Shown here: positions 1 through 64,000 of the stretch, in pieces
Position numbering within the stretch: the first letter of the stretch is position 1
Layout of the letters: every line of letters starts with the position of its first letter
Origin: a phage
Length of the DNA stretch: 64,000 bases
Assembly: GCA_012813795.1 (NCBI GenBank)
Contig: GCA_012813795.1_4087.1
Reading direction: 5' to 3' (one strand)
Notes under the pieces: model-generated
What the model saw: only the letters and a program-made list of their open reading frames with translations
What the model was told of the DNA's origin: nothing
Database searches by the model: none
Translations under genes and position numbers: made by a program

Positions 1-23
1 GACCTATTTACCAAATAACCACA

Positions 24-434
24 TTAATTGTAGTATGTTCTACCAACAGTAATGTGATATTTGAAATATTTGGACGGTAAGCCAAGTTCACTACGAATTT
101 GTGTAATGAAGTCATCTTCAAACTCAATGATAAAGAATGACCCTGGCTTCTTATTGTCTTTTACTTCTTCGATGAAAGGATTGAACTTAATCTTCACTTT
201 CATACCATCGTACTTTTTCCAGTACTCTGGATTTGGTGGCACTTCACCTCGAACAATACTGACGTGTGCTCCCCATTGTGGGTCTTTAACATCAATGTGT
301 AGATCAGTTCTGATGAAGTACTGGTAGTATCTAACCAACTGTAATGGAAGTTGCAGTACTAACCAGAAATCCTTCTTCTTTTTCATAGTCCCACGGTCTG
401 GATCATACACCAGAGTTCCTTCCATTTCAATCAT
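24..434 (-). CDS. 2H phosphoesterase family protein (LigT-like)
   Basis: 136 aa; two H-x-[TS]-x motifs (HVSIV and HITVG) about 70 aa apart, typical of the 2H superfamily; ATG at 432-434. Confidence 0.55.
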   Translation of the reverse strand: MIEMEGTLVYDPDRGTMKKKKDFWLVLQLPLQLVRYYQYFIRTDLHIDVKDPQWGAHVSIVRGEVPPNPEYWKKYDGMKVKIKFNPFIEEVKDNKKPGSFFIIEFEDDFITQIRSELGLPSKYFKYHITVGRTYYN

Positions 435-441
435 ATTTTAC

Positions 442-645
442 CTATAAATGTACATATATGTTTTTATTTTCAATACGAACATATGTTTCCAAAACATCTT
501 TTGGAATTTTATTACTTGTTTTGTACCATGTAGTATTATCTACTAAAACAAAAGTTTCACCGTCAGTTTCACCAAATGTACTCAATGCATAAATGAAGTA
601 ATTTGGTGCTGCACTACAATAGATATCAGCATTAATTTCAATCAT
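442..645 (-). CDS. hypothetical protein
   Basis: 67-aa track ORF, packed between minus-strand neighbours. Confidence 0.45.
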   Translation of the reverse strand: MIEINADIYCSAAPNYFIYALSTFGETDGETFVLVDNTTWYKTSNKIPKDVLETYVRIENKNIYVHL

Positions 646-648
646 ATT

Positions 649-783
649 TTACACCATTACAAAGCTTAATACAACTAATGTAATAAACACACCGACAATC
701 GCGGTCATTTCTGGATTTGCATCATAAGTGTAGCGAATACACTTAACAAAATCCGATCCAAATTTCTTTAATCCTTTCATCAT
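649..783 (-). CDS. small hydrophobic protein (44 aa)
   Basis: Below track cutoff; MMKGLKKFGSDFVKCIRYTYDANPEMTAIVGVFITLVVLSFVMV; AAGGA-like RBS about 7 nt upstream; C-terminal TM segment. Confidence 0.35.
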   Translation of the reverse strand: MMKGLKKFGSDFVKCIRYTYDANPEMTAIVGVFITLVVLSFVMV

Positions 784-832
784 TTTTTTCCTTTTTTAAC
801 ATCAAACATAAAGACTTCTACGTATACCACGG

Positions 833-1219
833 TCAATTCCCCAAATCTGTTAAGATATCTAAGATTATATCATGAATTTCGAAATCGGTGTAAGAAAAGT
901 TTCGTGTGAGCTTATCATTAACTTCATCAATGGACAACATTTGATATCCGACTAGTACACCCTGAACACGACTGCGTTTAACTCTTGAGTACAGGTAAGA
1001 AGGTACTGAAATACGAGTCCCAAGAAATGTAGTACCTTCCCCATATAACTCTACTGTATATCGGTTCTTACTTTTGTTTCTTACATTAACATAGCATTGT
1101 GGATAACGTCTAGGTGTAATACTTTCATACAACATAGATGCAAAACTATCTTTAGAATTATAATACTTTTTGACGATCTCTGTAAATCGTTTAGTATGTC
1201 TCTTTTTCCATCTCATCAT
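833..1219 (-). CDS. hypothetical protein
   Basis: 128-aa track ORF; 4-nt overlap with upstream gene. Confidence 0.5.
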   Translation of the reverse strand: MMRWKKRHTKRFTEIVKKYYNSKDSFASMLYESITPRRYPQCYVNVRNKSKNRYTVELYGEGTTFLGTRISVPSYLYSRVKRSRVQGVLVGYQMLSIDEVNDKLTRNFSYTDFEIHDIILDILTDLGN

Positions 1220-1677
1220 TTAGATCCTATAAAAACTAATGGAAAATATATCTCATCATAAGTTGAGAGTGATTTACATTTCTGAATCATCTCATAATGG
1301 ATAATTTCAGATTCAATATTAGGATATGGAACAGGTGTAGGTGTGGATGGTTGTAATGCATAAAATGTATCTAATCTATTATATTCACCCATTGGTGTAT
1401 TACTCACATCTGGATATCTAACTTCGATCATAACCTGACAATTCGTTGTGTCATCCCACACATAAAATAACTCTTGTGCTACGCATTGGACTGAATAATT
1501 ACCATCAAATGCACTAAACATCGCACCGTCATAGTATCGGAATTGCGGATTTGTATACCCAAGAATTTCAGCTAATATATTAGCTTTGTGTTCATAAAAA
1601 TCCATTTTCAATAGATTAGTATCTTTACAAACATCAACCAAACGATACAAGCATTGCAATATTTCACGATTAATCAT
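1216..1677 (-). CDS. hypothetical protein
   Basis: 153-aa track ORF. Confidence 0.5.
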   Translation of the reverse strand: MINREILQCLYRLVDVCKDTNLLKMDFYEHKANILAEILGYTNPQFRYYDGAMFSAFDGNYSVQCVAQELFYVWDDTTNCQVMIEVRYPDVSNTPMGEYNRLDTFYALQPSTPTPVPYPNIESEIIHYEMIQKCKSLSTYDEIYFPLVFIGSK

Positions 1678-1723
1678 AATATTACCTTAAAAATATTCCC
1701 CACATAGTGAGGAATATAAAGTT

Positions 1724-1957
1724 TTAGTCATCTTTATCAAGCAACTCTTGCAATTCTTCACGATATGTGAAGTACGAGATGATGATAAGTAGAACGACAA
1801 TTGCAGTAATTACAATCCATACTGGTACAAAATGTAATACTAATGCGAACATCAATATTACTAAAATGCTCATTGCAGTACTGAATAGTAGTTTCACTGT
1901 ATCAACAAAACCATCCAACAAGCGTACTGCAATATTTTTAAGTAGTTTATCAACCAT
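1724..1957 (-). CDS. small membrane protein
   Basis: 77 aa with a long hydrophobic core (ILVILMFALVLHFVPVWIVITAIVVLLIII); lies just downstream of tk. Confidence 0.5.
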   Translation of the reverse strand: MVDKLLKNIAVRLLDGFVDTVKLLFSTAMSILVILMFALVLHFVPVWIVITAIVVLLIIISYFTYREELQELLDKDD

Positions 1958-2534
1958 TTTTATTCCTCATATAGTTTTTATAACATTTTCTACACAGGCT
2001 CTTATATGATTCATCACCACCAATAAACACTTTATCAGTACTATCTACGATGCGTGCATTCATTATGGCATTTCTTCCGCACTTTTGATTTTCACATACG
2101 TTCTTTAATTCATGGATCTCATCTGCTATTTCAAATAACCTTTGAGAACCTTCAAATGTATTTGATTCAAAATCGGTTTTAATACCATAACAATATACAT
2201 CAACCATATGCTCATCAGCAATATCGGCTAATAAATCAATTTGTTTTCGATTTAAAAACTGACATTCATCAACGTAGATACTATTATAATCATTGTCAAC
2301 CTGTAATAGTTTTATTACGTCATGAATAACGCTTAGGTCATCTTTTGGAATAACTTGAGCTTCAGATTCTATACCGATTCTCGATGTTATTTTACCAGTA
2401 CCATAACGATCATCTAATGCACTCGTTAAGTAGATGACTTTCATCCCGTTCTTCTTGTGGTTATATGCGTTCTGTAAAAGATGTGTACTCTTTCCTGATG
2501 ACATACTCCCACTAAAGAAAATAAGTTTACCCAT
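1950..2534 (-). CDS. tk: thymidine kinase
   Basis: P-loop GSMSSGKST near N-terminus and C-terminal Zn-binding cysteines (CENQKCGRNA...CRKC); track start 2540 is TTG, the ATG with AAGGA RBS is at 2532-2534. Confidence 0.9.
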   Translation of the reverse strand: MGKLIFFSGSMSSGKSTHLLQNAYNHKKNGMKVIYLTSALDDRYGTGKITSRIGIESEAQVIPKDDLSVIHDVIKLLQVDNDYNSIYVDECQFLNRKQIDLLADIADEHMVDVYCYGIKTDFESNTFEGSQRLFEIADEIHELKNVCENQKCGRNAIMNARIVDSTDKVFIGGDESYKSLCRKCYKNYMRNKNG

Positions 2535-2548
2535 AACCAATCCTTAGT

Positions 2549-2719
2549 TTATAAACTTGTTTCTGTTGTACTAATTACACTACCTCCGTATAGTAATTTT
2601 ACAGTAATGCGTTTATGTGGTGAAGTACTACCATCACTATTCCACAGTTCTACATCTTCTGATTCTATTTCTACACTAAGATTATTTCGAATTAGTAATT
2701 CTATATCTGTTTCATCCAT
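2549..2719 (-). CDS. small acidic protein (56 aa)
   Basis: Below track cutoff; MDETDIELLIRNNLSVEIESEDVELWNSDGS...; fills the gap upstream of tk; weak RBS. Confidence 0.3.
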   Translation of the reverse strand: MDETDIELLIRNNLSVEIESEDVELWNSDGSTSPHKRITVKLLYGGSVISTTETSL

Positions 2720-3047
2720 TTTTAATTCTCAAAAAAGTATGTTTACATTTTACTCTTTGTCCGTAATAAGAAACACCTTCATTGAACATTTCAATCTTAC
2801 CTTCTTTAAGAAGACGTAAGATATCAGGGTCATTCTTCGTTTGAACACAATGTTTTCCATTAACCTGTAATTCTGCACCGCTTTTCAGAATTTCATAAAT
2901 CAATTTGCGGCGTTTCCCGCCATAAGGTGCATCACGCACTGTATCAAGTAATACCTTACATTCAGGCTTTAAATCTCGGTGTAGTTTTCCATCTTTCGAA
3001 ACGTATGTTTCAAAAGCATTATAGTTCTTACTACCTCTAAGTGCCAT
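2712..3047 (-). CDS. hypothetical protein
   Basis: 111-aa track ORF, basic. Confidence 0.5.
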   Translation of the reverse strand: MALRGSKNYNAFETYVSKDGKLHRDLKPECKVLLDTVRDAPYGGKRRKLIYEILKSGAELQVNGKHCVQTKNDPDILRLLKEGKIEMFNEGVSYYGQRVKCKHTFLRIKNG

Positions 3048-3534
3048 AATTTTTCACCATATCAGGATACTTTTCCATTAGTTCAGTAAGACGTTTACGT
3101 TCTTGTTCTTCAAGTAAGCTATTAGAATATAGTGTTTTTAACTTTATACCTAATACATTTTCTGCGTTTTTAATTCGTTCACAGAAAGCATGATTTTTTG
3201 TGATTTTCTTACTTTCTGAAAACATTATATCACCAACATTGAAAATGTACTTTTCTTCTTCAGTACTGAATTCTGGTGCTTCAGCAACTATATAGATATC
3301 TTCAGAATATTGTGGGTACGTACTAAAAACTTTACCATTATACAAGGCAGTGATTGCAATATCGGCAAATACATTCGATGGTTCAGAACGTTCACGGTAA
3401 TGTTCAGTTCGTACAATCTCTTTAATGGTATCAATCGCATCTGATGTACTATGTGCGTAATCAAAACTCATTATACCATCAGTTGCACAATCAGATTCAC
3501 CATATGAACTACGCAATAATATAATTGTATACAT
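3037..3534 (-). CDS. hypothetical protein
   Basis: 165-aa track ORF. Confidence 0.5.
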   Translation of the reverse strand: MYTIILLRSSYGESDCATDGIMSFDYAHSTSDAIDTIKEIVRTEHYRERSEPSNVFADIAITALYNGKVFSTYPQYSEDIYIVAEAPEFSTEEEKYIFNVGDIMFSESKKITKNHAFCERIKNAENVLGIKLKTLYSNSLLEEQERKRLTELMEKYPDMVKNYGT

Positions 3535-3541
3535 AAAACCT

Positions 3542-3823
3542 CTACATTGCTGGTACTGTACTCAACATTAGAAGTACTGCATTTTCATCAAGGGACTCTG
3601 CTGAATCCATAATTACAGAGTTAAACAAATCAGAATCATACTCAAATGCTTCGTAGTCTGTGTCATTAGGGATAAGCTGGTACGTATAGACGATATCGAA
3701 TGTATCATCGTCAGTGGTTTTTTTGAAATGCTTTAAATCATTTACATTTTCAAGGATTGCATATTCTTCAAAGCCTTTAGTACCATCATTCATCAACATC
3801 CATGCTACGCCAACAATTTTCAT
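3542..3823 (-). CDS. hypothetical protein
   Basis: 93-aa track ORF, acidic. Confidence 0.5.
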   Translation of the reverse strand: MKIVGVAWMLMNDGTKGFEEYAILENVNDLKHFKKTTDDDTFDIVYTYQLIPNDTDYEAFEYDSDLFNSVIMDSAESLDENAVLLMLSTVPAM

Positions 3824-3838
3824 ATATTTGAATCCTTA

Positions 3839-4408
3839 TTATTTGTTTACAAAGAAATTACGTGCTTCTTCAAAGGTCATTGAAGTATATACTGGATTCC
3901 ACGCATCGTCAACAGAAGTCAGTACTTTAACTTCCATTACATCTTGTGGTGTATAGAATTGCCATGTATTGTGATCTGGCTCATAGTTAGGGTCCAGAAC
4001 AAAAACTGTTCCATCCTGACCATAAACTTGACCATCCTCGAATAGCTCACGGAAGAAGTCTTCTCCAGTAGTTGGGTCTTCGTATGCATTATAAAAACGA
4101 AAAACAACATTCTCAACATCAGTTCGGGTAGTACCATCGTCTTCATCATATTCTACCAAACGGTCCTGATGAAATACTAGGTCAATAGCACCAATGCGAG
4201 GTTTATTATGTGGAGTTTTGATTTCTTGCTGGGAATTGAAATCAATACGTTCAGTACTGATGAATACACCACTCGGAGTAATTTCAATACCAGTGACATT
4301 TTCAGCAGAATAGTAAACCTCACACATATCATCAATGTGCATGTGCTCATGATACACTTCCATTTCAGGATTCTGCATCAACAGTGCTGCTAAGTCTTTT
4401 GCTTTCAA
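3839..4408 (-). CDS. hypothetical protein
   Basis: 189-aa track ORF. Confidence 0.55.
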   Translation of the reverse strand: MKAKDLAALLMQNPEMEVYHEHMHIDDMCEVYYSAENVTGIEITPSGVFISTERIDFNSQQEIKTPHNKPRIGAIDLVFHQDRLVEYDEDDGTTRTDVENVVFRFYNAYEDPTTGEDFFRELFEDGQVYGQDGTVFVLDPNYEPDHNTWQFYTPQDVMEVKVLTSVDDAWNPVYTSMTFEEARNFFVNK

Positions 4409-4797
4409 TCTTCAATCTCCATAGAATTATCATCATCATAATCGTCACTTGTGTACTTAGTTTTTACCTCAATACCATTCTCGTGAAGGTATGTGATAAA
4501 ACCATTACCATAAACGAATTGATTATAGTAAATGTTTTCTTCCACATGAGTGTCATATTCATCTTCATAATATGTGGGCATTGTAACATCATGCCCTGCA
4601 CTTTGCAAGTACTGGAACAACTCTTTCAGTACTACTTCAATATCACCTTCTTCTGTACCATAACAATACGCAGGTTCACCATGTGTGAATTTGAATCCTT
4701 TACAGGAAACTGTAAAAATATCACTCATACACATACCACAATCATCACATTCATGTATAGAACAATGCTGGTGGAATTTAATCTTTTTGATTTGCAT
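4405..4797 (-). CDS. hypothetical Cys-rich protein (possible Zn-binding)
   Basis: 130 aa; N-terminal cluster HQHCSIHECDDCGMCMS...C. Confidence 0.5.
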   Translation of the reverse strand: MQIKKIKFHQHCSIHECDDCGMCMSDIFTVSCKGFKFTHGEPAYCYGTEEGDIEVVLKELFQYLQSAGHDVTMPTYYEDEYDTHVEENIYYNQFVYGNGFITYLHENGIEVKTKYTSDDYDDDNSMEIED

Positions 4798-5131
4798 TTA
4801 GAAAATCCTGTAAAGATGTAGTAGACATTGGACTATCAGCACCATCATACCACAGTGATGTATATGGCTGAACTGAACTAATATCAATACACAACCCTTC
4901 ACGCTCACATTTTCGAGCGAATTCTTCAGTAGTTAGTTTGTTACCAAAAGAAATCTCAAATTCATAACTAGACATATCAATATCAGTACTGTAAATCAAT
5001 GCACCATCATATGTAATATGGAGTTTAGAATCTGCGTCAAAAAGACGATCTGAAATAGTTTCATAATCATCTTCAGGAACTGCTTCAATAAGACGTGCCA
5101 TTAGTCCAGATGTTACGCGGTAATCACTCAT
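4778..5131 (-). CDS. hypothetical protein
   Basis: Track ORF 4778..5161 trimmed to the internal ATG (MSDYRV) that has a GGAGA RBS. Confidence 0.5.
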   Translation of the reverse strand: MSDYRVTSGLMARLIEAVPEDDYETISDRLFDADSKLHITYDGALIYSTDIDMSSYEFEISFGNKLTTEEFARKCEREGLCIDISSVQPYTSLWYDGADSPMSTTSLQDFLNANQKD

Positions 5132-5181
5132 ATATATTCTCCAAAAGAAAAGGAGAGTCAATATGACTCTCCATGTTTATA

Positions 5182-5643
5182 TTATTCAAGATACTTAAGT
5201 TTATATAAAGTACCCTCAATGAAACTCATTATATCTTCAAGGGTATTAGTACTACCATAGTCTTCTGCTTCTTCAAGCATAGCATGAACGTACTTACATT
5301 GTTCACAGTATTCTTCAAGAATAGGAATACACTGTTCAATTGGTGTGAACTTATAACTGTGTCCAGTGCCAATTTGTAAAGCACCACGAGTGTTCATAAT
5401 TCCTTCAATGAACGCATCGACATATTCTGGTAACTCTTTATACAACTCATCTAATTGTAGATGTTTTGTGTAGTGTTTACTTTGTAAATGCCAGCTATGT
5501 GCAATTGCTGGTAGTATAATGCTGTTTTCAATAAATGTCAATAGTACTTCATCATAAGCACTGTCTTCTTCAGTACAGCCAATGAAGTCCATAACATGTC
5601 GCAAGTCGTTAATATTTTCCATAAAATCTCTCCAGGGAGTCAT
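5182..5643 (-). CDS. hypothetical protein
   Basis: 153-aa track ORF. Confidence 0.55.
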   Translation of the reverse strand: MTPWRDFMENINDLRHVMDFIGCTEEDSAYDEVLLTFIENSIILPAIAHSWHLQSKHYTKHLQLDELYKELPEYVDAFIEGIMNTRGALQIGTGHSYKFTPIEQCIPILEEYCEQCKYVHAMLEEAEDYGSTNTLEDIMSFIEGTLYKLKYLE

Positions 5644-5654
5644 TCTATGTCTAT

Positions 5655-6071
5655 TTATTTGATCAGAAATGTAAATTCGGGATTCATATCTCTTATTACT
5701 GAATTACGTCTTCTATCCCATACAACTTTACTAAAATACTCGGAGTCATCACATACTATCAGTATACAATTCCTAAGAGAACTCGTTGTGTAAGTACTTA
5801 AATCATTTTCTGTAATGAAATGAACATTCCAGTTGACTTGTACTGGATAATCTCGTTTAAAAAACAAAACTACTATAGGTCTTTCAGTACTCAATGCATT
5901 AATAAATTCGATTACACTATCATAGATTTCAGTACGGATATTATTGGTTTTTATTGTACTTATGTAATTCTGTTTAATTCCGTGCTCTTCATTGATTTGA
6001 TACTCAAAAAACTTTTTAAACAATTCTTTGGTTAAATCAGATGAATTTTTAATATTCGTTGCGTTACTCAT
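5655..6071 (-). CDS. hypothetical protein
   Basis: 138-aa track ORF. Confidence 0.5.
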   Translation of the reverse strand: MSNATNIKNSSDLTKELFKKFFEYQINEEHGIKQNYISTIKTNNIRTEIYDSVIEFINALSTERPIVVLFFKRDYPVQVNWNVHFITENDLSTYTTSSLRNCILIVCDDSEYFSKVVWDRRRNSVIRDMNPEFTFLIK

Positions 6072-6791
6072 TCACTTCGTTCTCTCGTAACTCAAGAATT
6101 CGTTTCGTTATCTACGATAACTCACTCATTCATATTAATTAATATTGTATTGTACTTTTAAAGATTGACGGGATTTGTTGAGGACATTTTCATCCCCCCG
6201 CAGGGGAATGATATTAAAAAAGAACCAATGAAGGTTCTTGATTTTGACGCTGATGGCATCGGAATTTATCGAATTGCGAATTTCTCCATATTTTGGACGG
6301 TTCAAGGGTGTCCAATTTTTGGAGAACGAAAGCGGGTTGCTCTGTTTCTCTCTATCGCAGTCATATGCAACGGTCGCAGGTATTTTCATCCCCTGCACTA
6401 AAGTACTGGAACTATTCGATCAATTCAGTACTCGTTTTACTCAATTTTTGGGTGCAACTTTCCCGTAGAAAAATTGACCGCTTGTTTTAAGTAAAACTCC
6501 CTTAGCAAATCTGGTAAGGTGCGATCCTTATACATCTATCGAGGAACTCTCTGTATGCTTATCGGAGTTCTTTATTGAGCCGTGTCGCCGTGTGATCCGT
6601 GTCTTATTTCGCGTTTGTATGAATGCACTTGGATGGTACTAACGGGTTTCTTTTGCTCATCGCCTCAGTGGGAAGGCTCATCTATCCTTTACATTTTCAA
6701 GAGAAGTAGGTTCTTCTTGTCCGTTGTTAAAACGTCCACTGACATTTTCCATTACAATATAATTATAGCACAATATAAAGTATTGTCCCAA
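6072..6791 (-). other. non-coding, GC-richer island; candidate structured RNA or regulatory region
   Basis: About 720 bp with no convincing ORF in a genome that is otherwise densely coding; short overlapping ORFs in several frames; minus-strand -10-like TATAAT near 6762-6767; duplicated TTTTCATCCCC, CCGTGT x3, several hairpins; closed by a minus-strand terminator near 6220. Confidence 0.35.
6214..6239 (-). terminator. intrinsic terminator (minus strand)
   Basis: Stem AAGAACC/GGTTCTT with 6-nt loop, followed on the minus strand by a T-run. Confidence 0.5.
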
Positions 6792-7205
6792 TTACATATA
6801 AACTTTTTTCAATTCTTTGCTGCTTCGTTCAAATACTGTTTCAATGAACTCAATATCCTGAAGAAGCTGTAGAGTACTGGCATCTGTCTCATTGCGTGAC
6901 ACATTTCTGTACTTTTGTTCAGGGTGATTGAATACCACCTTGACTACACTATTTAGGTCTACAAAATTTGACGTTTTTTTCGTATAGGAAGCCTGAAGCT
7001 TAATATACTTCCCATTATCTTGTAGATTAGTTTTATGAATTAGTTCTTCAATACCTGTAAGATGTAAATAACTATCTTCTTCTTTGACGAATGTAATAGT
7101 CAACAGTACTGTCTTTTCGTCTCCCATGTCAGAGATATTTTTCACAGCACTAACAATTTCCAAGTTTGAAAAATCTAAATCTTTAAGCATTACACATATT
7201 TCCAC
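6792..7205 (-). CDS. hypothetical protein
   Basis: 137-aa track ORF. Confidence 0.5.
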   Translation of the reverse strand: MEICVMLKDLDFSNLEIVSAVKNISDMGDEKTVLLTITFVKEEDSYLHLTGIEELIHKTNLQDNGKYIKLQASYTKKTSNFVDLNSVVKVVFNHPEQKYRNVSRNETDASTLQLLQDIEFIETVFERSSKELKKVYM

Positions 7206-7546
7206 AAAGTTCTATAAGTGATAATTTCTTCTCTGGTAACAGAAACTTCATTGCACTTAACACCATCCGTTTCATACTCGAATGGTCGTTGTGGTCGATA
7301 TTCTGTTAAACCTCGTTCATACGTACAATGATAATACTTGTTCTCGTTTATGTCAAGAAAAACAAGATCAAATTCTTCAGTAAATCGTCTATGCCCTTTA
7401 CTTTCATTGCAAATGATTTTGTACTGCACATCTGGACCAAAGGTTTCAGTACTGTCATCCCATGCACCATAGTCAGTATACAAATCATCTTCATCTAACT
7501 CTGCAAGATGCCACATTAACTGTGGTAAAAAGATTTTTGATTTCAT
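7190..7546 (-). CDS. hypothetical protein
   Basis: 118-aa track ORF; ATG at 7544-7546. Confidence 0.5.
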   Translation of the reverse strand: MKSKIFLPQLMWHLAELDEDDLYTDYGAWDDSTETFGPDVQYKIICNESKGHRRFTEEFDLVFLDINENKYYHCTYERGLTEYRPQRPFEYETDGVKCNEVSVTREEIITYRTLWKYV

Positions 7547-7560
7547 TTATTTTCTCCATT

Positions 7561-7586
7561 AAAAAAGGACTTGATTTCTCAAGTCC
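7561..7586 (-). terminator. intrinsic terminator (minus strand)
   Basis: Stem GGACTTGA/TCAAGTCC with 4-nt loop, followed on the minus strand by T6. Confidence 0.5.
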
Positions 7587-7599
7587 CTATTATAACATA

Positions 7600-8211
7600 T
7601 TACTCATGTTTATCCAACAGCTTTTGTGCCTTTTTTAATGCTTTCATGTGTCGCCCGTACTCACGAACATGCCACAGATGATCGTTATCCCATAGCTCTT
7701 GACGCAATTTACGTTCTTCGATCATTTCTGGTGTAGGACGTTTACTTTCCTTCTCAATCTTATTGAAATAACGATTCATATGTTCTTCAAGTAGATTTAG
7801 GTTTTTGACTTTCTCAAGGAATTCATCAACCGTTTCAGTTTTATTTGAACGCATTTGGTTGCATCTTGAGCACATTGTATTAAAGTTGGACTCCAAATCA
7901 GCACCACCTTTAGATGCAAGATGATTATGATCTACAGTCATCATAACTTCATAAAGACCACATACTGCATACACATTTAAATGCGGTTTACCATATACCG
8001 GATCACTACAGTTAGAACGTTCGATTCGAACTTCTGTAGCCTCGATGCCACAAGCAATGCACTTACAATTCTTAACGAATGTTAGTACTTTTTGTGGAAA
8101 GTATCTGAAAGTAATACCATTATAAGTATAACGTTTCATTTTGGTACTAGTATGATTGAGTTCATCTAGTAAACTCAATTTGGTTACATAATAAACATGA
8201 TATTTAGACAT
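7600..8211 (-). CDS. HNH endonuclease (free-standing homing-endonuclease-like)
   Basis: 203 aa; HNH signature DHNH...N...CSRCNQ plus upstream Cys pairs. Confidence 0.65.
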   Translation of the reverse strand: MSKYHVYYVTKLSLLDELNHTSTKMKRYTYNGITFRYFPQKVLTFVKNCKCIACGIEATEVRIERSNCSDPVYGKPHLNVYAVCGLYEVMMTVDHNHLASKGGADLESNFNTMCSRCNQMRSNKTETVDEFLEKVKNLNLLEEHMNRYFNKIEKESKRPTPEMIEERKLRQELWDNDHLWHVREYGRHMKALKKAQKLLDKHE

Positions 8212-8212
8212 A

Positions 8213-8527
8213 CTATTCCTTAACTTTTATGTTAACACGAATATTTTGGTCTTGGAGTTTGCGAATTGTATCAATTAGTGCATCATATCTCAGTGCACAT
8301 TCATTGTATATGGAATCCCAACGCGTCAGAACGTTAAGAATTTCATCACCAGCATATCCTCTATTACCATGTGAGTCAACAACAATTTTTTTAGGAATTG
8401 GTGTATCTTCTTCGCATCGTTCTAATAAGATTTCCTGGGTGATTATTGGTGACGCTTGAACTGGAACCTTATTAGAACACCCAGTGATAAACATAAAAGT
8501 AATCAAGAATGTTAATATGTATTTCAT
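8213..8527 (-). CDS. o-spanin-like outer-membrane lipoprotein
   Basis: 104 aa; signal peptide with lipobox FITGC; immediately downstream of the i-spanin-like gene with 4-nt overlap. Confidence 0.6.
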   Translation of the reverse strand: MKYILTFLITFMFITGCSNKVPVQASPIITQEILLERCEEDTPIPKKIVVDSHGNRGYAGDEILNVLTRWDSIYNECALRYDALIDTIRKLQDQNIRVNIKVKE

Positions 8528-8898
8528 TTAAATTTCTCTCTAGCTGCAAGTGAATTTTGTTTTAGATCATTCAAAAGTTTTACCCCTTCTTCATCTAAAC
8601 ATACATTTCTATAAACTTCACGCTCAATAATAACTGGTACTTTAGTTTCTATTACCTTTGCATTATTTTGCATTATATGTTTAGTTTCTACATAGTTTTT
8701 GGTATTTTGGCTTTCAATTTTACTTAAAGCCGCATCTACTTTCTTCTCTATTTTTAATTCAATACTTTCTTTATACCCAGTATAAAAAGTATTAGCCTTC
8801 CAGCCACCAAAAGTACATGATGCCATCAGGAGAACAAACGCAATTGGTTTCCAGAACGGTATCAGTACTTTTGAAACAATAATATCTAGTACACTCAT
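8524..8898 (-). CDS. i-spanin-like protein
   Basis: 124 aa; N-terminal TM anchor followed by a charged helical region; paired with the downstream lipoprotein. Confidence 0.55.
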   Translation of the reverse strand: MSVLDIIVSKVLIPFWKPIAFVLLMASCTFGGWKANTFYTGYKESIELKIEKKVDAALSKIESQNTKNYVETKHIMQNNAKVIETKVPVIIEREVYRNVCLDEEGVKLLNDLKQNSLAAREKFK

Positions 8899-8943
8899 AA
8901 TAATATCTCCTATAGATGATGATATTATTTAGAGTGCTGAAAA

Positions 8944-9369
8944 TTAGCGTTTATCGATCATTGTTTGTACATGTTCTACGAGATGTACGATTCTGGAATC
9001 ACCTGATTCATACTTATCTTCGATCTCAACCTTAAATTCATCTTCAAGTTCCATGATCATTTCTACCCAGTCCAGTGAATCAAATTTGAATTTTTCTTCA
9101 ATTTCTAAGGAGGTTAAATGTAAATTCATCAGTACATCTGCCTCTGATACATCACCATAACGTCCAGAAATGAATTTTGCAATTGCTTTCTCAACGTCAG
9201 TTGGTCCACGTGTACGGTATTCTGGTTCAAGGAACCATTCACCCTTATTGATAGCTTCTAATTCTAGTTTAATTTCATGCATTACTTTATAACGATCAGT
9301 ACTTTTATGGATGCGGCTAACTTCGCGATTCAGTACACGTAGTGCATCAATAATTGTTGAATTCAGCAT
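8944..9369 (-). CDS. acyl-carrier-protein-like domain protein
   Basis: 141 aa; C-terminal ~85 aa resembles ACP, including the phosphopantetheine-site motif DSLDWVEMIMELEDEF (compare DSLDTVELVMALEEEF). Confidence 0.6.
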   Translation of the reverse strand: MLNSTIIDALRVLNREVSRIHKSTDRYKVMHEIKLELEAINKGEWFLEPEYRTRGPTDVEKAIAKFISGRYGDVSEADVLMNLHLTSLEIEEKFKFDSLDWVEMIMELEDEFKVEIEDKYESGDSRIVHLVEHVQTMIDKR

Positions 9370-9378
9370 ATAATCCTC

Positions 9379-10620
9379 TTATTTTTTACCATACCACTGC
9401 ATTTCTCGAATATCGATTAGAACTTTTGCAGCTAGTTGAATGTTTGGTTTCTTTGGTAGAACTGACTTAGGATACACCACATTGCGGATATAGTCAACCT
9501 TTTCATTGAAATAATCCATGACTTCTTCATATTTCCATTTGCCGTTGCGGATATCCATTAGCATATCAGCATCAGGACGTTTAACAAGGATAATACCGCT
9601 TTGTAATGCTTCTTCGGCACTATTTAGCAGCCTGATCGTATGCATAGCATGTTTTAAATCGAAGCCGTGCTGTGATTCCATAAGAGCACGTTTAGCATTA
9701 CGATTCTCTTTCCATTTGTGATAACTTTTACGGTTCTCACTGTTCTCACTGTATTCTTTTTCATTGAATTTGACAATGAGTTCAGGTCGCACTTTCAATT
9801 CTTCAGTACTGCGTTCTTTGTTGAAATAACGTAAAGAACCATCAGCGTTAATTGTACTTTCATTAGGATTGATAATAACACCAAAGATATTTTCACCGTA
9901 ATGAATTAATTCGTACCCATTGTTATAATCCAATAAGTTGAAATCACGGTCTAGTACTTTATCAGTACTGTAATTATGTACTAAACGTACAAAATGATAC
10001 TGTTTCAACGGATGAGTTGAAACTAACTGCAATGAAGTATCACGCATGTATTTTTCAAAATCAATTTTCTTAGCATTAAATGGATGTAGTTTAGAAGTAT
10101 CTAAACGTTCTACCAAATAGTGTGGGAAATTTTCATACATCCATGCTAAAGTTTCATCTACTGGAAAATCTTCTAAGATTTCATTTAGACGTTTTTCAGC
10201 AATACGCTCTTTATCCATCCACCCGTGGTGATTAGACATACGCTTAACCTGATTATATGCATAACCGGTATAAGAGAATGCAATCTTAGAACTAAGTAAT
10301 TGTTGATTGAATGTACGTAGATAATCATAGATTTCAGTACTTTCTACGATGTGTTCAGGATCGACCCATAGTGATTCAAGAATATTTGGGTTAGCCTCTG
10401 TATATAGTCTTAAGTACTGGTTTAGTTCATAGAATTTAGTATCTTCTTCTCTTGAATCAGAAACTTCCTTTACATTATAAAAAGGCGTAAGGATGAATTC
10501 TTTGTTAGCAAGAAAAATACCACGATAATCCGTATCACTTTCAGGTGTACTGGTTCCATACGCTTGTGAACCTGCTAAGTGCTTCACAATTGTTTGTTCA
10601 AGAAATTTGTTATTATTCAT
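9379..10620 (-). CDS. Pol-beta-superfamily nucleotidyltransferase (RlaP-like)
   Basis: 413 aa; N-terminal HLAGSQAYG...SDTDYRGIF matches the GS...[DE]x[DE] nucleotidyltransferase signature. Confidence 0.5.
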   Translation of the reverse strand: MNNNKFLEQTIVKHLAGSQAYGTSTPESDTDYRGIFLANKEFILTPFYNVKEVSDSREEDTKFYELNQYLRLYTEANPNILESLWVDPEHIVESTEIYDYLRTFNQQLLSSKIAFSYTGYAYNQVKRMSNHHGWMDKERIAEKRLNEILEDFPVDETLAWMYENFPHYLVERLDTSKLHPFNAKKIDFEKYMRDTSLQLVSTHPLKQYHFVRLVHNYSTDKVLDRDFNLLDYNNGYELIHYGENIFGVIINPNESTINADGSLRYFNKERSTEELKVRPELIVKFNEKEYSENSENRKSYHKWKENRNAKRALMESQHGFDLKHAMHTIRLLNSAEEALQSGIILVKRPDADMLMDIRNGKWKYEEVMDYFNEKVDYIRNVVYPKSVLPKKPNIQLAAKVLIDIREMQWYGKK

Positions 10621-11018
10621 AGATGTAATGTTAGCTCCTTAAGAAACCCATTATAGTACTTCATGAAATCTTTATGAAGAACTTTGTATTCTGATAAACT
10701 AAAACCTAGATTGATTATAGTATCTTCTTGAAAGAACTTTTCTTCTTCGGATAAATCCAGAGAAATAGATTGTTTGCCACCATTTAATATTTTAGTAAAG
10801 TGTAAACCATCATTATTGATTTCAACGTACATGAAGTTATTTTCACGGTCACGAGGGCAAACAATATTAATGGAACTTTCACCAGTATCATCGTATTCGA
10901 ATGATATTACATCATACTCCCCGATTCCATAAAATTGTTTATCACTCTTGTAACCACTATATACTTTTTTATACGAATCCATCTGTCTTATGGTGCTATA
11001 CACATCATCAAGATCCAT
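10617..11018 (-). CDS. hypothetical protein
   Basis: 133-aa track ORF. Confidence 0.5.
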   Translation of the reverse strand: MDLDDVYSTIRQMDSYKKVYSGYKSDKQFYGIGEYDVISFEYDDTGESSINIVCPRDRENNFMYVEINNDGLHFTKILNGGKQSISLDLSEEEKFFQEDTIINLGFSLSEYKVLHKDFMKYYNGFLKELTLHL

Positions 11019-11021
11019 ATA

Positions 11022-11525
11022 TTAACTCCTGTAATATTGTAAGTATTCGTTCTTTGCATCATCCAATTCTTTTTGTTCCTGAATTTTCTTGTCGATATCT
11101 TTCACGTTAGTAATACTGTTATATAGTGCGTGAAGTACAAGAAAATCAGATACAGAAGTTGAAAAATCCTTCCACCCACCCGACATTTTAATACGCACAC
11201 GTATATCACGTCTGTCCATCCAGAACATGAACCCTCGATTCCCACGTAAATCATTAATCATATACACTTTAAAACAAGAATCTCGTGTGCTGCTTTCTCG
11301 TCTTTCAAAATCTACATGAATACTGAACAAGTTTTTTGAACAGTACTTACAAAATGCATAGATAACAGGATCACATTTTGAAAGAAGATATTTGTTTTGA
11401 ATAATTTCTCTGCGATCTTTGTCTGATTTAATATTAGGTACTAATAAAGTACTTTTGTTTAAAATCAACGCAACTAAGTACTGAAGAATATCATTATCTT
11501 TTACTTTATGTTTACCGAAGATCAT
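11022..11525 (-). CDS. hypothetical protein, tandem paralog 3 of 3
   Basis: 167 aa; shares the L...S.L......D.DR..I..K..LS motif block with the two upstream genes. Confidence 0.55.
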   Translation of the reverse strand: MIFGKHKVKDNDILQYLVALILNKSTLLVPNIKSDKDRREIIQNKYLLSKCDPVIYAFCKYCSKNLFSIHVDFERRESSTRDSCFKVYMINDLRGNRGFMFWMDRRDIRVRIKMSGGWKDFSTSVSDFLVLHALYNSITNVKDIDKKIQEQKELDDAKNEYLQYYRS

Positions 11526-12025
11526 TAGTATAATCCTTTTAGTTTATTAAATTCATTAAGTTTATGCTGCTCGTATTCTAACTTCTTGTACTTTGTTTCA
11601 AGCTCACGAAGTGCAACGAGTAAATGAAACAAAAACATTTGTTCATGTTTAGGTAGAATATTCGCATCTCCGTTAATATAAACAAATGTATGTTTTTCAT
11701 CATAATCTTTAGATGAATATGTTACTGCATTAAAATCAACCTTAGTTTCGGTATCAAACAATTTTACACGGTTGATATGATTACCATATATGAATACTGG
11801 TTCATATAACCAACGTTCACCGTATGGTTCTTTAACTAGGTCAGTGATTAGTTTCATTAGAGAATGAGAACTTAACATTTCTTTAATTTTAAGTATAGTT
11901 CTACGATCTTCATCAGTACTGATAATTTCTTTTAAAGAATAGCTTTTCATCAGTACTGGAAGAATTAATGTACACCACTCTACATTTTCTCTTTTGTGAT
12001 CATTATTTTTCTTTTTGAAAAACAT
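11525..12025 (-). CDS. hypothetical protein, tandem paralog 2 of 3
   Basis: 166 aa; paralogous to 12035..12595 and 11022..11525. Confidence 0.55.
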   Translation of the reverse strand: MFFKKKNNDHKRENVEWCTLILPVLMKSYSLKEIISTDEDRRTILKIKEMLSSHSLMKLITDLVKEPYGERWLYEPVFIYGNHINRVKLFDTETKVDFNAVTYSSKDYDEKHTFVYINGDANILPKHEQMFLFHLLVALRELETKYKKLEYEQHKLNEFNKLKGLY

Positions 12026-12034
12026 AGTAACCTC

Positions 12035-12595
12035 TTAATATAAATCAGTTATTCTCTTTTGGATTTTGAATTTACGCTGTTCTTCTTCAATTTGTGATAA
12101 CTTTTCTTTAATATCTTCAGCACCAATAATCACATGGAACAGGATCATTAACTCATCATCATCAAGCATATCATAATGAACACCGAAGTTTGAAGAAACA
12201 ACACATGACAAATCTCTTGATTGAATGATAGTTTCTTCGGTTCTGTGTTCAATCCCTGCTGGTGTATACTCAACCTTAAACATGATTGCATTTTTTAAAT
12301 CGCGTAGTATGAATTCTTCATCACCACCCCACAGTTTTTTTTGAACCATAGACCAACGATCACTGAATGGATTTTGGGTGTATTCTGCCAGTAATCCATA
12401 TAGTTTATGCTTACTTAACTTGTACTTAAGTTCGATAAGTGATTTACGATCATTATCGGTTTTCACAAAATCTTTAAGAGTTACACTTTTGCATAGCAAA
12501 CGAACTACTAGTGTATTCTGAAAGTGCTGCTCTTTTTCTTTTAAACGTTGTAACTGTGCGGGTGACAGTGGTGGTCTAAAACGTGATTGTACCAT
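12035..12595 (-). CDS. hypothetical protein, tandem paralog 1 of 3
   Basis: 186 aa; paralogous block around KSVTLKDFVKTDNDRKSLIELKYKLSKHKL. Confidence 0.55.
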   Translation of the reverse strand: MVQSRFRPPLSPAQLQRLKEKEQHFQNTLVVRLLCKSVTLKDFVKTDNDRKSLIELKYKLSKHKLYGLLAEYTQNPFSDRWSMVQKKLWGGDEEFILRDLKNAIMFKVEYTPAGIEHRTEETIIQSRDLSCVVSSNFGVHYDMLDDDELMILFHVIIGAEDIKEKLSQIEEEQRKFKIQKRITDLY

Positions 12596-12635
12596 AGATT
12601 CCTCCTAGTTTTTTAGCATTATACAGATAAAAGAA

Positions 12636-12657
12636 AAGCCTGTCAATAGACAGGCTT
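12636..12657 (-). terminator. intrinsic terminator (bidirectional hairpin) after the fiber locus
   Basis: Stem AAGCCTGTC/GACAGGCTT with 4-nt loop, T-rich on both sides; immediately after the stop of 12664..15405. Confidence 0.5.
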
Positions 12658-12663
12658 AATTTT

Positions 12664-15405
12664 TTAACTCCAACGAGTACCAGATTGTGATGGTAACCCA
12701 GAACTAGCTGGGATAGCAGAACCACGATTGTAGGTACTTGGGCGGTATAGCAAGAATCTGGACACTTTTTCAGACTCGATTGATGCAATACCATTAGCAT
12801 CAGTTACTATCTTACCAATGTAGGTTGATGTCATAGTTTCTGATAATTGATATAGTGATATCTGATACGAAGCTGTAGATGTACCTCTATCCATAACCGC
12901 ATATATGTAGAATGTTGAATTATCTGGTGTAGTACTTATGGTAGATAAGTCTATCATAGTCGGTGGTATCTTTGCAAACTTTCCACCCAAGAAAACTGGT
13001 ACTTCTTGTGAAAAGTACACGTTGAACCCTTGTGCCACATCCTGTGAAGCAACAACTAAGTACTGTGATATCGTTTCATTACCAGATATTAGTTTATCCA
13101 TATCTGCTTCAGTAGTACCACATACAGCAAAAACTGATTTAGTTTGATAATCGTTTTTGTTCATTTGGTAATATCCAAACCCAATCCCTGGAATTGTACC
13201 TATATCAAATTGTGCGTTTGAAATATAAGTTGTTTCCATATATCGTTGACTTGAAATAATACCATTTTTCACTTTAGCAATCATGTTAGGATAACGAGTC
13301 CATCCTGGGGTATCAATGCCATATAAAATGTTCACACCTAAGTAGTTAAAACCACTAAACTTAGCAACCGTCATACCAGCCCAACGTTTGATCATTTCAT
13401 TTGGTGAAATTTGGAATGTATTCGTGATTGATGTATATCTTGCTGTATCAACACTAATACCACGTAAAATTATAGTACCACTTGTACCCAGTGCACTACA
13501 TGATATTTCGGAAAAAATAATATAACACACGTTGGTAGTACCGTTTAGTGCAGAAGTGACTGCAATAGATTTAGAATATGTAGTATCAGGTACATAATAA
13601 AAAACAGTTTTATGTTCAGTTATTCCAGTCAATCCAGCTTTAGCAACGGCATTATAACCTATACCTGATAATGTAGTTCCTGAAATTTCATATCTATCAC
13701 TGTTAAAGTCCATTGTAACAGGGTCGAATTTTCCATAAGCTGGTTTATCGATACCTTCTATTAAAGAAGATCCATAAGTGCTGACATTTCCATTGGCATC
13801 AACCAATGTTACCATACCTGCATATTTGTAATCAGTACTTAAATAGTGTCTATTACCTGATGGTGCAAAACCATTCATTGTGGTATTTTGTTCCAAGTTT
13901 TTATAACTATAAGTTGGATTCTCACCTATTTCAGTAAAAACTGTACTATCATAACCATAAGAAATTCCATCAGCAGTACCAGAACATGCAACAAGTATCT
14001 TACGTTTATCAACGAAACGAACACCTATTAAGTTTTCACCTACAGGTGAACCATAAACGGGCATTACTTCTACGCGTTTTAAATTACTACCAGTACGTGT
14101 TTTAGCAACCCAACTATCATAAGGTGTACCAGAAACTTTGTATGTTTGTACTGCATAGGTCGGCATGGATGACCATCTTGCTTTGGTAGTGAAAACAAAA
14201 CCATCAGAAGTTTGACAGATTGAACCATAGTTACCAAGTGCACCATCATAAAACCCTGTAAAGTTTTCCATATTGATTGAAAACGGGTTTCTCACTGTTA
14301 TACTGCCAGTTGATGCATTAGCTGATACTCTGATTGGACCACGTTCAGAACCGTCAAGTGTCATTGTTTTAGTACTGATATCATATGTAAAGCTAATGCC
14401 AAGTGAATATACACTAGATGTTTTTGTTTCAGTAAAGACACGAAACCCTGGATATATCGCTACTCTTATTTTTGTACCATCAGGGCTAAGAACTGCTTGG
14501 GTATTAAACGTGTAATGTTGCCAGTCATCGATTTTGGAAACCCCATTATCATATGCTATTAGTGCATCACCACCTGAACCCAATACTGAATAGCTATCAT
14601 AAACGCGAATATTATTTGAAGCTGAATATGTTACATCTCGTATAGTTCTTCCTGAATAACCACTAATTTGTGTTACTGTCGAAACTGAACCAGTATTAAA
14701 TGCAGTTAAAGGTACTGTGTATATGATAAATGCACAACCGCGAACACTATTAAGAACACTTGAATCCCTACACCATATATAAACTGAATCATTTACGATG
14801 TGTGCATAGATTGGTTTATTTGTTATTGCTGTTTTTGGAATTCTACAGTGTTTATGAGCAGATTCATTTAATGTTTCATTTGTTAATGTAAGGTAGTATG
14901 ATGCTCTATCAGTTGATTCCCAAAATAGTAATTCATATGCATTTGACCCATAAAATTCATAAATGTAATCAGTGCTTGGTAGCACAGAAGGTCTATACAT
15001 CGTGTTGGTTGTAATTATATTATCTTGAGTTAGTGTTTCTATATCTCTTATATTTTTAATATAAGCATAATAGTAACCATACGAACTTCCATTTGTACCT
15101 GCACGTAAAATTACACCAGTACCATCATTTTCAATGATACAAGGTTGCATTATTTTTGCAAATGAAAAGGAAGAAGCACCTTCAAATGTACCGTTAATAC
15201 TCATCGGTAGGTAATCTTGATCACCTACCCTTGAAACTGGAAGCATATCAAACATCTGATCTACTTCCGCTTTGTCATAATATTGGTAAGTGATTTTACC
15301 AGCAGAATCAGCAGGGAATCCATTAAAGGAACGTAATGCATACTTTCCATTAATTTTCAAATTCCCTAGTATTTCTGCGTTTCCTATAATTCGTCTCGAA
15401 GCCAT
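12664..15405 (-). CDS. tail-fiber-like large structural protein (paralog B)
   Basis: 913 aa from the ATG with AAGGA RBS (track ORF extends to 15432); S/T/G/N/Y-rich; N- and C-terminal similarity to 16017..18716; ends ...SSGLPSQSGTRWS. Confidence 0.6.
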   Translation of the reverse strand: MASRRIIGNAEILGNLKINGKYALRSFNGFPADSAGKITYQYYDKAEVDQMFDMLPVSRVGDQDYLPMSINGTFEGASSFSFAKIMQPCIIENDGTGVILRAGTNGSSYGYYYAYIKNIRDIETLTQDNIITTNTMYRPSVLPSTDYIYEFYGSNAYELLFWESTDRASYYLTLTNETLNESAHKHCRIPKTAITNKPIYAHIVNDSVYIWCRDSSVLNSVRGCAFIIYTVPLTAFNTGSVSTVTQISGYSGRTIRDVTYSASNNIRVYDSYSVLGSGGDALIAYDNGVSKIDDWQHYTFNTQAVLSPDGTKIRVAIYPGFRVFTETKTSSVYSLGISFTYDISTKTMTLDGSERGPIRVSANASTGSITVRNPFSINMENFTGFYDGALGNYGSICQTSDGFVFTTKARWSSMPTYAVQTYKVSGTPYDSWVAKTRTGSNLKRVEVMPVYGSPVGENLIGVRFVDKRKILVACSGTADGISYGYDSTVFTEIGENPTYSYKNLEQNTTMNGFAPSGNRHYLSTDYKYAGMVTLVDANGNVSTYGSSLIEGIDKPAYGKFDPVTMDFNSDRYEISGTTLSGIGYNAVAKAGLTGITEHKTVFYYVPDTTYSKSIAVTSALNGTTNVCYIIFSEISCSALGTSGTIILRGISVDTARYTSITNTFQISPNEMIKRWAGMTVAKFSGFNYLGVNILYGIDTPGWTRYPNMIAKVKNGIISSQRYMETTYISNAQFDIGTIPGIGFGYYQMNKNDYQTKSVFAVCGTTEADMDKLISGNETISQYLVVASQDVAQGFNVYFSQEVPVFLGGKFAKIPPTMIDLSTISTTPDNSTFYIYAVMDRGTSTASYQISLYQLSETMTSTYIGKIVTDANGIASIESEKVSRFLLYRPSTYNRGSAIPASSGLPSQSGTRWS

Positions 15406-15415
15406 ATATATTCCT

Positions 15416-16006
15416 TTACCATTCTGTCCCACTATTCACATCTGGTGTACCAGAACTGATAGGGATAGCTGAACCAATTTTTGTAGCACTTACTCTGAAG
15501 TCGTCAAATCTTGACACTTTATTTATACTGACCCCTGTAATGCCATCTGGGAAAACTGTCATTTGTCCTATGTACATATTAACATTACTTTCAGGGCGTT
15601 GAGTTTTAGAAATGATGTAGTCAGCTACCCCAACATCTAATATAACATATACATAATGTGTTTCAATATTAGTTCCAGTAACGCCTGGGTCCGTTATTGT
15701 TTTAGCAGGGAGGGTATAAACCGCTCCCGCCATGAACAATGGTAATTCTTTACTGAAAGTTAATTTGAACCCAGCAGCAGTAATACCTAATGGTTCAGTA
15801 CTGTAAAGTGAACCAAATTGTGATAACGGAAAGGAACTGGTAATGTAATTCACATCATCTGTACTCATGAGTGGTACATCAACATTCCCATTAGCATCAG
15901 CTTGATACACATTACCAGAACGATCAGTTATCGTGGTCCCAGTATTTTTTCCTTGTGATTTAACGGAAGCATACGCTTCCACATCAGATCTAAATTTATA
16001 AGCCAT
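15416..16006 (-). CDS. short protein carrying the fiber C-terminal domain
   Basis: 196 aa; C-terminal ~120 aa alignable with the C-termini of both large fiber-like proteins; ends ...SSGTPDVNSGTEW. Confidence 0.55.
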   Translation of the reverse strand: MAYKFRSDVEAYASVKSQGKNTGTTITDRSGNVYQADANGNVDVPLMSTDDVNYITSSFPLSQFGSLYSTEPLGITAAGFKLTFSKELPLFMAGAVYTLPAKTITDPGVTGTNIETHYVYVILDVGVADYIISKTQRPESNVNMYIGQMTVFPDGITGVSINKVSRFDDFRVSATKIGSAIPISSGTPDVNSGTEW

Positions 16007-16016
16007 ATTATCTCCA

Positions 16017-18716
16017 TTACCAATTCACATTACCAGAACTTGAAGGGAACCCAGAACTAACTGGGAAGGAACTTCCGGCAGCGTCGAATGATGAACCAAA
16101 CAGGTCTAAACGCGAACGTTTTTCTATATTAATTTCGGTTATTTGTAAATCATCAGTTTTCACTGTACCAATCCAGTATATTGAATGAGTTTCAGCTAAT
16201 TCAGTTGTTGATATGTGATAGTTTGCAATACCCTGTACTAATTTAATATACACATAAAATGTAGTATTGGCAGGATTTGCTTTCACAGTTGTTAAATCTA
16301 TATTTGATATTGGTAATTTATAGTGTTTACCTGATAGCAGTACTGGTGTCTCTTCGGTGAAGTATATAATAAAACCTTGAGCAACATCTTGGGAAACAAG
16401 ACATATAAATGGATTTCCTTTATCAGTCCATGCATTATAATCCGCTAATGTAGTACCATATGTTCTAAAAATTGTTTTGTTTGTATTATCTATACTTTGA
16501 AGAATACCAAACCCAATATTAGGTAAAGCGAATGGTTGACCATCTAATGCATAGATAGGACGTGCACCAGCTATATGGAAATTATTAAATTGGGCTGTCG
16601 CTTTATCCACTGTAGCACGGAAAAATGGAGAGTTTGTATTACCAACTGTATTAAAGAAACCTGGAATACCACCACCAATGAAGTAGAAAGAACCAGCATC
16701 ATATATAGTAATACCAATACTTCCACTATCAAGATGATATGCGGTATCTGTTTTGTAATCCCCAGCTTGAACACTTTCATGTACTAAACGTTTGAACGAC
16801 CATGTTGTAATATCACCAGTTCTTGTATTGACATTCAATTCAACAACTCGTACATATAAACCACGGGCTGTAGTAGATGCTGCAAGAACACCAAAAACAG
16901 GAATATCAGTTTGTTGTGGAACAAATACAGATAATGTTTTTATTGATTCTGGTGATATATTCCATGAACTAGCAACTTTAGCAAATTCGGAATTTCGAAT
17001 AGCATTCATTATATCTTGAGACATACTGATTGTACCATTATTCAGTACATTACCTTTATAATCAAAACTAATAGGAGTTGATGTTCTATTATCTGCCACC
17101 AAAACACCACCATTAGTAGTGACCGTTGAACCAGAAATTGAACTTATAAAAATTCTAGATTCTGGTGTAGTTATAAACGCTCGGTCTGGTGTTGGTTCAT
17201 AACCAGGAACAGTACCATAGTCTAGAGACTTAAATGTAAAGTTCGGTGTAGCTTTATGTACAGCATAGGATGGATAAAAACGACCATCACCAGAACGTCT
17301 TGAATATTGTTTAGTACTGTTATTTGGTAATAACTCTACACCTACTTGGTATGAACCAACTGCTGAACCAAATCTTGGTGATACTACACCATTAATAAAA
17401 TTAGTTGCTGATACACTTCTAACATTCATTAAATTAAACAATGACTGTGGTGGATATTTCGCATATGATAAGTTCAATGCTTCTGCGAGGTTTGGTGAGA
17501 ATGAACAAAATGCATCACCAGTTGATGGTACATAGCAATAATTACTAAAAATATTACGACCACCCGCGTGAAGATAAAATGGATCTTTTGTTATGCATTG
17601 ACCCGTTACATTCATACTTGAACCCGTGTCATTAACAGCAACTGGTGTAGTCGTTAACATATTATCTAATTTACATTGTTTTGTCACAACATCAAAAGTC
17701 ATACTAAAACCATGTTGTGGGCGTGTGTCATATCGTCCATTTGTCATCCACATATCACCACATAATCTAAATCTGAATTCGGATGTACCAGATTTCTGTG
17801 CAACATATAAATCTGGATCTGTCATATAAACACCAAACCCAATAATACCACTTGGAATTAAAACGTATGGATTATCATTGGTATTTGTTGAATTTATTTT
17901 CATAGTTGGAACAATATTGTCATCATATACCATTGCATTATAAAAAGTTCTTGTGGCCCAACCAGTAATTCTAGTAACACTATAAGTACCACCACCTGGG
18001 TTATTACTTGGACTAAAAGTAACTTTAGTAACGGATATTTTAAGAGTATTGCTTGGTGTATCTAAACTGAAAAAGTATAATGAACCATCTTCAGCACGAA
18101 TAACAAATTGTATTGCACCAAAAGGTTGTACGGCTGTATGGTCTGATAGAATAATACCAGTGTGCATTGTATCATTCATAGTACCATTATTGACTGAAAC
18201 AAAAACTCTATCAATATATGTACCATCAGAATTTTCAGTTCTCACCAAACCACAAGTAATATCATCACTGCTTGGATACAAATAAACTGCATACCCAGCA
18301 CCAAAATAATTTGGTTTATATGCACGAGTAGTATTAACCATACGACTTGTATTTGTTGTACCAACCGCCTGGGTCATATAACTATAATAAATCCCCTGTG
18401 TACTTCCATTAGTACCCGGACGTAACATTACTAAAGTGTTATCATCTTCCAAAAATAATTTTGTATTTCTGGAACTAGCATTTTCTGAAGAACCAACTGT
18501 TGTACCATTGACACCAGCAGGTAGATAGTTTTGTGTACCATAACGAGAAATGGGTAACATACCAACCATTTCCAGCATATCATCTTGTGTATATGCATCT
18601 ATTGTGAGATTGCCATTTTCATCAAATACGTTATCATTGATGCTCTGAACACTTCTCTTACCTTTGACTGTTACATTATGTGTAACATCAATGCCACCAT
18701 ATATTTTCTTTGCCAT
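16017..18716 (-). CDS. tail-fiber-like large structural protein (paralog A)
   Basis: 899 aa; N-terminal LPISRYGTQNYLP block and C-terminal SQDVAQGF...SSGFPSSSGNVNW shared with paralog B; ATG with AAGGGA RBS; late-promoter-like box upstream. Confidence 0.6.
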   Translation of the reverse strand: MAKKIYGGIDVTHNVTVKGKRSVQSINDNVFDENGNLTIDAYTQDDMLEMVGMLPISRYGTQNYLPAGVNGTTVGSSENASSRNTKLFLEDDNTLVMLRPGTNGSTQGIYYSYMTQAVGTTNTSRMVNTTRAYKPNYFGAGYAVYLYPSSDDITCGLVRTENSDGTYIDRVFVSVNNGTMNDTMHTGIILSDHTAVQPFGAIQFVIRAEDGSLYFFSLDTPSNTLKISVTKVTFSPSNNPGGGTYSVTRITGWATRTFYNAMVYDDNIVPTMKINSTNTNDNPYVLIPSGIIGFGVYMTDPDLYVAQKSGTSEFRFRLCGDMWMTNGRYDTRPQHGFSMTFDVVTKQCKLDNMLTTTPVAVNDTGSSMNVTGQCITKDPFYLHAGGRNIFSNYCYVPSTGDAFCSFSPNLAEALNLSYAKYPPQSLFNLMNVRSVSATNFINGVVSPRFGSAVGSYQVGVELLPNNSTKQYSRRSGDGRFYPSYAVHKATPNFTFKSLDYGTVPGYEPTPDRAFITTPESRIFISSISGSTVTTNGGVLVADNRTSTPISFDYKGNVLNNGTISMSQDIMNAIRNSEFAKVASSWNISPESIKTLSVFVPQQTDIPVFGVLAASTTARGLYVRVVELNVNTRTGDITTWSFKRLVHESVQAGDYKTDTAYHLDSGSIGITIYDAGSFYFIGGGIPGFFNTVGNTNSPFFRATVDKATAQFNNFHIAGARPIYALDGQPFALPNIGFGILQSIDNTNKTIFRTYGTTLADYNAWTDKGNPFICLVSQDVAQGFIIYFTEETPVLLSGKHYKLPISNIDLTTVKANPANTTFYVYIKLVQGIANYHISTTELAETHSIYWIGTVKTDDLQITEINIEKRSRLDLFGSSFDAAGSSFPVSSGFPSSSGNVNW

Positions 18717-18747
18717 ATATATCCCTTTTATCTAGATATCCATAGTG

Positions 18748-18755
18748 TATTTATA
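18748..18755 (-). promoter_or_regulatory. T4-type late promoter box TATAAATA (minus strand)
   Basis: Exact TATAAATA on the minus strand about 32 nt upstream of the fiber-A ATG, directly after a terminator. Confidence 0.4.
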
Positions 18756-18761
18756 ATAGTA

Positions 18762-18786
18762 TAAAAAAAGCACCCAAAGGGTGCTT
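18762..18786 (-). terminator. intrinsic terminator (minus strand)
   Basis: Stem AAGCACCC/GGGTGCTT with 3-nt loop, followed on the minus strand by T5-6. Confidence 0.55.
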
Positions 18787-18793
18787 CTTCATA

Positions 18794-18952
18794 TTAACCG
18801 CCGTGTTTAGAAAATTCAACTGCTCTTAATTGTTTAAGTGCTTCTTTTCTGGTTGGGTGACGACCGAGAACTTTCTTCCCTGTGTGGTCAGTAACAACCC
18901 ACTCATTTCCACGTTTCTGTATCTTTTCCGAAATAATATCAAGATAACGCAT
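18794..18952 (-). CDS. small basic protein (52 aa)
   Basis: Below track cutoff; MRYLDIISEKIQKRGNEWVVTDHTGKKVLGRHPTRKEALKQLRAVEFSKHGG; overlaps the nrdG 3' end by 14 nt; followed by the terminator. Confidence 0.4.
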   Translation of the reverse strand: MRYLDIISEKIQKRGNEWVVTDHTGKKVLGRHPTRKEALKQLRAVEFSKHGG

Positions 18953-19418
18953 AATCTACTCCTTTACGAAGAATACGTTGATTATTAGAGCCTCTAAATG
19001 GTAATTCTAAATTCTTTTCTTCAAGAATAAATTTACCATCAACTAATACATCAATGTACTCTAGTATTGCGGAGGCATGATTATTTATTATTTCCTCTAA
19101 AGTATAACCACTCCAGCACCAAATATCTTTATTTGGATATTTTTCTTTTACTACTTTACATAACTCAACAACAGTACTGATATTCTTTGGCATCAATGGA
19201 TCACCACCAAGAAGTGACAACCCTTGTACATATGGCTTGTTAAGTTCATTCAGGATGATATCAACTGTTTCAGTACTGAATTCTGAACCACTGCGATAAT
19301 CCCATGCTTTTTCGTTGAAGCATTCTTCACATCCGTGGCTACACCCTGAAACAAAAAGGGAGCATCTAACTCCCTCTCCATTGACTAAATCATCCTTGAT
19401 TATCGTCTGGTAATTCAT
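18939..19418 (-). CDS. nrdG: anaerobic ribonucleotide reductase activating protein (radical SAM)
   Basis: 159 aa; radical-SAM C-x3-C-x2-C cluster (CSHGCEEC) near the N-terminus; adjacent to nrdD. Confidence 0.85.
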   Translation of the reverse strand: MNYQTIIKDDLVNGEGVRCSLFVSGCSHGCEECFNEKAWDYRSGSEFSTETVDIILNELNKPYVQGLSLLGGDPLMPKNISTVVELCKVVKEKYPNKDIWCWSGYTLEEIINNHASAILEYIDVLVDGKFILEEKNLELPFRGSNNQRILRKGVDYALS

Positions 19419-19725
19419 CTAATATTGCACTCACTATTTCAACAAGAACATCTCCGTGACATGATTTGGGCTTACAAAAGCACCCAAGACGCTTCCCAGC
19501 CAATTCAAGTAGTTCTTCGATAGTAACCTCACCATTATCAATTCTTTGGATAAGATACTCTCTGAACTTCTCAATCGACTCTTCTCGTGTCGGAACTATA
19601 AACTCTGCCTTTGTTTGTTTGTCATTAATGTGGGTAAATGGATTTCCCCATTTAGACCCACGACCAATATACACATCATATGGTTCTTTATATTTGTTAA
19701 CTACAATTGGTTTTAAGTCCATCAT
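19390..19725 (-). CDS. conserved small phage protein (DUF4326-like)
   Basis: 111 aa; motifs [12 protein letters not shown] and [13 protein letters not shown]; inserted between nrdG and the GrcA-like gene. Confidence 0.45.
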
Positions 19726-20084
19726 AGACCTTTAGTAAAAGTACGATTGATTACATCATCTTGTTGTTCTTTTGTTAGTGAATTGAAACGAACTGCATAA
19801 CCACTAACACGAATTGTAAGTTGCGGATACTTTTCTGGATTATTTTGTGCATCAATGAGTTGTTCTTTAGATAGAACATTTACATTCAAGTGCTGACCAC
19901 CTTCAATATTCGGTGCGTGTTGAATTTCCACATCACGCAGTACCTCACCATCAAAAGTACTCAAAAGTACTTCATCATCTTCGGAAATGGTCTTTGATAC
20001 AATAATACGTGCAATATCATTTTCTATTAGCATGATAGTTCCACGGTGCTCACCAGACATGACTTGTTTACCTTGAATTGACAT
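19722..20084 (-). CDS. autonomous glycyl-radical cofactor (GrcA/YfiD-like, T4 Y06I-type)
   Basis: 120 aa; C-terminus [11 protein letters not shown]...[20 protein letters not shown]...Q.DVI.RTFT is near-identical to the glycyl-radical domain of GrcA. Confidence 0.85.
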
Positions 20085-20093
20085 AATATCTCC

Positions 20094-21899
20094 TTACATG
20101 TGTTGTATACGTTGAATAACTTCAGCTTGTTTACCTTTATTGAACGGGCGACTATTTGGGGCACTAAGATATCCCGAAACTCTGCGAATAACCGACATTG
20201 TGCGTTCATTGCGGTTGTCACATACCGGACAATGGAAACCATTTTTATCTACACTAAATTCACCCTCAAAATCACATTCAAAACACTTATCGACCTTCTG
20301 ATTAATACCAAAATATGGAATTTTAGTATAAGCAAAATTTATTAATGTTTCAAGTGCTTGTATATTATTAGCTAGATTTGGTGTTTCAACATAGCTAATA
20401 TTACCACCATTGCTTAGATAAGCAAAGTTTTCCTCATAATCCCATTTAGCAAAAGGTGTACTTTCAACCCATACTGGTTGATGGAATGAGTTAGTGATAA
20501 AGTCACGTTTCAGTACTGAAGGATGTTTTGCCTCAATACAACGTGCAAATTTATAACATAGTGATTCTGCTGGTGTACCGTAAAGACTAAATGCAATGTT
20601 ACTCTCTTTTTTGAATTCATCACATTTTGCTTTCATGTAGTTCAAAATACTCATACAGAACTCTTTACTAATAGAACCAGTGAGGATCTCTGAACACTCA
20701 GATAACCCAACATAACCAATACTGATACTAGCATAACCATTATAAAATAAATGGTCAATAGTGTCTTCAGGATCAAGACGTGCAATCGCACCTTCAGCGA
20801 AAAGTATAGGGTTTTGTTTTGCCTTTGTACCTTTTAAACGTTCTACACGGTTCATCTGTGCTCTGTAAGCAATATTCATGTGCTCATCAATCTTATCAAA
20901 GAAATCACCATCAGACTCACTCTCAAGAGCAATTAGTGGTAAGTTGATAGACACAACGCCAAGGTTGAATCTACCATTGTATTTTTCTTCTCCTTGTATA
21001 TTTTCCCATTTCCCTAAGAAACTTCTGCATCCCATAGGAGTAACAGGAATAGTTGTGCTTCCAGTAACTTTTTGATTCAAAGGTACGGATACAAAATCAG
21101 GATAGATGCGTTTAGCTGCACAACGCATAGCTAATTGTTTTAAGTCATAATTACAATCAGTACTGTTCATATTAATTCCATCCTGAAGAAAGAATATTAC
21201 TTTAGGAAATACTGGAGTAATCTTATCTTTACCTAGTCCATTTTCATGTACTTTCAAATATTGTTCAGTGATTAGTTTTTCAAATTTAGATGTACCTAAT
21301 CCTAAACTCAAAGAAATGAACGCAGCCTGGCCATTAGTACTGATCATTGAGTTTGTTTGATATAGAATTGTTTGACAACCGTCATAAACTTCCTTACGCA
21401 ACTCATCTTCGATGAATTCAGTGCTAAGATTGTATTTCTTTTGTTTTTCTAGGAGTTTATCCCATGACTTTTGTACATATGGTGCAAGGCCAGTGTCAAT
21501 GTGAGCCAACGACTGACCACCGTATTGTGAGCTTGCAACAGCCTGAACGATCTGGGTTAGTACTGTACAAGCTACCCCAAAGCTTTTTGGTTCTTCAATC
21601 TTGGCACAACCAATCATGAAGCCATTAGCAAGCATATCAGGATAATTAACTAAACAACAGTTTGTTAATGGGCTAATGTAATAGTCTAAATCATGAATAT
21701 GACCGTAACCTTCATTATGCCACTTCATCAATTCATCAGGAATCACATCTTGGGAATAATGTTTAGAAAGAATACCTGCCAATAAATCACGATGTGTATT
21801 AACACATTTAGCGTCTTTATTTGCATTTTCGTTTGTTAAATCAGCGTTACTCTGGTTGAGGAAGTTAGTTACGTCCGTATATAATTTATCTATTTGCAT
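20094..21899 (-). CDS. nrdD: anaerobic ribonucleoside-triphosphate reductase
   Basis: 601 aa; C-terminal Zn-ribbon (CFECD...CPVCDN) followed by glycyl-radical motif RRVSGYL; ATG at 21897-21899 with AAGGAA RBS. Confidence 0.9.
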   Translation of the reverse strand: MQIDKLYTDVTNFLNQSNADLTNENANKDAKCVNTHRDLLAGILSKHYSQDVIPDELMKWHNEGYGHIHDLDYYISPLTNCCLVNYPDMLANGFMIGCAKIEEPKSFGVACTVLTQIVQAVASSQYGGQSLAHIDTGLAPYVQKSWDKLLEKQKKYNLSTEFIEDELRKEVYDGCQTILYQTNSMISTNGQAAFISLSLGLGTSKFEKLITEQYLKVHENGLGKDKITPVFPKVIFFLQDGINMNSTDCNYDLKQLAMRCAAKRIYPDFVSVPLNQKVTGSTTIPVTPMGCRSFLGKWENIQGEEKYNGRFNLGVVSINLPLIALESESDGDFFDKIDEHMNIAYRAQMNRVERLKGTKAKQNPILFAEGAIARLDPEDTIDHLFYNGYASISIGYVGLSECSEILTGSISKEFCMSILNYMKAKCDEFKKESNIAFSLYGTPAESLCYKFARCIEAKHPSVLKRDFITNSFHQPVWVESTPFAKWDYEENFAYLSNGGNISYVETPNLANNIQALETLINFAYTKIPYFGINQKVDKCFECDFEGEFSVDKNGFHCPVCDNRNERTMSVIRRVSGYLSAPNSRPFNKGKQAEVIQRIQHM

Positions 21900-22036
21900 T
21901 TCACATTCCTTGTATGTTATTCGTTTGGGTGAATTTATTTAACTTCAACAAAGAGCATTATAGCCTCATATTGGCCTTTTTCTCTTGACCTAAATCAAGG
22001 AAAAGTGCAATTGATTAAGTACTGTACAAACACAAA

Positions 22037-22055
22037 AAGCACCACTTGGGTGCTT
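22037..22055 (-). terminator. candidate intrinsic terminator (minus strand)
   Basis: Stem AAGCACC/GGTGCTT followed by a short T-run; stem sequence is the same family as the hairpin at 18768. Confidence 0.4.
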
Positions 22056-22132
22056 TATAGAATAGACAAAATAACAACTGACCAGATTAGCATAACATAT
22101 AAATTGCAATTACACAGCATCCAATGAATAGT

Positions 22133-22318
22133 TTAATTAGTCTCATCTGGACTCCATGTAATAGTTACAGTAAATGTACCTTCCTGGAAGCCATATTCAT
22201 CTTGTGGGATTTGTTCAGCTAATGGGTTAAATCTTGAATCAAAAGCTTCATGCACATCTCTTTGGATATCATATAGACTTTCACCATCATATTCTTTTTT
22301 GAAGATTTCATTCTGCAT
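22133..22318 (-). CDS. hypothetical protein
   Basis: 61-aa track ORF, acidic. Confidence 0.45.
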   Translation of the reverse strand: MQNEIFKKEYDGESLYDIQRDVHEAFDSRFNPLAEQIPQDEYGFQEGTFTVTITWSPDETN

Positions 22319-22718
22319 TTAAACGTAACGACCCTCTGAATGTGTCTGGATAACTGTCTAATAGATCGATTAGTCTATTAAACGCATGAGTACTGATGAA
22401 TGGATGTTTCTTCGCGAGTTCGATGCGTTTCTCAAAATCCATTAATGTAATCTCGGTTCTATTGAAACTACCTTTACGTCTGTACGTTAGTAAACGCTCT
22501 TTGTGTCCATTAAGCTGGAAATCAAAATATGTTGTTGTAGTATAATCACTATCATCACTGATAGGCTTTGAAAAATCCAGATTATACGTAGAACCAAATG
22601 CGAAAAAGAAACCACCATCTTCCAATGGGATATCTTTATCGCTTAGATTGAAATCTGATTCATCGCATAAAATATCAAATATCTTTCTACTTAATTTTAG
22701 AAACTCATCTTCTAACAT
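22308..22718 (-). CDS. hypothetical protein
   Basis: 136-aa track ORF. Confidence 0.5.
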   Translation of the reverse strand: MLEDEFLKLSRKIFDILCDESDFNLSDKDIPLEDGGFFFAFGSTYNLDFSKPISDDSDYTTTTYFDFQLNGHKERLLTYRRKGSFNRTEITLMDFEKRIELAKKHPFISTHAFNRLIDLLDSYPDTFRGSLRLNAE

Positions 22719-22720
22719 AG

Positions 22721-22942
22721 TTATTCCTCGTTTTCATTTGGAATACAATATACAAATACTAAATGCTTAAAGTGATCAGTACTGGAATATAATGCCAATT
22801 CATGTAATGGGAAATTTGTATCTTTAAATTTACCATTTTCGTATATAGTTATTTGTAACGAATGTTTTGGCTCAAAAATATAATAGTACATTATTGATTC
22901 ACCAAAAAGTACAGTATGGTGCTGATATCGTTCAATTTTCAT
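22721..22942 (-). CDS. hypothetical protein
   Basis: Track ORF 22721..22990 trimmed to the ATG (MKIERYQ) that overlaps the upstream TGA stop as ATGA. Confidence 0.5.
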   Translation of the reverse strand: MKIERYQHHTVLFGESIMYYYIFEPKHSLQITIYENGKFKDTNFPLHELALYSSTDHFKHLVFVYCIPNENEE

Positions 22943-23307
22943 GTATGGATAATCTCTTTTACCCCGTACTCCTGAATTGCTAATGTACAAATCTCACAAG
23001 GTTTAGCTGGTACTGGGATACCATCTTTGCTTACACGAGCGATAAGAAGAGTATGTACTTCAGCACGAGCAGCAAGAAGACACGAAATTTCAGCGTGTAA
23101 AAATTCCCCTTGTGGACGACCAGCACGAATTGCAAAGCCTTTCTGCTTAGGGTGAGTCTGTGTGTAAGAGTTGGTACGAGTAGCCAGTACTCGACCTTTC
23201 TTATCCAGTGCACGAGCAATTACTCTATACCGTTTGTAATTGCCAACTTGTTCAATCGGCGGCATCTCACGGAGTTCTTCTACCAGTTTAAGCAATTTCG
23301 GGTTCAT
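22939..23307 (-). CDS. small cytidine/deoxycytidylate-deaminase-fold protein
   Basis: 122 aa; zinc-deaminase motifs HAE (HAEISCL) and PCxxC (PCEIC); distinct from the canonical dCMP deaminase at 43989. Confidence 0.65.
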   Translation of the reverse strand: MNPKLLKLVEELREMPPIEQVGNYKRYRVIARALDKKGRVLATRTNSYTQTHPKQKGFAIRAGRPQGEFLHAEISCLLAARAEVHTLLIARVSKDGIPVPAKPCEICTLAIQEYGVKEIIHT

Positions 23308-23921
23308 ATGTTGTAGTCTATACCTTTTCTAAGTGATTCCTCAAGCACCCATAGTTTACATTCCTCGGATTGTAAATGTTTGTTTGCCTCTTCTTGTTCT
23401 TCTATTGTACAAGTTTTGAGGAATTCTTTCAAGGCTTTTATTGTACCTTTAATGTTTTCAATATCACCTGGAATATAATCAAGTTCAATTTCAGATAATT
23501 TTGAGTTCTCCCATGTGTTACGAAGTTCTTCTGGTTGGAACATTGATGAAGGAAAAACACTTTTCGTCACTACACGCTGATGTACAGAATCATACTTAGC
23601 TTCCGCTTCTTCTTGTGTGTAATCACCGTACTTTTCTAGGATCTTGGTGTATAAATTATCAATTGCTTCTTCATATGTATCACCACCACAATCCAACTCG
23701 TACTCATGTCCACGAACAAACTTCCCTTCGTCTTCATCGAAAAAAGGAGTTAGCATTTCGATCCAGTACTGTGTTTTTGTATTCAGGGCCGGATAATCTT
23801 CAATTCGATTTGTGATGGGACATACATCGTGTGGCTCAACATCAATGCGAGCATCAACGTAGTCTTTATTGATAAATTCAGGGTGTCCCAAAATCCACCA
23901 GTACTTTTGTGATGTAGTCAT
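23304..23921 (-). CDS. hypothetical protein
   Basis: 205-aa track ORF, acidic. Confidence 0.55.
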   Translation of the reverse strand: MTTSQKYWWILGHPEFINKDYVDARIDVEPHDVCPITNRIEDYPALNTKTQYWIEMLTPFFDEDEGKFVRGHEYELDCGGDTYEEAIDNLYTKILEKYGDYTQEEAEAKYDSVHQRVVTKSVFPSSMFQPEELRNTWENSKLSEIELDYIPGDIENIKGTIKALKEFLKTCTIEEQEEANKHLQSEECKLWVLEESLRKGIDYNI

Positions 23922-23965
23922 ATAGTCTCCATAAAAAGTACTGCCACATGGACAGTACTGAACTA

Positions 23966-24769
23966 TTAGTAGTCTTCGTTATATGCAAAAGCGTAATGAG
24001 AAATTAGTTTATCGTTATACGATACTAAGGTGTAATGTCTACCTTCATCTGATTCAAATAAGCGGTATTCGATTTGACCCCATTTTTCTTTTTTAATGCG
24101 TTTTGCTTTTTCAACATCATATTCTTGCTTTAGGAATGCTTTACAATCAGCAGTCGTTTTGATATCAACGGAATCGGGACTATACAATGAACGCCCAATA
24201 ACTTCAGACATAAAGGCATTAATACCTTTATTCTTACTTTCATCAATATCCATATGACTTTCAAAAGTGCCAATTTCAATCAATTCTAAATTAGAAAGCT
24301 TACTCCATTCTATTAATGTAATATTATCAAGAAGGCAGTAATCATCTTCAAGTTCACCGATATTGGTTTTCATACCAAACATTAGATAAGTTCCATCATT
24401 TGCAGTATCCGGTTTACCTAAAACGACAGTTCCATCACAATTGTTTAATGCACATTTTAGGTCATCTGCTTCTTCTTCACAATCAACATCGGCATTTTTA
24501 TAAATCGTATCAAAAACCCATTGTTTGTCATGTAACGGAATAACAAAATCATCAACATTGGTAATCTGTTCTTTCCAATCTAGTAATGGACTTACGGTTT
24601 GATTGATTTCTGGAATAACTAAAACGTTTGGTTCAGAAACTACTTCATCATATACATTAACATCTTCATAAGTGACGAGAAGAGAACGAGAAGGTTTAGG
24701 ACATTTCAATGTATGTGGTTCATGGTAGAATTTAGTTTTTGAACAATGCTTACAGATTGGATTCGACAT
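23966..24769 (-). CDS. hypothetical protein
   Basis: Track ORF 23966..24937 trimmed to the ATG (MSNPICKHCSK) with GAGGA RBS, which removes the long overlap with the upstream gene; N-terminal Cys pairs. Confidence 0.55.
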   Translation of the reverse strand: MSNPICKHCSKTKFYHEPHTLKCPKPSRSLLVTYEDVNVYDEVVSEPNVLVIPEINQTVSPLLDWKEQITNVDDFVIPLHDKQWVFDTIYKNADVDCEEEADDLKCALNNCDGTVVLGKPDTANDGTYLMFGMKTNIGELEDDYCLLDNITLIEWSKLSNLELIEIGTFESHMDIDESKNKGINAFMSEVIGRSLYSPDSVDIKTTADCKAFLKQEYDVEKAKRIKKEKWGQIEYRLFESDEGRHYTLVSYNDKLISHYAFAYNEDY

Positions 24770-24779
24770 GGATTGATCC

Positions 24780-25139
24780 TCAGATATAACGTTTCTTTTT
24801 ATAATCATACCCGATTGCTTTATAAAAGTCAAACAATGAAGCATGGGTAAACGTAGGTAATAGATCATATGGGTGCTGATAGTTTGCAATGCCAACAATT
24901 TTAAGCATTGATACCGCAGTTCTTGCATTATCTTCATCCCATTCGTCTAAACGCCAAAGGGAACAAAGCACTGCTCGTTCATGTTGCTTACCGAGAAAGA
25001 ATTCAGCTTCACGGTCACGGAATGCACCTACGCTGATAGTACTTTTGTACCAGTCTTTCTCACCATAAGCTGGTAGACGAATGATGTGCTTTTCTTCAGC
25101 TTTACCAAAACGATGTAGGAATGCAACATAATCACTCAT
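24780..25139 (-). CDS. hypothetical protein
   Basis: 119-aa track ORF. Confidence 0.5.
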   Translation of the reverse strand: MSDYVAFLHRFGKAEEKHIIRLPAYGEKDWYKSTISVGAFRDREAEFFLGKQHERAVLCSLWRLDEWDEDNARTAVSMLKIVGIANYQHPYDLLPTFTHASLFDFYKAIGYDYKKKRYI

Positions 25140-25161
25140 AGTTTATATCCCATTACGTCTT

Positions 25162-25395
25162 TCATTGAGCATCCCTTGGGACTGTTGTTAAGCGTTTGCG
25201 GTTAACAATTTTGCGACACATAAGATTTAGATCCTGTCCGTGACGCATCTCATGACAGGCATAGAGTGTGCCATTATGATTCAGTTTAGTTAAGTCCTTA
25301 CGGATCATTTCTGCATCCATCTCGTTAACTTTAGGTGCACAGCCGACGAGTAAGGTTGTCCCAGCAACTAAACAAGAAATGATAATCTTTTTCAT
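25162..25395 (-). CDS. small lipoprotein
   Basis: 77 aa; signal peptide with lipobox LLVGC. Confidence 0.5.
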   Translation of the reverse strand: MKKIIISCLVAGTTLLVGCAPKVNEMDAEMIRKDLTKLNHNGTLYACHEMRHGQDLNLMCRKIVNRKRLTTVPRDAQ

Positions 25396-25602
25396 GAATT
25401 AATCCTCTTTGTAAATGTATTGTAATTTTGTTTCACCATTAATGACATACATCTGATTACTTTCTAGTAAACAGTTATCTGGTGCTTCTTCAAACACTGA
25501 ATAGTATTGTGTACTGTATTTAAAGTCCATTAGTGAACAAGATGATATTAACATTAATACTAATACATATGCAAGTCTTTTTATGATTATTTTCCAATGT
25601 TT

Positions 25603-26253
25603 TTAAGTTTTGGTCTTAGCTAATGCAATCTGGATTCGTGTAATGAACTCACGCTCAATTTCATCGGCATTTGTACCTTGGTATTGCGTCTTGAATAGTT
25701 CCATAGCTTTAAGTGCCATTTGTACTGAAATGTCAGCAATGCTCTCAGTACTGGAATTGTCAAATACACATTTGAGGCTTAGTTCACCGTCACTTACATC
25801 ATCTACTAAAATTGGCGTTTTGTTCTGTTCATCAATGTAACGCAACGCTTTGTACTCTGCTTTGGTTAGATTTTCATACCAACGCGGATGGTTGAACAAA
25901 TCATACATTGTAACTTTCGCTGATTCCATGAGAAGCAATAGCTCTTCATTTCTGCGAATATGTTTTTCTTCACCTTTGTGATTTTTGTAAGCATATGCAC
26001 AACGCATAATGGCTAAACGAACTTCACCTGCTTTGGTGATAGTATATGAATGTGTTGCATTATCATAATCACTTTCCCATTGCTGTCCAGCGTATTCATA
26101 CCAAAGATCATTAGTTTCCCATTTCAGGAAATCAAATTCCAATAAATTATCAATCAACTTAGCCATATGACCAACGTATTCTCGGCTAATAATATTGAAA
26201 GAACCGTTATGTTTAGCGTGATACAGAATCTTTTCTTGAGTTACATTTTTCAT
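25603..26253 (-). CDS. hypothetical protein
   Basis: 216-aa track ORF. Confidence 0.55.
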   Translation of the reverse strand: MKNVTQEKILYHAKHNGSFNIISREYVGHMAKLIDNLLEFDFLKWETNDLWYEYAGQQWESDYDNATHSYTITKAGEVRLAIMRCAYAYKNHKGEEKHIRRNEELLLLMESAKVTMYDLFNHPRWYENLTKAEYKALRYIDEQNKTPILVDDVSDGELSLKCVFDNSSTESIADISVQMALKAMELFKTQYQGTNADEIEREFITRIQIALAKTKT

Positions 26254-26582
26254 TACATGTAATCCTTGATATATTTTAGAAGTTTAGATTTCTCTTCAGT
26301 ACTTAATGATTTCTTGTTCATTAAATGTTTCATTTCTTGACGTTCAATTTCTTCGCGACGTTGTGATTCTAACTGCAAACGGATATTGTATTCTTCATCC
26401 GTTTCTTCTCGTGTCCAAATTACATTGTATCCATCGAAACCGCCGTAACCACCGTCTGGTGAAAGACTAATGTGTCCCTTGTACTCTGCACGGTACTTAT
26501 TAAGAGTGTCAATCAATGTATCAATACAACACTGTTCAATTTCAATATAGCCAATAACTACATCAACATCAACTTTGCTCAT
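26253..26582 (-). CDS. hypothetical protein
   Basis: Track ORF 26253..26744 trimmed to the internal ATG (MSKVDVDVV) downstream of the terminator hairpin. Confidence 0.45.
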   Translation of the reverse strand: MSKVDVDVVIGYIEIEQCCIDTLIDTLNKYRAEYKGHISLSPDGGYGGFDGYNVIWTREETDEEYNIRLQLESQRREEIERQEMKHLMNKKSLSTEEKSKLLKYIKDYM

Positions 26583-26603
26583 AACGTTTAACCTATAAAA
26601 ATA

Positions 26604-26619
26604 GGGAGCATTAGCTCCC
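26604..26619 (-). terminator. hairpin terminator (T-rich on both sides)
   Basis: Stem GGGAGC/GCTCCC with 4-nt loop, flanked by T-rich tracts on both strands; overlaps the stop of 26611..27168. Confidence 0.45.
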
Positions 26620-27168
26620 TTTGTATTGTTTTTTACGCTTAGTACTGTATTTCCAGCCAGTACTGTGTCTTGTTCTAAAATCGTCCCAATATGTCGGTAG
26701 TGAACGCATCTTGCGTTTTCCACGAATATCAGGTTCACCATCATCCTTCAGTACTGCACACGCCATACGACGCTCTTGTTGGGTCTTAGGACGTTTGTAG
26801 CGAGAATGGTTATGCTTGTACATGTAAGAGCGTTTGTGTCGCCATTCGGTGTCACGGGCCTTACGTTTATGTTCCCAGTACTCATTATAGAGAACCATGT
26901 ATTCACCCATAAGTAAATCAGGCGATACTAATAAACCTTTTTCAGTACAGAGATAATAACCGACAAACTTTTCAGGATACATTTCGTAATAGAAACGATT
27001 TTTCCAGAATGATTCACGATTCTTCTTGTTGAACTCGGATAAATCAAATTTCATTTTGCTGTGAAATAGATCAACCCCTTCGTGGTCAGCAATATATTGT
27101 AGAAGATTATCAACAATCTCTACTTTTCCAGAATCATGGTACAACGTAAATGTTTGGTCAAAGAACAT
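26611..27168 (-). CDS. hypothetical protein with highly basic C-terminal tail
   Basis: 185 aa; C-terminal ~70 aa rich in K/R/H/Y. Confidence 0.5.
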   Translation of the reverse strand: MFFDQTFTLYHDSGKVEIVDNLLQYIADHEGVDLFHSKMKFDLSEFNKKNRESFWKNRFYYEMYPEKFVGYYLCTEKGLLVSPDLLMGEYMVLYNEYWEHKRKARDTEWRHKRSYMYKHNHSRYKRPKTQQERRMACAVLKDDGEPDIRGKRKMRSLPTYWDDFRTRHSTGWKYSTKRKKQYKGS

Positions 27169-27231
27169 ATTATTTTCTCCATTAAGTTAAAGTTCCTTAA
27201 TGGAAAGTCATGCGACCTCTGAAAGTATCTT

Positions 27232-27978
27232 TCATACATCCTCCTTGGGGTATAATTTTCTAAATTCAGTCATCAGTTTGTTGCGAATCGGTTTCGCATA
27301 ATCAATAACAGCTTGTGCTTTTACATGATAATCACCATATGTTTCATCATATATCTTATAGATGTTGTCGCGAATGTTCAGCATTTCAAGCACATCAAAC
27401 TCTTGTTTCATTGACGCAATATTCATTTCATGTTCAGTATTGGATCTGTACAGATTGTAATAATGCGTAATGATATAGATGAAGTGAATGCTATGCCAGA
27501 TGTTCTTCAGTCCTAACATCTTATCGTAATCTTCCAGTACTGTCAACTTCTTTTTTCCTTTATTAAAGGCTTTATCTGATGCAGTACTGCAAATTTTACG
27601 AATCTCACTGTTACGGCGTGTCATCATAACCGAACCGATATGACCAAGGTACATCAAAAGATGATTTGCACATTTCGGTACAATAGTACCAAAACCGATG
27701 GTATAGTATTTAACATCACCACGCATTAATTCGACACGAAGATGATTGAGAGTCATACATTCAATATTGACAGGTATATCAATACAATCTAATTTTACAG
27801 AGAACTCACCTTCTTCAAACTCTTCTGGTACTATATTAATAACATCAATATCATTTGGTAATTTGTCATCATACTTATACAAACAAAAAGTATTCCACGA
27901 ACCATAGATAAATGGGCATTTATAACCAATTTTGATTAGTTCGGTGATGATTGCTTCGGTTTGTTTTTCAAGATCCAT
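27232..27978 (-). CDS. hypothetical protein (possible minimal nucleotidyltransferase fold)
   Basis: 248 aa; N-terminal YGSWNTF...NDIDV weakly resembles the GS...DxD nucleotidyltransferase motif. Confidence 0.5.
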   Translation of the reverse strand: MDLEKQTEAIITELIKIGYKCPFIYGSWNTFCLYKYDDKLPNDIDVINIVPEEFEEGEFSVKLDCIDIPVNIECMTLNHLRVELMRGDVKYYTIGFGTIVPKCANHLLMYLGHIGSVMMTRRNSEIRKICSTASDKAFNKGKKKLTVLEDYDKMLGLKNIWHSIHFIYIITHYYNLYRSNTEHEMNIASMKQEFDVLEMLNIRDNIYKIYDETYGDYHVKAQAVIDYAKPIRNKLMTEFRKLYPKEDV

Positions 27979-27997
27979 AGTTTACCACCAATAAAAA

Positions 27998-28019
27998 ATC
28001 CCTGCCAATTGACAGGGAT
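27998..28019 (-). terminator. intrinsic terminator (minus strand)
   Basis: Stem ATCCCTG/CAGGGAT with 8-nt loop, followed on the minus strand by T5. Confidence 0.55.
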
Positions 28020-28122
28020 GAAAAACTTACTGAAATAACACATGGAGTTCTTTTTAAATTCATAAAAAGTATTATTATTCTTATGAAAGTATTTATTAAG
28101 AACTCCAAAAAAACGCGTTAAA

Positions 28123-28311
28123 TCAAAAACCTTTTTGTGCAACCAGTTCACGATATTGTGCACGTGTTAGTACACCTTGCTTACGTAGAGACTGAAGCCC
28201 ACTTAAAGTTTCAGCTTTACGTAGCTCATAAGTGCGTTGTTCTTTGGATTGAATAACTTTCACTTTTTTAACTTTAACTTCTGGTTCTTTTTTCTTAGGT
28301 TGTTTAGCCAT
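28123..28311 (-). CDS. small basic protein
   Basis: 62 aa; Lys-rich N-terminus (MAKQPKKKEPEVKVKKVKV). Confidence 0.45.
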   Translation of the reverse strand: MAKQPKKKEPEVKVKKVKVIQSKEQRTYELRKAETLSGLQSLRKQGVLTRAQYRELVAQKGF

Positions 28312-28379
28312 GATTTACTTCCTTCTTCGATAATGGTGTGTTCATTATAGCAATGAACACATTTAATGTCAATAATAGA

Positions 28380-29819
28380 TTACATATTTTCTTCTGCAAA
28401 CTCTGCAAGTGCAGAACGTACAACACCTTCCAATTCAATGATACGACACCCTTCCCAATCTTTGAATTTTTCAGTTACATATGTCAAACCACTATTAACT
28501 GGACTAATAAACTTACTATCAATCTGTGCTAAGTTACCCATAATGATAACCTTACAGTTTTGACCAGCACGGGTAAGAATAGTCTTTGCCTGTGCAGGGG
28601 TGATGTTCTGGAATTCATCTACAATTAGAATTGTATTAGTAAAAGAACGACCACGAATAAAGTTCAATGCTTTAAACTGCATTACGTTACGTTTGAGAAT
28701 CTCTTCAATGCTACCTTGTGGGTTAGCATCATCTTTGTGTAGATACTCTAGAGCATCGATTGCAGCCCCACAGAATGGGATGACCTTTTCAGCTTCAGAA
28801 CCAGGCAAGAAACCAATTTCTTCAAATTGAGAATCTTGTGTTTTGGAGAAGATTATACGATCATATTTACGTTTTTCCAGCACTAATTCAAGGGAAGTAG
28901 CAACGGTAATCAGTGTTTTACCAGTACCTGCTGAACCTAGTAGTACTGTCAAATGTACATCAGGGTCAAGAATACTGTTAATTGCTAGTGCCTGTTGAAT
29001 ATTCTTTGCTTTAATATCCCAAACTTTAGCACGAAGAGCGATACTTTGACCAATATCCTGGAATACCAAAATATCTTCAGGTGTTAGTGAACCGTCTTCT
29101 TCTTCGATAGCAGATTGACCTTCGTATACGAATAGTACATCAGCATTATCATATAGATAATCACCAATACATAGATTATCTGGTAGAACATCTTGAATCA
29201 ATGCGGTTGGAATATAGTGATATAGACGGCGACCTTCTTGTTGGGATTTAATTTCAGCATTGTTAACTTCACTGAATGTTTTCCAGAAATCAATATCAAG
29301 GTGGTGCTGTCCAATATGAATCAACTCACTATCTTCGATTGCAACGTCATGGCGGTAATCTTGTACCTCAACACCGTAGCTCATTGCTTTGATACGCATG
29401 TTAATGTCGCGAGTTACCAGTACTGATTGTGATGCCAAAGCCACTAGAATGATTTTGTCATCTGGTACAGTACTTTTAAGTAGAGTTTCTACTTTATCTT
29501 CACTGCCGCCCATACGAATAAGTGCTTCAGCTTCTTCATTCGTCATAACGAATAGCTTACTGGATGCATCCATATTTTTGTGGATATTGGCAATATTAAC
29601 ACCAGTACTGCTGATTTCTTCATGAGTAGCATCTTTCAGAATTGCATCGATGTTACGGATTGCGAAACGTGCATCACGTGATACGTCAACATTACGGCTC
29701 TTGATTGAATCAAGTTCTTCAAGAACAGTGAATGGTAGAATCACTGCTGCCCCATCAAATGCTACGGTTGCATTTGGATCGGATAGTAGTACGTTTGTGT
29801 CAATTGTGTATTTTTTCAT
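28380..29819 (-). CDS. phoH: PhoH-like ATPase with N-terminal PIN-like domain
   Basis: Walker A GSAGTGKT and Walker B LIVDEFQN in the C-terminal half; N-terminal IDTNVLL...LEELD is PIN-like; start set to the ATG (MKKYTID) with AAGGA RBS. Confidence 0.85.
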   Translation of the reverse strand: MKKYTIDTNVLLSDPNATVAFDGAAVILPFTVLEELDSIKSRNVDVSRDARFAIRNIDAILKDATHEEISSTGVNIANIHKNMDASSKLFVMTNEEAEALIRMGGSEDKVETLLKSTVPDDKIILVALASQSVLVTRDINMRIKAMSYGVEVQDYRHDVAIEDSELIHIGQHHLDIDFWKTFSEVNNAEIKSQQEGRRLYHYIPTALIQDVLPDNLCIGDYLYDNADVLFVYEGQSAIEEEDGSLTPEDILVFQDIGQSIALRAKVWDIKAKNIQQALAINSILDPDVHLTVLLGSAGTGKTLITVATSLELVLEKRKYDRIIFSKTQDSQFEEIGFLPGSEAEKVIPFCGAAIDALEYLHKDDANPQGSIEEILKRNVMQFKALNFIRGRSFTNTILIVDEFQNITPAQAKTILTRAGQNCKVIIMGNLAQIDSKFISPVNSGLTYVTEKFKDWEGCRIIELEGVVRSALAEFAEENM

Positions 29820-29883
29820 AAAACATCCTTGAGTTATGAGCACATCCTTGTGCTCTACGGTAGATTATAGACTCAGACACTTC

Positions 29884-30183
29884 TTATTGTGGCTCATAGT
29901 CAACGTAGCAGCGGTGACCGCGAGCCTTTTCTGTCCAGCATTCATTGTAAACAATTTGCCCAACTGAAACTGGTTTCCTTGATGCTCCATACTTAATAGA
30001 CCCATCTTCAGTCTTATAAGTAAATGAACATGTATTTTCTTCACACTGCCCTATGTCAGTAACAACAGCAGTACGGTAGTATATATCTCTGTGTTTGGTT
30101 TGATCTTGATGATAAAAGAACCAAAACCCAATAAGAAATATAATACTTGTGATTATAAAGCTTTGTATATGATGTTTTGTCAA
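29884..30183 (-). CDS. membrane-anchored hypothetical protein
   Basis: 99 aa; N-terminal TM (FIITSIIFLIGFWFFY) then Cys-containing domain. Confidence 0.5.
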   Translation of the reverse strand: MTKHHIQSFIITSIIFLIGFWFFYHQDQTKHRDIYYRTAVVTDIGQCEENTCSFTYKTEDGSIKYGASRKPVSVGQIVYNECWTEKARGHRCYVDYEPQ

Positions 30184-30512
30184 TTGTCCCCTCTCAAAAA
30201 TCTAAAACCATTCTGTAAGTACGTGTCAATGTTGACCTTCCCTACAGGATTACTGCTATGGATGATATAATCGAATTCAGTACTGATATTGTTTTCGACC
30301 ATATAATCAATTAGAAATTTTGCAAATGAATACCCTGTCTTTTCATCCTCCCCAACATCACCTAAGTCATGATCGAAGCTAATAAATTGTGGTAAACCAT
30401 GTTCATTTACATAAGCACATGCACTTTCATAATCACGACATAAAACCATGTTTTGATTTGGATAATACTTTTCAGGATCACGAATATCATCCAGAAACAT
30501 TGAGTAAGACAT
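30180..30512 (-). CDS. hypothetical protein
   Basis: 110-aa track ORF; ATG verified; 4-nt overlap with downstream gene. Confidence 0.5.
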   Translation of the reverse strand: MSYSMFLDDIRDPEKYYPNQNMVLCRDYESACAYVNEHGLPQFISFDHDLGDVGEDEKTGYSFAKFLIDYMVENNISTEFDYIIHSSNPVGKVNIDTYLQNGFRFLRGDN

Positions 30513-30523
30513 TATAATTCACC

Positions 30524-31072
30524 TTATAAGTAACTAATCAGTAAATTCTCGGATTGAACAAGATGTTCTAATTCCATTTTAGCAGTTCCTATGAAGTTTT
30601 GTGTCATAAGATTATTATATCCTGCTTCTCGGTTTTGTCCCTTTGAATAACGAGAAATGTGACATAAATTAACACCAGCCACTTCTGCACTTGCATGTTT
30701 AGCAGTACTGTATCCATCGCGAATCGCTTTCAATTCTTCGTAAGTAACTTCATAACTATAGCTATGGGTATGTGCTCCTGGATATAGTTCGTAAGTTTTC
30801 AATGGTTTCAATTGTTCGATAAAAATATTATAATTCATCTCTTCCTGAATTTCACGGAATAGTGCATCTTCTAAGGTGGCATCGGTATCTTCGACTGTTC
30901 CACCACAACCACCCAGTAAACCATCCCAACGAAGCTGGAGTAATACCAGATTCACAACAGGGATATCATTTAATTCATAACCTTTATATGGGTTACAATT
31001 TCGAGCAAAGAAGTAACAGAATACAAAGTTTGCTCGTTTACCATACTCACCTAGAGGTACTTCTCGAATCAT
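30524..31072 (-). CDS. Nudix-family hydrolase
   Basis: 182 aa; Nudix-box-like GGTVE...REIQEEMNY with non-canonical spacing; start overlaps the Sir2 stop as ATGA. Confidence 0.55.
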   Translation of the reverse strand: MIREVPLGEYGKRANFVFCYFFARNCNPYKGYELNDIPVVNLVLLQLRWDGLLGGCGGTVEDTDATLEDALFREIQEEMNYNIFIEQLKPLKTYELYPGAHTHSYSYEVTYEELKAIRDGYSTAKHASAEVAGVNLCHISRYSKGQNREAGYNNLMTQNFIGTAKMELEHLVQSENLLISYL

Positions 31073-31821
31073 TTCATTCTATCCTTAATGATAGTTTCCA
31101 GTACTGGAATCGCTTTTGTAGCTGGTTTTATAATTTTTTCATTGAACATGAAATCGTTATCATTTTTTCTGATGTTGATATTAACACTAAAGCATGGTAA
31201 ACAAGCAACCAGATGTGACCATTTCAGTACTGTGTCACTGCTACCAATGACTACAACTGTATCATCTTCTGTTAAGGATTGCAATACTAAATTACGCTCA
31301 TCGTATATTGGGAGTTTTTCACCATCAACATAACGATAATATTCACCAATGAACACTACGTTTGGTTTCGCAAAGACACCTTCTTTCGGAATGTACGGTT
31401 CATAACCACAATCCACAATACTATAATCGTCACCACCAATTGTAAAATTCTCAATAACTTCTTTTAAATTACCATGTAACTTTAATTCATTACCACCAAT
31501 ACGAGTATAGAGATCATCCATATTCGAAGTCATATGTAAAAAGTTATCCCCGTATGTATCTTCTAGAGATTTGATATAATAATGCATATCATTAGGAACA
31601 CAATCTTTCATTTTATCACGTAATGTATTATAGAAAGTGTGTACTAAATGATACTTAGTACTAAGACGTGCAATGTTACATACATCATTTATTTGAAATT
31701 GATCCCATAGACCATCGTCCATGCGAAACGGTTCCATCCCACTTTCAACGGATAGACCTGCACCGGAAATAACCAATACACGTTTATTACCTTTATTTTT
31801 TATAAAAGAGTCAGAAATCAT
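31069..31821 (-). CDS. Sir2-family (sirtuin-like) NAD-dependent enzyme
   Basis: 250 aa; canonical sirtuin motifs GAGLSVESGMEPFR, TSNMDDL, LHGNL, VVFIGE, VVVIGSS; no Zn-ribbon cysteines. Confidence 0.8.
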   Translation of the reverse strand: MISDSFIKNKGNKRVLVISGAGLSVESGMEPFRMDDGLWDQFQINDVCNIARLSTKYHLVHTFYNTLRDKMKDCVPNDMHYYIKSLEDTYGDNFLHMTSNMDDLYTRIGGNELKLHGNLKEVIENFTIGGDDYSIVDCGYEPYIPKEGVFAKPNVVFIGEYYRYVDGEKLPIYDERNLVLQSLTEDDTVVVIGSSDTVLKWSHLVACLPCFSVNINIRKNDNDFMFNEKIIKPATKAIPVLETIIKDRMK

Positions 31822-32030
31822 AGCTTACCTACTGTACCTAATGAACTCAAATCATATACAAATAATATACACACAACAGAGATGATAATATGATATACCA
31901 TCCATCCATTGAATTTCTCTTTGTTTTTGATAATTTTATATATACATTTAATATTATTGTACGCTGCAACTGCTAGAAATACAACAACAAAATAAACAAA
32001 GCATAGTGAAAAGTAATTGATAGTTATCAT
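31818..32030 (-). CDS. small membrane protein
   Basis: 70 aa with two hydrophobic segments. Confidence 0.45.
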   Translation of the reverse strand: MITINYFSLCFVYFVVVFLAVAAYNNIKCIYKIIKNKEKFNGWMVYHIIISVVCILFVYDLSSLGTVGKL

Positions 32031-32063
32031 AGTTATAATACTCTCCTTATTAAATTAATATAG

Positions 32064-32087
32064 GGGATTATAAGAATCCCCTTTTTT
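32064..32087 (+). terminator. orphan plus-strand intrinsic terminator hairpin
   Basis: Stem GGGGATT/AATCCCC with 4-nt loop, followed by T6 on the plus strand, inside a minus-strand gene block. Confidence 0.4.
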
Positions 32088-32090
32088 GTA

Positions 32091-32693
32091 TTACAGCTTA
32101 GGATAGCTTAGTAAATCATACTCAGCACTAACGCTGGTGACATTATCACTTACAATTTTGAAGATAGAATCGGTGCGGTCAACCATCTTAACACCTGTTT
32201 CTTTTTGAACTTCAATATATGCTTGCATAGCTGCAATTGCATGATATGTCCCACTACCTACTGACGTAATTTGAGTCTTCGGCTGGAGTACTGAAAAATC
32301 CCCTTGAACTTCATAAATTGTATGATTGTGGAGAATAATAAACTGTCCACCACCAACGTCTTGAGTTGTATCACGAGCACCCCATTCTTCTTTAAAGAGT
32401 GTGCGAATACGTGGGATTACCTCAAGTACTAAGTACTGTGAGAATGTTTGGTTTGATTGCTGTTCAGGTAAATCAAGTTTATACGTCAGCAATTGTCCCA
32501 TGCGGAAGCTCGACGTGTATCCCATTGCCATAACTTCTTTGGTGCGATTCAATCCACTTTCATCGATTTTGATGAATTCTTTTTCAAACACTTTTGGTTC
32601 AGTTTGAATTGCTTTAGTGAAACCATTACTACCCAGTTTGTCACCAGCGATAAAAGATGTGTTACCATCAGTATAAGCAATAATACAAGTCAT
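32091..32693 (-). CDS. HslV/proteasome-beta-like Ntn hydrolase
   Basis: 200 aa; N-terminal MTCIIAYTDGNTSFIAGD aligns with the HslV Thr1 region (TTIVSVRRNGHVVIAGD); internal SVGSGTYHAIAAMQA aligns with HslV IGSGGPYAQAAARA. Confidence 0.55.
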   Translation of the reverse strand: MTCIIAYTDGNTSFIAGDKLGSNGFTKAIQTEPKVFEKEFIKIDESGLNRTKEVMAMGYTSSFRMGQLLTYKLDLPEQQSNQTFSQYLVLEVIPRIRTLFKEEWGARDTTQDVGGGQFIILHNHTIYEVQGDFSVLQPKTQITSVGSGTYHAIAAMQAYIEVQKETGVKMVDRTDSIFKIVSDNVTSVSAEYDLLSYPKL

Positions 32694-32704
32694 TGATATC
32701 TCCG

Positions 32705-32968
32705 TTATAAAAGGTGTGTTACATCTAAGATTGTGTACATGAAATACAATAGTAAACCCAAAATTATGAGTAAAATTGTATACGAAATTTTAAAGAAATA
32801 ATAAAAGTACTTTTCAGTTTTAGAAGAAAACTCACCATTTTCTTCAAGAAAACCACTCTTAAAATCACTTGCCATAATCACTGATAAAAGAACAATGATT
32901 CCATATGTAACTATAGTAGCATAGAAGATGAACTCTGTCCAGCCTTGAAGATGTGATAATTCTGTCAT
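32705..32968 (-). CDS. small membrane protein
   Basis: 87 aa with two TM segments. Confidence 0.45.
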   Translation of the reverse strand: MTELSHLQGWTEFIFYATIVTYGIIVLLSVIMASDFKSGFLEENGEFSSKTEKYFYYFFKISYTILLIILGLLLYFMYTILDVTHLL

Positions 32969-33094
32969 TTTTTGTTTCCTTGGTTGTTAATGTACAACCA
33001 TTATATCTTAAAATCGGGTGGCAGTACACCACCCTTAACCAAAATCATGAATTAGTATTAGGATTATATCATTGCTTCATAAAAAATACAACTT

Positions 33095-33700
33095 TTATTG
33101 AATAATTCCCCATTTAACTAGATCTGTTCTTCGTAAGACAACGATATCCTCACCATGTTTAGTACTGATATCAATGAGTGTTTCAGCGGGGATACCGTTA
33201 TGTGCGTACAGTGTAAAAAGATACCCAACTTTAGTTGAGACTTGATGTGTAAACTCCATCAACTGTCTAACTGAAACGAATGTAGTATCTGGATCTGCAC
33301 CATTCGTAGATACCAGTGAGATGTTATGTAAACCCATCACTGCGGTATCACTCATATCCCTACGTTCAGTTGATGCAGAGAAAAAAACCAGACTACAAGA
33401 CGAATTACATTGCTTTGGGACATAAACAGTTAACTTTTTAGCAGCCACAAACAATCCCAAATCTAATCCTGCATCAAAATCTCCACCTGGTGATGTAATT
33501 GTTAAAATTTTAAATCTTGTTTCTTTCCACAACTTCTTCACTTCTTGTACAGTTTCATCATTTAGTTCACCATCAATTGACACAACATGTTCATTTAATA
33601 GAAAAACAGATGATTTTTTTGAAACTTCTGCCGCTGCCGGAAAGTTTAATGCAGCGATTAAAACAACGGTTTGTACAATCTCTTTCAAGATTCGTTTCAT
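33095..33700 (-). CDS. secreted ClpP/S49-like serine peptidase-fold protein
   Basis: 201 aa; N-terminal signal peptide (VVLIAALNFPAAA); ITSPGGDFDAGLDLGLF resembles the ClpP/crotonase-fold active-site region. Confidence 0.5.
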   Translation of the reverse strand: MKRILKEIVQTVVLIAALNFPAAAEVSKKSSVFLLNEHVVSIDGELNDETVQEVKKLWKETRFKILTITSPGGDFDAGLDLGLFVAAKKLTVYVPKQCNSSCSLVFFSASTERRDMSDTAVMGLHNISLVSTNGADPDTTFVSVRQLMEFTHQVSTKVGYLFTLYAHNGIPAETLIDISTKHGEDIVVLRRTDLVKWGIIQ

Positions 33701-33899
33701 TTATTACCTCGGATTTGAGTTAAGGAACATAAATAATAGTATAATAATTGATCAATTATGTCAAGTACAAAACTGAACAATTATGACTGTAGTATCAAGT
33801 GTTTTTGTTAAGTTCATTGATTTACCAATTGACCATTTGAACTATGGTATCATATTGGGAGGCAGTTTGCAATCCCATTTTTTAAGGTAAGGAGATGTT
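33701..33899. promoter_or_regulatory. divergent promoter region
   Basis: 200-bp AT-rich spacer between divergently transcribed genes; contains CATAAATA and TATAAT near 33728-33745, TTGACC near 33829 and an AAGGAGA RBS for the plus-strand gene. Confidence 0.4.
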
Positions 33900-36800
33900 A
33901 TGAAACCAATAGCTGGCTTAGATCAATTTCCATTTGTTATAGGTGGATTGCAGGTTACTGCTGCAAAGATAGAAGGGCAAGTATTTGTTAAAGAATTGTA
34001 TGTTATAAAACAAAGAACATTCGATTCGTATGATTTGATATCTGAAAATTTCAAGATTTACAAAGATATAAAAATCACAGGTAGAAATAAAGATAAATCA
34101 ACATTGACGTATGATGATGACGATGCTGAAATTGCTAAATCTTTAGCAAATAATACATTTTGCATAAAAGAATCTGATGATTTTAACAAAAAATATGGTT
34201 TTGGTATACAATATCAATTGAATAAAATAAAATTACATAATGGTGAAGTGATATTTAGACAATCCTCAATTCGACCATCAGTACTTAATGGTGTTTTCAT
34301 TACACCGAGTTCATTTGAGATTGATGTTGGTCAACAACAAGTATTTGACGCGATATATGATCCACAAAGTTGGATTAATAAAAATGGTACTTGGGATTAT
34401 GATAAATCAGTTTTTGATGTGGTTTCTTTTACACAAACATCAATCACACTTCTCGCTAAACAAGATGCCATTAATACAGAAATAAAATATTCACCTACTG
34501 GACGAGAAATAAATCGCATAGCAGTCAGTATAGGTTCAGTAGTAGATAACACTTCTATAATTAAAAACATTTCAATAACACCTAATGTCATAAATTCCAA
34601 ATTATCTGAAGATTTTACAGTTAATGTAGTTTATGATCCTATCAAATATAAATTCAAATCAGGTAAATGGTCTGTCAGTGATACATCAGTACTACAATTT
34701 GTTTCTGGTGATGGTGAAACTGCGACATTTAAACCTATCAGCGTTGGTTCTTCCACAATAACATTCACATTAGATAAAGATAGTACAAAAACTGCAACTG
34801 CATCAGTTGAAGTATCTTATGCAGATTTAAAATCCGTCACAATATCACCAGAAAATGTAACTGGTACTATAGGTGAAACTGGTAGTATTTCAATAAGTTA
34901 TGTACCAGATAATGCACAAAAAGGTGGTTCATGGGCTATTTCTGATAAATTAATACTAAAAGAATTATCATCGACAATATCAGAATTTGATTATGAATTG
35001 GTTGGTAATGGAACAACATATGCTACATTCGTCCCATTAGCTAATTATGATGGTTCAATGATAACTGCTAAATTTGATGTTAACTATTCAAAACTTGAAA
35101 ACATTGTTCTTACACCTTCATCAGTTAGTAATCTAGTTCCAGGCGACACAGGAAAAATTAGTATTGAATATACACCAAGTACTGTTGAAACTGGTGGTAC
35201 ATGGTCATTCAATCCAACTGGTGTAATAGAACAAGATCTCAGCAAAAGTACGAGTACTGAAATGTATTATAATGTATTAATCCCAGGTACATCAACTGCA
35301 ACATTCCACCCAACTGCGTCATATGATGGAACTCCTAAAACTGTTTCATTTGAAGTTGGGAATTCCGAGTTAACTGGTATTACGCTAACACCTACTACAT
35401 CAACCGTAAAAATTGGTGATGATTTCTATATTGATATTACATATGAACCAAACACTGCTCTACATGAAGGTACATGGAATACATCAGATTTTGAGAAATA
35501 TGTAACACTCGAATCAGATAGTACACCTGATCGTGCACATTTTAAAGCTATAGGTGTGATTGATTCTGTTAATCTGACATATTCAAAAGGAACAATTAGT
35601 GCAACTAACAAATGTGCAGTTAATTATTCTGATTTAAAATCTATCACATTAAGTCCAACTGCAACATATGCTAAACTTGGTGATGATTTCTATGTAGATA
35701 TTGCATATGATCCAGACACAGCACAACACACGGGTTCATGGAATACATCAGATTTTGAGAAATATGTAACACTAGAATCAGATAGTACACCTGACCGTGC
35801 ACACTTCAAAGCAATTGATTTAGTTGATGAAGTTGATTTGGTATATTCGAATGGTAATATAAGTGATACGAATTATTGTGGAGTTAGTCGTCCACCATTA
35901 ATTTCAGTTTCATTGTCACCTTCTTCTGAAAAAGTTAAAGTTGGTGATTCCTTTAATGTGAAGATTACATATAACCCTAATACTGCTCAACATTACGGTG
36001 AATGGAATTTGGATGAAATAAAAGAATATCTTACATATGATTCGGATCTTAGTGTTTATGATGTGGCTGTGTTTGATGTTATTAAACGTTCTGAAACACC
36101 AATAGAATTGAAATTTACAAGTGCAGGTAAAACTGCAACAAACACTTGTGAATTTGAAGAAGCTGTGTTAACCGGAATTTCATTGAAAATACAAGAAAAT
36201 ACGCCAATATACGACAGCCTATATGTTGTACCATATAAAGGTGACATATATATTGATGTTCTACCTATTCCAGCCGACGCAAAATTACCAGACGATATTG
36301 GAACCATCACTGATAATACGGGATTATATGATTTAACGTTTTTTGATTTTTTGAGTTTTAATAAAGAAAAAAGTACAAATCACCGTTTGTATTTTGATTT
36401 TGTTTCATCATTTGATGAGTATATGTATTTTATTGAGGAATCTTCAAAAGGATTAATATTCACATATACACTGTCTAATGGTATGACGGTAGACTCACCG
36501 GCAATGGTAACAAATTTTCCAGAACTGACGAAAGTCACCCTTGTGCCATCATCTGGAAAATGTGATGTTAACTCAATAATAAAATGCGAGGCAACACTTG
36601 ATAATGGTATGTCAACTTATTATATTAATCCGTTGAGTACTTATACAAGTGAACACGAGGATTATTTGGTAATTGAAGATAGAACATCCTTTCAGCCGTT
36701 TGATGAATTCCTTGAACCAATTGAAATTGTAGGTAAACTTCCAACAAATATATATGTACCAGATGGTAATTACGTATATTTCACATATACACTATCAACC

Positions 36801-37187
36801 ACACCTGCCCAACCGTTGATTGATTATAATATTTACATATATGATAGTAATGAATGTATAAAAGGACGTATAAAAAATCCAACAGACGTAGTTAACATAA
36901 AATATATGAATGTCTTTTTCTTTGACATAGAGAATAATCCACCAAATGCTTTATATAGAGGAAAAATGGAAGGTGGTATTCCTGTTACGTTTCAATATGA
37001 CACCCAAAATTCTAGATTAAATTCGTATACTTATATGGTACAGGGGGTAACTGATGGACCAATAACTCTAAAATACACTTCATCTGCTACTGGTGTTATT
37101 AGAACTGCACAAGTTGATGTTACTGGACCAATGACTGATGATAGTAATAAAACTGATGAGGGGGGTGATGGTGATTTACTTAAATGA
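33900..37187 (+). CDS. large Ig-like (Big_2-type) repeat protein 1
   Basis: 1095 aa; about 7 tandem ~90-aa units with the recurring pattern ...TP..(V/K)(L/I).GD.F...I.Y.P.TA.H.G.W...; distinct ~330-aa C-terminal region. Confidence 0.75.
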   Translation: MKPIAGLDQFPFVIGGLQVTAAKIEGQVFVKELYVIKQRTFDSYDLISENFKIYKDIKITGRNKDKSTLTYDDDDAEIAKSLANNTFCIKESDDFNKKYGFGIQYQLNKIKLHNGEVIFRQSSIRPSVLNGVFITPSSFEIDVGQQQVFDAIYDPQSWINKNGTWDYDKSVFDVVSFTQTSITLLAKQDAINTEIKYSPTGREINRIAVSIGSVVDNTSIIKNISITPNVINSKLSEDFTVNVVYDPIKYKFKSGKWSVSDTSVLQFVSGDGETATFKPISVGSSTITFTLDKDSTKTATASVEVSYADLKSVTISPENVTGTIGETGSISISYVPDNAQKGGSWAISDKLILKELSSTISEFDYELVGNGTTYATFVPLANYDGSMITAKFDVNYSKLENIVLTPSSVSNLVPGDTGKISIEYTPSTVETGGTWSFNPTGVIEQDLSKSTSTEMYYNVLIPGTSTATFHPTASYDGTPKTVSFEVGNSELTGITLTPTTSTVKIGDDFYIDITYEPNTALHEGTWNTSDFEKYVTLESDSTPDRAHFKAIGVIDSVNLTYSKGTISATNKCAVNYSDLKSITLSPTATYAKLGDDFYVDIAYDPDTAQHTGSWNTSDFEKYVTLESDSTPDRAHFKAIDLVDEVDLVYSNGNISDTNYCGVSRPPLISVSLSPSSEKVKVGDSFNVKITYNPNTAQHYGEWNLDEIKEYLTYDSDLSVYDVAVFDVIKRSETPIELKFTSAGKTATNTCEFEEAVLTGISLKIQENTPIYDSLYVVPYKGDIYIDVLPIPADAKLPDDIGTITDNTGLYDLTFFDFLSFNKEKSTNHRLYFDFVSSFDEYMYFIEESSKGLIFTYTLSNGMTVDSPAMVTNFPELTKVTLVPSSGKCDVNSIIKCEATLDNGMSTYYINPLSTYTSEHEDYLVIEDRTSFQPFDEFLEPIEIVGKLPTNIYVPDGNYVYFTYTLSTTPAQPLIDYNIYIYDSNECIKGRIKNPTDVVNIKYMNVFFFDIENNPPNALYRGKMEGGIPVTFQYDTQNSRLNSYTYMVQGVTDGPITLKYTSSATGVIRTAQVDVTGPMTDDSNKTDEGGDGDLLK
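35415..35825 (+). repeat. near-identical intragenic tandem duplication (period about 273 bp)
   Basis: Two copies sharing an almost identical ~60-bp core (catggaatacatcagattttgagaaatatgtaacact.gaatcagatagtacacctga), encoding the duplicated peptide SDFEKYVTLESDSTPDRAHFKAI. Confidence 0.8.
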
Positions 37188-37223
37188 TTATAAATTAATT
37201 TTAATGCTAAGGAGAAATATTTT

Positions 37224-39743
37224 ATGGCAGAATTAAAATCAATTAGATTTAACAATAATGGTGTTGTAAACAGCACCATTTATAAAACCAGTACTATAAC
37301 GGTTACATATGACCCAGTTGATTGGTATGATCAAACTGGGAAATGGGTATATGATAGTACGTATATTAAAGTGTTGTATAGGAGTGGTGAGAAACTTATT
37401 TTCAAAACACTCAAAGAAGGAAACACAAATATATCATTTTCACCAACTAATTATGATTCTTTAAAACAAACGTGTACTGTTGATATTCATACCGATACAG
37501 TTCAAAGTATCTCATTGAATCCAACTGAAAACATGTTGAAGTATAGTTCTGAATTTGAAATCGATGTCACTTATAACCCACCAATTGGCACGGATCTTCC
37601 AACATGGACATATGATAAAAATGTTTTAACATATGATGCTGAAAAAAGTACAAGGGATAAAGCTTTCTTTAAAGTAAATTCTAGTGTTTTAAGTCCAGTA
37701 TCAGGTAAGATTACATGTACGTATGGTGTAGATTTATCAGCGGAAAGTTTTTATTACGTGTCCGAAAACCCCGCATCACGTGTAAAATTGTCTCCTGATA
37801 CATCAAACGTACTACTTGGTGATACGTTCTCAGTTAATATTTTATATGATCCACTTGGGTGTGATAAAACTGGTGTATGGAGTTACGATGATACATGTCT
37901 TGAATACAACGAATCACGCTCAACTTCTGATGTTGCATATTTTAAAGCAATTAAAACACCAGAAGGAAATAATGACACGTTAAAATTAACATATAAATGT
38001 GCATCATCCGTGTCCGATTCAACAACGTGTACAATATCATATGATCCATTGCAATCAGTTAAATTGACAACAATCCCAGCTTCATTGAATCCAGATGCAA
38101 TGATAAACGTAAAAGCTGGGGATGGGTTTAGTGTTAAGGTCACATATGTCCCAGACACCGCCAGACATGATGGTGTTTTGAATTTTAACCCACTATATTT
38201 CACCTATGAAAAAGACCAATCTGCACAAGACACTTTTTTAATCACACCAATTCTACCATCTATAGACACTGATGAACCTGTGCAGCCGATATCTTTTACT
38301 TCTAACGGGATTATATCAAATATACTCAATTTCACAATAGATTATTCTGACCTTGTTTCGGTATCTTTTGACCCACCAGAAGTTAATACAACCGCTGGTT
38401 CTGTATTTGGTGTAACTGTGATTTATAATCCAAGCACAGCTAAAAATGACGGTGAATGGAACATTGCTAATGTTCTGGATTATATTAAAAAAGGAACAAC
38501 AGTCGGTGATTCAACTTCATTCCAATCTTTGAAAGCCACAGTTGATAGTGATGGAAACCCATCAAGTATAGATATGGTTTACAAAAGTGGTTATATCAGT
38601 ACACCTATTAAATGTAACATTGATTATAGTGAGTTGAAATCTATTAATGTAAAATGTGATCCGTCATATCCACTGAATACTTCTCTTGGGATAATAGCAA
38701 CATATACACCAGACACCGCAAAACATGATGGTGTATGGACATGTTCATCAGATTTAATTCCAGGTGCATCTACTCCAGATCTTGGGTCATTCCGTACAGG
38801 TAAATTAGTAAATGCAAAAAGTGTAGTTACTGTAACATCTAAATCCAATAAAGATATTGGTGCATCATGTGGATTTACCTCAACTTATTCTAAGTTAAAA
38901 GGTATAACAGTAACACCACTTGGAACAACAACAGTTAAACCTGGTGATTCATTTGGTATACAAATATCGTATAATCCAAACACTGCACAGCATCTTGGTA
39001 TGTATAATTGGGATTTTAACCCTGATTATTTTGAATATAACTATGAGTTGTCAGAGCCAAACAAAGATATACAATATTTTAATGCTTTATTACCCACACC
39101 AGAAGAAGGTTCAGTACTAACATGTCTCCCACCTGAAGGGTCTGGTGCTACATCTGGTAAATGTGTAATAACCGTTAGTTATCCTCCAATCAAATCAGTG
39201 TCTATTGAACCACCTGAATCAACTCATAAATTTGGTGATGTGTTCAACCTTATCGTGAAATATGATCCAGATACAGCAAGAAAAATGGGTACATGGGAAT
39301 ATGATAAAGATCGAATAGCATTAGTTAATCCGGTAACCGACCTTAACGATCAAGCAACATTTTATGTTATCAATAACGGTATAGGTGGAGAAACGGATAT
39401 ATCATATTCATATTATCCAGGCGTAACTGCAACACATAAGTGTACTGTAGAATATGAAAACTTGGATACCCTAAGTTTAGTTCCTCCAAGAATCAAGAAA
39501 AAACCAGGTAATACTTTCTATATAAAAATCATATACACACCAGATGGTGCATTACATGATGGTACATGGACATACAATAAAACTGTATTTGAATATACAC
39601 AGGAAAGTACTAAAGATTTGGGAGTTTTTAAAATTTCCGACACTGCTCCTGAAGGTGCATACCAATTATCATATCAACCAAAAACTGCTGATCCAGATCA
39701 AACATTCCCACCTGTAATTTTACAATGCACTATTACAAAATAA
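37224..39743 (+). CDS. large Ig-like repeat protein 2
   Basis: 839 aa; about 9 repeat units of the same type; GGAGAAA RBS. Confidence 0.75.
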   Translation: MAELKSIRFNNNGVVNSTIYKTSTITVTYDPVDWYDQTGKWVYDSTYIKVLYRSGEKLIFKTLKEGNTNISFSPTNYDSLKQTCTVDIHTDTVQSISLNPTENMLKYSSEFEIDVTYNPPIGTDLPTWTYDKNVLTYDAEKSTRDKAFFKVNSSVLSPVSGKITCTYGVDLSAESFYYVSENPASRVKLSPDTSNVLLGDTFSVNILYDPLGCDKTGVWSYDDTCLEYNESRSTSDVAYFKAIKTPEGNNDTLKLTYKCASSVSDSTTCTISYDPLQSVKLTTIPASLNPDAMINVKAGDGFSVKVTYVPDTARHDGVLNFNPLYFTYEKDQSAQDTFLITPILPSIDTDEPVQPISFTSNGIISNILNFTIDYSDLVSVSFDPPEVNTTAGSVFGVTVIYNPSTAKNDGEWNIANVLDYIKKGTTVGDSTSFQSLKATVDSDGNPSSIDMVYKSGYISTPIKCNIDYSELKSINVKCDPSYPLNTSLGIIATYTPDTAKHDGVWTCSSDLIPGASTPDLGSFRTGKLVNAKSVVTVTSKSNKDIGASCGFTSTYSKLKGITVTPLGTTTVKPGDSFGIQISYNPNTAQHLGMYNWDFNPDYFEYNYELSEPNKDIQYFNALLPTPEEGSVLTCLPPEGSGATSGKCVITVSYPPIKSVSIEPPESTHKFGDVFNLIVKYDPDTARKMGTWEYDKDRIALVNPVTDLNDQATFYVINNGIGGETDISYSYYPGVTATHKCTVEYENLDTLSLVPPRIKKKPGNTFYIKIIYTPDGALHDGTWTYNKTVFEYTQESTKDLGVFKISDTAPEGAYQLSYQPKTADPDQTFPPVILQCTITK

Positions 39744-39770
39744 TAGACTGAAATTACTTTACAAAAAAAA

Positions 39771-39792
39771 TGTGGTTGAATATTCAACCACA
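39771..39792. repeat. perfect 22-bp palindrome
   Basis: TGTGGTTGAATATTCAACCACA preceded by A8, 20 nt upstream of the RBS of 39814. Confidence 0.7.
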
Positions 39793-39813
39793 TAATAAGA
39801 AGGAAACATAATT

Positions 39814-41439
39814 ATGATAGAAGATTCAAAAAATCTTATTTCAGTTAGTTTAAACAAAAGAACTATTAGAACTTCTGTTCGTGATGTTAACACATTATAT
39901 GTTAGTTTTAATCCACCTGACTATATTAATCAGGTTGGAACATGGACATATGATGAACAGTATATTGAAATGATCACACAAGATAATTTGGTTTTTGTTT
40001 TTAAATCTATAAAAAGTGGTGTAACCACCATAACATACACACCACGTGATAATAAAGCATTATCGAAGAATTGTATAGTTAATATTGAAAAAATACCATT
40101 ATCATCAATTAGTCTTAACCCAAATTATATAACTTTATACAAAGGTCAAACTTTTGATATTGATATATCATATATCCCAGATGGAGCAGTTCATTCGGGT
40201 AATTGGAGTAATTTAAACAATGATATATTGTATATAGGTCAACAAAGTACACCTGATAAATCAAGAATGCAAGTACTAACAACTGATGCTAAGATGATAA
40301 CTTTATATTATACCAGTGGCGAAATATCAGTTCCTTTGAATTGTACTATATTGAACAACCCAGCAGATGAAATTATTTTCGATCCACCATCACCAATTAA
40401 TGTAACAGTTGGTGAGAGTTTTTTTGTAAACATAAACTATGCACCAGAAAATGCGGATAAGGTTGGATTCTGGGAATATGATGATTCAGTACTGATGTTA
40501 TTGAATGATAGTGATAAGGCATCCAGTGCACATTTTGTGGCTACCAAAAAAACCACATCAACTGGAACTGAACTTAAATTCCGTTCAGGTGATGTGTACT
40601 CAACGTTACAGTGCTTTATAACTCCTGGTGTTTTAGATTTATTAACATTAACACCTAGTTATGAAACGGTGGTTGTTGGTGACGCGTTTGACATTGGAAT
40701 AACCTATTACCCAGAAGACATAATTCACAAAGGTATATGGGAATATGATTCTACATATTTCAAAAAAATGTTCGATGACTCAAATACTGCAACATTTAGA
40801 TTAATCAAAAAATCCGACATACCATTAAAATTAAGATATATCTCTTATGGGAGAGCATTTAATAATATATGCACTACTGTTGAAAATGGTGATTTAGTTT
40901 CATTACAATTAAACCCTAATTCCGAATCAGTTGAGGTTGGTAAAAGTTTTGATATCGCAATAACATATAAACCTGATAATGCTTTACATAGTGGTATATG
41001 GGATTTCGATTCGGAATATATTAAATTGGAAAAATCAAGTACAGTGGATAAAGCAACATTTACAGTACTGAAATATAATCCAAATCCATTAACATTAACT
41101 TATAAATCAGGTAAAACAACTGCAACAAACAAATGTATTACTGTAAAAAATACACCAGTATTAAGTAGTATTAAAGTATCCCCAGAATCAACTGAAATGA
41201 AAGTTGGTGATACAGTATTATTATCAATTTCATACAACCCTAATACAGTAGAGCATATGGGAATGTGGTATTATGATAAAAAACTATTCAAATTAATAGA
41301 CACAGGTCAAACACATGACTATGGTATATTTGAATGCTTGGCGGTGTCAGACGCAAAATCACCAATAGTATTTTCAAGTGCTGGAAATGCTGATGCTTGT
41401 ATTGTCACAACTAAAGAAAAAACAACTAAAGAGGATTAA
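39814..41439 (+). CDS. large Ig-like repeat protein 3
   Basis: 541 aa; about 6 repeat units; AAGGAAA RBS. Confidence 0.75.
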   Translation: MIEDSKNLISVSLNKRTIRTSVRDVNTLYVSFNPPDYINQVGTWTYDEQYIEMITQDNLVFVFKSIKSGVTTITYTPRDNKALSKNCIVNIEKIPLSSISLNPNYITLYKGQTFDIDISYIPDGAVHSGNWSNLNNDILYIGQQSTPDKSRMQVLTTDAKMITLYYTSGEISVPLNCTILNNPADEIIFDPPSPINVTVGESFFVNINYAPENADKVGFWEYDDSVLMLLNDSDKASSAHFVATKKTTSTGTELKFRSGDVYSTLQCFITPGVLDLLTLTPSYETVVVGDAFDIGITYYPEDIIHKGIWEYDSTYFKKMFDDSNTATFRLIKKSDIPLKLRYISYGRAFNNICTTVENGDLVSLQLNPNSESVEVGKSFDIAITYKPDNALHSGIWDFDSEYIKLEKSSTVDKATFTVLKYNPNPLTLTYKSGKTTATNKCITVKNTPVLSSIKVSPESTEMKVGDTVLLSISYNPNTVEHMGMWYYDKKLFKLIDTGQTHDYGIFECLAVSDAKSPIVFSSAGNADACIVTTKEKTTKED

Positions 41440-41442
41440 ATC

Positions 41443-43644
41443 ATGTCAAAAGATGATCAATTAACATCTGTTACCCTACAACCAGAATCAGTAACACTGA
41501 ATGTGGGTGACAATAAAATTGTATATGCAGTTTATACACCAAATACATATACACCAAAAAAAGGTAAATGGATATATGATGCAAATATTGTATCTGTTAC
41601 ACATGAAGAAGATACCTTTATGCAATTCATTGCAGTAAAACCTTCTGAAACTGAAATAACGTACATTCCATTGGGTGCACCTGAATTTGCTTGTAGTACA
41701 GTTGTTACAATTAAAGGTACTGATCCAACAGATGATTTGGTATTAGATCCAGAAAACGAAACAGTTCAGGTCAATACTGATTTTTATATTAATGTAAAAT
41801 ATAATCAAGCAGATGGTATCCCAACATGGAAATATGACCAATCTGTAGTTAAATATATGCCTGATAGTACACCTAGTAAAGCACACTTTAAAGCACTAAA
41901 AACTACTGCGAATAGTATTCCTTTGGTTTGTGAATGCGGAAATAACACTAAAATGAATTTATGTACAGTTGTTGATACTGCGGCCACCATATCATTGAAT
42001 CCACAACACGTAACTAAACAAGTTGGTGACGACTATTATGTTGATATTTTTTACTCCAAAAAAGTTCAAGATCCAGTAGTTACATGGGACGGTACTGATG
42101 AGTTTTTAGAATTACAACCTGATAGCAACCCATACCGTGCTCATTTCAAAGTTGTAAAATATTCTGAAGATCTTGTTTCAAGAAGAATTACAACTTCAAT
42201 GGGTAAAAGTGCCACACATACCTGTGTTACACGTTATAGTGATTTGAAAAACATTTTCATTGATTATCCAAGTAAAAATTTAATGGTTGGTGACCAATTT
42301 AAATTAACAGCGTTGTATTATCCAGATACGGCAAATCATGATGCTAAATGGTCGTTTGATTCTGGTAATTTTATTATTGATAGTAGTAGAACCACGCCAA
42401 ATGAAGCATACTTCACTGCACTAAAAGCAACATCAGGGGCAGACTTCAAGAGTATTACATTGAGTAGTGGTACATTTAAAGATGAATGTAAATGTATAAT
42501 TAATGAATCCTCATACTCAGAAGAAGATAATGTGCCAGTACTAAATCAACGTGCAAGTGGGGATTTGGATAGTGTTGTAGTAACTCCATTAACAATTGCA
42601 TCCAGAGTTGGGCAGCCTAAAATTATATCTGCGGTTTTCGAACCAAGAGATTATAGTGATAAATCAGGAACTTGGATGTATGATCCACAAACACTTGACG
42701 TATTGTCTGAACAAGATAACTATATAATCATAAAACCGAACCATATTAGTAATACATTTGTTGAATTTGTTTCCAATGATAAACCTTCATTTAGTTCTAA
42801 TTGTTCCATCGTGGTTTCAAGTGATGGTTTTGTAATTTCACCAACACACCAACATGTAAAATTAACTGAAGATTTTTATATTGATGTTTTATTCGATGAA
42901 TCGAAAGGTAAACCAGTATGGAGATACGATACTAATTACATAAAAATGTTGGATGACAGTACTGATACCAAACCACATTTTCAAGCATTTAATATGACAA
43001 GTGAGGATGAATTAATAACCAAATTAGTATGTTCGTATGACAATATGGAACAAATATTCACTTGTTATATTGATAAAAATACTAACCCAATATCATGTCA
43101 CCCATCAAAATCATTACAATTTATGTCATCTGATTTTTGGATAAATGTTGCATATGATAAAGAAAATACAAAATCTTCTTTATTGGATGTCGATTTTATT
43201 ACATGGGATGATGATAATGAATACGTTGAACTACAACCTGACAGTACCTCTTTCGTAGCCCATTTCAAAGTTGTGAAATATAAAAATGGTCAAATTACAA
43301 GAACAGCAACCTCCAAATCTGGACATACCGCCACATTTGCCATATCATTATATTCACCATATACTTACATCGATATGACACCACAATTTGAAACTTATTC
43401 TATGAATAGTATTATAGTTTTGAGCATAAATTACGGAGGTAGTCCATATACACCTGAATACAAAAAATTCAATGACATGTTAAATTATGATTCTAGATTT
43501 CTGCAATTGGAGGATGATAGTACTGGCGATAAACTATACTTCACTCCTTTATCTCCAACAGGAAATAACTTTACAACTGTTATATTTTCCGACGATAACA
43601 CACGTTTGATGTCTGCAAAAAGTTGCATTACAATTAAAAAATAA
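41443..43644 (+). CDS. large Ig-like repeat protein 4
   Basis: 733 aa; about 8 repeat units; starts 3 nt after the stop of protein 3. Confidence 0.75.
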   Translation: MSKDDQLTSVTLQPESVTLNVGDNKIVYAVYTPNTYTPKKGKWIYDANIVSVTHEEDTFMQFIAVKPSETEITYIPLGAPEFACSTVVTIKGTDPTDDLVLDPENETVQVNTDFYINVKYNQADGIPTWKYDQSVVKYMPDSTPSKAHFKALKTTANSIPLVCECGNNTKMNLCTVVDTAATISLNPQHVTKQVGDDYYVDIFYSKKVQDPVVTWDGTDEFLELQPDSNPYRAHFKVVKYSEDLVSRRITTSMGKSATHTCVTRYSDLKNIFIDYPSKNLMVGDQFKLTALYYPDTANHDAKWSFDSGNFIIDSSRTTPNEAYFTALKATSGADFKSITLSSGTFKDECKCIINESSYSEEDNVPVLNQRASGDLDSVVVTPLTIASRVGQPKIISAVFEPRDYSDKSGTWMYDPQTLDVLSEQDNYIIIKPNHISNTFVEFVSNDKPSFSSNCSIVVSSDGFVISPTHQHVKLTEDFYIDVLFDESKGKPVWRYDTNYIKMLDDSTDTKPHFQAFNMTSEDELITKLVCSYDNMEQIFTCYIDKNTNPISCHPSKSLQFMSSDFWINVAYDKENTKSSLLDVDFITWDDDNEYVELQPDSTSFVAHFKVVKYKNGQITRTATSKSGHTATFAISLYSPYTYIDMTPQFETYSMNSIIVLSINYGGSPYTPEYKKFNDMLNYDSRFLQLEDDSTGDKLYFTPLSPTGNNFTTVIFSDDNTRLMSAKSCITIKK

Positions 43645-43664
43645 TTATTATATTAAATAATTTA

Positions 43665-43684
43665 AAGGAGCCATAAGGCTCCTT
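43665..43684 (+). terminator. intrinsic terminator closing the plus-strand cassette
   Basis: Stem AAGGAGCC/GGCTCCTT with 4-nt loop followed by TTTCTTTT; sits between convergent genes. Confidence 0.55.
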
Positions 43685-43689
43685 TTCTT

Positions 43690-43992
43690 TTATAGTTCAA
43701 TATTACCAGATAACACACTGTAATCTTTATTCATAAGTTCACAAACATATGATACAGTTGAAACATCTTTGTAATAAATTGTTAACCCAAAACGACCACG
43801 GATACGTTCTTCTTTTTCTTGATACATGAATGTTCGTACAACGTAGTACTTATTATTCTTTGGTTCATAACGTGCTTCGTACCCTTTAACTTTGTAAGCA
43901 CTAGTAGAAGTACAAATAATCAATGACACAATAACCCACACGATTATAAAGAATGCCATTAGTCCAAGAAAAACAAAAGCTTGAATCATCAT
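43690..43992 (-). CDS. membrane-anchored hypothetical protein
   Basis: 100 aa; N-terminal TM (FVFLGLMAFFIIVWVIVSLII). Confidence 0.5.
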   Translation of the reverse strand: MMIQAFVFLGLMAFFIIVWVIVSLIICTSTSAYKVKGYEARYEPKNNKYYVVRTFMYQEKEERIRGRFGLTIYYKDVSTVSYVCELMNKDYSVLSGNIEL

Positions 43993-44468
43993 TTTAATCC
44001 CATGTCAAATATACAGTTAACTTCAATCCCAGCATCTTCCAGTACTTTAATAGCTTCTAGTGGAGTGCGAGGATACGATTTTTCGTAAATTACACGAGAA
44101 ATACCACTACCAGCGATTAACTTAGAACAAGTATAGCACGGTTGGAGTGTGGTGTAAAGTGTTGCACCCTGACGTTCTTGTGGTGAACTATATAGTAATG
44201 CATTCATTTCCGCATGGATCTCATGAATGTTGCTCCACTCGTGATGTAAGTGTTTTGCATCTTCATCAATCCAATTTTGAAATTGACCATTGTTTACGAG
44301 ATGTTTATTAACATCACAACAGTTAGGTTGCTTTGATGGTGTACCGTTATATCCAGTACTCAATACTCGGTTATTCTTTACAATAACACAACCTACTTTC
44401 TGGGAAAGACACTTACTTTCCTCAGCAACGACACTGGCTATCTTCAACCACGTTGTATGTTTCATCAT
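43989..44468 (-). CDS. cd: dCMP deaminase
   Basis: 159 aa; N-terminus WLKIASVVAEESKC parallels T4 Cd; zinc motifs HAEMNAL and PCYTCSK. Confidence 0.85.
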   Translation of the reverse strand: MMKHTTWLKIASVVAEESKCLSQKVGCVIVKNNRVLSTGYNGTPSKQPNCCDVNKHLVNNGQFQNWIDEDAKHLHHEWSNIHEIHAEMNALLYSSPQERQGATLYTTLQPCYTCSKLIAGSGISRVIYEKSYPRTPLEAIKVLEDAGIEVNCIFDMGLK

Positions 44469-44943
44469 ATGTCCCTAAATTGGTTAATAGTTCTTTACAG
44501 ATCTGATGCGTACGTAAAATACGCATATAGTCTACTATATCTTTCTGGGTAATGTCAAATGGTTTTGAGCTATAAACATTCCAGCAACGAACGATTTCCA
44601 GAATGAAATCCACTTCCTTATTCATAATCTTATCAACTGCCACGATAACATCTTTTTCGTTTTGTTCTAATGTACGACCAGTATCTGAAAAAATCCCACC
44701 TAATGTGAACATCGCCCCACTATACAACCCAATAAAAATATCAGATGGTTTGTACATATTATACATAGTAAGTGCATAAATTTTCATGAAGATATTACGG
44801 TGAAAGTGTTTGTATGTTTTTTCTTTAGCTTCGTCTGATACACGGTCAGCTTCCGAAATACATTGTCGCACAAGTTCCAACGTATTGTTTACGTTCTTTA
44901 GCCAAATATCAGTATCTTCTTGTGATAATTGATTATAGTTCAT
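44422..44943 (-). CDS. hypothetical protein
   Basis: 173-aa track ORF; 3' end overlaps the cd start by 47 nt in another frame. Confidence 0.5.
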   Translation of the reverse strand: MNYNQLSQEDTDIWLKNVNNTLELVRQCISEADRVSDEAKEKTYKHFHRNIFMKIYALTMYNMYKPSDIFIGLYSGAMFTLGGIFSDTGRTLEQNEKDVIVAVDKIMNKEVDFILEIVRCWNVYSSKPFDITQKDIVDYMRILRTHQICKELLTNLGTYDETYNVVEDSQCRC

Positions 44944-44944
44944 A

Positions 44945-45454
44945 TCACTCCTTTAATTTTAAAGATTCAACCATCTCTTCACACATTTTCATGTGATGAT
45001 ATTGTTTTTCATCTAAAGTATATGGGATATTACGACTTTGTAAATCCATACTAATATCATAATTTCTATACATAAATGACGAGTGCTTAATCATAAATGT
45101 TACAGCTTCCCAAACTTTACCCGATTCTTCATATATTTCCTTAGTATTGATTGATGTTAATTTTCTAATTTTTTTAATATCCATACCAACAATTGTTGAA
45201 TTGAAATCAAGTCCAATGTAATTAAAATTCATACAATTATATCTTAATACTAGTCCATCTCCCTCAGTTATAGTAGTAAGAAACCACTGGTAATCATTAA
45301 TTTTATGATACCATTTTCTTGTATTCAAATAATTATCGTACCATTTCTTGGTTATTTCTATTGCTTCAGTACTGATATTTTTTGCGTACTCATTTATTAA
45401 AAACATATTTTTTGAGAACTCAATACTGCTTTCTTTAGTGATTTTAAAGATCAT
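44945..45454 (-). CDS. hypothetical protein
   Basis: 169-aa track ORF. Confidence 0.5.
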   Translation of the reverse strand: MIFKITKESSIEFSKNMFLINEYAKNISTEAIEITKKWYDNYLNTRKWYHKINDYQWFLTTITEGDGLVLRYNCMNFNYIGLDFNSTIVGMDIKKIRKLTSINTKEIYEESGKVWEAVTFMIKHSSFMYRNYDISMDLQSRNIPYTLDEKQYHHMKMCEEMVESLKLKE

Positions 45455-45807
45455 TAAAGTATTACCTCCTTCCTAGTGTTACTTGCGTCGCACCAATAAA
45501 AGACGTGCCAGTCAGGAAACTCCTTCTTTATTTGTACTGCACAAGCTTGACTTAATATATGTGATGCTTGTTGGATCATAAACATCCCAGGTGCTTCCAC
45601 ATTTATCATATCCGATGGTGACAGATATGAACTCCAATTGGATGCCTCCCAAATTTGCTGGTAAACATACAAGCTATGCATTAAACCTGCACTAAAAAGT
45701 TTTTTGTATCCATCAAGATCATCATTAATCCAATAGTCTCCTGTTTTAGAAGTCCATATAGGATCAGATGAATAATCCATATCAACAGAAATGTAAACTT
45801 TACTCAT
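45454..45807 (-). CDS. hypothetical protein
   Basis: 117-aa track ORF. Confidence 0.5.
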   Translation of the reverse strand: MSKVYISVDMDYSSDPIWTSKTGDYWINDDLDGYKKLFSAGLMHSLYVYQQIWEASNWSSYLSPSDMINVEAPGMFMIQQASHILSQACAVQIKKEFPDWHVFYWCDASNTRKEVIL

Positions 45808-45855
45808 ATAATTTACCTATGCGAAAAGGGAGTACAATGACTCCCATTTATTTAA

Positions 45856-46302
45856 TCACTTTTCGGTCGGTGTATAGTTATATTGTTGACAATCTTCAAC
45901 AGTTAATACACCTTCATCGTAGCCGTACTGAAGTACAATATCAAATGCTTCATCTACCATAGTAACAACATCACGATAACGGACAATAGTATGTGCACGT
46001 TTTTCAACAGCTTTCATGATACCCATTAGCAGCCATTTACCTTCGTCGGTATGTAGTTTTGCAAAACGTGGTCGTTTAGTTGCTGCCATAATATCAGTCC
46101 AATCAGCCTTAAACACTTCAGGACGTTTAGGAATATCAAACAATGTAGTTGGGAAGGTTACATTGTTTTTCTTCATTGCGTCAGCTTGTGCAGCACGATA
46201 GCCTTGACGGAAAATTGGATGCTGCATTTTAAGTTGTTCTGGTGACAATACTAGTTTATTTTTAAACGCATCATAACCATCTTTGTATTGTTCATTAGCC
46301 AT
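45856..46302 (-). CDS. hypothetical protein
   Basis: Track ORF 45856..46395 trimmed to the ATG (MANEQYK) with AAGGAA RBS just after the upstream stop. Confidence 0.5.
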   Translation of the reverse strand: MANEQYKDGYDAFKNKLVLSPEQLKMQHPIFRQGYRAAQADAMKKNNVTFPTTLFDIPKRPEVFKADWTDIMAATKRPRFAKLHTDEGKWLLMGIMKAVEKRAHTIVRYRDVVTMVDEAFDIVLQYGYDEGVLTVEDCQQYNYTPTEK

Positions 46303-46306
46303 TGTA

Positions 46307-46600
46307 TTATTCCTTATCTTCTGTGCTGACAGCTTTTTTCTCGTTGAATGAACCGTGTTCGGCTCGCAAATTTGCAGCATATTGCACTGCATCAATTGGT
46401 TTAATATTGTTCTTCATAAGAACTTCTTGCATCAATTCAAGAATTTCAGCCATACCAACCAGTAGGTCTTCTGATTCTTTAATGTCTTTTAGTGCTAACG
46501 CTTGAGTACTGATCTGCTCTAGTGCAGTACTGATGAATTCCGAATCATCAAGAATTTCAACTTCTTCAGTGCTAGAGTTTCGTACAAGTTTCTTTGACAT
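46307..46600 (-). CDS. hypothetical protein
   Basis: 97-aa track ORF, acidic. Confidence 0.5.
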   Translation of the reverse strand: MSKKLVRNSSTEEVEILDDSEFISTALEQISTQALALKDIKESEDLLVGMAEILELMQEVLMKNNIKPIDAVQYAANLRAEHGSFNEKKAVSTEDKE

Positions 46601-46664
46601 TTTAACTCCTTAGAAAATGCCCCACATAGTGAGGCATAATATATTTTAAGTTTTTAGTACTGAA

Positions 46665-47360
46665 TTATACCCACTCTTCCACGCCACCGCGACGTTTAAC
46701 TAGGTATTGACCTTTTTCATTACGTGGACCAAGGATAATACCATCGATAAATCCAAGTTCACCATACTCAAGTGCTTCATCTGCACTCAACCACAAATCG
46801 CGGTCCGCATCTTCTAGTAGTTTTTCATGAGAAACACCTACAGCTTCAGCGATTTCTTTCGTCAGCAATGTGTTCAATGCATCAGAGTGTTTTAGTGCAA
46901 TTTTCTGATCAGTGATCAGACCTTGTGTACCAGAACTTACTTGGTGACACATAAAGTACGAGCGTTTACCACCAAGACGATAACCTTTAGTACCAACTAC
47001 TGATTGTGTGTAGCAACCCATTGATGCTGCATAACCCATCACTACTGTGCGGATTGGTGATACACAAGATTTAGCAATATCAGAAATACCCAAACCTGCA
47101 TGAACACTACCACCCGGCGAGGAAATATAAAGAGTAATTGGTTCAGAACCTTGAGAATCCAACCACACCAATTGTTGCTTGATGATATGTGCCATTTGGT
47201 CGTTGAAATCAGTATCAAGGAAAATGATACGGTCTTGCATCATACGAGATGCTAGATCATAAGTACGTTCGTTGCCATTAACTTTTTCAACTACATATGG
47301 AATTGAAATGTTAGTTGTTTCACCATTCGCATAACCACCAAACATAAATTGTTGAGTCAT
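46665..47360 (-). CDS. clpP: ATP-dependent Clp protease proteolytic subunit ClpP
   Basis: 231 aa; collinear with ClpP: RIIFL, ITLYISSPGGSV, catalytic-Ser context AASMG, His context FMCHQ. Confidence 0.85.
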   Translation of the reverse strand: MTQQFMFGGYANGETTNISIPYVVEKVNGNERTYDLASRMMQDRIIFLDTDFNDQMAHIIKQQLVWLDSQGSEPITLYISSPGGSVHAGLGISDIAKSCVSPIRTVVMGYAASMGCYTQSVVGTKGYRLGGKRSYFMCHQVSSGTQGLITDQKIALKHSDALNTLLTKEIAEAVGVSHEKLLEDADRDLWLSADEALEYGELGFIDGIILGPRNEKGQYLVKRRGGVEEWV

Positions 47361-47420
47361 TGTATATTTTCCTCTATTGTTTCATTGATGTGAGTATTAT
47401 ATCACAGTGTTCTTATTTGT

Positions 47421-47804
47421 CTACAATTTTCTTGTAAAATCTAGTAAACCGTAAATTGTTTCTTTGTTGTACAGAGTTGGGTCTATCTTCAGTAACCTAA
47501 CCATACCTGTATCATACACAGAAGTGTTGGTAATGTCAAACAAAGAATGTGTATAAAATCGGTCAGTACTGACATAAATGAAGAATTCGTTCGATTTATC
47601 TAAATCTTCAAAGAAAACTGCATCATAGTATTCAGCATTGCCATCAATATACACTTCAACTGAATCATCATCAAGCCAGTAGTGAGAGATTTCAGTACTG
47701 TTCTGTTGTAACTTTGTTTCACCTCTCGTGTGGTGTAAGTTTGCATTTAACACGTACTTGATTTCGTTATTATATACGATTGTGTACACAGTAATAAGTT
47801 TCAT
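47421..47804 (-). CDS. hypothetical protein
   Basis: 127-aa track ORF. Confidence 0.5.
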   Translation of the reverse strand: MKLITVYTIVYNNEIKYVLNANLHHTRGETKLQQNSTEISHYWLDDDSVEVYIDGNAEYYDAVFFEDLDKSNEFFIYVSTDRFYTHSLFDITNTSVYDTGMVRLLKIDPTLYNKETIYGLLDFTRKL

Positions 47805-48199
47805 CAGTACTCCCTAATTGATACCAGTGCGTTAAGAAATTCTAAACGAATTCCACATGGTATGGTATCAAAATCAACCTCAATCATTCTTAATGAATCA
47901 GAGAGTTCATTTCTAAAGAACATATTACATGCAAAAGTACTGAAAGGTAACACATCACCTTTACTATCATCACAAACAACAACGTACACTTTACCACTAA
48001 AAGAATCCAAATCATCTGCTCTCTGGATATCACGACTATAGTGATACCTATCTTTCAGTACTGAGTTGATTCCTTTCTTATCATCATAGAATTGAACTTT
48101 ATCACAATATGTCACCAGACGCATACCATATCTTTGGAACATACGAGCACTTCCATTGATTACGATCATTTTGTCTTTTGTATGCAATGTATATATCAT
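47804..48199 (-). CDS. hypothetical protein
   Basis: 131-aa track ORF. Confidence 0.5.
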   Translation of the reverse strand: MIYTLHTKDKMIVINGSARMFQRYGMRLVTYCDKVQFYDDKKGINSVLKDRYHYSRDIQRADDLDSFSGKVYVVVCDDSKGDVLPFSTFACNMFFRNELSDSLRMIEVDFDTIPCGIRLEFLNALVSIREY

Positions 48200-48208
48200 A
48201 GTAATCCC

Positions 48209-49000
48209 TTAGATTTCGAATACCAATTTAGGATTGTAATCGAAATTCTCACAAGCTCCACTATAAGATTCGTAACCTCTTGGATTACAAATGATACGTG
48301 TCTTACCGATGTGGTAATCAAAGCTACTATGAACATGACCATGAATCCAAACATCAGCACCCAAATCTTCAATGTACTGATCCATGTCTGAACAGTAACA
48401 ACCATTCAGTGAATCGTTTTTATATTTTGGTGAAACACTTTGAAAACTCGGTGCGTGATGGGTAATCACGATGACCTTGAAATCATTATCCTGCATTAAG
48501 CGTACTGTGTCAACTGAATTTTTGATAAATTGTTTATCTTTGTAATGCATGAACTCAGTATCTTCTGGTGTCAGTTTCTTACGCCAAGGCTCGGATGTTG
48601 TTCCATGACGGATGTGTTTGTAATCGTTCATCTTCTGACGAGCATCAAACTTCGTCATGGAATTACCTTTGTCAAAGTCTGTCCACAGAGTACTACCAAC
48701 GAGCAAAACACCATCCAGCCATACAAATTTGTTTTGCAAAAAGATGAAATTAGGAAACTCATCTTGCATATCGGACAGTACTTGATGCGTTTTGTAAATG
48801 TTCGAACCGTAGTACTCGTGATTACCAGGAACCAGTACTACATTCTTGAACTGCTTACACAGTGATTCGATACCAGTACGATAACGACTACGTTTAACTT
48901 CATCGAAGTCCCCAGCAATGATCAGTACTGTGTCACTGTAATCACCACTATGGAGGTAATCAGTGCCACCGTGTACATCAGATGTTACGACAAATTTCAT
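48209..49000 (-). CDS. calcineurin-like metallophosphoesterase
   Basis: Motifs SDVHG, GDF, GNHE, HGHVH; start set to the ATG (MKFVVTSDVHG) with GGAGG RBS. Confidence 0.8.
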   Translation of the reverse strand: MKFVVTSDVHGGTDYLHSGDYSDTVLIIAGDFDEVKRSRYRTGIESLCKQFKNVVLVPGNHEYYGSNIYKTHQVLSDMQDEFPNFIFLQNKFVWLDGVLLVGSTLWTDFDKGNSMTKFDARQKMNDYKHIRHGTTSEPWRKKLTPEDTEFMHYKDKQFIKNSVDTVRLMQDNDFKVIVITHHAPSFQSVSPKYKNDSLNGCYCSDMDQYIEDLGADVWIHGHVHSSFDYHIGKTRIICNPRGYESYSGACENFDYNPKLVFEI

Positions 49001-49019
49001 AATTACCTCCAATAAATGT

Positions 49020-50438
49020 TTAGCCAAGTGATTCAATAATACTGTTTGAGAAGACCTCAACTGCACTATCACGAATTTCTAAGATACGAGTATAATCGTC
49101 ACAAGTGTTTTTGTCAAATCTAAATTCAATAAACACTGGTAAAAATAGTGATGGCTCACCAGTACGCTTGTCGAATACAATGTCATTACACTCAACTGTA
49201 ACCACTTTACCAATAAGTTCTTGCATTCTTTCCCAAATGGTTTTAAATGTCCATTCAGCATCTTTTTCGCGGATTCCTGTTCCTACGCTTACTTTTAGTG
49301 TACCACAAGCACTTTCCAGTTGTAAAGAACCAAGCATACCTTTACGCTTACCTTCACCTTCATTGAAACCAACAATACGCAAGTCCAGTTGCATTTTCAA
49401 TTTCATTTTCAACTGCTTAGGAGAAGTATGTGATTTCCAGATACCATCTTCACATTTCAGTACTGAACCTTCTTCACCTGAACTCATGAGTTCAGAGTTG
49501 TAAGCAAAGGCTTCTTTGAGATCCTTCACCTTACGATATCCAACCATACGCACGAATTCACTACCTAATGCATTGATTGCACCTTCAAGAATCTCGCGAC
49601 GTTCCTTACGTTTTACATCCCAGATACCATCACAATATGCATCGTATGGCACTACATCCCAGAGAACGAATACTGTACGCATTGCTTCGTTTTGGGTGAT
49701 AGTATCTTTACCTGCTTTCTGAATGATGCCGTTACCAGTTGTACGTGGAAGAATAGTTTCCCCATCAGTATCCAGTACTAAACCCTCGCCCATAAAGACT
49801 ACACCACTACTGAAACGTTCATCTGTACTTTGGATATGATGAGCAAGGCCAGCCATTTCAGCATCACGACAACCGAGGAAGTCGTAAATCTTACCATTAC
49901 GGGAAGTGGATGTTAATGATGCATTGATAACAACGTGGTTCAAGTACTGACCATCCATCTTAACTTCAGCAACGGCATAACCATAATCTTTGAAGTTGAT
50001 GTTCTTAGCAGTTTTCTTGTCAATCAATGAACAACGCATATAAGGTTCATCTTTAATGAAGCCTTTACCGAATACATCATTACAGTTCTTTTCCTGAATA
50101 CCACAATCAAGGTTCTTCGTGAGCATTTTACGGAGAACTTCCTGGTCATCTTCAGGAACAGCACCCAGTACTGAAGCAATGAAATCACGCCCTGTATTAC
50201 CCGTCACACCACGCTTATAGATGCATTCTAGCTTATCAATAGCTTCATCTAACGTCATATGTTGATACACGTCAGCAGCGTCTGGTAGCTTCTTATAGCC
50301 ACTTACGATAGTAGGGTCTAGCGTATATTTCAGTACTTTTTTGAGTGTTTCATTGTTTTTGTTTTCTTCAAGGATTGCTTTCTTACCAAGTGTACTTGAA
50401 GTCTTTTTGATTTGTTCCAGAATTGCTAAAATGCTCAT
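49020..50438 (-). CDS. 30: ATP-dependent DNA ligase
   Basis: 472 aa; adenylation motif I KxDG in AEVKMDGQY; size comparable to T4 gp30. Confidence 0.85.
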   Translation of the reverse strand: MSILAILEQIKKTSSTLGKKAILEENKNNETLKKVLKYTLDPTIVSGYKKLPDAADVYQHMTLDEAIDKLECIYKRGVTGNTGRDFIASVLGAVPEDDQEVLRKMLTKNLDCGIQEKNCNDVFGKGFIKDEPYMRCSLIDKKTAKNINFKDYGYAVAEVKMDGQYLNHVVINASLTSTSRNGKIYDFLGCRDAEMAGLAHHIQSTDERFSSGVVFMGEGLVLDTDGETILPRTTGNGIIQKAGKDTITQNEAMRTVFVLWDVVPYDAYCDGIWDVKRKERREILEGAINALGSEFVRMVGYRKVKDLKEAFAYNSELMSSGEEGSVLKCEDGIWKSHTSPKQLKMKLKMQLDLRIVGFNEGEGKRKGMLGSLQLESACGTLKVSVGTGIREKDAEWTFKTIWERMQELIGKVVTVECNDIVFDKRTGEPSLFLPVFIEFRFDKNTCDDYTRILEIRDSAVEVFSNSIIESLG

Positions 50439-50447
50439 TATATTCCC

Positions 50448-51647
50448 TTATAGATAATAGGTTCCATAAAAAATAGGACAGTCAGTGCTAATATGAACCA
50501 TAGGTTTTTTATTAGATTCTGATGTATTATTACTGTATCGTTTGGTTGGTGGATAGAAAGGTGAATTATAACCACGCCATGTATTGAAAGATGTATGTTT
50601 ATCGATATCAACATCCATTGACATTACACCATTCGCATCAACTTCTACTGGGTATCCGCAGTATTTTTCAAAATCACCCTTGTACGCTATAGAATAATCA
50701 TGGCGATAATATCCATAGGAATTTCTGCTGTTGTTATCTGAAATACCAAAGAATACACGATATTTTTGACCATTCTGTTCAGTCATGAATAATACGTTTT
50801 CATTGAAACGACCATTAACAAGAACGTCTTTAGTGATTTCAGTGTATTTTACTTTCATATCAGTACTTTTAAATGATTTAGTACTGATCAGTACTGGTCT
50901 ATTGCATTCACCTAATGCGTTCTCAGTTCGCATTCGGTACGTATTGAAATACGCATTTGCTTTAACAATTTCAGCTTCCATTGTTGTTTTAACGTTATGG
51001 AGTGCTCTGGGTGTTAATTCGTATCGGTCAAGGCTTGCACATACACCATATGTACCATCAGCGATACAATACACCATATGATAGAAAGAACTTTTGTTAG
51101 GTAAAGAGAATTCTTTAGTTTTCTTCAAACAAAGAGTATGAACGCGACCACAATAGTAGTACTCTTTTTTGTTATAAAGGAATCCATCACCAACTTTCAA
51201 CTCACCAACAACGCATTTACGTTCTTCAGCTTTCTCTTGCTTCTCTTGCATCTTAGCAAATGTTTTTGTATTACCATTAATGAGTTCAAGATTATTATTA
51301 AAGAACATAGCATCTTGGAATACACCATTAACGATATCATTGTGTGTGATTAAGTCCAGCATATTGTTTGCAGTGATATTGAACTCAAATCCTTCTGGGT
51401 GACGGCAAACGAAATAAGTATCTCGACCACTGTGAATCAATTTCTGAACAATAGCGAAACCTTTTTTCGGTTCATTGTCGAGTGTAAGTGACGGCATATT
51501 ATTGGTTCTTGCCCAGTACTCAACACGTTCTTTCTTATTTTCAAATGCTTTAGTGTGAGTTTTAGTTGCGTCGATAATAAATCCGTCAACCTGATCTCCA
51601 CTAACAAAACGTCTTGCGACGAAAATCTTTTCAGGAAAATTCATCAA
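50448..51647 (-). CDS. hypothetical protein
   Basis: 399-aa track ORF. Confidence 0.55.
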   Translation of the reverse strand: MMNFPEKIFVARRFVSGDQVDGFIIDATKTHTKAFENKKERVEYWARTNNMPSLTLDNEPKKGFAIVQKLIHSGRDTYFVCRHPEGFEFNITANNMLDLITHNDIVNGVFQDAMFFNNNLELINGNTKTFAKMQEKQEKAEERKCVVGELKVGDGFLYNKKEYYYCGRVHTLCLKKTKEFSLPNKSSFYHMVYCIADGTYGVCASLDRYELTPRALHNVKTTMEAEIVKANAYFNTYRMRTENALGECNRPVLISTKSFKSTDMKVKYTEITKDVLVNGRFNENVLFMTEQNGQKYRVFFGISDNNSRNSYGYYRHDYSIAYKGDFEKYCGYPVEVDANGVMSMDVDIDKHTSFNTWRGYNSPFYPPTKRYSNNTSESNKKPMVHISTDCPIFYGTYYL

Positions 51648-52063
51648 ATAGTCCTCATTGTACTCATAGCTTTTAGTGTTTCGTACATATGACCGTATTT
51701 GGAAAATAGCTGTAAATCAGACATTGGGTCGTTAGTACGCATCAGTGCCATGTCATCAATCATTTCTTCAGTGCATAGTACTGCTACACTAGTGAGGGTA
51801 TCGTTCAAACCTGGTTCATTGAATTTAGCAAATGGAACCTTGCCCTGTTTGGATAGATTCTCGTAATGAGTGGTTAATTTATCTTGGTTGCCAGCATTGA
51901 GAATTACAATAGTTTCGTGCTCATTATACCATTCATCGATTAGAGTACTGAATACTGTACCTTCATATTCTTTGACGAGTTTAATACCAGCATGAAATGC
52001 CTGAACGCCAGCCTGAACACCCTGACAGTACATGTTTGTTAAGCAATATAGTTTCACTTCCAT
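51644..52063 (-). CDS. hypothetical protein
   Basis: 139-aa track ORF. Confidence 0.5.
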   Translation of the reverse strand: MEVKLYCLTNMYCQGVQAGVQAFHAGIKLVKEYEGTVFSTLIDEWYNEHETIVILNAGNQDKLTTHYENLSKQGKVPFAKFNEPGLNDTLTSVAVLCTEEMIDDMALMRTNDPMSDLQLFSKYGHMYETLKAMSTMRTI

Positions 52064-52281
52064 ACCTCTTGTTTTTCTACATATCCTTTACCATCACAAT
52101 CTGGACATGCATAATAGCGACGAAATTCTTCATCGGGAACTTGTTGTGATCCGTTACATTTAGGACAAATGCGACGAACACCAGAAATAATACGTTCATG
52201 ATGCTCAGCTTGTTTAGCTGAATCAAAAATGCGACCATCTTCAGTTTGATATTTTTCAACCTGAACATAAATTACTTTCAT
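52054..52281 (-). CDS. small Zn-ribbon protein
   Basis: 75 aa; CPKC...CPDC pairs. Confidence 0.5.
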   Translation of the reverse strand: MKVIYVQVEKYQTEDGRIFDSAKQAEHHERIISGVRRICPKCNGSQQVPDEEFRRYYACPDCDGKGYVEKQEVWK

Positions 52282-52290
52282 TTTATATCC

Positions 52291-52569
52291 TTATAAAAAA
52301 GTTAAATCTTCAGTACTTAATTGTACAAAACATTTGTTAGTTTCATTGTCAACCAGAATTTCAACATACACCTTCACTTCATGAATTGTTACAATTCTAT
52401 GAATCACACCAACAGTAGTTCCATCTATATATGGTAGCTCAACCCAACGACCAACCAATTTATCACTTAAATGGTCTTTCATTTGTTGGTTGGTATCATT
52501 GATTATTGTATCGAGTGATTTTTTAAAAAAGTTAAATTCGGTTAATGAACTATCAATCATGTCATGCAT
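52291..52569 (-). CDS. small protein, K-[YL]-[IV]-G-[KR]-x-V family
   Basis: 92 aa; contains DKLVGRWVEL; member of the small-paralog family described in findings. Confidence 0.5.
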   Translation of the reverse strand: MHDMIDSSLTEFNFFKKSLDTIINDTNQQMKDHLSDKLVGRWVELPYIDGTTVGVIHRIVTIHEVKVYVEILVDNETNKCFVQLSTEDLTFL

Positions 52570-52574
52570 AATAA

Positions 52575-53318
52575 TTACCTCTTGAATCGACTAAATGAAT
52601 ATTCGTCTTTTTCTTTACGCAAATAACACATCTTACCACCTTGAGGGGTAGCAATAGTCAAATCACCAGTAAGAAACTGACTGTCAATCCAGATACGGTT
52701 ACCATAAATGAGGGGATCAAACACGGCAGTATGCCCACTAAGTACATAATCTACGTTGGTAATACGTGATGCATTAAAGACGTTGTTGGCTTTACAGAAA
52801 TCAAATGTCTTTCTGTCCCATAGGCATGACTCAATTGTATCACTGGACATTGATTTTGTCCCAGTAATGAACTTATTCCAGTCAGTGTGCTTAAGGTCTA
52901 CACTTGCATGTACGAGGCCAATCTTGAGTCCTCTGTGATTGATTTGGATAATCATAGGTAGCTGGTTCAAGTACTGACGGAAGAATTCCACTCCTGATAC
53001 ACCAACTTCTTCCAGGAACTTATCGCCCCCATTCTGTGTCCAGCAATGATACCAGTCACGATGAGTTGCAGAATCAACACACATCGATTCATGATTGCCC
53101 ATGATCATATATCGATTCTCAGCGAATAAAAACTCAAACAAAAGGTGAGCACTTTGCTCACCTCTGTCAATTAAATCGCCTAAACTGAATACATAATCTT
53201 CAGGAGTAATACCAAATTCTTTCTTGGTATGTTCCCATAGTTTTGCATTACCGTGAATGTCTCCTACTATATACAAATCTTTTTCATCAGGAACTGTTAC
53301 TTCTAAGAAATGTTTCAT
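52575..53318 (-). CDS. PPP-family Ser/Thr protein phosphatase (lambda-PPase/ApaH-like)
   Basis: 247 aa; motifs GDIHG, GDLIDRG, GNHE in canonical order; ATG verified. Confidence 0.8.
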   Translation of the reverse strand: MKHFLEVTVPDEKDLYIVGDIHGNAKLWEHTKKEFGITPEDYVFSLGDLIDRGEQSAHLLFEFLFAENRYMIMGNHESMCVDSATHRDWYHCWTQNGGDKFLEEVGVSGVEFFRQYLNQLPMIIQINHRGLKIGLVHASVDLKHTDWNKFITGTKSMSSDTIESCLWDRKTFDFCKANNVFNASRITNVDYVLSGHTAVFDPLIYGNRIWIDSQFLTGDLTIATPQGGKMCYLRKEKDEYSFSRFKR

Positions 53319-53569
53319 TGTTCTTTAATCCATATAATTCTATCATAGGTGACAACTTGAGTATTGGCAATTTGGTCATTGACATAGCAATCTACGTAAT
53401 ATCGCACATCACCATGATATGTTCCCATATCTCTTATGCATATTTTTTGCCAACCTCTGGAGTGTTTAAGAAGAATTTCTTGACCAATATATTTGTGCTT
53501 AGCACGTTGGACAAAATCATCATATAACGATTGTAACATCTTTAACTGTTCAATTTCAGTCTTTGTCAT
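53315..53569 (-). CDS. small protein, K-[YL]-[IV]-G-[KR]-x-V family
   Basis: 84 aa; contains HKYIGQEILL. Confidence 0.5.
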   Translation of the reverse strand: MTKTEIEQLKMLQSLYDDFVQRAKHKYIGQEILLKHSRGWQKICIRDMGTYHGDVRYYVDCYVNDQIANTQVVTYDRIIWIKEQ

Positions 53570-53792
53570 GTTTCTTCTTCTTGAATTTTGTTAGTGTATT
53601 GTAAAAATCTTTACAGATTGAAATGAAAAGATACACCAACGACACAGGCCACAGTACTGATAACATAGAGCAGGTACTAATATTAATCATTGTGGTATGG
53701 GTATCTTTAAAAGAACCCCAGTTGATGATAAGAAAAGTACTCAAAAATGTACTCAGTACTCCTACACCATACAAAGCAAAAAATAAAATCAT
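53556..53792 (-). CDS. small membrane protein
   Basis: 78 aa, two TM segments. Confidence 0.45.
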   Translation of the reverse strand: MILFFALYGVGVLSTFLSTFLIINWGSFKDTHTTMINISTCSMLSVLWPVSLVYLFISICKDFYNTLTKFKKKKHDKD

Positions 53793-54137
53793 TTATTCCT
53801 CTTCTATTAGTTCTAAACGATCTAAACGGTAAGTGAATCCGTACCATTCAGAACTTTTTGGATTTTCATATTCCACATCAACATAGATTGATGAATTCTT
53901 TACTCGCAACAAAGTAATAAACATAACTGTATTTTCGTTGATATGAGAAGCTTCATCATCACAATAAATCCAGTCAGAATCTACTTCATCCTCCTTAGCC
54001 TTATTGATGTGGTCAATATACTCTTGAGTGAATTTTACTTTTTTGCCTATTAATTTATTTTTTAAGGTACTAACGAATTCTGATTGAAGATCAAGGAGAG
54101 ATTCGAAGTACCTTAGTTCAGATGATAACGGAACCAT
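53793..54137 (-). CDS. small protein, K-[YL]-[IV]-G-[KR]-x-V family
   Basis: 114 aa; contains NKLIGKKVKF. Confidence 0.5.
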   Translation of the reverse strand: MVPLSSELRYFESLLDLQSEFVSTLKNKLIGKKVKFTQEYIDHINKAKEDEVDSDWIYCDDEASHINENTVMFITLLRVKNSSIYVDVEYENPKSSEWYGFTYRLDRLELIEEE

Positions 54138-54745
54138 TAATCACAGCTTCCTGAACTTGAGCTTGAACTATCACAAGAGCCACTATCATAAGAGGAAGAT
54201 GAGTCGCTATAGGATGAAGTACTGATAATTGCGGCAGTTGTTGCTGCTGTCAGTAGAACAGTGCTTGTACCATCATCAGTACTGGTAGTACTGGAAGATG
54301 CTTCCTTATCAGTTTTAGTGCTTTTGCGAGTTGTACTGGTTTTTTTGGTATTTTTAGTGCTAGTCTTGCGACCTTTTGTTTTCTTAGAAGTTTTTGCTTT
54401 TGTTTTAGTTGTTGGTGCTTTTGGTTGTGGTTCTTCTTTTACTGGAACTTCTTCCTGAACTGATTTAACTTCTTCAGCAGCACCATCAATGTAAACGTCA
54501 TCAACTGTTAAAGTTGGCGTATATCCTTCAAAAACTGGTACATCATGTACTGCTTTATCACGATTATCGTCAATGACTAGTGACATGTCACGGCGACCCA
54601 TAATAATGAGTAAACCTAGTTCTAGTACTGGCGTAAAAATAATACCAAATACTGTGTATACCAGTGCATTACGGTTGTAAGATTTTGCCAAAAACCAACC
54701 AATAACCAGACCAAGTACGTATAGTACGTATAGTGCATAAATCAT
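54137..54745 (-). CDS. membrane-anchored protein with K/T/S-rich low-complexity tail
   Basis: 202 aa; N-terminal TM segments, then a basic low-complexity stretch (TKTKAKTSKKTKGRKTSTKNTKK) and S/C-rich C-terminus. Confidence 0.5.
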   Translation of the reverse strand: MIYALYVLYVLGLVIGWFLAKSYNRNALVYTVFGIIFTPVLELGLLIIMGRRDMSLVIDDNRDKAVHDVPVFEGYTPTLTVDDVYIDGAAEEVKSVQEEVPVKEEPQPKAPTTKTKAKTSKKTKGRKTSTKNTKKTSTTRKSTKTDKEASSSTTSTDDGTSTVLLTAATTAAIISTSSYSDSSSSYDSGSCDSSSSSSGSCD

Positions 54746-55041
54746 AGTATGACTCCTTTAATTACAATTATTTTACCGATATCTTCGATATAATTAGAAA
54801 AGTGATAGTTGTCTTGGTATATCAACCACGCACCAAACCCATCTACTATTTCGATTATATTAATTTCTTCAATTGGATTATTTTTACATTCAGCAACGAA
54901 CGGACAAAAATAATCATTTAAAATTTGAAGATATATTTTACTTACCTCTAACCATTCAGTTCTATTATAGTATTTGTCAAAAATAAAAGTTTCCCACAGA
55001 AGTTTATATGTTTCTTCTGCTTCATATAATGTTTTAATCAT
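54742..55041 (-). CDS. hypothetical protein
   Basis: 99-aa track ORF. Confidence 0.45.
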   Translation of the reverse strand: MIKTLYEAEETYKLLWETFIFDKYYNRTEWLEVSKIYLQILNDYFCPFVAECKNNPIEEINIIEIVDGFGAWLIYQDNYHFSNYIEDIGKIIVIKGVIL

Positions 55042-55340
55042 ATACTAATAATTTCGTTAGTGGATACTACTCTTCCGTACATCAATGGGATTACGTACAC
55101 ATTTGGAATCGAAATCCCCACTGATTTAATTGTATCACATAGCTCATTATTTGTCCTGGCATTTTTGAACTTTATTTCTCTACCTTCAAATGCATCAATA
55201 ACAGATTGTGAATATGAATCCATTAACACCCTGAAGTTAATCATCATAGTTGGGTAGTCTAGTATCCCCTCAATTCGCATATCATGGCACGTTCTGAATA
55301 GCATAATGTATGTTTTATGACAAAGTAATAGTTCATTCAT
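55038..55340 (-). CDS. hypothetical protein
   Basis: 100-aa track ORF. Confidence 0.45.
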   Translation of the reverse strand: MNELLLCHKTYIMLFRTCHDMRIEGILDYPTMMINFRVLMDSYSQSVIDAFEGREIKFKNARTNNELCDTIKSVGISIPNVYVIPLMYGRVVSTNEIISI

Positions 55341-55654
55341 ATGAAAATCTCATCCAGATACAATGTAGTACTGGGTCTGTCTGTATTAACATCAGTACTG
55401 CAATCAATCATCAGACCGTAGTCAGTACCCCATATTTGCTTGATATAAATGTCATAATCACGACTGGTATTTGCTTCATATACTACATTATTATAAAAAA
55501 GATCAGTCAATTCGTAATAGAAATCTTTAACAAGTTTATTCACCTCTTTTCTGTACATATCCATCTCAACGTTATCAATGTACAATAACCATTTCAGACA
55601 ATAATTAAAATGATTCTCGTACATTATTAATTTATTATATTCTTCTTGTGTCAT
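55337..55654 (-). CDS. hypothetical small protein (paralog of 55651..55974)
   Basis: 105 aa; IWGTDYGLMIDC...YLDEIFI parallels HGVFGTSHGIFVDY...YIEEIEL in the neighbour. Confidence 0.5.
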   Translation of the reverse strand: MTQEEYNKLIMYENHFNYCLKWLLYIDNVEMDMYRKEVNKLVKDFYYELTDLFYNNVVYEANTSRDYDIYIKQIWGTDYGLMIDCSTDVNTDRPSTTLYLDEIFI

Positions 55655-55974
55655 AGTTCAATCTCTTCTATGTACATACTATTTTCTGTGTACGGATCAA
55701 ATGGGTGTATTTTATAATCAACAAAGATTCCATGTGATGTACCAAAAACACCATGAATATATACAATTTCATCTTCGCACTTAATAGTTCTGTACTTAAA
55801 TCTCTTTTCCAATGATTCATATATTTCACTAATTATACAGTTAATATAGTTCTTAAACTGACGGTTTGATTTAGTGCATTGTTCTTCAAGAAGTATATTA
55901 TATATAATCAGAAAGTGTCTGTTTATATAATTCAAATAATCTAATTCACTTTTTGTTATTAAAGTGTTGCTCAT
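55651..55974 (-). CDS. hypothetical small protein (paralog of 55337..55654)
   Basis: 107-aa track ORF. Confidence 0.5.
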   Translation of the reverse strand: MSNTLITKSELDYLNYINRHFLIIYNILLEEQCTKSNRQFKNYINCIISEIYESLEKRFKYRTIKCEDEIVYIHGVFGTSHGIFVDYKIHPFDPYTENSMYIEEIEL

Positions 55975-56275
55975 ATATAATCTCTATCTCGTTTGAATCG
56001 TAATATGCTTTATGGGTTCTTGTTTTATTTTGGTATTTTATTTTGGTTTTGATAAAATATATAACCTTTTTCCATTCATAATACACGTACTCAATTTTAC
56101 CATAGTCACCAGTACTAAGTAATACTTTTTTACCTTTGTACAGTTCTTGTAATTGTGTTTTATAATCCTCAAGAAATCTACTTTCAAAAATTTTTACATC
56201 ACTTTCCATCACAAGGTCGATAAGAATAGCAAGATGCCTATCCAATAATAGTAAGTTCTCTTGATCGTATTGCAT
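55946..56275 (-). CDS. small protein, K-[YL]-[IV]-G-[KR]-x-V family (start uncertain)
   Basis: Track ORF 55946..56362 contains LYKGKKVLL; start trimmed to an internal ATG to limit overlap; no clear RBS. Confidence 0.4.
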   Translation of the reverse strand: MQYDQENLLLLDRHLAILIDLVMESDVKIFESRFLEDYKTQLQELYKGKKVLLSTGDYGKIEYVYYEWKKVIYFIKTKIKYQNKTRTHKAYYDSNEIEIIYEQHFNNKK

Positions 56276-56552
56276 AATATCTTTGTCCATTATCAGATTT
56301 TGCCGTATACATGTATGCCCCATAAGAATATGATATGTTGGTAATTTCAACTTCTCTTCCAAGATATATAGCTTTTGTTCCTACGTATTTTTTAAGCAGT
56401 GGTGTAGTTAGTTCAAGGAGATAGGTTTCAAGGAAATCGGAAATATCATAAGATGGATAATAATCATCCATTTGGGTATGAAAGAAACGACGTGTATCTC
56501 TTATTAATTTCACGTGCCTGTCATACAATTCTAATTTCGTCATATGTTGCAT
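56238..56552 (-). CDS. small protein, K-[YL]-[IV]-G-[KR]-x-V family (start uncertain)
   Basis: Track ORF 56238..56615 begins with TTG; contains KKYVGTKAIYL; start set to an internal ATG. Confidence 0.4.
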   Translation of the reverse strand: MQHMTKLELYDRHVKLIRDTRRFFHTQMDDYYPSYDISDFLETYLLELTTPLLKKYVGTKAIYLGREVEITNISYSYGAYMYTAKSDNGQRYYAIRSRELTIIG

Positions 56553-56802
56553 CCCATAAAAAACCTGCTCGTTCGCACCTGTACAAAATATTACCATTCC
56601 ATGTCGCCACTTCAATAATTGTCCAAGTTAAATCAGTATCATCTAGAACATTGACACCAAAAACCGATTTAGACAATTCGTTCTCGTAATTATCCATCAG
56701 TACTGATAATGATGTTAGTAATCTTTCATCGGATTCTGAAAAATATAAACTACGTAAAATACGATAATGATAATAAAAAAACTTCAATGAATCATTATTC
56801 AT
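56521..56802 (-). CDS. hypothetical small protein
   Basis: 93-aa track ORF. Confidence 0.45.
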   Translation of the reverse strand: MNNDSLKFFYYHYRILRSLYFSESDERLLTSLSVLMDNYENELSKSVFGVNVLDDTDLTWTIIEVATWNGNILYRCERAGFLWDATYDEIRIV

Positions 56803-57104
56803 GAAAAAATAAACCTCGAATATATTCTTGAGCGAAATGTTATATCACTTGGGATATATTTGCAACAAAGGTATGGATATCCGTAAGTACTGGATTCGAT
56901 TTCGGTAATAATAACATCACTACCTCGATATTTGCACTGAACATTTGAGTATTTTTTATTCAAAAAGTCAAGATATTCATCATGGAAATAAATGAGTTGT
57001 TCTTCAAACTTGTATTGTTTTTCATTATACATTGCAAGAGATTCTTCTTTAAGAAGATATAATGTTTTCATTAATGCTTGGAATTCATTCGTATTCATAT
57101 CCAT
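56799..57104 (-). CDS. hypothetical small protein
   Basis: 101-aa track ORF. Confidence 0.45.
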   Translation of the reverse strand: MDMNTNEFQALMKTLYLLKEESLAMYNEKQYKFEEQLIYFHDEYLDFLNKKYSNVQCKYRGSDVIITEIESSTYGYPYLCCKYIPSDITFRSRIYSRFIFS

Positions 57105-57351
57105 CCACTGTAGTTATTGTTGCTCGCGTTGTGAATTGGTATCTATGCCCATACATATCAACGCCAGATACAACTATATTATTGTTAGTATCAAGATATA
57201 CTGAATCAATTTTAATAATGCGTTCCCAGTCACTTGTATCATAGACACATTTAACATATGTATCTTTATATTTTTCTGATAGTTGCTTTACTAAATTTTT
57301 CAGTACTTGAATATGTGAATTAACAAATTGGAAATCTATATTAATATTCAT
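57085..57351 (-). CDS. hypothetical small protein
   Basis: 88-aa track ORF. Confidence 0.45.
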   Translation of the reverse strand: MNINIDFQFVNSHIQVLKNLVKQLSEKYKDTYVKCVYDTSDWERIIKIDSVYLDTNNNIVVSGVDMYGHRYQFTTRATITTVDGYEYE

Positions 57352-57353
57352 GT

Positions 57354-57614
57354 TTATTCATCCGATATAGATAATTCAGAGATAATTTTTACCATATGTT
57401 CACCCAAGAAATCGTTAGATCCAGTTAGGAATATTTTAGCTTTTATTTTAATTTCATCACTAAGTGGAGAATAATAAATCTCTACAATTTGCCCACGTCT
57501 TCCAGTTGATAAACATGTAGCAATTTTGCCTATGTACTTGATTCGCAACTCTTCCATTAGGGAGTGTAAAACCAACTGGCATTGTTTGAAATGTACATCA
57601 TAACTATTATCCAT
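57354..57614 (-). CDS. small protein, K-[YL]-[IV]-G-[KR]-x-V family
   Basis: 86 aa; contains IKYIGKIATCL. Confidence 0.5.
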   Translation of the reverse strand: MDNSYDVHFKQCQLVLHSLMEELRIKYIGKIATCLSTGRRGQIVEIYYSPLSDEIKIKAKIFLTGSNDFLGEHMVKIISELSISDE

Positions 57615-57637
57615 TATATCACCTAAATTAAAAGAAA

Positions 57638-57657
57638 AGGGATCAGTACTGATCCCT
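57638..57657 (-). terminator. intrinsic terminator (minus strand) after pseT
   Basis: Perfect palindrome AGGGATCAGTACTGATCCCT (with CAGTACTG at its centre), followed on the minus strand by TTTTCTTTT. Confidence 0.5.
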
Positions 57658-57666
57658 TTGTAATAA

Positions 57667-58599
57667 TCAAAATAGTCCAGGTTCCACCTGAAATACTTTC
57701 AAGCCTAGTAGCTTACGCCACATGAATACAACTTGTGATCTATCATCAAATACTTTCTTAACATCGTAATGATTAACAACGTTATTCATATACAACTCGA
57801 ATTTGACAACATCATCAGGACGTTTATCATCGATAGCTCGCATTAACAATACATCGTAGGGAATGCCCCAATTCTTAAGCCACTGTTCAGTATCAGCACG
57901 ACACCCTTCAGTACGCCCACTCATGACGATTACCTTACGCTTATGGAAAACAGCCTCAGCAATGACAGACAGAATTACTTCTTCATCTGGTGTATCCTGA
58001 AGGACAGTACTTTCATCAAACGGGTTACGTCCCCACTTATGAGCAAGAGTACCGTCGATATCAACAATGATAGCAGCTTCACGTGCATTACCATAGTAAC
58101 CAATGTGCATCGCCTTACTATAATAGTACGTATTTGCCATAGTGTCAATGATTTCATCTTGTACTGAACGCTCACGCTGGAGGTTATATTTCTTACAAAG
58201 TTTTACGAACTCTTTAATCTTAAAGAATTCATGAACATCTGCACCACGGTCTTCATTAGGTACAAAATCATCATAGAAGTTCTTTTCTTTGTAATCATAA
58301 CCATTATCTTTAGCCCACATTTTCCATTGATCACGGAAATGTGGTTTAAGGTTCGTATCGGATACGATGATATTCCAACTATTCTCCGCTGCTGAATTTG
58401 CTGCACTGAACTGTAAATTAGTTACGTACTTCTCATTAGCATCGTTGAATTTGTAAGCATCATGTGACCCAGCCATAGATTCACGAATATCATCACGGTT
58501 GATGTTGATAGTCTTGGATTTGGCTTTTTTAATCTCTTGCACTGCCCATGTAGTTTTACCACACCCTGGCAATCCAACTGTTAGTGTAATAGTTGGCAT
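57667..58599 (-). CDS. pseT: polynucleotide 5'-kinase/3'-phosphatase
   Basis: 310 aa; N-terminal P-loop GLPGCGKTT and C-terminal HAD-type phosphatase motif IVDIDGTLA, the T4 Pnk architecture; ATG verified. Confidence 0.85.
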   Translation of the reverse strand: MPTITLTVGLPGCGKTTWAVQEIKKAKSKTININRDDIRESMAGSHDAYKFNDANEKYVTNLQFSAANSAAENSWNIIVSDTNLKPHFRDQWKMWAKDNGYDYKEKNFYDDFVPNEDRGADVHEFFKIKEFVKLCKKYNLQRERSVQDEIIDTMANTYYYSKAMHIGYYGNAREAAIIVDIDGTLAHKWGRNPFDESTVLQDTPDEEVILSVIAEAVFHKRKVIVMSGRTEGCRADTEQWLKNWGIPYDVLLMRAIDDKRPDDVVKFELYMNNVVNHYDVKKVFDDRSQVVFMWRKLLGLKVFQVEPGLF

Positions 58600-58911
58600 T
58601 TAATCCTCAATAAATTTCACATTCTTTAGATTGTACCACGAAAAACGTTCATGACGTGTGTTGTGTCCTATAGTTACTTCTACATAGCACTCGTCAGTAA
58701 TGTGATGAGTAACTACATGAAATTTGACATTAACATCACTAATGATAGTTTCGAACCATGTTTTAGTGTTGTAATCCCAGCATTCAACTTTCTTACCAAT
58801 GAGTGATTTCTTGTATTGTGTAATCATATCATGAACAATTTCAGAAATAGTATTAGTTAATTCAATTTCTGCATTCATTAAATTATGAAGTTCTTTTAAT
58901 GCTTTATTCAT
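58600..58911 (-). CDS. small protein, K-[YL]-[IV]-G-[KR]-x-V family
   Basis: 103 aa; contains KSLIGKKVECW. Confidence 0.5.
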   Translation of the reverse strand: MNKALKELHNLMNAEIELTNTISEIVHDMITQYKKSLIGKKVECWDYNTKTWFETIISDVNVKFHVVTHHITDECYVEVTIGHNTRHERFSWYNLKNVKFIED

Positions 58912-59183
58912 TAGATTACCTCAATAATATCATCAATTGAGATATCAATACAATTATCGACAATGATATTCAATGTAAAATCATCATCTACATATACATT
59001 AGTGATTTTACCATAAACATTCATCCCATCATAAGATGATTTATAACGTACTCTTTTGTTAATATATTTTGCACGTAGAGTATTACTCTCACGGTACAAT
59101 ATATCCGTCAAACATTCTGATAGTACTTTATAATATAACAAATCACTTGAATGATTGTTTTTCATTGTATTTCCCAACTCCAA
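58911..59183 (-). CDS. small protein, K-[YL]-[IV]-G-[KR]-x-V family
   Basis: 90 aa; contains AKYINKRVRYK. Confidence 0.5.
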   Translation of the reverse strand: MELGNTMKNNHSSDLLYYKVLSECLTDILYRESNTLRAKYINKRVRYKSSYDGMNVYGKITNVYVDDDFTLNIIVDNCIDISIDDIIEVI

Positions 59184-59379
59184 ATCGCTTGGAGATTTTT
59201 ACAAGTACAGCTTCATCACAACGAATACTAGCAGTGTTATTGGATGAACTGTACTTTAAGGGGGTCCACTGTAATTGAGATTCTTCAAGGAACTTGATAC
59301 ATCTGAAGTAATCTTTCAGAGAAAGAAACTTAACCACTGACATATCCTGAACAATACTATGCTGAACTTCAACTTTCAT
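59143..59379 (-). CDS. hypothetical small protein
   Basis: 78-aa track ORF. Confidence 0.45.
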   Translation of the reverse strand: MKVEVQHSIVQDMSVVKFLSLKDYFRCIKFLEESQLQWTPLKYSSSNNTASIRCDEAVLVKISKRFGVGKYNEKQSFK

Positions 59380-59388
59380 ATGAACTCC

Positions 59389-59646
59389 TTATAGTGGATC
59401 GAATTTATTTTCACGTTTCGATGTATAGCGAGTTACATCATGTATTCTCGGCTTAACATCCTTTGGTTTCCTTTTCTTCTTATATTCAGTACTACTACAC
59501 CCAAAAGTATTCTCGATTCGCTTCTTACTAATCTTCACACCTTTCATTGAGCGTTTGTGCTGTAAATCATCGATTTCTTGTTGTATTTTCCTGAACTCAG
59601 TAGGAGAAAGGGAACCATCATTTTTATACTTAGGTTTAGCCATCAC
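59389..59646 (-). CDS. small basic protein
   Basis: 85 aa, K/R-rich. Confidence 0.45.
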   Translation of the reverse strand: MMAKPKYKNDGSLSPTEFRKIQQEIDDLQHKRSMKGVKISKKRIENTFGCSSTEYKKKRKPKDVKPRIHDVTRYTSKRENKFDPL

Positions 59647-59672
59647 TTCTCCTTGTGCTGGGCTAGTTAGTA

Positions 59673-60818
59673 CTAAAAATCCTTTAGTACATCTTTGTAG
59701 TACTTTAGTAAAGTCTCTTTATAATCGACACTTTTGCCATTGTACAACGCAAAGGCCAAGCCTTGTCGGTTCAATACATTAGGTAAATCTTGCTGAACCT
59801 TTTGAGCGAATTCCTTTCGCTCTAAGTGCTTGTATGCATGGACGAAGCTTTCTACCTCATCTTGTAAAGCATTATAGCACGAAAATACCAATTGTTCCAT
59901 TCTTAATATCTTATCCATAGCATATGTATCAGTACTGAACAATTGTTTTAAGTCATCACTTGCACCAGTCAGTACAGCTTCATATAAATGGGAATCAATA
60001 AGAATGGAATCTTTTGTTAAATGCAAAGAGCAATACCAGTCAGTTTTGATTTTGCACATTGTACCATCTTTCATTATACACACAAAACCTTCAATGTCAA
60101 GCATAGAACGTACTTTATCGATTGACTCTTTAAATGTAGGCATAATCGGGAATGTATGATGAATGTCATTACCTGTCATATTAGTACTGTACTGTGAAAG
60201 GCATGGAAACTTATCACGTAGTGCTTTACCGCATAACAACTCACCACTAATACGATGACGAACGTTAAGAACAAATAACTGTTCCACCTGATATGGTAAC
60301 ACAATTCGATACTCTGGGCTTGTGTATTCCAGATTCACAGTATAGCCCAAACGGTCTGCTTCATCAATGTATTGATAGAGATTTTGGTTCTCGTTCAAAA
60401 GTCGAGTACTGTTAATAGCATGGTCAGAAGATAACGAAGTGTGTGATTTACAACGGATTTCACCATCGTTATCACGGAATGTGCTGATGATAGAACCATC
60501 TAGCTTAGGCATTACAACCGCAATATCATCACAGGTAGTATCAGTACTGAACATTGTGTACGGGTTTTCATATGCATTGAAGAACTTTTTCATTGTACGT
60601 GCTGCACAACGAATCATAATTCCGTTGGAATCGATTTCCCACATAGAACCACGAGTTTCTAGTGCATTTTTATTTGTGAAATCGGTATAAGATGCCAGAC
60701 GATAGGTGAATACACGGTATAAACCACCACCAGGGCTTGTATGATCTATATAGAAAAATGCATCATTAGATTCACATAGTTCCATTAAATCATTGTATAT
60801 TTCTCGCAAATTACTCAT
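59673..60818 (-). CDS. rnlA: RNA ligase 1 (T4 Rnl1-like)
   Basis: 381 aa; nucleotidyltransferase motif I KxDG in VMPKLDGSIIS about 100 aa from the N-terminus; size matches T4 Rnl1; ATG verified. Confidence 0.8.
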   Translation of the reverse strand: MSNLREIYNDLMELCESNDAFFYIDHTSPGGGLYRVFTYRLASYTDFTNKNALETRGSMWEIDSNGIMIRCAARTMKKFFNAYENPYTMFSTDTTCDDIAVVMPKLDGSIISTFRDNDGEIRCKSHTSLSSDHAINSTRLLNENQNLYQYIDEADRLGYTVNLEYTSPEYRIVLPYQVEQLFVLNVRHRISGELLCGKALRDKFPCLSQYSTNMTGNDIHHTFPIMPTFKESIDKVRSMLDIEGFVCIMKDGTMCKIKTDWYCSLHLTKDSILIDSHLYEAVLTGASDDLKQLFSTDTYAMDKILRMEQLVFSCYNALQDEVESFVHAYKHLERKEFAQKVQQDLPNVLNRQGLAFALYNGKSVDYKETLLKYYKDVLKDF

Positions 60819-61123
60819 CTAATTACCTCTATATCTACATCTGTGCCATAGTAGGAAACGTAACCATTATCTGACTTACATTGAATTGATAACTCTGATT
60901 CATAGTATGTTACTTTGTTCACTGTTAGAACTTTTTCTTCAATTTCTCCCGTTAAATAATCCATTTCACGAACACGAACGTTGGTTCCTTTTGGGAGTTC
61001 TTGTGCAATTTTATTAACAAGTTCAAAAGCAGCTTCTTCAAGTGTGTGCAACAATTGCAATCTATCTTGGATATTCATATTATTTCCACCAACTGGTATC
61101 TCGACCACCAGACAAAGATTCAT
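60815..61123 (-). CDS. hypothetical small protein
   Basis: 102-aa track ORF. Confidence 0.45.
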   Translation of the reverse strand: MNLCLVVEIPVGGNNMNIQDRLQLLHTLEEAAFELVNKIAQELPKGTNVRVREMDYLTGEIEEKVLTVNKVTYYESELSIQCKSDNGYVSYYGTDVDIEVIR

Positions 61124-61769
61124 TGTACTGATGCCTGAAATTAGTATTTGGATTATTTGTCATTGTACTAATAAAATCAAATTTAGTGTTCTCTTGGATA
61201 TATTCAATAACACTATCTTTAAACTTGATAGTACTGAAATCTAAATCCAAATGTTCATACGATACTGGATGACAAAACTCATGATTACACAATGATCTCA
61301 TCGTATCTTTAATGTATTGTACGGTGTTAATCATTGCTTCATAGTCTGGCATTGCACGCATCATCATAAGCTGGAAGTGTTCTTCCTCTGTCATTGATTC
61401 ATCCAAATCAATAACAACTTCTTCATTCTTAGAGTCATATACTTTAATCTTACTATTCGTAGGGTCAAGCATAGCCCAATCAGGGTACAGGCATGTTTTC
61501 CAGAAAGGATTATTACACTGAAACATACTGACCAGTACTTGATTTTTATCGAAGATTGCAAAACCAAGATCATTACTGGGCTGTACTTCACACACATATA
61601 TATCATATGCAGAGTCTTCAGTGCAGAATGAACCAACTACATTTGATATATGAGTGTATGGAGTTTCTCTTGATTTTAATTCAAAGGCTCTCTCCATGCG
61701 GTTAATCTGTGGTTGTAAAGTAATTACACCCCTTAGTACATATAAAATTCTATCTAAATCTTTAATCAA
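61080..61769 (-). CDS. hypothetical protein
   Basis: 229-aa track ORF. Confidence 0.5.
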   Translation of the reverse strand: MIKDLDRILYVLRGVITLQPQINRMERAFELKSRETPYTHISNVVGSFCTEDSAYDIYVCEVQPSNDLGFAIFDKNQVLVSMFQCNNPFWKTCLYPDWAMLDPTNSKIKVYDSKNEEVVIDLDESMTEEEHFQLMMMRAMPDYEAMINTVQYIKDTMRSLCNHEFCHPVSYEHLDLDFSTIKFKDSVIEYIQENTKFDFISTMTNNPNTNFRHQYNESLSGGRDTSWWK

Positions 61770-62344
61770 AATTCTATCCCCGTGTCGGTTAATTTTGCCC
61801 CGTCCATGTACCTGACAGTTATTTCAATACGACTCTCGGTACTCAATTTCTGAAGTTCACTGTAGTACAATTTAAATTCTTCAAAGAACTCAAACGGTGG
61901 AATATCGAATAGAGTACTCATCTGGAAGTGCTCAGGTAAGCCAAAATCTAATATATTAATCTTAGGAATAAGACCATCTGATGCTGCACCTTCAGGTGTA
62001 CTGCTATCTGCTATATAAAACATAGAATCACCATGACGCTGGATAACGAATATACAATCATCTTCAGTTACATAAATTATATTTCCTAGGTATGGATCAT
62101 TATCACACCACTCATCATGGACGAGTTCTTCAACTTGAAGTAAATCTTTTATAATTCCCTGCCCACTATCATCAACTCGAATATGTAAACTAGAATCATC
62201 TTTACTCAACCAGCGGTATCTGGCATCTGATTCTGATTCCATGAATGGATATTTGGAAAAATCCATATCAGTACCGTTATAATACCAATTGTACCACTCA
62301 TTACGCATAGTAATCAGCTTAGTACTTAATTCTACAATATTCAT
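61766..62344 (-). CDS. hypothetical protein
   Basis: 192-aa track ORF, acidic. Confidence 0.5.
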   Translation of the reverse strand: MNIVELSTKLITMRNEWYNWYYNGTDMDFSKYPFMESESDARYRWLSKDDSSLHIRVDDSGQGIIKDLLQVEELVHDEWCDNDPYLGNIIYVTEDDCIFVIQRHGDSMFYIADSSTPEGAASDGLIPKINILDFGLPEHFQMSTLFDIPPFEFFEEFKLYYSELQKLSTESRIEITVRYMDGAKLTDTGIEF

Positions 62345-62640
62345 TTTAGTTTTAACCTTTTAGCAACATATTCTCTTAATTTTCCATCAGGAAGTTCTAC
62401 TACAAAATATGGATGATATGTTAGTCTCAGTGTAACCCTTTTTATTACACCTCGGTCATATGATATGGGAATTCCATAGGGATCATCAATTTCAACTTCC
62501 TTGCCATATAACATTGCATTGCAGGTATAGGTGTATTGCGTGAGTATACCGTGCATAGCACTGACGGAACCACCACTGCTCCATCTGGCAGCATCTGCGA
62601 GCATTGTTATCGTACTACTAACTAATTGTATTTTGTCCAT
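62341..62640 (-). CDS. hypothetical small protein
   Basis: 99 aa; contains MLYGKEVEI, possibly a distant member of the small-protein family. Confidence 0.45.
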   Translation of the reverse strand: MDKIQLVSSTITMLADAARWSSGGSVSAMHGILTQYTYTCNAMLYGKEVEIDDPYGIPISYDRGVIKRVTLRLTYHPYFVVELPDGKLREYVAKRLKLK

Positions 62641-62683
62641 AATGTACCTACAAAAAAGACCAGCAATCCATGCTGGCCTGTAC

Positions 62684-62962
62684 TTATTTTAATTCTTTAT
62701 ACGTGTATATACCAACAGTATCATTTGAGAAAATAATATAAAAATACACACCATGTGTATCAAAATCAATTTCATCAATGATACCTGATTTATTCATTGA
62801 TTTATGTGTAACTTCTTTATTAGTATAAAGTGGAATAAACTCAGAAGAAAAATCATCTATCAAAGCCCTTATATCGTCTATGTATGGTTTATTTTTAATA
62901 TACATATCACCATAAAGTTCTAAAAGATATTCATATATCCACACATCTCTTTGTAAATTCAT
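62684..62962 (-). CDS. hypothetical small protein
   Basis: 92 aa; contains LYTNKEVTHK. Confidence 0.45.
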   Translation of the reverse strand: MNLQRDVWIYEYLLELYGDMYIKNKPYIDDIRALIDDFSSEFIPLYTNKEVTHKSMNKSGIIDEIDFDTHGVYFYIIFSNDTVGIYTYKELK

Positions 62963-62970
62963 AACTTACC

Positions 62971-63699
62971 TTAGAAGTAAATCATACCAAGTAATTCAGA
63001 ATCATCAGGTCTGTTATAATCTTGCTTCTTAACTTTGAAGTAGAAAGACTCATGTTCTTCTAAATTATATCTCTTTTTAAGGCAACGTGTATAAGTTTGA
63101 CAGTTAGGTGTGACCCATTCATAAATGTGGACACCATTCTCATCATAACCATTTACACTACAACGATTGCCTTCGTGCTTTTTGTAGTTTTTACTCTTTT
63201 CAGTAAATTCACGAGCACATGTGGTATGTGGTTTTTTATAATCAAAAGGTACTTCAGTTATACGGAAATAATAGAAAAATTCGTCTTCATCATATCCCAA
63301 GAGCACTGTGTTAGTTTCACGTACATTGTAATGATTCTTACTTTTTGCTTCATTTTCGTATATATCTTTCAGTACTTCATCAAATACTACATCACTTGCA
63401 GCATTCGGGTTTGACACACCTGATACACGGCGTTCAATAATAAAATCGGTAAACTTACGTTCTTCTTCAATATCACCGTTCATATACAGACTAACAAACT
63501 TATCCTTGTATGTTTTGACTGAATATTGTTTACCTTGCACTTCACTGTATACATCAGCTAGTAAATTCTCTTGTCCGCATTGGACACCACTTACTGAATA
63601 TGCAGTTGCATGTTCTGCCATTACGGATGTTAGCATTTGGAAATTTGCAATGTTTAATTGGTTTGCTAACTCGCTGGCAAATCTGATACGGTCAATCAC
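62971..63699 (-). CDS. hypothetical protein
   Basis: 242-aa track ORF. Confidence 0.5.
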   Translation of the reverse strand: MIDRIRFASELANQLNIANFQMLTSVMAEHATAYSVSGVQCGQENLLADVYSEVQGKQYSVKTYKDKFVSLYMNGDIEEERKFTDFIIERRVSGVSNPNAASDVVFDEVLKDIYENEAKSKNHYNVRETNTVLLGYDEDEFFYYFRITEVPFDYKKPHTTCAREFTEKSKNYKKHEGNRCSVNGYDENGVHIYEWVTPNCQTYTRCLKKRYNLEEHESFYFKVKKQDYNRPDDSELLGMIYF

Positions 63700-63757
63700 T
63701 CTACACGCTCCTTGTGTTAGATATTATTCCATACCAACAATTATATCACTACTTATA

Positions 63758-63997
63758 CTACTGTCCCGCTTTATAACAATAAAGATTCTCTAATTTGAAG
63801 TCCGCAAGGTCACATTCAGAACGTACTCGGTTCTTGTTCCAGTACAAAATACGAATCCTTTCATAATCACGATAAACACTAATAATGCTTTTGTGCTTGG
63901 ATTTATAGTATTCCTGCACAGTCACAAGATACACGGTCCTCAATAAAGACTTAATGGGATAGGGCATATTCTGTGCTGTAGTAATACTATAAATCAT
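63758..63997 (-). CDS. hypothetical small protein
   Basis: 79-aa track ORF starting 3 nt from the window end. Confidence 0.4.
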   Translation of the reverse strand: MIYSITTAQNMPYPIKSLLRTVYLVTVQEYYKSKHKSIISVYRDYERIRILYWNKNRVRSECDLADFKLENLYCYKAGQ

Positions 63998-64000
63998 CTT

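Follow-up and report, generated by a model that had tools for sequence, protein, structure and literature searches.

The window, a stretch of 64,000 nucleotides analysed at its full length, represents a strain of Escherichia phage A4, which is a jumbo phage of the Rak2-like group (Asteriusvirus). The label "T4-like", given to it in a sequence-only reading, is imprecise, as this genome is not that of a classical T4-like phage and stands only distantly in the T4 superfamily. Along the window runs a field of the palindromic hexamer AGTACT, frequently extended to the octamer CAGTACTG. Located sites and elements are summarized in Table 1, together with nrdD, whose closest relatives outside the clade belong to other phage groups, and a strain-variable block of virion structural genes. 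In this block the AGTACT density is lower yet still elevated (15 sites in 9.8 kb), and exact octamers are absent between 31232 and 40487.

Table 1. AGTACT sites, octamer start positions and associated elements in the window.
Feature	Position	Strand	Remark
AGTACT field	1..64000	.	155 hexamers, 49 as CAGTACTG
AGTACT per successive 10 kb			28, 19, 25, 18, 26, 31; final 4 kb: 8
CAGTACTG starts, first part	1876, 3261, 4252, 4984, 7104, 7447, 9804, 9963, 11914, 11951, 15796, 16338, 19172, 19271, 20511, 21158, 22777		
CAGTACTG starts, second part	23764, 23953, 25746, 26658, 26749, 27535, 27582, 29418, 29603, 30278, 30703, 31099, 31225, 40487, 41063, 42957		
CAGTACTG starts, third part	45367, 46525, 47564, 47693, 48056, 48923, 49458, 50166, 50889, 53652, 54277, 55393, 56698, 57644, 59930, 60542		
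Intergenic AGTACT pair, 25 bp apart	6402..6432	.	motif positions
nrdD	20094..21899	-	4 AGTACT sites, genome-average density
AGTACT pair, 17 bp apart, intergenic spacer	23937..23959	-	9-bp stem on minus-strand RNA, then UUUUU
Strain-variable block, four Ig-domain virion structural genes	34260..44024	+	phage A4 has a different 3.2-kb block instead
AGTACT pair, 21 bp apart, GAGTACTGATCTGCTCTAGTGCAGTACTG	46505..46531	.	gene boundary; weak hairpin, z = -0.4, not significant
Terminator-like hairpin, perfect 24-bp palindrome AAAGGGATCAGTACTGATCCCTTT	57636..57659	-	between two minus-strand genes

Exact counting in the 64-kb window gave 49 octamers compared to 0.98 ± 0.94 (maximum 4) in dinucleotide shuffles, and 155 hexamers compared to 16.8 ± 4.2 (maximum 25). 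This is in accordance with the sequence-only reading, which had estimated 45–50 octamers, more than 100 AGTACT and an octamer expectation of about one; all 17 octamer positions given there are present in the exact-match table. AGTACT is the commonest hexamer of the window, with a spacing of about one per 413 bp (2.4 per kb) and an observed/expected ratio of about 7–9, and the top three octamers by frequency are TCAGTACT, CAGTACTG and AGTACTGA. The codon-preserving shuffle that had been named as a possible refutation leaves the excess in place: with each protein preserved by synonymous-codon shuffling, the coding sequences hold 143 AGTACT instead of 40.7 ± 5.8 and 46 CAGTACTG instead of 3.1 ± 1.7. 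It also persists against a third-order Markov simulation, likewise proposed at that stage, which yields 56.7 ± 6.9 hexamers and 4.8 ± 2.1 octamers, and a codon-order shuffle of the coding sequences yields 23.5 and 1.0, respectively. The number of sites per gene is Poisson-like (chi2/df 0.97) and their position along genes is roughly uniform. One-step neighbours of the hexamer are enriched as well, AGTACA/TGTACT 1.9–2.4-fold and AGCACT/AGTGCT 1.5–1.9-fold. A dispersed repeat element of the REP/MITE type was rejected, as the flanks are unique, with a nearest-neighbour distance over 24 flanking bases of at least 7 (median 10), and 98 of the 155 sites lack a palindromic extension. The sites do not form a hairpin family either.

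Two occurrences had been singled out as structural elements, and both are real. The terminator palindrome assigned to 57638–57657 extends over 57636–57659 and folds into a 10-bp stem with a GUAC loop and a U-rich tail (MFE -16.3 kcal/mol, z = -3.27). The inverted pair assigned to 23936–23959 starts one nucleotide later, and its fold over the whole 51 nt is not significant (z = -1.4). The former has the properties of an intrinsic terminator and the latter plausibly has them; the 153 other sites are not terminators, and just one of the six terminator-like hairpins between 46 and 64 kb contains the motif. Both occurrences are incidental by-products of palindrome abundance.

Within genes, AGTACT was found in all three reading frames. 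The earlier statement that it is usually read in frame as Ser-Thr applies to about half of the copies (71 of 143), the remainder lying in frame 2 (Val-Leu, 51) and frame 1 (21), and every frame is enriched 2.9–4.5-fold over synonymous shuffles. Similarly, a C-ending codon, said to precede the motif, is present at 44 of the 71 in-frame sites and missing from the others. Outside the early region, coding and non-coding DNA contain the hexamer at equal density (2.25 vs. 2.38 per kb). The flanking preferences are palindromic out to 10–12 bp (tTCAGTACTGAa), with tTC...GAa as the preferred extension. This symmetry, together with the equal density in non-coding DNA, makes the shared RNA element suggested in the sequence-only reading unlikely. 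The C/G flanks of the octamer show no extra conservation and nearly vanish in phage Munch, and flank preference varies among genera around a constant AGTACT core. The unit under selection is the hexamer, the C/G octamer flanks being a mere preference.

Third-codon positions within AGTACT are conserved to 81.9% compared to phage 121Q (background 62.6%, p = 5e-7), and compared to A4 all 255 of 255 are conserved (background 95.9%, p = 6e-5). Since synonymous positions inside the hexamer are so strongly conserved, selection acts on the DNA. Along with the enrichment in all frames, this bears out the proposal that selection operates at the nucleic acid level and not through codon usage. Whole sites behave in the same way: 61% are conserved compared to 121Q (background 29.5%), and only 4 of 140 differ from A4, compared to 9.5% of background hexamers. 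Across genera, 26–31% of the sites are conserved vs. 15–17%, with constant density. Synonymous positions are thus under purifying selection, and individual sites turn over at a density that is maintained.

Genome-wide, A4 carries 902 AGTACT sites, and the highest density is reached at a non-coding, promoter-rich genome end. The hexamer is enriched 7–10-fold in every sampled clade member, namely A4, 121Q, RaK2, Munch, GAP32, CBB and Xanthomonas phage XbC2; all but one of these have Enterobacterales as hosts. The outgroups Vibrio phage 2.275.O and PA5oct show no enrichment. In the unrelated coliphages W115 and A7_1 AGTACT does not occur at all (7.4 and 8.4 expected) and is among 11–16 fully avoided six-base palindromes; that AGTACT is a danger to coliphages is concluded from these two control phages, at about 42 kb each. 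The phage of the window likewise avoids a good number of these palindromes (GGATCC, CTGCAG, CCATGG, CAGCTG), and GCGC is completely missing from its clade. In E. coli AGTACT is rare, with 3 sites vs. 11.6 expected in 50 kb. A literature search revealed no earlier report of AGTACT iteration in phages, in agreement with the claim that no such palindrome had been described for them.

A subset of the sites takes up fixed positions in early promoters. In the first 30 kb of the A4 record, AGTACT lies exactly 7 nt upstream of 16 of 54 TATAAT boxes and exactly 27 nt upstream of 18 of 54; on the control strand of this region neither register was found. Of the two promoter copies, which lie 20 bp from each other, one is fused to the −35 hexamer and the other abuts the −10 hexamer. 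A4, Serratia BF, RaK2 and Munch, representing four genera, all retain the two registers. An unrelated Phapecoctavirus uses the same promoter scaffold with AACACT and AGTGTT in place of AGTACT. By their fixed register, strand specificity and position upstream of genes, about 34 A4 copies within 0–30 kb are elements of sigma-70 early promoters. In the 64-kb window no copy stands in promoter register, and the promoter role therefore concerns a subset of sites only.

As a tentative explanation, AGTACT may be a phage-specified recognition word in duplex DNA, probably covalently modified, which could serve as a dense self-mark and gate early promoters. The hexamer with its tTC...GAa extension would be the word selected at about one per 400 bp across the Rak2-like jumbo phages. 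Its reader would be specified by the phage lineage and not by the host and, because the flank preferences are palindromic to 10–12 bp, should be symmetric (dimeric). The phage avoids many of the palindromes avoided by other coliphages yet accumulates AGTACT; therefore, incoming DNA with its approximately 900 sites must be protected. If methylation served for protection only, the hexamer would be expected at neutral frequency and not in 8-fold excess, so that an added benefit of density would be required. Modification would turn a restriction liability of other coliphages into a dense chemical "self" mark, labelling the entire chromosome at sub-kilobase resolution. Through the two promoter copies, early transcription would depend on whether the DNA is modified or occupied. 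Of the roles suggested in the sequence-only reading, a modification or protein-binding site is preferred to a gene-conversion footprint.

Modification of the sites in virion DNA would be due to an enzyme peculiar to the clade. The only nameable candidate is a divergent Dam-family methyltransferase, putatively the modifier, whose gene lies with an HNH nuclease neighbour about 4 kb past the window end. Its lineage is clade-restricted: about 51 records share 60% identity or more, and the next ones fall below 47%. Dam-family enzymes of PF05869 are usually GATC-specific or non-specific, and specificity for AGTACT would hence be unusual. RaK2 DNA was reported to be heavily methylated (PMC3622015); going by the RaK2 bisulfite data, the intein-containing C5 methyltransferase of the clade is probably of the CpG type. 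If correct, the proposal points towards an undescribed phage system for reading or marking its own DNA.

The fixed promoter registers are explained by a repressor or operator no less well than by a methyl mark. It is conceivable, albeit less probable than a modified word, that the sites are bound non-covalently by a phage-encoded dimeric protein acting as early-promoter repressor and as sequence-nucleated nucleoid protein. A comparable role is played by p6 of phi29, a protein that covers the phage genome, keeps early promoters repressed and assists replication. Both the palindromic 10–12 bp preference and the density peak at the promoter-rich end agree with such a protein, as does the conserved early-promoter family, in which two copies at a distance of 20 bp overlap −35 and adjoin −10. 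Genus-specific flanks around a constant core would be expected of an evolving protein–DNA interface. On the other hand, with about 900 sites inside genes in both orientations, a repressor would be titrated away and RNA polymerase could be stopped during elongation. Being made after infection, the protein cannot shield incoming DNA from the AGTACT-specific restriction that other coliphages evidently avoid. No candidate protein was found; the annotated "DNA condensation proteins" were rejected as RCC1-like beta-propellers, their name being an artefact. If such a binder exists, a protein should be retained on the TTCAGTACTGAA duplex relative to the TTCAACACTGAA control.

A HIP1-like "molecular drive" appears unlikely. 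Here, a bias in mutation, repair or gene conversion would generate AGTACT from near-cognates, leaving the sites functionless. The Poisson-like, uniform spread with no gene preference, the turnover of individual sites at constant density and the halo of enriched one-step neighbours would all follow from it, and biased conversion would also mimic the conservation of synonymous positions. However, no depleted donor neighbour as in very-short-patch repair is seen (AGTATT/AATACT at 1.15 and 0.92 of expectation), nor does the A4 annotation show a Vsr-like gene. Pure drive leaves unexplained the exact, conserved promoter registers and the tolerance of a restriction target purged by other coliphages.

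A reader provided by the Enterobacterales host is improbable. SlmA came into consideration since its 12-bp site GTGAGTACTCAC is centred on AGTACT and DNA-bound SlmA antagonises FtsZ (PMC3020112); a site-filled phage genome would activate or titrate SlmA and thereby block host division. The hosts of all sampled clade members except one and the scarcity of AGTACT in E. coli would suit this idea, but the trait tracks phage phylogeny, including the Xanthomonas phage, and AGTACT is entirely lacking from unrelated phages that share these hosts. SlmA itself is largely refuted, as none of the 902 cores in A4 or the 155 in the window forms a full SlmA site. Its half-sites number 15 where 51 are expected, a 3.4-fold depletion, GAGTACTC has just 4 occurrences, and position 3, where SlmA needs a purine, is C in 45–57% of the half-sites.

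Similarly improbable is a role in replication, with AGTACT as putative preferred start of a phage primase or other initiation enzyme, palindromic for both fork directions and enriched to make up for the scarcity of a 6-bp site. One site per 400 bp is about the order needed for lagging-strand priming, and palindromy implies a strand-independent function, but the trinucleotide sites of characterised primases do not have to be enriched, and promoter registers as well as restriction protection are left unexplained.

Least plausible is a cause at the protein or RNA level, be it Ser-Thr (AGU-ACU) and Val-Leu dipeptides, tRNA-matched codon-pair bias or an AGUACU element as target of an RNase or RNA-binding protein: although these dipeptides are over-represented (174 vs. 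107 and 154 vs. 104 expected), a phage tRNA-Ser(GCU) reads AGU and nearly all sites are transcribed, it is contradicted by the enrichment with proteins held fixed and in three frames, the equal non-coding density, symmetric flanks not required of an RNA signal, the absence of positional bias along genes and a phage tRNA-Thr (UGU, mainly ACA) that is not ACU-specific. More probably, it is the DNA word that gives rise to the surplus of these dipeptides.

Compared to known systems, HIP1 is the closest analogue. HIP1 (GCGATCGC) occurs once per 1131 bp in Synechocystis and its core is methylated by orphan methyltransferases (PMC6604393), the mechanism that may likewise apply to AGTACT. The analogy drawn in the sequence-only reading is valid as a statistical phenomenon: both are singularly over-represented short perfect palindromes, with copies about 0.4–1 kb apart in coding and non-coding DNA, and both are maintained by selection, as seen for AGTACT from site and synonymous-position conservation. 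In contrast to HIP1, the word AGTACT/CAGTACTG has an AT-rich core with no GATC and a selected unit of 6 instead of 8 bp, it is hosted by a virus (Asteriusvirus of E. coli) and not by a cyanobacterial chromosome, and it also occurs in fixed promoter registers and against strong palindrome avoidance.

The SlmA-binding site GTGAGTACTCAC, a 12-bp palindrome read by a dimeric helix-turn-helix protein, contains AGTACT at positions 4–9 and shares the A4 G5 Y6 core. SlmA requires G1, T2, purine 3, A4 and G5, and its sites are scattered in genes and not transcriptional (PMC3020112). In the phage, G1 and purine 3 are disfavoured and GTRAGYRCTYAC has no match; E. coli has about 50 such sites per 4.6 Mb, compared to about 900 AGTACT per 0.35 Mb. 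Similar to cases of restriction-site avoidance, AGTACT is a 6-bp palindrome and the recognition sequence of ScaI/Eco255I, and this genome avoids other palindromes, as well as GCGC, in textbook fashion. For AGTACT, however, the sign is reversed to an 8-fold excess under purifying selection.

USS/DUS and Chi are short words found about once per kb in all frames, sometimes as inverted pairs in terminators. AGTACT resembles them as a short word that a process acting on the whole genome maintains in every frame. They are asymmetric, orientation-dependent and cellular, with known readers (uptake receptor, RecBCD), whereas AGTACT is its own reverse complement and belongs to a virus. In T4, hydroxymethylcytosine replaces every cytosine, shields the DNA from nucleases and lets the phage tell self from host. 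The likeness to the T-even phages would lie in this self-mark logic only, as a mark on AGTACT would be restricted to a specific site and could become dense only through enrichment of that sequence.

Exact counting revealed 155 copies of the palindromic hexamer AGTACT in the window, compared to 16.8 ± 4.2 (max 25) in dinucleotide-preserving shuffles. The octamer CAGTACTG, in which the hexamer carries C/G flanks, occurred 49 times in comparison to 0.98 ± 0.94 (max 4). The sequence-only reading had estimated 45–50 octamers where about one is expected, and well over 100 hexamers; both figures could be confirmed, and all 17 octamer positions listed there were recovered. In the window, with a G+C content of 34%, AGTACT is the top-ranked hexamer and TCAGTACT, CAGTACTG and AGTACTGA are the three commonest octamers. 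Its observed/expected ratio of 7.2 is by far the highest among the 64 palindromic hexamers (runner-up 2.5). In the coding sequences, defined by greedy ORF calls made in this analysis, 143 hexamers and 46 octamers were observed, whereas synonymous-codon shuffles with fixed proteins gave 40.7 ± 5.8 and 3.1 ± 1.7, so that the reported excess persists under a codon-preserving null. Shuffling of the codon order yielded 23.5 and 1.0. A third-order Markov simulation of the whole window, which already absorbs the enriched sub-words of AGTACT, produced 56.7 ± 6.9 hexamers and 4.8 ± 2.1 octamers against the 155 and 49 observed. Composition, codon usage and protein sequence are excluded as cause by these four null models.

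All three reading frames are enriched. AGT-ACT in frame (Ser-Thr) accounts for 71 of the 143 genic sites, 2.9-fold over synonymous shuffles, nnA-GTA-CTn (Val-Leu) for 51 (4.5-fold) and nAG-TAC-Tnn for 21 (4.0-fold). The earlier statement that the word usually encodes Ser-Thr holds for only about half of the sites; the other 72 lie in the two other frames. The coding regions of the window contain 174 Ser-Thr dipeptides (107 expected) and 154 Val-Leu dipeptides (104 expected), about 1.5–1.6 times the amino-acid-composition expectation, whereas Thr-Ser and Leu-Val, with the residues exchanged, show no such rise. Because of this excess in one order only we conclude that the DNA word reshaped protein sequences. 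Phage tRNAs were considered as driver and rejected, the fit being weak and partial only. The distribution over genes is Poisson-like (χ²/df = 0.97) and roughly even along gene length. At position −1, C was found in 57% of the half-sites in the window (background 17%) and G is disfavoured, while T is favoured at −2 to −4. These flank preferences are symmetric, yielding tTCAGTACTGAa, and such a symmetric preference over 10–12 bp points towards a dimeric reader of duplex DNA.

The window matches Escherichia phage A4 (ON286972, 355.5 kb, Asteriusvirus) at 97.8% identity over 54 kb; it belongs to a Rak2-like jumbo phage and is not T4-like in the strict sense, contrary to the first assignment. Two gene differences to A4, the block of virion structural genes and the missing tail-fibre genes (see table), are strain-variable host-range-type modules. 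In 350 kb of A4, 902 AGTACT (about 100–118 expected) and 223 CAGTACTG were counted, and every k-mer ranking is headed by AGTACT-containing words. The density lies at 11–35 per 10 kb in most of the genome and rises to 38–78 per 10 kb at 0–30 kb of the record, a region of tiny ORFs and promoters. Outside this early region it is equal in coding (2.25 per kb) and non-coding DNA (2.38 per kb).

Relatives were placed on a ladder by DNA polymerase identity, since NrdD is horizontally exchanged and was dropped as clade marker. AGTACT was counted in syntenic 43–50 kb regions, so that comparisons with clade members other than A4 refer to samples of this size. Observed and expected numbers were 94 and 12 for A4 (E. 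coli), 141 and 14 for 121Q (E. coli), 96 and 13 for RaK2 (Klebsiella), 65 and 12 for Munch (Salmonella), 90 and 12 for GAP32 (Cronobacter), 97 and 13 for CBB (Pectobacterium) and 93 and 13 for XbC2 (Xanthomonas). In contrast, the outgroups Vibrio phage 2.275.O and PA5oct gave 8 and 12 and 3 and 14, respectively. The trait thus tracks phage phylogeny across hosts.

Between the window and A4 only 4 of 140 sites differ (2.9%), compared to 9.5% of background hexamers. Towards 121Q 61% of the sites are conserved (background 29.5%), and between A4 and RaK2, Munch, GAP32 and CBB 26–31% (background 15–17%). This excess conservation, together with the constant density across genera, indicates slow site turnover under a constraint on number. 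Third-codon positions provided the clearest test: within the hexamer 81.9% of them are identical to 121Q, in comparison to 62.6% when all third positions are taken (p = 5×10⁻⁷), and all 255 of 255 are identical to A4 compared to 95.9% (p = 6×10⁻⁵). The C/G flanks of the octamer exhibit no excess conservation, and the C preference at −1, strong in Asteriusvirus and RaK2, fades in GAP32 and CBB and is almost gone in Munch. The hexamer is therefore the selected unit and the octamer a lineage-specific preference. We are highly confident that AGTACT is a word of duplex DNA, selected for its density and specified by the phage lineage.

The sites do not form a repeat family, as their contexts are unique (24 flanking bases differ by at least 7 mismatches between any two sites, median 10). 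Nor are they a hairpin element: 98 of the 155 sites are without any palindromic extension and only one lies in a long palindrome. The terminator palindrome noticed before proved to be a convincing terminator-like hairpin, and the copies of the inverted pair in the spacer can indeed pair (see table). However, the word occurs in only one of six terminator-like hairpins within 46–64 kb, so that a general terminator function was rejected and these cases are regarded as by-products of an abundant palindrome. A search for spacing periodicity of AGTACT gave none except an excess at 18–23 bp, the source of which is the early promoters.

Coordinates of features in the window and in related phage records
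Feature	Location	Strand	Description
Site of missing genes	window ~9350 (9348-9380)		the 3.6 kb of tail-fibre / tail protein I genes present in A4 (A4_503-504) are missing
Paired AGTACT copies	window 23937–23959		two copies base-pair with each other, U run after
Strain-variable block	window 34260-44024	+	four genes (1095, 839, 541, 733 aa), Ig-domain virion structural proteins; A4 has a different 3.2 kb
Terminator-like long palindrome	window 57636–57659	minus	10-bp stem, GUAC loop, U-rich tail, z = −3.3
Stretch without annotated genes	A4 record, piece L001, 4139-6138		2 kb with several strong promoter-like sequences and about 21 AGTACT (about 1 per 95 bp)
Tandem array	A4 5244-5350		13 copies of the octamer CTAGACGG, inside the gene-free 2 kb
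Gene trio	A4 record 66334-68022		conserved; A4_405 HNH-family endonuclease, A4_406 Dam-family methyltransferase, A4_407 cytidylyltransferase; about 4 kb past window end
A4_120	A4 record 292647-294545		annotated DNA cytosine methyltransferase, 632 aa
A4_238–241	A4 record 342745-351008		annotated 'DNA condensation proteins'
Promoter scaffold	nepoznato 66602-66700		AACACT and AGTGTT replace both AGTACT copies

The early promoters lie outside the window, in which no promoter-register copies of AGTACT were found. Of the 54 exact TATAAT boxes on the gene strand of the A4 record at 0–30 kb, 16 are preceded by an AGTACT whose first base lies exactly 7 nt upstream (AGTACTG directly followed by TATAAT), and in another 18 this distance is exactly 27 nt, with AGTAC fused to the −35 element TTGaCA. 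On the opposite strand of this region AGTACT does not occur at 7 or 27 nt from TATAAT. The promoter family, with the consensus AAAAAGTACTTGaCAAtAGtttttAGTACTGTATAATagTTTACAT, is present in 5–22 copies per Asteriusvirus genome and also in Salmonella, Klebsiella, Yersinia, Erwinia, Serratia and Pectobacterium members, often within or close to annotated terminal repeats. When A4, Serratia BF, RaK2 and Munch are aligned, AGTACT is retained at both registers. A near-identical scaffold, including the downstream TTTCACATCGAGAGCGGGAAC hairpin region, was found in the unrelated Phapecoctavirus nepoznato (~150 kb), which suggests promoter exchange or convergence between large coliphages. Since AGTACT is replaced there, it is not required for σ70 recognition. 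Judged from the sequences, promoter AGTACT is a clade-specific overlay, where occupancy or modification would control −35/−10 access. The gene-free 2 kb of A4 near the terminal repeat may serve as an origin, in packaging or in regulation.

For other coliphages the same word appears to be a liability. In the two unrelated phages W115 (Krischvirus, isolated on the host strain of A4) and A7_1 (Vequintavirinae), not a single AGTACT was counted within about 42 kb each, where 7.4 and 8.4 are expected. The word is among 11–16 wholly missing six-base palindromes in these phages, which is a classic restriction-avoidance signature. Largely the same set is avoided in the window: GGATCC, CTGCAG, CCATGG, CAGCTG and GGTACC are all absent (Markov expectations about 6–7.5), as are many other palindromic hexamers. 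One 50-kb sample of E. coli K-12 contained 3 AGTACT compared to 11.6 expected; the density of 2.4 per kb in the phage is about 40-fold that of this sample (0.06 per kb). We infer that sites accumulated here in spite of such a liability must be protected on DNA entry, which argues for a covalent mark rather than for a protein synthesised after infection.

The tetramer GCGC is completely missing from the window (55 expected from composition, 26 from the maximal-order Markov model), from 350 kb of A4 (332 and 184 expected) and from the 121Q, RaK2, Munch, GAP32, CBB and XbC2 samples. The outgroups, the Vibrio phage and PA5oct, show no avoidance of it, and in the 50-kb E. coli sample it reaches 6.8 per kb. 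The clade distribution of this absence equals that of the AGTACT excess and suggests a GCGC-directed nuclease of phage or host. In A4 and the window GATC (0.57 of expectation), CTAG (0.48), TCGA (0.56), CCGG (0.34) and, though not palindromic, AGTC/GACT (about 0.4) likewise fall clearly short, GATC being scarce although the phage encodes a Dam-family methyltransferase. Over-representation of tetramers is strongest for TGGT, GGTG and CTGG in every clade member. For the E. coli Chi sequence GCTGGTGG, A4 has 21 copies on its main coding strand and two on the opposite one, compared to about 1–2 per strand as roughly estimated from base composition; one copy lies in the window.

A search for writers gave A4_406, a small Dam-family (PF05869) N6-adenine methyltransferase preceded by the HNH-family nuclease A4_405, as the only nameable candidate. 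Its lineage is clade-restricted, with at least 60% identity in about 51 records and next relatives below 47%, and it is unrelated to the A7_1 adenine methyltransferase. In the Munch annotation the methyltransferase adjoins a transferase too, and 121Q has a cytidyltransferase at the corresponding position. Pfam gave no matches for nine unannotated neighbours, and PHROGs added only the HNH-family nuclease. A4_120 is a small Dnmt3/HhaI-like C5 methyltransferase; an intein carrying Hint and LAGLIDADG homing-endonuclease domains interrupts it behind motif I, and only about 290 aa would be left after splicing. As bisulfite data of RaK2 were reported to show CpG methylation (PMC3622015), it is an unlikely writer of AGTACT. 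The 'DNA condensation proteins' A4_238–241 were rejected as readers: they are RCC1-like β-propellers, and their name, an artefact of annotation transfer, goes back to 'regulator of chromosome condensation' and has no bearing on DNA binding.

As explanation we tentatively favour, with modest confidence, that AGTACT is covalently modified and forms a dense self-mark which also gates early promoters. The phage sites would be marked in virion DNA and protected as this enters the cell, the dense mark would label the phage chromosome as self, and modification or occupancy of the promoter copies would gate early transcription. The main rival, which we consider rather unlikely, is that a dimeric protein binds the sites non-covalently, as operator protein of the early promoters and as organiser of the whole chromosome. 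The symmetric flanks agree with a dimer, but a binder made after infection could not protect entering DNA. Second among the rivals, and improbable, is a HIP1-like molecular drive (HIP1 being the highly iterated palindrome of cyanobacteria) that spreads sites without function; no signature of the very-short-patch type emerged, as AGTATT/AATACT are not depleted. That a host factor reads the sites seems highly improbable. The site GTGAGTACTCAC of the E. coli nucleoid-occlusion factor SlmA has the same core (PMC3020112), but full sites are absent, half-sites are depleted 3.4-fold and C stands where SlmA needs a purine, and the trait follows the phage rather than its host. A replication-priming site is given hardly more than a slight chance. 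A protein- or RNA-level cause is next to negligible, because all frames are enriched with proteins fixed and an RNA signal would not need symmetric flanks.

Beyond covalent marking of AGTACT as such, we consider as a rather doubtful proposal a two-part barcode, with AGTACT saturated and marked and GCGC eliminated, that would tell the phage chromosome from that of the host in place of global base substitution. Phage enzymes reading it would spare phage DNA and destroy or silence host DNA, and the moment at which early transcription is shut off would depend on the state of the two AGTACT copies in each early promoter.

Short palindromes are seen in phage genomics almost entirely as avoided, whereas AGTACT is under positive selection in every frame, at the expense of protein sequence. 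It is conserved over at least five genera of 350-kb phages and hard-wired in early promoters. Selection, breadth and promoter placement together point towards a hitherto undescribed factor that reads or writes phage DNA in a sequence-specific manner. In the literature accessible to us we found no report of AGTACT/ScaI enrichment in jumbo phages, of iterated palindromes in phages or of GCGC avoidance, in accordance with the earlier remark that no such palindrome was known to the reader from T4-like phages; two phage characterisation papers describe no restriction or methylation experiments. For therapy development, about 900 ScaI/Eco255I-type sites and the lack of GCGC bear on host range, restriction barriers and genome engineering.

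The closest known phenomenon is HIP1, a palindrome occurring about once per kb in coding and non-coding DNA, under selection and with its function unsolved. Its core is methylated by orphan methyltransferases (PMC6604393). The likeness proposed by the sequence-only reading holds for an iterated, selected palindrome in coding and non-coding DNA, but AGTACT differs from HIP1 in sequence and taxon, the carrier being a phage and not a cyanobacterium. The phage word also has copies at fixed registers in promoters and stands among other palindromes that are intensely avoided, and HIP1 is not known for either feature. A lytic phage, with recoding, methylome sequencing and assay within days, offers a tractable counterpart to the HIP1 problem.

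What the first reader, a model, noticed from the sequence alone, without database searches (positions are those of the whole stretch)
24..60818. Distributed RNA-repair toolkit: Pnk, Rnl1, RlaP-like nucleotidyltransferase and 2H phosphoesterase
Polynucleotide kinase/phosphatase (57667-58599) and RNA ligase 1 (59673-60818) are the classical T4 pair that heals tRNA cut by host anticodon nucleases. The window also encodes a Pol-beta nucleotidyltransferase of the type linked to RNA repair (9379-10620) and a LigT-like 2H phosphoesterase (24-434). Together they suggest broader RNA end-healing capacity than the T4 pair alone.
Basis: partly seen in the sequence, partly recalled or inferred. Interest (0 to 1): 0.45.

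Follow-up and report, generated by a model that had tools for sequence, protein, structure and literature searches.

The report
Standard jumbo-phage RNA repair gene set
This stretch of a giant E. coli phage carries four intact enzymes of known RNA-repair families, a gene set already described for jumbo phages, so it is ordinary; the only open question is what a small, untested two-histidine phosphoesterase linked to tRNA genes does.

Summary
All four ORFs exist at the stated coordinates and keep their catalytic residues: Pnkp (57667-58599), Rnl1 (59673-60818), an RlaP nucleotidyltransferase (9379-10620) and a minimal 2H phosphoesterase (24-434). The window is not T4. It is an Asteriusvirus jumbo coliphage, 97.9% identical to phage A4 over a 4.2-kb test segment.

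Rnl1, four small ORFs and Pnkp form one tight, terminator-ended unit. RlaP and 2H are unlinked, about 49 and 57 kb away. The set is therefore a theme, not a single system.

- T4-type phages already encode an RlaP (NrdC.11).
- T4 Pnkp resolves 2',3'-cyclic phosphates by itself.
- The 2H protein is not LigT family. It belongs to a 2H-SAK-like family whose nearest solved structure is the anti-CBASS nuclease Acb1.

Genomic context still favours a tRNA role for the 2H protein. In relatives it sits beside a CCA-adding enzyme that lacks the HD domain, YqeY, an Rnl2-type ligase and Macro/NUDIX genes. In 8 of 11 divergent lineages it is embedded in tRNA gene arrays, and once it is fused to YqeY.

The repertoire was catalogued for jumbo phages in 2021 (PMC7824862). 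Verdict: already known, low interest.

The parts
59673..60818 (-). RNA ligase 1 (T4 RnlA/gp63 family), 381 aa; first gene of the Rnl1-to-Pnkp unit
   Evidence: Pfam RNA_lig_T4_1 and T4_Rnl1_C. NCBIfam TIGR02308 284.7 bits, above the 242.25 cutoff. E 8e-56 to T4 Rnl1. Lys105 nucleophile and motifs I, III, IV and V are invariant in A3.
58600..59646 (-). Four small ORFs (58600-58911, 58911-59183, 59143-59379, 59389-59646) packed between Rnl1 and Pnkp; function unknown
   Evidence: ORF list shows gaps of 26 nt or less, or overlaps. No Pfam hits. Annotated as hypothetical in phage A4.
57667..58599 (-). Bifunctional polynucleotide 5'-kinase / 3'-phosphatase (T4 Pnkp family), 310 aa
   Evidence: Pfam HAD_PNKP 2.7e-42 and AAA_33 4.1e-13. 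E 1e-38 to T4 Pnkp 1LTQ, with the P-loop, D35/R38 and DxDxT phosphatase residues conserved.
57636..57659 (-). Intrinsic-terminator-like hairpin (10-bp stem plus T-run) immediately after the Pnkp stop codon
   Evidence: Consensus scan. No minus-strand terminator-like site lies between Rnl1 and Pnkp.
9379..10620 (-). RlaP-family Pol-beta nucleotidyltransferase, 413 aa, with an insertion of about 60 aa (roughly aa 137-198) specific to the jumbo-phage clade
   Evidence: PF10127 64.1 bits; phrog_388 1.3e-73. Invariant GS...DxD and EEDTK; the insertion is visible in A2. Homologous to T4-type NrdC.11. In Vibrio phage D69 the homologue lies within 4 kb of CCA-adding enzyme, Thg1 and Rnl1 genes.
24..434 (-). 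Minimal stand-alone 2H phosphoesterase, 136 aa (2H-SAK-like family, phrog_12204). Motifs H57-V-S59 and H127-I-T129, with Arg at +5 after each His
51644..52063 (-).
   Evidence: Pfam PTH2 21.9 bits, cutoff 23. NCBIfam Pth2 19.7 bits over the same region. phrog_3668 'hydrolase' 2.3e-41. [quoted passage not shown]

Best explanation
The window comes from an Asteriusvirus jumbo coliphage. It carries the usual jumbo-phage set of RNA-repair enzymes, arranged as three unlinked modules.

(a) An Rnl1, four small ORFs and Pnkp form one transcription unit. It works like the T4 pathway. After a host anticodon nuclease cuts a tRNA, Pnkp removes the 2',3'-cyclic phosphate and phosphorylates the 5'-OH, and Rnl1 seals the break. 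Homology and catalytic residues are shown; activity is inferred.

(b) A separate RlaP nucleotidyltransferase can add one or two nucleotides to an RNA 3'-OH. This restores a nucleotide excised by RloC-type nucleases before ligation. Family membership is shown. Biochemistry is known only for the Pseudomonas homologues, and the role here is inferred.

(c) A separate minimal 2H phosphoesterase most likely hydrolyses 2',3'-cyclic phosphate ends on tRNA or tRNA fragments. A plausible job is to prepare 3' ends for the phage CCA-adding enzyme encoded 4 kb away, which lacks the HD phosphohydrolase domain of E. coli Cca. The fold, the catalytic tetrad and the tRNA-centred context are shown. The substrate and the partnership with the CCA enzyme are inferred.

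The four genes share a theme and are not a single co-regulated system.
For: Identity of the phage.

Intact enzymes.

Operon structure of Rnl1 to Pnkp: tight spacing, and a terminator only after Pnkp.

RlaP:
- It adds 1-2 NMP to RNA 3'-OH and is needed to restore function of over-damaged tRNA (PMC12776372).
- Its distribution in phages (1580 records) mirrors that of Rnl1 (1616 records) genus by genus.
- Homologues sit beside CCA-adding enzyme, Thg1 and Rnl1 genes in Vibrio phage D69, and beside a CCA-adding enzyme in Cronobacter phage EspYZU14.

2H protein:
- All 18 homologues hit only the 2H-SAK model.
- The His/Ser-Thr tetrad is conserved in 151/151, 150/151, 146/146 and 146/146 representatives. 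The Arg at +5 after the second His matches the phosphate-binding HxTxxR motif of ThpR (PMC4201822).
- In 17 enterobacterial-type loci the 2H gene lies in a conserved block. An Rnl2-type ligase and DUF2828-vWA lie upstream in most of them but not in the Asteriusvirus or RaK2 loci; lysozyme, CCA-adding enzyme, NUDIX and Macro follow, with YqeY in about 10 loci.
- In 8 of 11 divergent lineages it is embedded in co-directional tRNA arrays, with the nearest tRNA 35-1150 nt away.
- One homologue is fused to a YqeY/GatB-tail domain.
- The phage CCA enzyme matches the E. coli Cca model only over positions 1-202 of 409 and has no HD domain.

The whole repertoire was described for jumbo phages in PMC7824862.
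Against: - No gene in the window links RlaP or 2H physically to Rnl1/Pnkp. No Rnl1, Pnkp or RlaP lies within 10 kb of the 2H gene in any of 39 loci.
- The window has no tRNA genes and no Rfam hit.
- The 2H model's best structural match is Acb1, an immune-signal nuclease.
- The window protein itself scores below the Pfam gathering threshold.
- The context evidence partly reflects inherited synteny among related jumbo phages, so the lineages are not fully independent.
- T4 Pnkp already heals RNA>p, so a separate cyclic phosphodiesterase is not obviously required.
- No activity was or could be measured here.
Confidence: 0.68

Rival explanations
1. The 2H protein is an immune-evasion nuclease in the manner of Acb1 or the viral 2'-5' phosphodiesterases. 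It would degrade host cyclic-oligonucleotide or oligoadenylate defence signals and would not belong to an RNA-repair toolkit.
Against: - No sequence similarity to Acb1: neither the single sequence nor the family profile hits any Acb1 chain in PDB.
- tblastn finds the family in 77 phage records; every listed hit is a jumbo phage and none is a T4-like genome carrying Acb1.
- The protein ends 7 residues after the second HxT, so there is no room for the Acb1 C-terminal lid, residues 145-152.
- The context is consistently tRNA genes, CCA-adding enzyme, YqeY and RNA ligase.
Confidence: 0.14
2. The 2H protein acts on ADP-ribose-1'',2''-cyclic phosphate or another NAD-derived cyclic phosphate. It would work with the nearby Macro and NUDIX proteins in an ADP-ribose clean-up or counter-defence pathway, not on RNA ends.
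Against: - No KptA/Tpt1 source of Appr>p was found in the 40 or so window ORFs scanned. The review places KptA in group 1 and 3 phages only.
- The Macro assignment in A4 is weak, 17.5 bits.
- The tRNA-array embedding and the YqeY fusion are not explained by this reading.
- The linkage is at kilobase scale, not operonic.
Confidence: 0.13
3. The grouping has no functional meaning. Rnl1 serves mainly as the gp63-type tail-fibre attachment catalyst, Pnkp and RlaP act on other nucleic-acid ends, and the four genes merely share broad enzyme classes.
For: PHROG labels the Rnl1 family 'RNA ligase and tail fiber protein attachment catalyst'. RlaP and 2H are tens of kb from Rnl1/Pnkp and are surrounded by unrelated or unknown genes.
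Against: - Rnl1 and Pnkp are co-transcribed with all catalytic residues intact, and the Rnl1-specific C-terminal domain (PF20819) is kept.
- RlaP co-distributes with Rnl1 across about 1600 phage genomes and clusters with tRNA-repair genes elsewhere.
Confidence: 0.05

Closest known systems
Bacteriophage T4 Pnkp (PseT) plus Rnl1 (gp63) tRNA anticodon-loop repair pathway
   Same: Same two enzyme families, same domain architectures and same catalytic residues. The two genes lie close together on one strand.
   Different: The host genome is a 355-kb Asteriusvirus, not a Tevenvirinae phage. The proteins are only about 36-38% identical to their T4-type counterparts. Pnkp has an extra stretch of about 15 aa between the kinase core and the phosphatase domain. 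The T4-K119 position of Rnl1 is His, at a naturally variable column.
RlaP nucleotidyltransferases (PF10127): Pseudomonas PfRlaP/PaRlaP and T4 NrdC.11
   Same: Pfam membership, the GS...DxD plus acidic catalytic signature, and a conserved C-terminal helical region.
   Different: 413 aa, with an insertion of about 60 aa found only in the jumbo-phage clade. Not adjacent to any RNA ligase in this genome. No solved structure is detectable by sequence.
2H-SAK domain (PF22547) and the ThpR/LigT RNA 2',3'-cyclic phosphodiesterases
   Same: 2H fold, two HxS/T motifs, and an Arg at +5 after the second His as in the ThpR HxTxxR motif.
   Different: Only 136 aa and stand-alone, with the second motif at the extreme C-terminus. 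The first motif is HxSxxR, not HxTxxF. There is no hit to LigT-type Pfam models, and the window protein is just under the 2H-SAK threshold.
Phage Acb1 anti-CBASS nuclease (2H fold)
   Same: Best structural neighbour; a small compact viral 2H enzyme with an HxT/HxT-type tetrad.
   Different: No sequence relationship. Absent from T4-like genomes. Lacks the C-terminal lid. Its genomic context is tRNA-centred.
Jumbo-phage RNA-repair and ribosome-rescue repertoire catalogued by Iyer, Anantharaman, Krishnan, Burroughs and Aravind 2021 (PMC7824862)
   Same: Lists exactly these components (Rnl1/Rnl2, PNK-HAD, 2H, RlaP, CCA-adding enzyme, PTH2, PIN-PhoH) and the same proposed roles.
   Different: Nothing substantive. 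Added here: the quantified tRNA-array embedding of the 2H family, the YqeY fusion, and the absence of an HD domain in the neighbouring CCA enzyme.

Membership tests
T4 Pnkp family (PNK-HAD) | N-terminal P-loop polynucleotide kinase with GxxGxGK[ST], Asp35 and Arg38 | tested here: met
   GLPGCGKT and NINRDDIR align with T4 residues 9-16 and 31-38. The Arg126 equivalent is ambiguous by one column (Q141/R142).
T4 Pnkp family (PNK-HAD) | C-terminal DxDxT acylphosphatase domain (D165, D167, R176, R213, D254, D277/D278) | tested here: met
   DIDGT, GR, SGR, DD and DDR all align. HAD_PNKP 2.7e-42 over the full model.
T4 Pnkp family (PNK-HAD) | 5'-kinase and 2',3'-cyclic/3'-phosphatase activity on RNA ends | not testable with these tools
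   Requires an enzyme assay. The activities of T4 Pnkp are described in PMC3592404.
T4 Rnl1 (RnlA) family | Covalent nucleotidyltransferase motifs I (KxDG), III, IV (EG) and V (KxK) | tested here: met
   K105-L-D-G-S, E163, E242-G243 and K255/K257 (A3 numbering, Met excluded) are invariant in A3.
T4 Rnl1 (RnlA) family | Rnl1-specific C-terminal domain | tested here: met
   PF20819 T4_Rnl1_C 7.2e-15, residues 269-367.
T4 Rnl1 (RnlA) family | Score above the curated equivalog cutoff | tested here: met
   TIGR02308 284.7 bits against a cutoff of 242.25.
RlaP (PF10127) | Pfam model above the gathering score | tested here: met
   64.1 bits against 23.
RlaP (PF10127) | Pol-beta catalytic signature: G[GS], DxD and a third acidic residue | tested here: met
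   G17-S18, D29-x-D31 and E59/D60 (full-length numbering) are invariant or nearly so in A2.
RlaP (PF10127) | Gene association with RNA ligases, the basis of the family name | tested here: inconclusive
   The window gene is 49 kb from Rnl1 with no adjacent repair gene. Genome-level co-distribution with Rnl1 and clustering in phage D69 support the association.
RlaP (PF10127) | Addition of 1-2 NMP to an RNA 3'-OH | not testable with these tools
   Shown only for the Pseudomonas enzymes (PMC12776372).
2H phosphoesterase superfamily | Two HxS/T motifs | tested here: met
   H57-V-S59 and H127-I-T129, conserved in at least 150 of 151 representatives where the column is covered.
2H phosphoesterase superfamily | 2H fold | tested here: met
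   [not shown]
2H-SAK (PF22547) | Pfam model above the gathering score | tested here: inconclusive
   The window protein scores 25.1 against 27 and matches only aa 90-134. All 18 homologues match at E up to 1, best 5.7e-10, and most carry the precomputed domain.
LigT/ThpR family | Match to LigT-type models and the extended motifs HxTxxF and HxTxxR | tested here: not met
   No LigT-type Pfam hit for any of 18 members. Motif 1 is HxSxxR; motif 2 does fit HxTxxR.
Acb1 anti-CBASS nucleases | Sequence homology to Acb1 and a C-terminal substrate lid | tested here: not met
   No PDB sequence or profile hit to Acb1 chains. No T4-like genome is hit by tblastn. Only 7 residues follow the second HxT.

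The most novel reading that the evidence does not exclude
The stand-alone minimal 2H family (about 1086 representatives at 50% identity, none characterised) is a dedicated tRNA end-healing cyclic phosphodiesterase. It would supply in trans the phosphohydrolase activity that phage CCA-adding enzymes lack, because they have no HD domain. Together they would form a tRNA 3'-end repair route distinct from the Pnkp/Rnl1 anticodon-loop route. This would explain why the gene is embedded in tRNA arrays and is once fused to a YqeY tRNA-binding domain.
Probability: 0.35. Interest if true: 0.45.

Novelty: already known. Interest (0 to 1): 0.22.

Why it matters
If the set works as inferred, this phage can undo several kinds of host attack on tRNA: a simple anticodon-loop cut, a cut with nucleotide excision, and damage to the 3' end. 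That is relevant to the host range of therapeutic jumbo coliphages on strains carrying PrrC, RloC, colicin-type or HEPN nucleases. The concept and the gene families are already published. The only piece with real research value is the uncharacterised 2H family. It could be tested cheaply with a single 136-aa recombinant protein and defined substrates.

Tried and rejected
- Sequence and profile searches of the 2H and RlaP proteins against PDB gave only chance-level hits for 2H and none for RlaP.
- I tested whether the 2H enzyme heals ends made by self-cleaving ribozymes in phage tRNA arrays. Rfam at gathering threshold over 11 sources, including the window, found only tRNAs. The idea is unsupported.
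- I was concerned that Rnl1 has His where T4 has Lys119, which I recall from memory as an essential residue. That column varies naturally (K, K, K, N, R) among six homologues while all motifs are invariant. Concern dismissed.
- About 40 further window ORFs scanned with Pfam produced no additional RNA-repair family except a weak PTH2 hit.
- The founding RNA-repair comparative-genomics paper (tried as PMC5062991, an id recalled from memory) is not held, so the definition of the SAK 2H domain rests on the Pfam name and on PMC7824862.
- Two literature calls failed on term-length rules. One paper search failed on the limit of four words per term.
- The Rnl2-type ligase that flanks the 2H gene in relatives was sought in Escherichia jumbo phages. 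Escherichia is not among the ten most frequent genera of the 334 matching records, and EJP2 was the only Escherichia record among the 25 sampled rows.


Full report
WHAT THE WINDOW IS. A 4.2-kb segment around the Pnk/Rnl1 genes is 97.9% identical to Escherichia phage A4 (ON286972.1, 355,528 bp, genus Asteriusvirus). It is about 86-88% identical to some 35 other coliphage and Salmonella phage genomes; the 15 listed are 347-386 kb. The window is the reverse complement of roughly A4 71.5-135.5 kb. It is therefore a jumbo phage, not a T4-like phage. GC content is 32-37%, and nearly all genes are on the minus strand.

OBSERVATION. The four ORFs exist exactly as stated.
- Pnkp (57667-58599) has the T4 architecture: a P-loop kinase followed by a DxDxT HAD phosphatase. 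Scores are HAD_PNKP 2.7e-42 and E 1e-38 to T4 Pnkp. Every residue I could align is conserved: K15, S16 (here Thr), D35, R38, D165, D167, R176, R213, D254 and D277/D278. R126 is ambiguous by one column.
- Rnl1 (59673-60818) passes the NCBIfam equivalog cutoff for T4 RnlA, 284.7 bits against 242.25. It has both the catalytic domain and the Rnl1-specific C-terminal domain. It keeps the Lys nucleophile and motifs I, III, IV and V. The residue aligned with T4 Lys119 is His, but that column is naturally variable.
- The nucleotidyltransferase (9379-10620) is a clear RlaP (PF10127, 64.1 bits). G-S...D-x-D and a downstream EEDTK are invariant. An insertion of about 60 aa is restricted to the jumbo-phage clade.

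ARRANGEMENT. Rnl1, four small unknown ORFs and Pnkp are packed with gaps of 26 nt or less, or with overlaps. No minus-strand terminator-like site lies between them. A 10-bp hairpin with a T-run sits immediately after the Pnkp stop codon at 57659-57636. This reads as one transcription unit. RlaP lies 49 kb away, among three tandem paralogues of unknown function and an acyl-carrier-like ORF. The 2H gene is at the extreme left edge of the window, so its downstream neighbours fall outside it. The window has no tRNA gene and no Rfam match. 'Distributed' is thus accurate: this is a thematic set and not a system.

Against an Acb1-type role:
- There is no sequence or profile similarity to Acb1.
- The family occurs in 77 phage records. 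Every listed hit is a jumbo phage (RaK2, K64-1, CBB, GAP32, Bacillus phage G, Atu_ph07 and others) and none is a T4-like genome.
- The protein stops 7 residues after the second HxT, so the Acb1 C-terminal lid cannot exist.
- The Arg five residues after the second His has the spacing of the phosphate-binding HxTxxR motif of E. coli ThpR.

An exhaustive profile search shows the family is large: 1086 representatives at 50% identity, almost always stand-alone proteins of 130-170 aa.

CONTEXT OF THE 2H FAMILY. In two relatives at 50-58% identity the gene lies in a conserved block. The order is an Rnl2-type RNA ligase (PF09414/PHA02142), DUF2828 plus a vWA-like domain, 2H, an unknown gene, lysozyme, an S30AE/HPF-like gene, the CCA-adding enzyme, NUDIX, glutaredoxin and YqeY.

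A local tblastn and ARAGORN census of 39 loci shows two patterns.
- The downstream block (lysozyme, CCA-adding enzyme, NUDIX, Macro) is present in all 17 enterobacterial-type loci that extend far enough. The Asteriusvirus and RaK2 loci lack the ligase and DUF2828 genes upstream.
- In the divergent clade (35-42% identity), 13 of 15 loci carry 6-32 tRNA genes within 10 kb.

After clustering at 70% identity, 8 of 11 divergent lineages have the 2H gene embedded in co-directional tRNA arrays, with the nearest tRNA 35-1150 nt away.

Very distant phages repeat the theme:
- Vibrio phage 2.275.O has tRNA genes upstream and the CCA-adding enzyme 4 kb downstream.
- Atu_ph07 has an annotated 'tRNA amidotransferase' gene, matching the YqeY marker set, 0.4 kb away and a Macro gene 5 kb away.
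- Bacillus phage G has a Macro gene 2.7 kb away.

One homologue, P0156, is a 2H-YqeY fusion.

In phage A4 the 2H gene (A4_527) is followed by lysozyme, an S30AE-like gene, the CCA-adding enzyme 4.2 kb downstream, NUDIX, glutaredoxin and a weak Macro domain. The A4 CCA enzyme is labelled 'multifunctional ... 2'3'-cyclic phosphodiesterase'. Yet it matches the E. coli Cca model only over positions 1-202 of 409, has no HD-domain hit and has no HD dipeptide. The label appears to be transferred.

These data favour a tRNA-directed role. The most economical reading is a 2',3'-cyclic phosphodiesterase that prepares tRNA ends. The recurrent Macro/NUDIX linkage keeps an ADP-ribose cyclic-phosphate role alive, and the structural match keeps an Acb1-like role alive.

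One caveat applies to all the context evidence: much of it may be inherited synteny among related jumbo phages. I had only +/-10 kb per locus and no genome-wide null.

RlaP. The family was named for its linkage to RNA ligase genes. Pseudomonas RlaPs add one or two NMPs to RNA 3'-OH ends and are needed to restore aminoacylation of over-damaged tRNA (PMC12776372). That paper notes that T4 NrdC.11 is an RlaP. I confirmed this on a T4-type phage: PF10127 44.7 bits, and BLASTP E 4e-12 to the window protein with the same GSxxYGTSTPESDxD motif.

RlaP-like sequences occur in 1580 phage records and Rnl1 in 1616, with near-identical genus profiles. In Vibrio phage D69 a full-length homologue lies within 4 kb of a CCA-adding enzyme, Thg1 and Rnl1. 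In Cronobacter phage EspYZU14 one lies 1.8 kb from a CCA-adding enzyme.

COMPARISON WITH WHAT IS KNOWN. The comparative-genomics overview of 224 jumbo phages (PMC7824862) describes this same repertoire and the same proposed roles:
- ATP-grasp RNA ligases Rnl1 and Rnl2;
- PNK-HAD kinase-phosphatases;
- 2H phosphoesterases 'clearing cyclic 2'-3' ends';
- RlaP, 'whose distribution closely mirrors the RNA ligases';
- CCA-adding enzymes, PTH2 and PIN-PhoH.

The window also contains a probable divergent PTH2 (51644-52063) and a PIN-PhoH fusion (28380-29843), which fits the catalogue.

The claim of capacity 'broader than the T4 pair alone' needs three corrections. T4 already has an RlaP. T4 Pnkp itself converts RNA>p to RNA-OH and has 2'-phosphatase activity (PMC3592404). 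The component that is truly additional relative to T4 is this 2H family, together with the CCA-adding enzyme just outside the window.

VERDICT. The set is already known and of low interest (0.22). The residual value lies in the uncharacterised minimal 2H family and its association with tRNA arrays and CCA-adding enzymes. That association is testable with one small recombinant protein.

Noticed in passing
window 30524-31821 (-): A Sir2 gene (31069-31821; PF02146 6.5e-20) and a Nudt16-like NUDIX gene (30524-31072; PF22327 3.4e-19) overlap by 4 nt. This is probably an NAD+/ADP-ribose-related gene pair.
   Followed up: partly
window 28380-29843 (-): A PIN endoribonuclease domain fused to a PhoH ATPase (PIN_4 1.2e-21, PhoH 1e-43). 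It weakly resembles the NCBIfam RNA 5'-3' helicase PhoH2 model. The jumbo-phage review lists this as an RNA-related function.
   Followed up: partly
[not shown]
   Followed up: yes
window 48209-50438 (-) and 52575-53318 (-): A T4 gp30-like ATP-dependent DNA ligase (with a weak RNA_ligase PF09414 hit) lies next to a calcineurin-like metallophosphoesterase. A second, NinI-like metallophosphatase lies 2 kb upstream. I did not test whether either phosphoesterase acts on nucleic-acid ends.
   Followed up: no
window 11022-12595 (-): Three tandem paralogous ORFs of 166-186 aa (phrog_7868/phrog_18641, unknown function) lie just upstream of RlaP, separated from it by a 133-aa ORF.
   Followed up: no
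window 12664-18716 (-): Two paralogous proteins of about 900 aa (phrog_3573, unknown function) flank a 196-aa ORF that matches only their C-terminal end (phrog_26864). None has a Pfam hit.
   Followed up: no
window 33900-43644 (+): This is the only large plus-strand block: four Ig-domain virion structural proteins of 1095, 839, 541 and 733 aa. It is about three times longer than the corresponding block in phage A4. Conversely, A4 has a 3.4-kb tail-fibre insertion next to RlaP that the window lacks. This looks like variation in the host-range module.
   Followed up: partly
window 60073-60100 (-): A perfect sigma-70 consensus (TTGACA, 16 nt, TATAAT; 12 of 12) lies inside the Rnl1 coding sequence, oriented toward the small ORFs and Pnkp. 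The total count of promoter-like sites in the region is not above the shuffled expectation.
   Followed up: no
L006 1087-2199 (phage A4 gene A4_536, about 4 kb beyond the window's left edge): The GenBank product name claims 2',3'-cyclic phosphodiesterase, 2'-nucleotidase and phosphatase activities. The protein has only the nucleotidyltransferase half of E. coli Cca and no HD domain, so the name appears over-transferred.
   Followed up: yes
L003 4222-5814; L005 4234-5748: A DUF2828 plus DUF7788 (vWA-like) protein of about 500-530 aa and an Rnl2-type ligase (PF09414/PHA02142) lie immediately upstream of the 2H gene in RaK2-like relatives. Both are missing from Asteriusvirus. The architecture is reminiscent of Ro60/TROVE; that resemblance is recalled from memory and was not tested.
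   Followed up: partly

What the first reader, a model, noticed from the sequence alone, without database searches (positions are those of the whole stretch)
6072..6791. 720-bp non-coding, GC-richer island with promoter, terminator and short repeats
This is the longest ORF-free stretch in the window. Its composition is visibly less AT-rich than the flanks, it has a minus-strand TATAAT-like box at its upstream end and a good minus-strand terminator at its downstream end, which would give a transcript of about 540 nt. It also contains a CCCC-GCA-GGGG hairpin, duplicated TTTTCATCCCC and three CCGTGT repeats. I searched it for tRNA cloverleaf signatures and found none. It may encode a structured regulatory RNA or be a replication or protein-binding region.
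Basis: seen in the sequence. Interest (0 to 1): 0.6.

Follow-up and report, generated by a model that had tools for sequence, protein, structure and literature searches.

The report
New large structured phage RNA gene
The 720-bp gap is not empty DNA but a gene for a roughly 540-nucleotide, intricately folded non-coding RNA of a family that no database or paper I could search describes, present in 2-5 copies (by BLAST) in giant RaK2-like phages and singly in mobile islands of enterobacterial chromosomes; what it does is still unknown.

Summary
Window 6072-6791 (Escherichia jumbo phage A4) is non-coding. It carries a minus-strand extended -10 promoter (6790-6762) and an intrinsic terminator (6238-6215).

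It is one of four diverged paralogues in A4. It belongs to a family of at least 58 non-redundant full-length sequences. These come from RaK2-like jumbo phages (2-5 BLAST places per genome), metagenomes, and bacterial chromosomes, where a single copy usually sits after an integrase, often facing a cI repressor gene.

A 21-helix model with five pseudoknot or long-range pairings is strongly supported by covariation. 90.9% of cells are paired, against 73% when shuffled and about 40% when slid. 80 of 105 pairs show compensatory changes.

Rfam 15, ARAGORN and literature searches find no known family. All mechanical ORFs are frame-broken in the nearest orthologue.

Best reading: a stand-alone, abundant, trans-acting "ornate" RNA, comparable in kind to ROOL and GOLLD. 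Function is unknown.

Unresolved points keep two rivals alive, an origin-primer RNA and a cis-acting leader:
- conservation continues past the terminator;
- two direct repeats co-vary in identity;
- paralogue positions are syntenic.

Interest is high.

The parts
6762..6790 (-). Promoter: -35-like TGGGAC (6790-6785), 17-nt spacer that includes TG (6770-6769), -10 TATAAT (6767-6762). The transcription start is inferred at about 6755.
   Evidence: scan. The same tGrrAC-N-TGnTATAAT/TATACT architecture is present in all 58 non-redundant family members and in the bacterial copies. This promoter class precedes replication genes in A4 and in phage CBB (PMC5259590).
6215..6755 (-). Body of the roughly 540-nt structured RNA, from the inferred start to the end of the terminator U-run.
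   Evidence: nhmmer gives 421 bits to the family profile. MFE z-score is -5.2. Covariation statistics are, and RNAalifold recovers 64 pairs, 42 of them with compensatory changes.
6665..6742 (-). PK5: the 5' leader (6742-6736) pairs with the loop of hairpin H2 (6671-6665). The H2 stem is 6677-6675 / 6664-6662. Hairpin H1 (6709-6699 / 6689-6682), with the conserved loop GAAAAUGUA, lies between.
   Evidence: H2 is 100% paired with three pair types. PK5 is 88% paired with compensatory changes. H1 is 92% paired.
6576..6659 (-). H3 (6659-6655 / 6580-6576) encloses H4 (6645-6642 / 6591-6588) and a variable insertion.
   Evidence: H3 is 100% paired, with 4 of 5 pairs compensatory. H4 is 99.6% paired.
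6504..6585 (-). H5 hairpin (6570-6565 / 6549-6544). PK3 pairs the H5 loop (6559-6556) with 6507-6504. PK4 is 6585-6583 with 6534-6532. H6 is 6530-6527 / 6518-6515. The conserved junctions are CGAUAGAYRUAUAAGG and CUAAGGGAG.
   Evidence: H5 is 94% paired with every pair compensatory. PK4 is 98% paired. PK3 is 86% paired.
6404..6497 (-). H7 (6497-6493 / 6438-6434) closes a variable insertion. The H8 hairpin (6431-6422 / 6413-6404) carries the loop 6419-6414, which forms PK2.
   Evidence: (L-INS-i alignment): H7 has 54/55 cells paired at most positions, with 3-5 pair types. H7 is misaligned in A2. H8 has all 10 pairs compensatory.
6269..6397 (-). 3' core. H9 is 6397-6393 / 6379-6375. PK1 pairs GUUGC (6371-6367) with GCAAC (6340-6336) in the H12 loop. 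H11 is 6359-6355 / 6279-6275, H12 is 6352-6348 / 6332-6328, and H13 is 6326-6322 / 6286-6282. The PK2 3' strand AUUCGA (6274-6269) pairs with the H8 loop.
   Evidence: PK2 is 100% paired with all 6 pairs compensatory. PK1 is 100%, H11 99% and H12 100% paired. This is the most conserved part of the family.
6244..6254 (-). Direct repeat 1, AUCAGCGUCAA.
   Evidence: its variable positions change together with those of repeat 2.
6215..6238 (-). Intrinsic terminator H15 (6238-6233 / 6226-6221) plus the U-run.
   Evidence: The stem is 88.6% paired with 5 of 6 pairs compensatory, but only 33 of 58 members have it. No co-varying antiterminator was found.
6190..6211 (-). H16, a conserved G/C hairpin UCAUUCCCC-UGCG-GGGGGAUGA lying downstream of the terminator.
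   Evidence: 7 of 9 pairs vary on one side only (C-G to U-G). That variation preserves pairing only on the minus-strand RNA.
6165..6174 (-). Direct repeat 2, AUCCCGUCAA.
6063..6163 (-). AT-rich spacer (6163-6125), followed by conserved downstream hairpins: GUUAUC-GUA-GAUAAC (6121-6107) and GAGUUAC...GUAAC (6093-6063). The second has the loop GAACGAAGUGA (6082-6072) and overlaps the start codon at 6071.
   Evidence: Hairpins with the loop GAACGNAGUGA and the form UUGAC-stem-GGCAA follow the RNA in most phage and bacterial copies. Whether they belong to the same transcript is not known.

Best explanation
Window ~6755 to ~6215, minus strand, is a stand-alone gene for a ~540-nt non-coding RNA of a family not found in Rfam 15 or in the literature I could search.

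Shown:
- A conserved sigma-70-type extended -10 promoter, so transcription by host RNA polymerase is likely.
- An intrinsic terminator in this copy.
- A compact fold of at least 16 helices tied together by five pseudoknot or long-range pairings, with large blocks of invariant unpaired nucleotides in the junctions.
- No conserved reading frame.
- Four diverged paralogues in phage A4, 2-5 BLAST places in every RaK2-like jumbo phage, and single copies in enterobacterial integrative elements.

Inferred:
- The RNA itself is the product and acts in trans.
- It is needed in quantity, because several expressed paralogues share the same core.
- It works as a folded RNA particle (scaffold, cage or decoy) that engages a conserved host component rather than a dedicated neighbouring protein, since no neighbour gene is shared between contexts.
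- By analogy with ROOL and GOLLD, some of the co-varying 'pseudoknots' may in fact be contacts between RNA molecules. The clearest candidate is the H8 loop with the 3' strand 6274-6269, which has a different sequence in each paralogue.
For: - Strand and transcription signals.
- Four A4 paralogues at 60-70% identity with invariant core blocks.
- Family size: 90 full-length hits, 58 non-redundant.
- Structure: 90.9% of cells paired, against 73.4% shuffled and 38-44% slid. 80 of 105 pairs are compensatory. Covariation score is 0.456 against 0.165, with 0 of 500 shuffles as high. RNAalifold independently recovers the nested helices. The top mutual-information pairs are almost all model pairs. MFE z-score is -5.2.
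- Non-coding: every mechanical ORF has 3-9 frame-shifting indels in the nearest orthologue, 121Q, at about 80% identity.
- No shared neighbour protein. Downstream genes differ, and one paralogue class faces a convergent baseplate-hub gene.
- Not a known family: Rfam at gathering and E-value thresholds on the window and on 13 homologues, ARAGORN, no PGAP feature in E. coli, and literature searches.
- Precedent for large phage-borne RNA-only assemblies whose 'tertiary' covariation proved to be intermolecular: PMC12286853.
Against: - There is no expression data for any member.
- Conservation continues past the terminator (H16, the second repeat, downstream hairpins), and 25 of 58 members have no terminator. 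In part of the family the RNA must therefore be co-transcribed with downstream genes.
- Paralogues keep syntenic positions across genera: copy D after a sigma-factor gene in both A4 and RaK2, and copy B next to the baseplate hub. All four A4 copies have one orientation. That pattern would also fit a position-dependent cis role.
- The identity-covarying direct repeats are not explained by this model.
- Trans action, abundance and any partner are inference only.
Confidence: 0.55

Rival explanations
1. Replication-origin primer RNA. Each copy marks an origin. The transcript from a replication-class promoter folds and forms a persistent RNA-DNA hybrid near the G-run, the repeats and the AT-rich spacer, and primes leading-strand synthesis. 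The comparison is with ColE1 RNA II (~550 nt) or T4 oriF/oriG, which use a middle promoter plus a downstream unwinding element. That comparison rests on my own knowledge and is not tested here.
For: - The promoter class is the one placed before SSB, primase, topoisomerase II, exonuclease and the DNA polymerase region in A4, and before DNA-synthesis genes in CBB.
- The four A4 copies are spread over the genome (65, 126, 206, 321 kb of 355 kb), all in one orientation and at syntenic places.
- A conserved G6 run, two identical short repeats (iteron-like) and a ~40-bp AT-rich stretch follow the RNA.
- The whole module, promoter to downstream hairpins, moves as a unit into integrative islands.
Against: - Five co-varying pseudoknots and long invariant junctions are far more structure than known primer RNAs need.
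- GC skew follows gene orientation and shows no origin signature at three of the four sites.
- In prophage-like elements the RNA lies between int and cI, not by replication genes.
- Repeat variants differ between paralogues of one genome, which is odd for sites read by a single initiator protein.
Confidence: 0.15
2. Giant cis-acting leader or transcription-control module. The folded RNA acts on the polymerase or transcript that makes it (sensor-controlled read-through, processive antitermination, or regulated convergent/antisense transcription). It would set expression of the downstream genes, or silence the facing gene: the baseplate hub in phages, cI in islands.
For: - Most copies are followed within 40-170 nt by a co-directional ORF, and 25 of 58 have no terminator.
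- Conserved hairpins lie between the RNA and the next start codon. In some copies they include the start codon itself.
- In five bacterial loci the RNA converges on cI. In one phage paralogue class it converges on the baseplate-hub gene.
Against: - No alternative pairing co-varies with either terminator strand.
- Downstream genes are unrelated between copies.
- Known cis antitermination RNAs and riboswitches are several-fold smaller.
- The terminator-bearing copies that face a convergent gene look like self-contained units.
Confidence: 0.15
3. Ribozyme or self-processing (possibly self-mobile) RNA. The conserved junction nucleotides form an active site, and the two identical CGUCA(A/G) motifs are processing or ligation sites that release or rearrange the 3' segment.
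For: - The size, multiple pseudoknots and invariant unpaired blocks resemble large ribozymes.
- Two direct repeats are kept identical within each copy across several clades.
- The module has spread between unrelated genomes.
Against: - There is no match to any ribozyme family in Rfam.
- No internal guide complementary to the repeats exists.
- There are no exon-like flanks and no associated endonuclease or reverse transcriptase.
- None of this is testable in silico.
Confidence: 0.1
4. Not an RNA at all: either a DNA-level protein-binding or recombination region, or a missed protein-coding gene.
For: - GenBank annotates a 49-aa CDS here.
- Short repeats and a palindrome are present.
- The bacterial copies lie near integrases.
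Against: - Compensatory base-pair changes occur in 80 of 105 pairs.
- G.U-type one-sided variation pairs on one strand only.
- All ORFs are broken by frameshifts in orthologues.
- The integrase type varies (tyrosine or serine), and integrases are absent from the phage copies.
Confidence: 0.03

Closest known systems
ROOL and GOLLD (large 'ornate' RNAs of phages and prophages; Rfam families; PMC12286853, PMC5737381)
   Same: They are 500-800-nt RNAs encoded by phages and prophages. They have many helices and pseudoknots defined by covariation, variable linker insertions, no associated protein and unknown function. They are stand-alone genes.
   Different: There is no sequence or structure match to their covariance models, even at E<=10. 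The hosts here are Enterobacterales and Xanthomonas jumbo myoviruses, not Lactobacillales, rumen or marine phages. The copies are not next to tRNA islands: the A4 tRNAs lie at 304-307 kb, away from all four copies. They occur as 2-5 diverged paralogues per genome. Oligomerisation is untested.
ColE1 RNA II / T4 oriF-oriG origin transcripts (from my own knowledge)
   Same: A promoter-driven, folded RNA of about 550 nt that ends near a G-rich segment and an AT-rich stretch. The promoter class is shared with replication genes, and there are several copies per large genome.
   Different: The fold is far more elaborate and more conserved. No origin function is shown, and the skew gives no support.
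Cis-acting antitermination and leader RNAs (HK022 put, rrn/lambda nut boxA-boxB, T-box leaders; from my own knowledge)
   Same: The RNA lies between a promoter and downstream genes. A hairpin followed by a conserved linear motif (CUCAACAAAU...) lies after a terminator. Paralogue-specific short motifs are present.
   Different: It is 5-8 times larger. No co-varying antiterminator exists. One paralogue class has no downstream gene. There is no Rfam match.
PA5oct lncRNAs ncRNA001-004 (RNA-seq-defined, PMC7318152)
   Same: They are ORF-free transcripts of 236-619 nt in a jumbo phage distantly related to 121Q and RaK2. Two are very abundant (2-5% of phage reads).
   Different: nhmmer finds no homology to ncRNA001 or ncRNA002. 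Their structure is not known.

Membership tests
ROOL / GOLLD / OLE / raiA / HEARO (large bacterial and phage RNAs in Rfam) | A match to the family covariance model (sequence plus consensus structure). | tested here: not met
   There are no hits at gathering score in the 64-kb window. There are none at E<=10 in 5900-7000, and none at E<=5 in 13 homologous loci.
ROOL / GOLLD kind (ornate RNA-only assemblies) | Homo-oligomeric RNA-only complex held by intermolecular kissing loops. | not testable with these tools
   Covariation cannot tell intra- from intermolecular pairing. PK2 (6419-6414 with 6274-6269) is a candidate.
Group I / group II introns, RNase P RNA, small self-cleaving ribozymes | A covariance-model match and the family's core elements (for example P3-P7 with a G-binding site; domain V; the P4 CR-I/CR-V blocks). 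| tested here: not met
   There is no Rfam hit on the window or on the homologues. There are no flanking exons, because each copy has its own promoter in an intergenic region. The resemblance of ACAGAGCAACCCGCUU to RNase P CR-V is local only, and that segment sits in a different pairing context (the H12 loop, pairing in PK1).
tRNA / tmRNA | A cloverleaf or tmRNA fold detected by ARAGORN. | tested here: not met
   0 genes in the window.
Riboswitch / attenuator leader | A terminator whose strands have a mutually exclusive, conserved alternative pairing (antiterminator). | tested here: not met
   Among the 33 members that have the terminator, its variable stem positions pair only with each other. 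25 of 58 members lack a terminator.
CRISPR repeat / RNA anti-CRISPR mimic | A repeat-like hairpin matching a CRISPR-DR model at family threshold, and repeat-spacer organisation. | tested here: not met
   There are only sub-threshold plus-strand hits to CRISPR-DR39, DR37 and DR57 on hairpin 6186-6222 (18-23 bits against gathering scores of 39-40, E about 1). It is a single hairpin with no array, and the G.U variation places it on the minus strand.
Origin primer RNA (ColE1 RNA II-like) | A persistent RNA-DNA hybrid, and a DNA synthesis start at the RNA 3' end. | not testable with these tools
   Only circumstantial evidence is available: promoter class, copy spacing and an uninformative skew.
Protein-coding gene | A reading frame conserved in homologues. 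| tested here: not met
   There are 3-10 frame-shifting indels per ORF in homologues at 62-84% identity, and stops in nearly all of them.

The most novel reading that the evidence does not exclude
This is a new class of ornate RNA shared between giant lytic phages and small integrative islands of their hosts. It would act either as an RNA-only multi-subunit assembly or ribozyme built from several paralogous chains, or as the cis element (origin or recognition module) by which the islands exploit or interfere with jumbo-phage infection. In the second case the islands would be satellites or defence elements aimed at jumbo phages.
Probability: 0.25. Interest if true: 0.9.

Novelty: categorically new. 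Interest (0 to 1): 0.8.

Why it matters
Large RNAs with many pseudoknots and invariant junctions are rare. The known ones have nearly all turned out to be ribozymes, ribonucleoprotein cores or, most recently, RNA-only cages.

This family is unrelated to all of them. It is easy to study because its hosts include E. coli, its phages (A4, PBECO4, 121Q and others) are already isolated, and it has deep covariation. It is kept in several copies by a whole clade of jumbo phages whose biology is mostly unknown.

Its presence in chromosomal islands next to integrases and repressors links jumbo phages to small mobile elements of the same hosts.

Whatever the function turns out to be (particle, primer, regulator or catalyst), it is directly testable. 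It also corrects spurious 'hypothetical protein' annotations in dozens of phage genomes.

Tried and rejected
- Rfam at curated and permissive thresholds on the window, the region and 13 homologues found nothing recurrent.
- ARAGORN found nothing.
- Self-BLAST of the window found no second copy inside it. An early BLAST against A4 chunks returned nothing because of a file-naming slip; it was redone.
- The PA5oct RNA-seq lncRNAs are not homologous.
- mafft-qinsi was unavailable, so L-INS-i was used instead.
- A long-range pairing of CUAAGGGAG with the 3' UCCCG was rejected. The U-to-C change at r585 is uncompensated in 19 sequences.
- Pairing of the repeats with the invariant GAUGAG, or with any other segment within -300/+400 nt, gave no consistent partner.
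- No antiterminator for the terminator was found.
- The hairpin-loop motif GAACGNAGUGA is not a genome-wide motif: there are only 4 sites in A4, one of them at this locus.
- GC skew as an origin test was uninformative.
- Twelve pattern-scan loci had at best marginal local HMM hits (E > 0.03) and were treated as chance matches.
- The 761-bp 'gap' at 58912-59672 is filled by three small minus-strand ORFs, so it is not a second RNA.
- The supplements of the viral structured-RNA survey are not held, so I could not check whether that survey lists this locus.
- I did not build a covariance model. The RNA exceeds the 400-column and ~190-position limits, and nhmmer already separates members cleanly.

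Full report
**What the region is.** The window is Escherichia phage A4 (ON286972.1, Asteriusvirus, 355 kb). Window position p corresponds to record position 132479 - p on the reverse strand. Positions 6072-6791 lie between two minus-strand genes of unknown function. The region is GC-richer than its surroundings: 39.4% overall and 42.3% in the core, against 34.4% for the window.

- a minus-strand promoter, with TGGGAC at 6790-6785, TG at 6770-6769 and TATAAT at 6767-6762;
- a minus-strand intrinsic terminator at 6238-6215;
- the CCCC-GCA-GGGG hairpin;
- two copies of TTTTCATCCCC;
- three copies of CCGTGT.

The stretch is not literally ORF-free. It holds mechanical ORFs of up to 96 aa, and GenBank annotates a 49-aa CDS (A4_511) antisense to the RNA. 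Each of these ORFs carries 3-9 frame-shifting indels, and nearly all carry stops, in the closest orthologue, 121Q, at about 80% identity. The region is therefore non-coding.

**It is a conserved, multi-copy element.** BLASTN against phage records finds the region in 72 records, all of them RaK2-like jumbo phages. Hosts are Escherichia, Salmonella, Klebsiella, Yersinia, Cronobacter, Serratia, Erwinia, Pectobacterium and Xanthomonas. Identity is 68-80%, with 2-5 places per genome.

I fetched the whole A4 genome and found four paralogues, all in the same orientation:
- A, this window (record 126 kb);
- B, at 206 kb, next to the endonuclease VII and baseplate-hub genes;
- C, at 65 kb;
- D, at 321 kb, just after a sigma-70-family factor gene.

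RaK2 has a copy after its own sigma-factor gene, and Salmonella phage PHA46 has one next to its baseplate hub. The paralogues are therefore old and syntenic. They are 60-70% identical to each other but share long invariant blocks.

Pattern scans of IMG/VR and metagenomes, followed by an nhmmer profile search, gave 90 full-length copies, 58 of them non-redundant at 95% identity.

**Strand and transcription signals.** Every one of the 58 sequences has the same promoter upstream of the conserved core: tG(G/A)(G/A)AC, a spacer, then TGnTATAAT or TATACT.

In A4 this promoter class occurs about 16 times. It lies in front of the SSB, primase, topoisomerase II and exonuclease genes, the DNA polymerase region and the late sigma factor. 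The CBB paper describes the same 'divergent RpoD-like' class (-35 TGAAACG) before DNA-synthesis genes (PMC5259590).

The terminator stem co-varies, but only 33 of 58 members have it.

**Structure.** Scans for mutual information and stacked canonical pairs on an L-INS-i alignment recovered a nested scaffold plus five crossing pairings. In window coordinates the crossing pairings are:
- PK5, the 5' leader with the H2 loop (6742-6736 / 6671-6665);
- PK4 (6585-6583 / 6534-6532);
- PK3, the H5 loop with 6507-6504;
- PK1, GUUGC (6371-6367) with GCAAC (6340-6336) in the H12 loop;
- PK2, the H8 loop (6419-6414) with 6274-6269.

I counted the 21-helix, 105-pair model on the tool's own MAFFT alignment, A2:

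| Measure | Model | Shuffled | 3' partners slid |
|---|---|---|---|
| Cells paired | 90.9% | 73.4% | 38-44% |
| Covariation score | 0.456 | 0.165 | not above 0.124 |

80 of the 105 pairs show compensatory changes, and 0 of 500 shuffles reach any observed measure. PK2, PK1, H2, H3 and H12 are 100% paired.

RNAalifold independently predicts 64 nested pairs, 42 of them with compensatory changes. The window RNA folds 5.2 standard deviations better than shuffles.

Hairpin H16 varies almost only by C-G to U-G changes. Those changes preserve pairing only on the minus strand, which fixes the strand and shows that RNA-level constraint extends past the terminator.

**Not a known family.** The following searches found nothing:
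- Rfam 15 at gathering scores on the whole window, and at permissive E-values on the region and on 13 homologous loci. Nothing recurred, and the only hits were sub-threshold chance matches.
- ARAGORN.
- PGAP, which annotates nothing at the E. coli copies.
- Five full-text literature searches, which turned up no description.

The RNA-seq-defined lncRNAs of the distant relative PA5oct are not homologous.

**Unexpected distribution.** The same pattern scan over one genome per bacterial species found nine full-length homologues (300-376 bits) in assemblies filed as Citrobacter, Serratia (one in a complete chromosome), Enterobacter, Silvania, Buttiauxella, unnamed Enterobacteriaceae and one Clostridium MAG contig. 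It is also present in 2 of 5,426 complete E. coli genomes.

In the bacterial genomes it is a single copy inside integrative elements. It typically sits directly after the integrase gene. The integrase is a tyrosine or a large serine type, so its type is not conserved. In five loci the RNA converges on a cI-like repressor gene, which is followed by a cro-like gene. In E. coli LR-29-1 it sits in a ~10-kb island beside ffs that also carries the candidate defence system PDC-M45.

The bacterial copies keep the promoter, the whole fold, hairpin H16, both repeats and the downstream hairpins. The module therefore moves as a unit.

**Features I cannot explain.**
- Two ~10-nt direct repeats, A(U/C)C(A)N-CGUCA-(A/G), lie at 6254-6244 and 6174-6165 and bracket the terminator and H16. 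Their variable positions change together in identity: 58 of 58 sequences at one position and 54 of 58 at another. A G-to-U change appears in both repeats in the RaK2-like sequences. These joint changes occur in several separate clades.
- No complementary partner for the repeats exists within the RNA or its flanks.
- Conservation continues after the terminator and into two further hairpins. One has the loop GAACGNAGUGA and the other the form UUGAC-stem-GGCAA. In this window they reach the start codon of gene 5655..6071.
- An optional module, UACAAUAUAGAUCCGUCCAAAAUU, is inserted in one or two peripheral helices in many members.

**Interpretation.** What is shown is a promoter-driven, non-coding, highly structured RNA of a new family. 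For how it works I favour, at about 0.55, a stand-alone RNA that acts in trans and in quantity as a folded particle. The reasons are:
- several expressed paralogues share one core;
- no neighbour protein is shared across contexts;
- one paralogue class faces a convergent gene and always has a terminator;
- ROOL and GOLLD are precedents, phage-borne ornate RNAs that form RNA-only cages, in which a co-varying 'tertiary' contact in ROOL proved to be intermolecular.

Each paralogue has its own PK2 sequence, as expected if mis-pairing between co-expressed chains must be avoided.

The rivals are:
- An origin-primer RNA (0.15). In its favour are the replication-class promoter, the spread of co-oriented syntenic copies, and the G-run, repeats and AT-rich tail. 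Against it are the far greater structure than known primer RNAs need, and an uninformative GC skew.
- A cis-acting leader or convergent-transcription controller (0.15). In its favour, many copies lack terminators and abut downstream genes or face cI. Against it, no co-varying antiterminator exists and the downstream genes are unrelated.
- A ribozyme or self-processing RNA that uses the repeats as processing sites (0.1).
- A purely DNA-level or protein-coding reading, which essentially exclude.

**Verdict.** The element extends from 6790 to about 6063. The 'structured RNA' reading is correct. The RNA belongs to no described family, so I rate it categorically new as an RNA class. The general kind, large ornate phage RNAs of unknown function, does have precedents. 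Interest is 0.8.

Noticed in passing
ON286972.1 record 65168-65647 (L003 15168-15647), 205622-206182 (L005 23623-24183), 320997-321455 (L007 38998-39456): Three further paralogues of the element lie outside the window. All have the same orientation as the window copy. One sits just after a sigma-70-family factor gene and one beside the endonuclease VII and baseplate-hub genes.
   Followed up: yes
L138 3519-4133; L142 3681-4207; L134, L135, L137, L139, L140, L145; L147 20001-20583: Full-length homologues occur in bacterial chromosomes (Citrobacter, Serratia, Enterobacter, Silvania, Buttiauxella, E. coli). They sit inside integrative elements, typically right after a tyrosine or large serine integrase and often converging on a cI-like repressor gene. 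The E. coli island lies next to ffs and also carries the PADLOC candidate defence system PDC-M45.
   Followed up: partly
window 6254-6244 and 6174-6165 (minus strand): Two ~10-nt direct repeats bracket the terminator and the GC hairpin. They are kept identical to each other within each copy while differing between copies and clades. No complementary partner was found.
   Followed up: partly
window 6121-6063 (minus strand): Hairpins downstream of the RNA are conserved. The second (6093-6063) has the loop GAACGAAGUGA and contains UACGAGAGAAC, which is close to the 23S sarcin-ricin loop sequence UACGAGAGGAC as I recall it. It overlaps the start codon (6071) of gene 5655..6071.
   Followed up: partly
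window 6319-6468 (+), GenBank CDS A4_511: This annotated 49-aa 'hypothetical protein' lies antisense inside the RNA gene, and its frame is not conserved. Many related phage records list 1-4 'hypothetical proteins' over the same locus. These are probably mis-annotations.
   Followed up: yes
window near 8292, 52863 and 59899 (minus strand); A4 record 137804, 200839, 221110, 233982, 244019, 250421, 267373 and others: A promoter class TG(G/A)GACA-N13-TGnTATAAT recurs about 16 times in A4. It lies in front of the SSB, primase, topoisomerase II and exonuclease genes, the DNA polymerase region and the late sigma factor gene. The RNA genes use the same class.
   Followed up: partly
L003 15104-15150; L025, L028, L031, L041, L080 (5' ends of the aligned RNAs in A2, columns 1-45): In several family members, including A4 copy C, a stable hairpin followed by a U-run lies directly after the predicted transcription start, ahead of the conserved fold. 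It could be a 5' protective hairpin or an attenuator.
   Followed up: no
A2 columns ~500-530 and ~670-700 (window 6478-6450 and 6317-6293): An optional ~25-nt module (UACAAUAUAGAUCCGUCCAAAAUU-like) is inserted in the H7 insertion, the H13 insertion, or both, in different members. It looks like a modular peripheral element.
   Followed up: no
window 7600-8211 (minus strand): An HNH endonuclease gene (A4_508) lies about 0.8 kb upstream of the RNA gene. Putative HNH genes also lie about 1 kb (A4_402) and 3 kb (A4_397) upstream of copy C. This may be coincidence, since these phages carry many HNH genes.
   Followed up: no
window 58912-59672: This is the only stretch longer than the target without an ORF of at least 100 aa. 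It holds three consecutive small minus-strand ORFs (85, 78 and 90 aa), so it is a small-gene cluster rather than non-coding DNA.
   Followed up: partly
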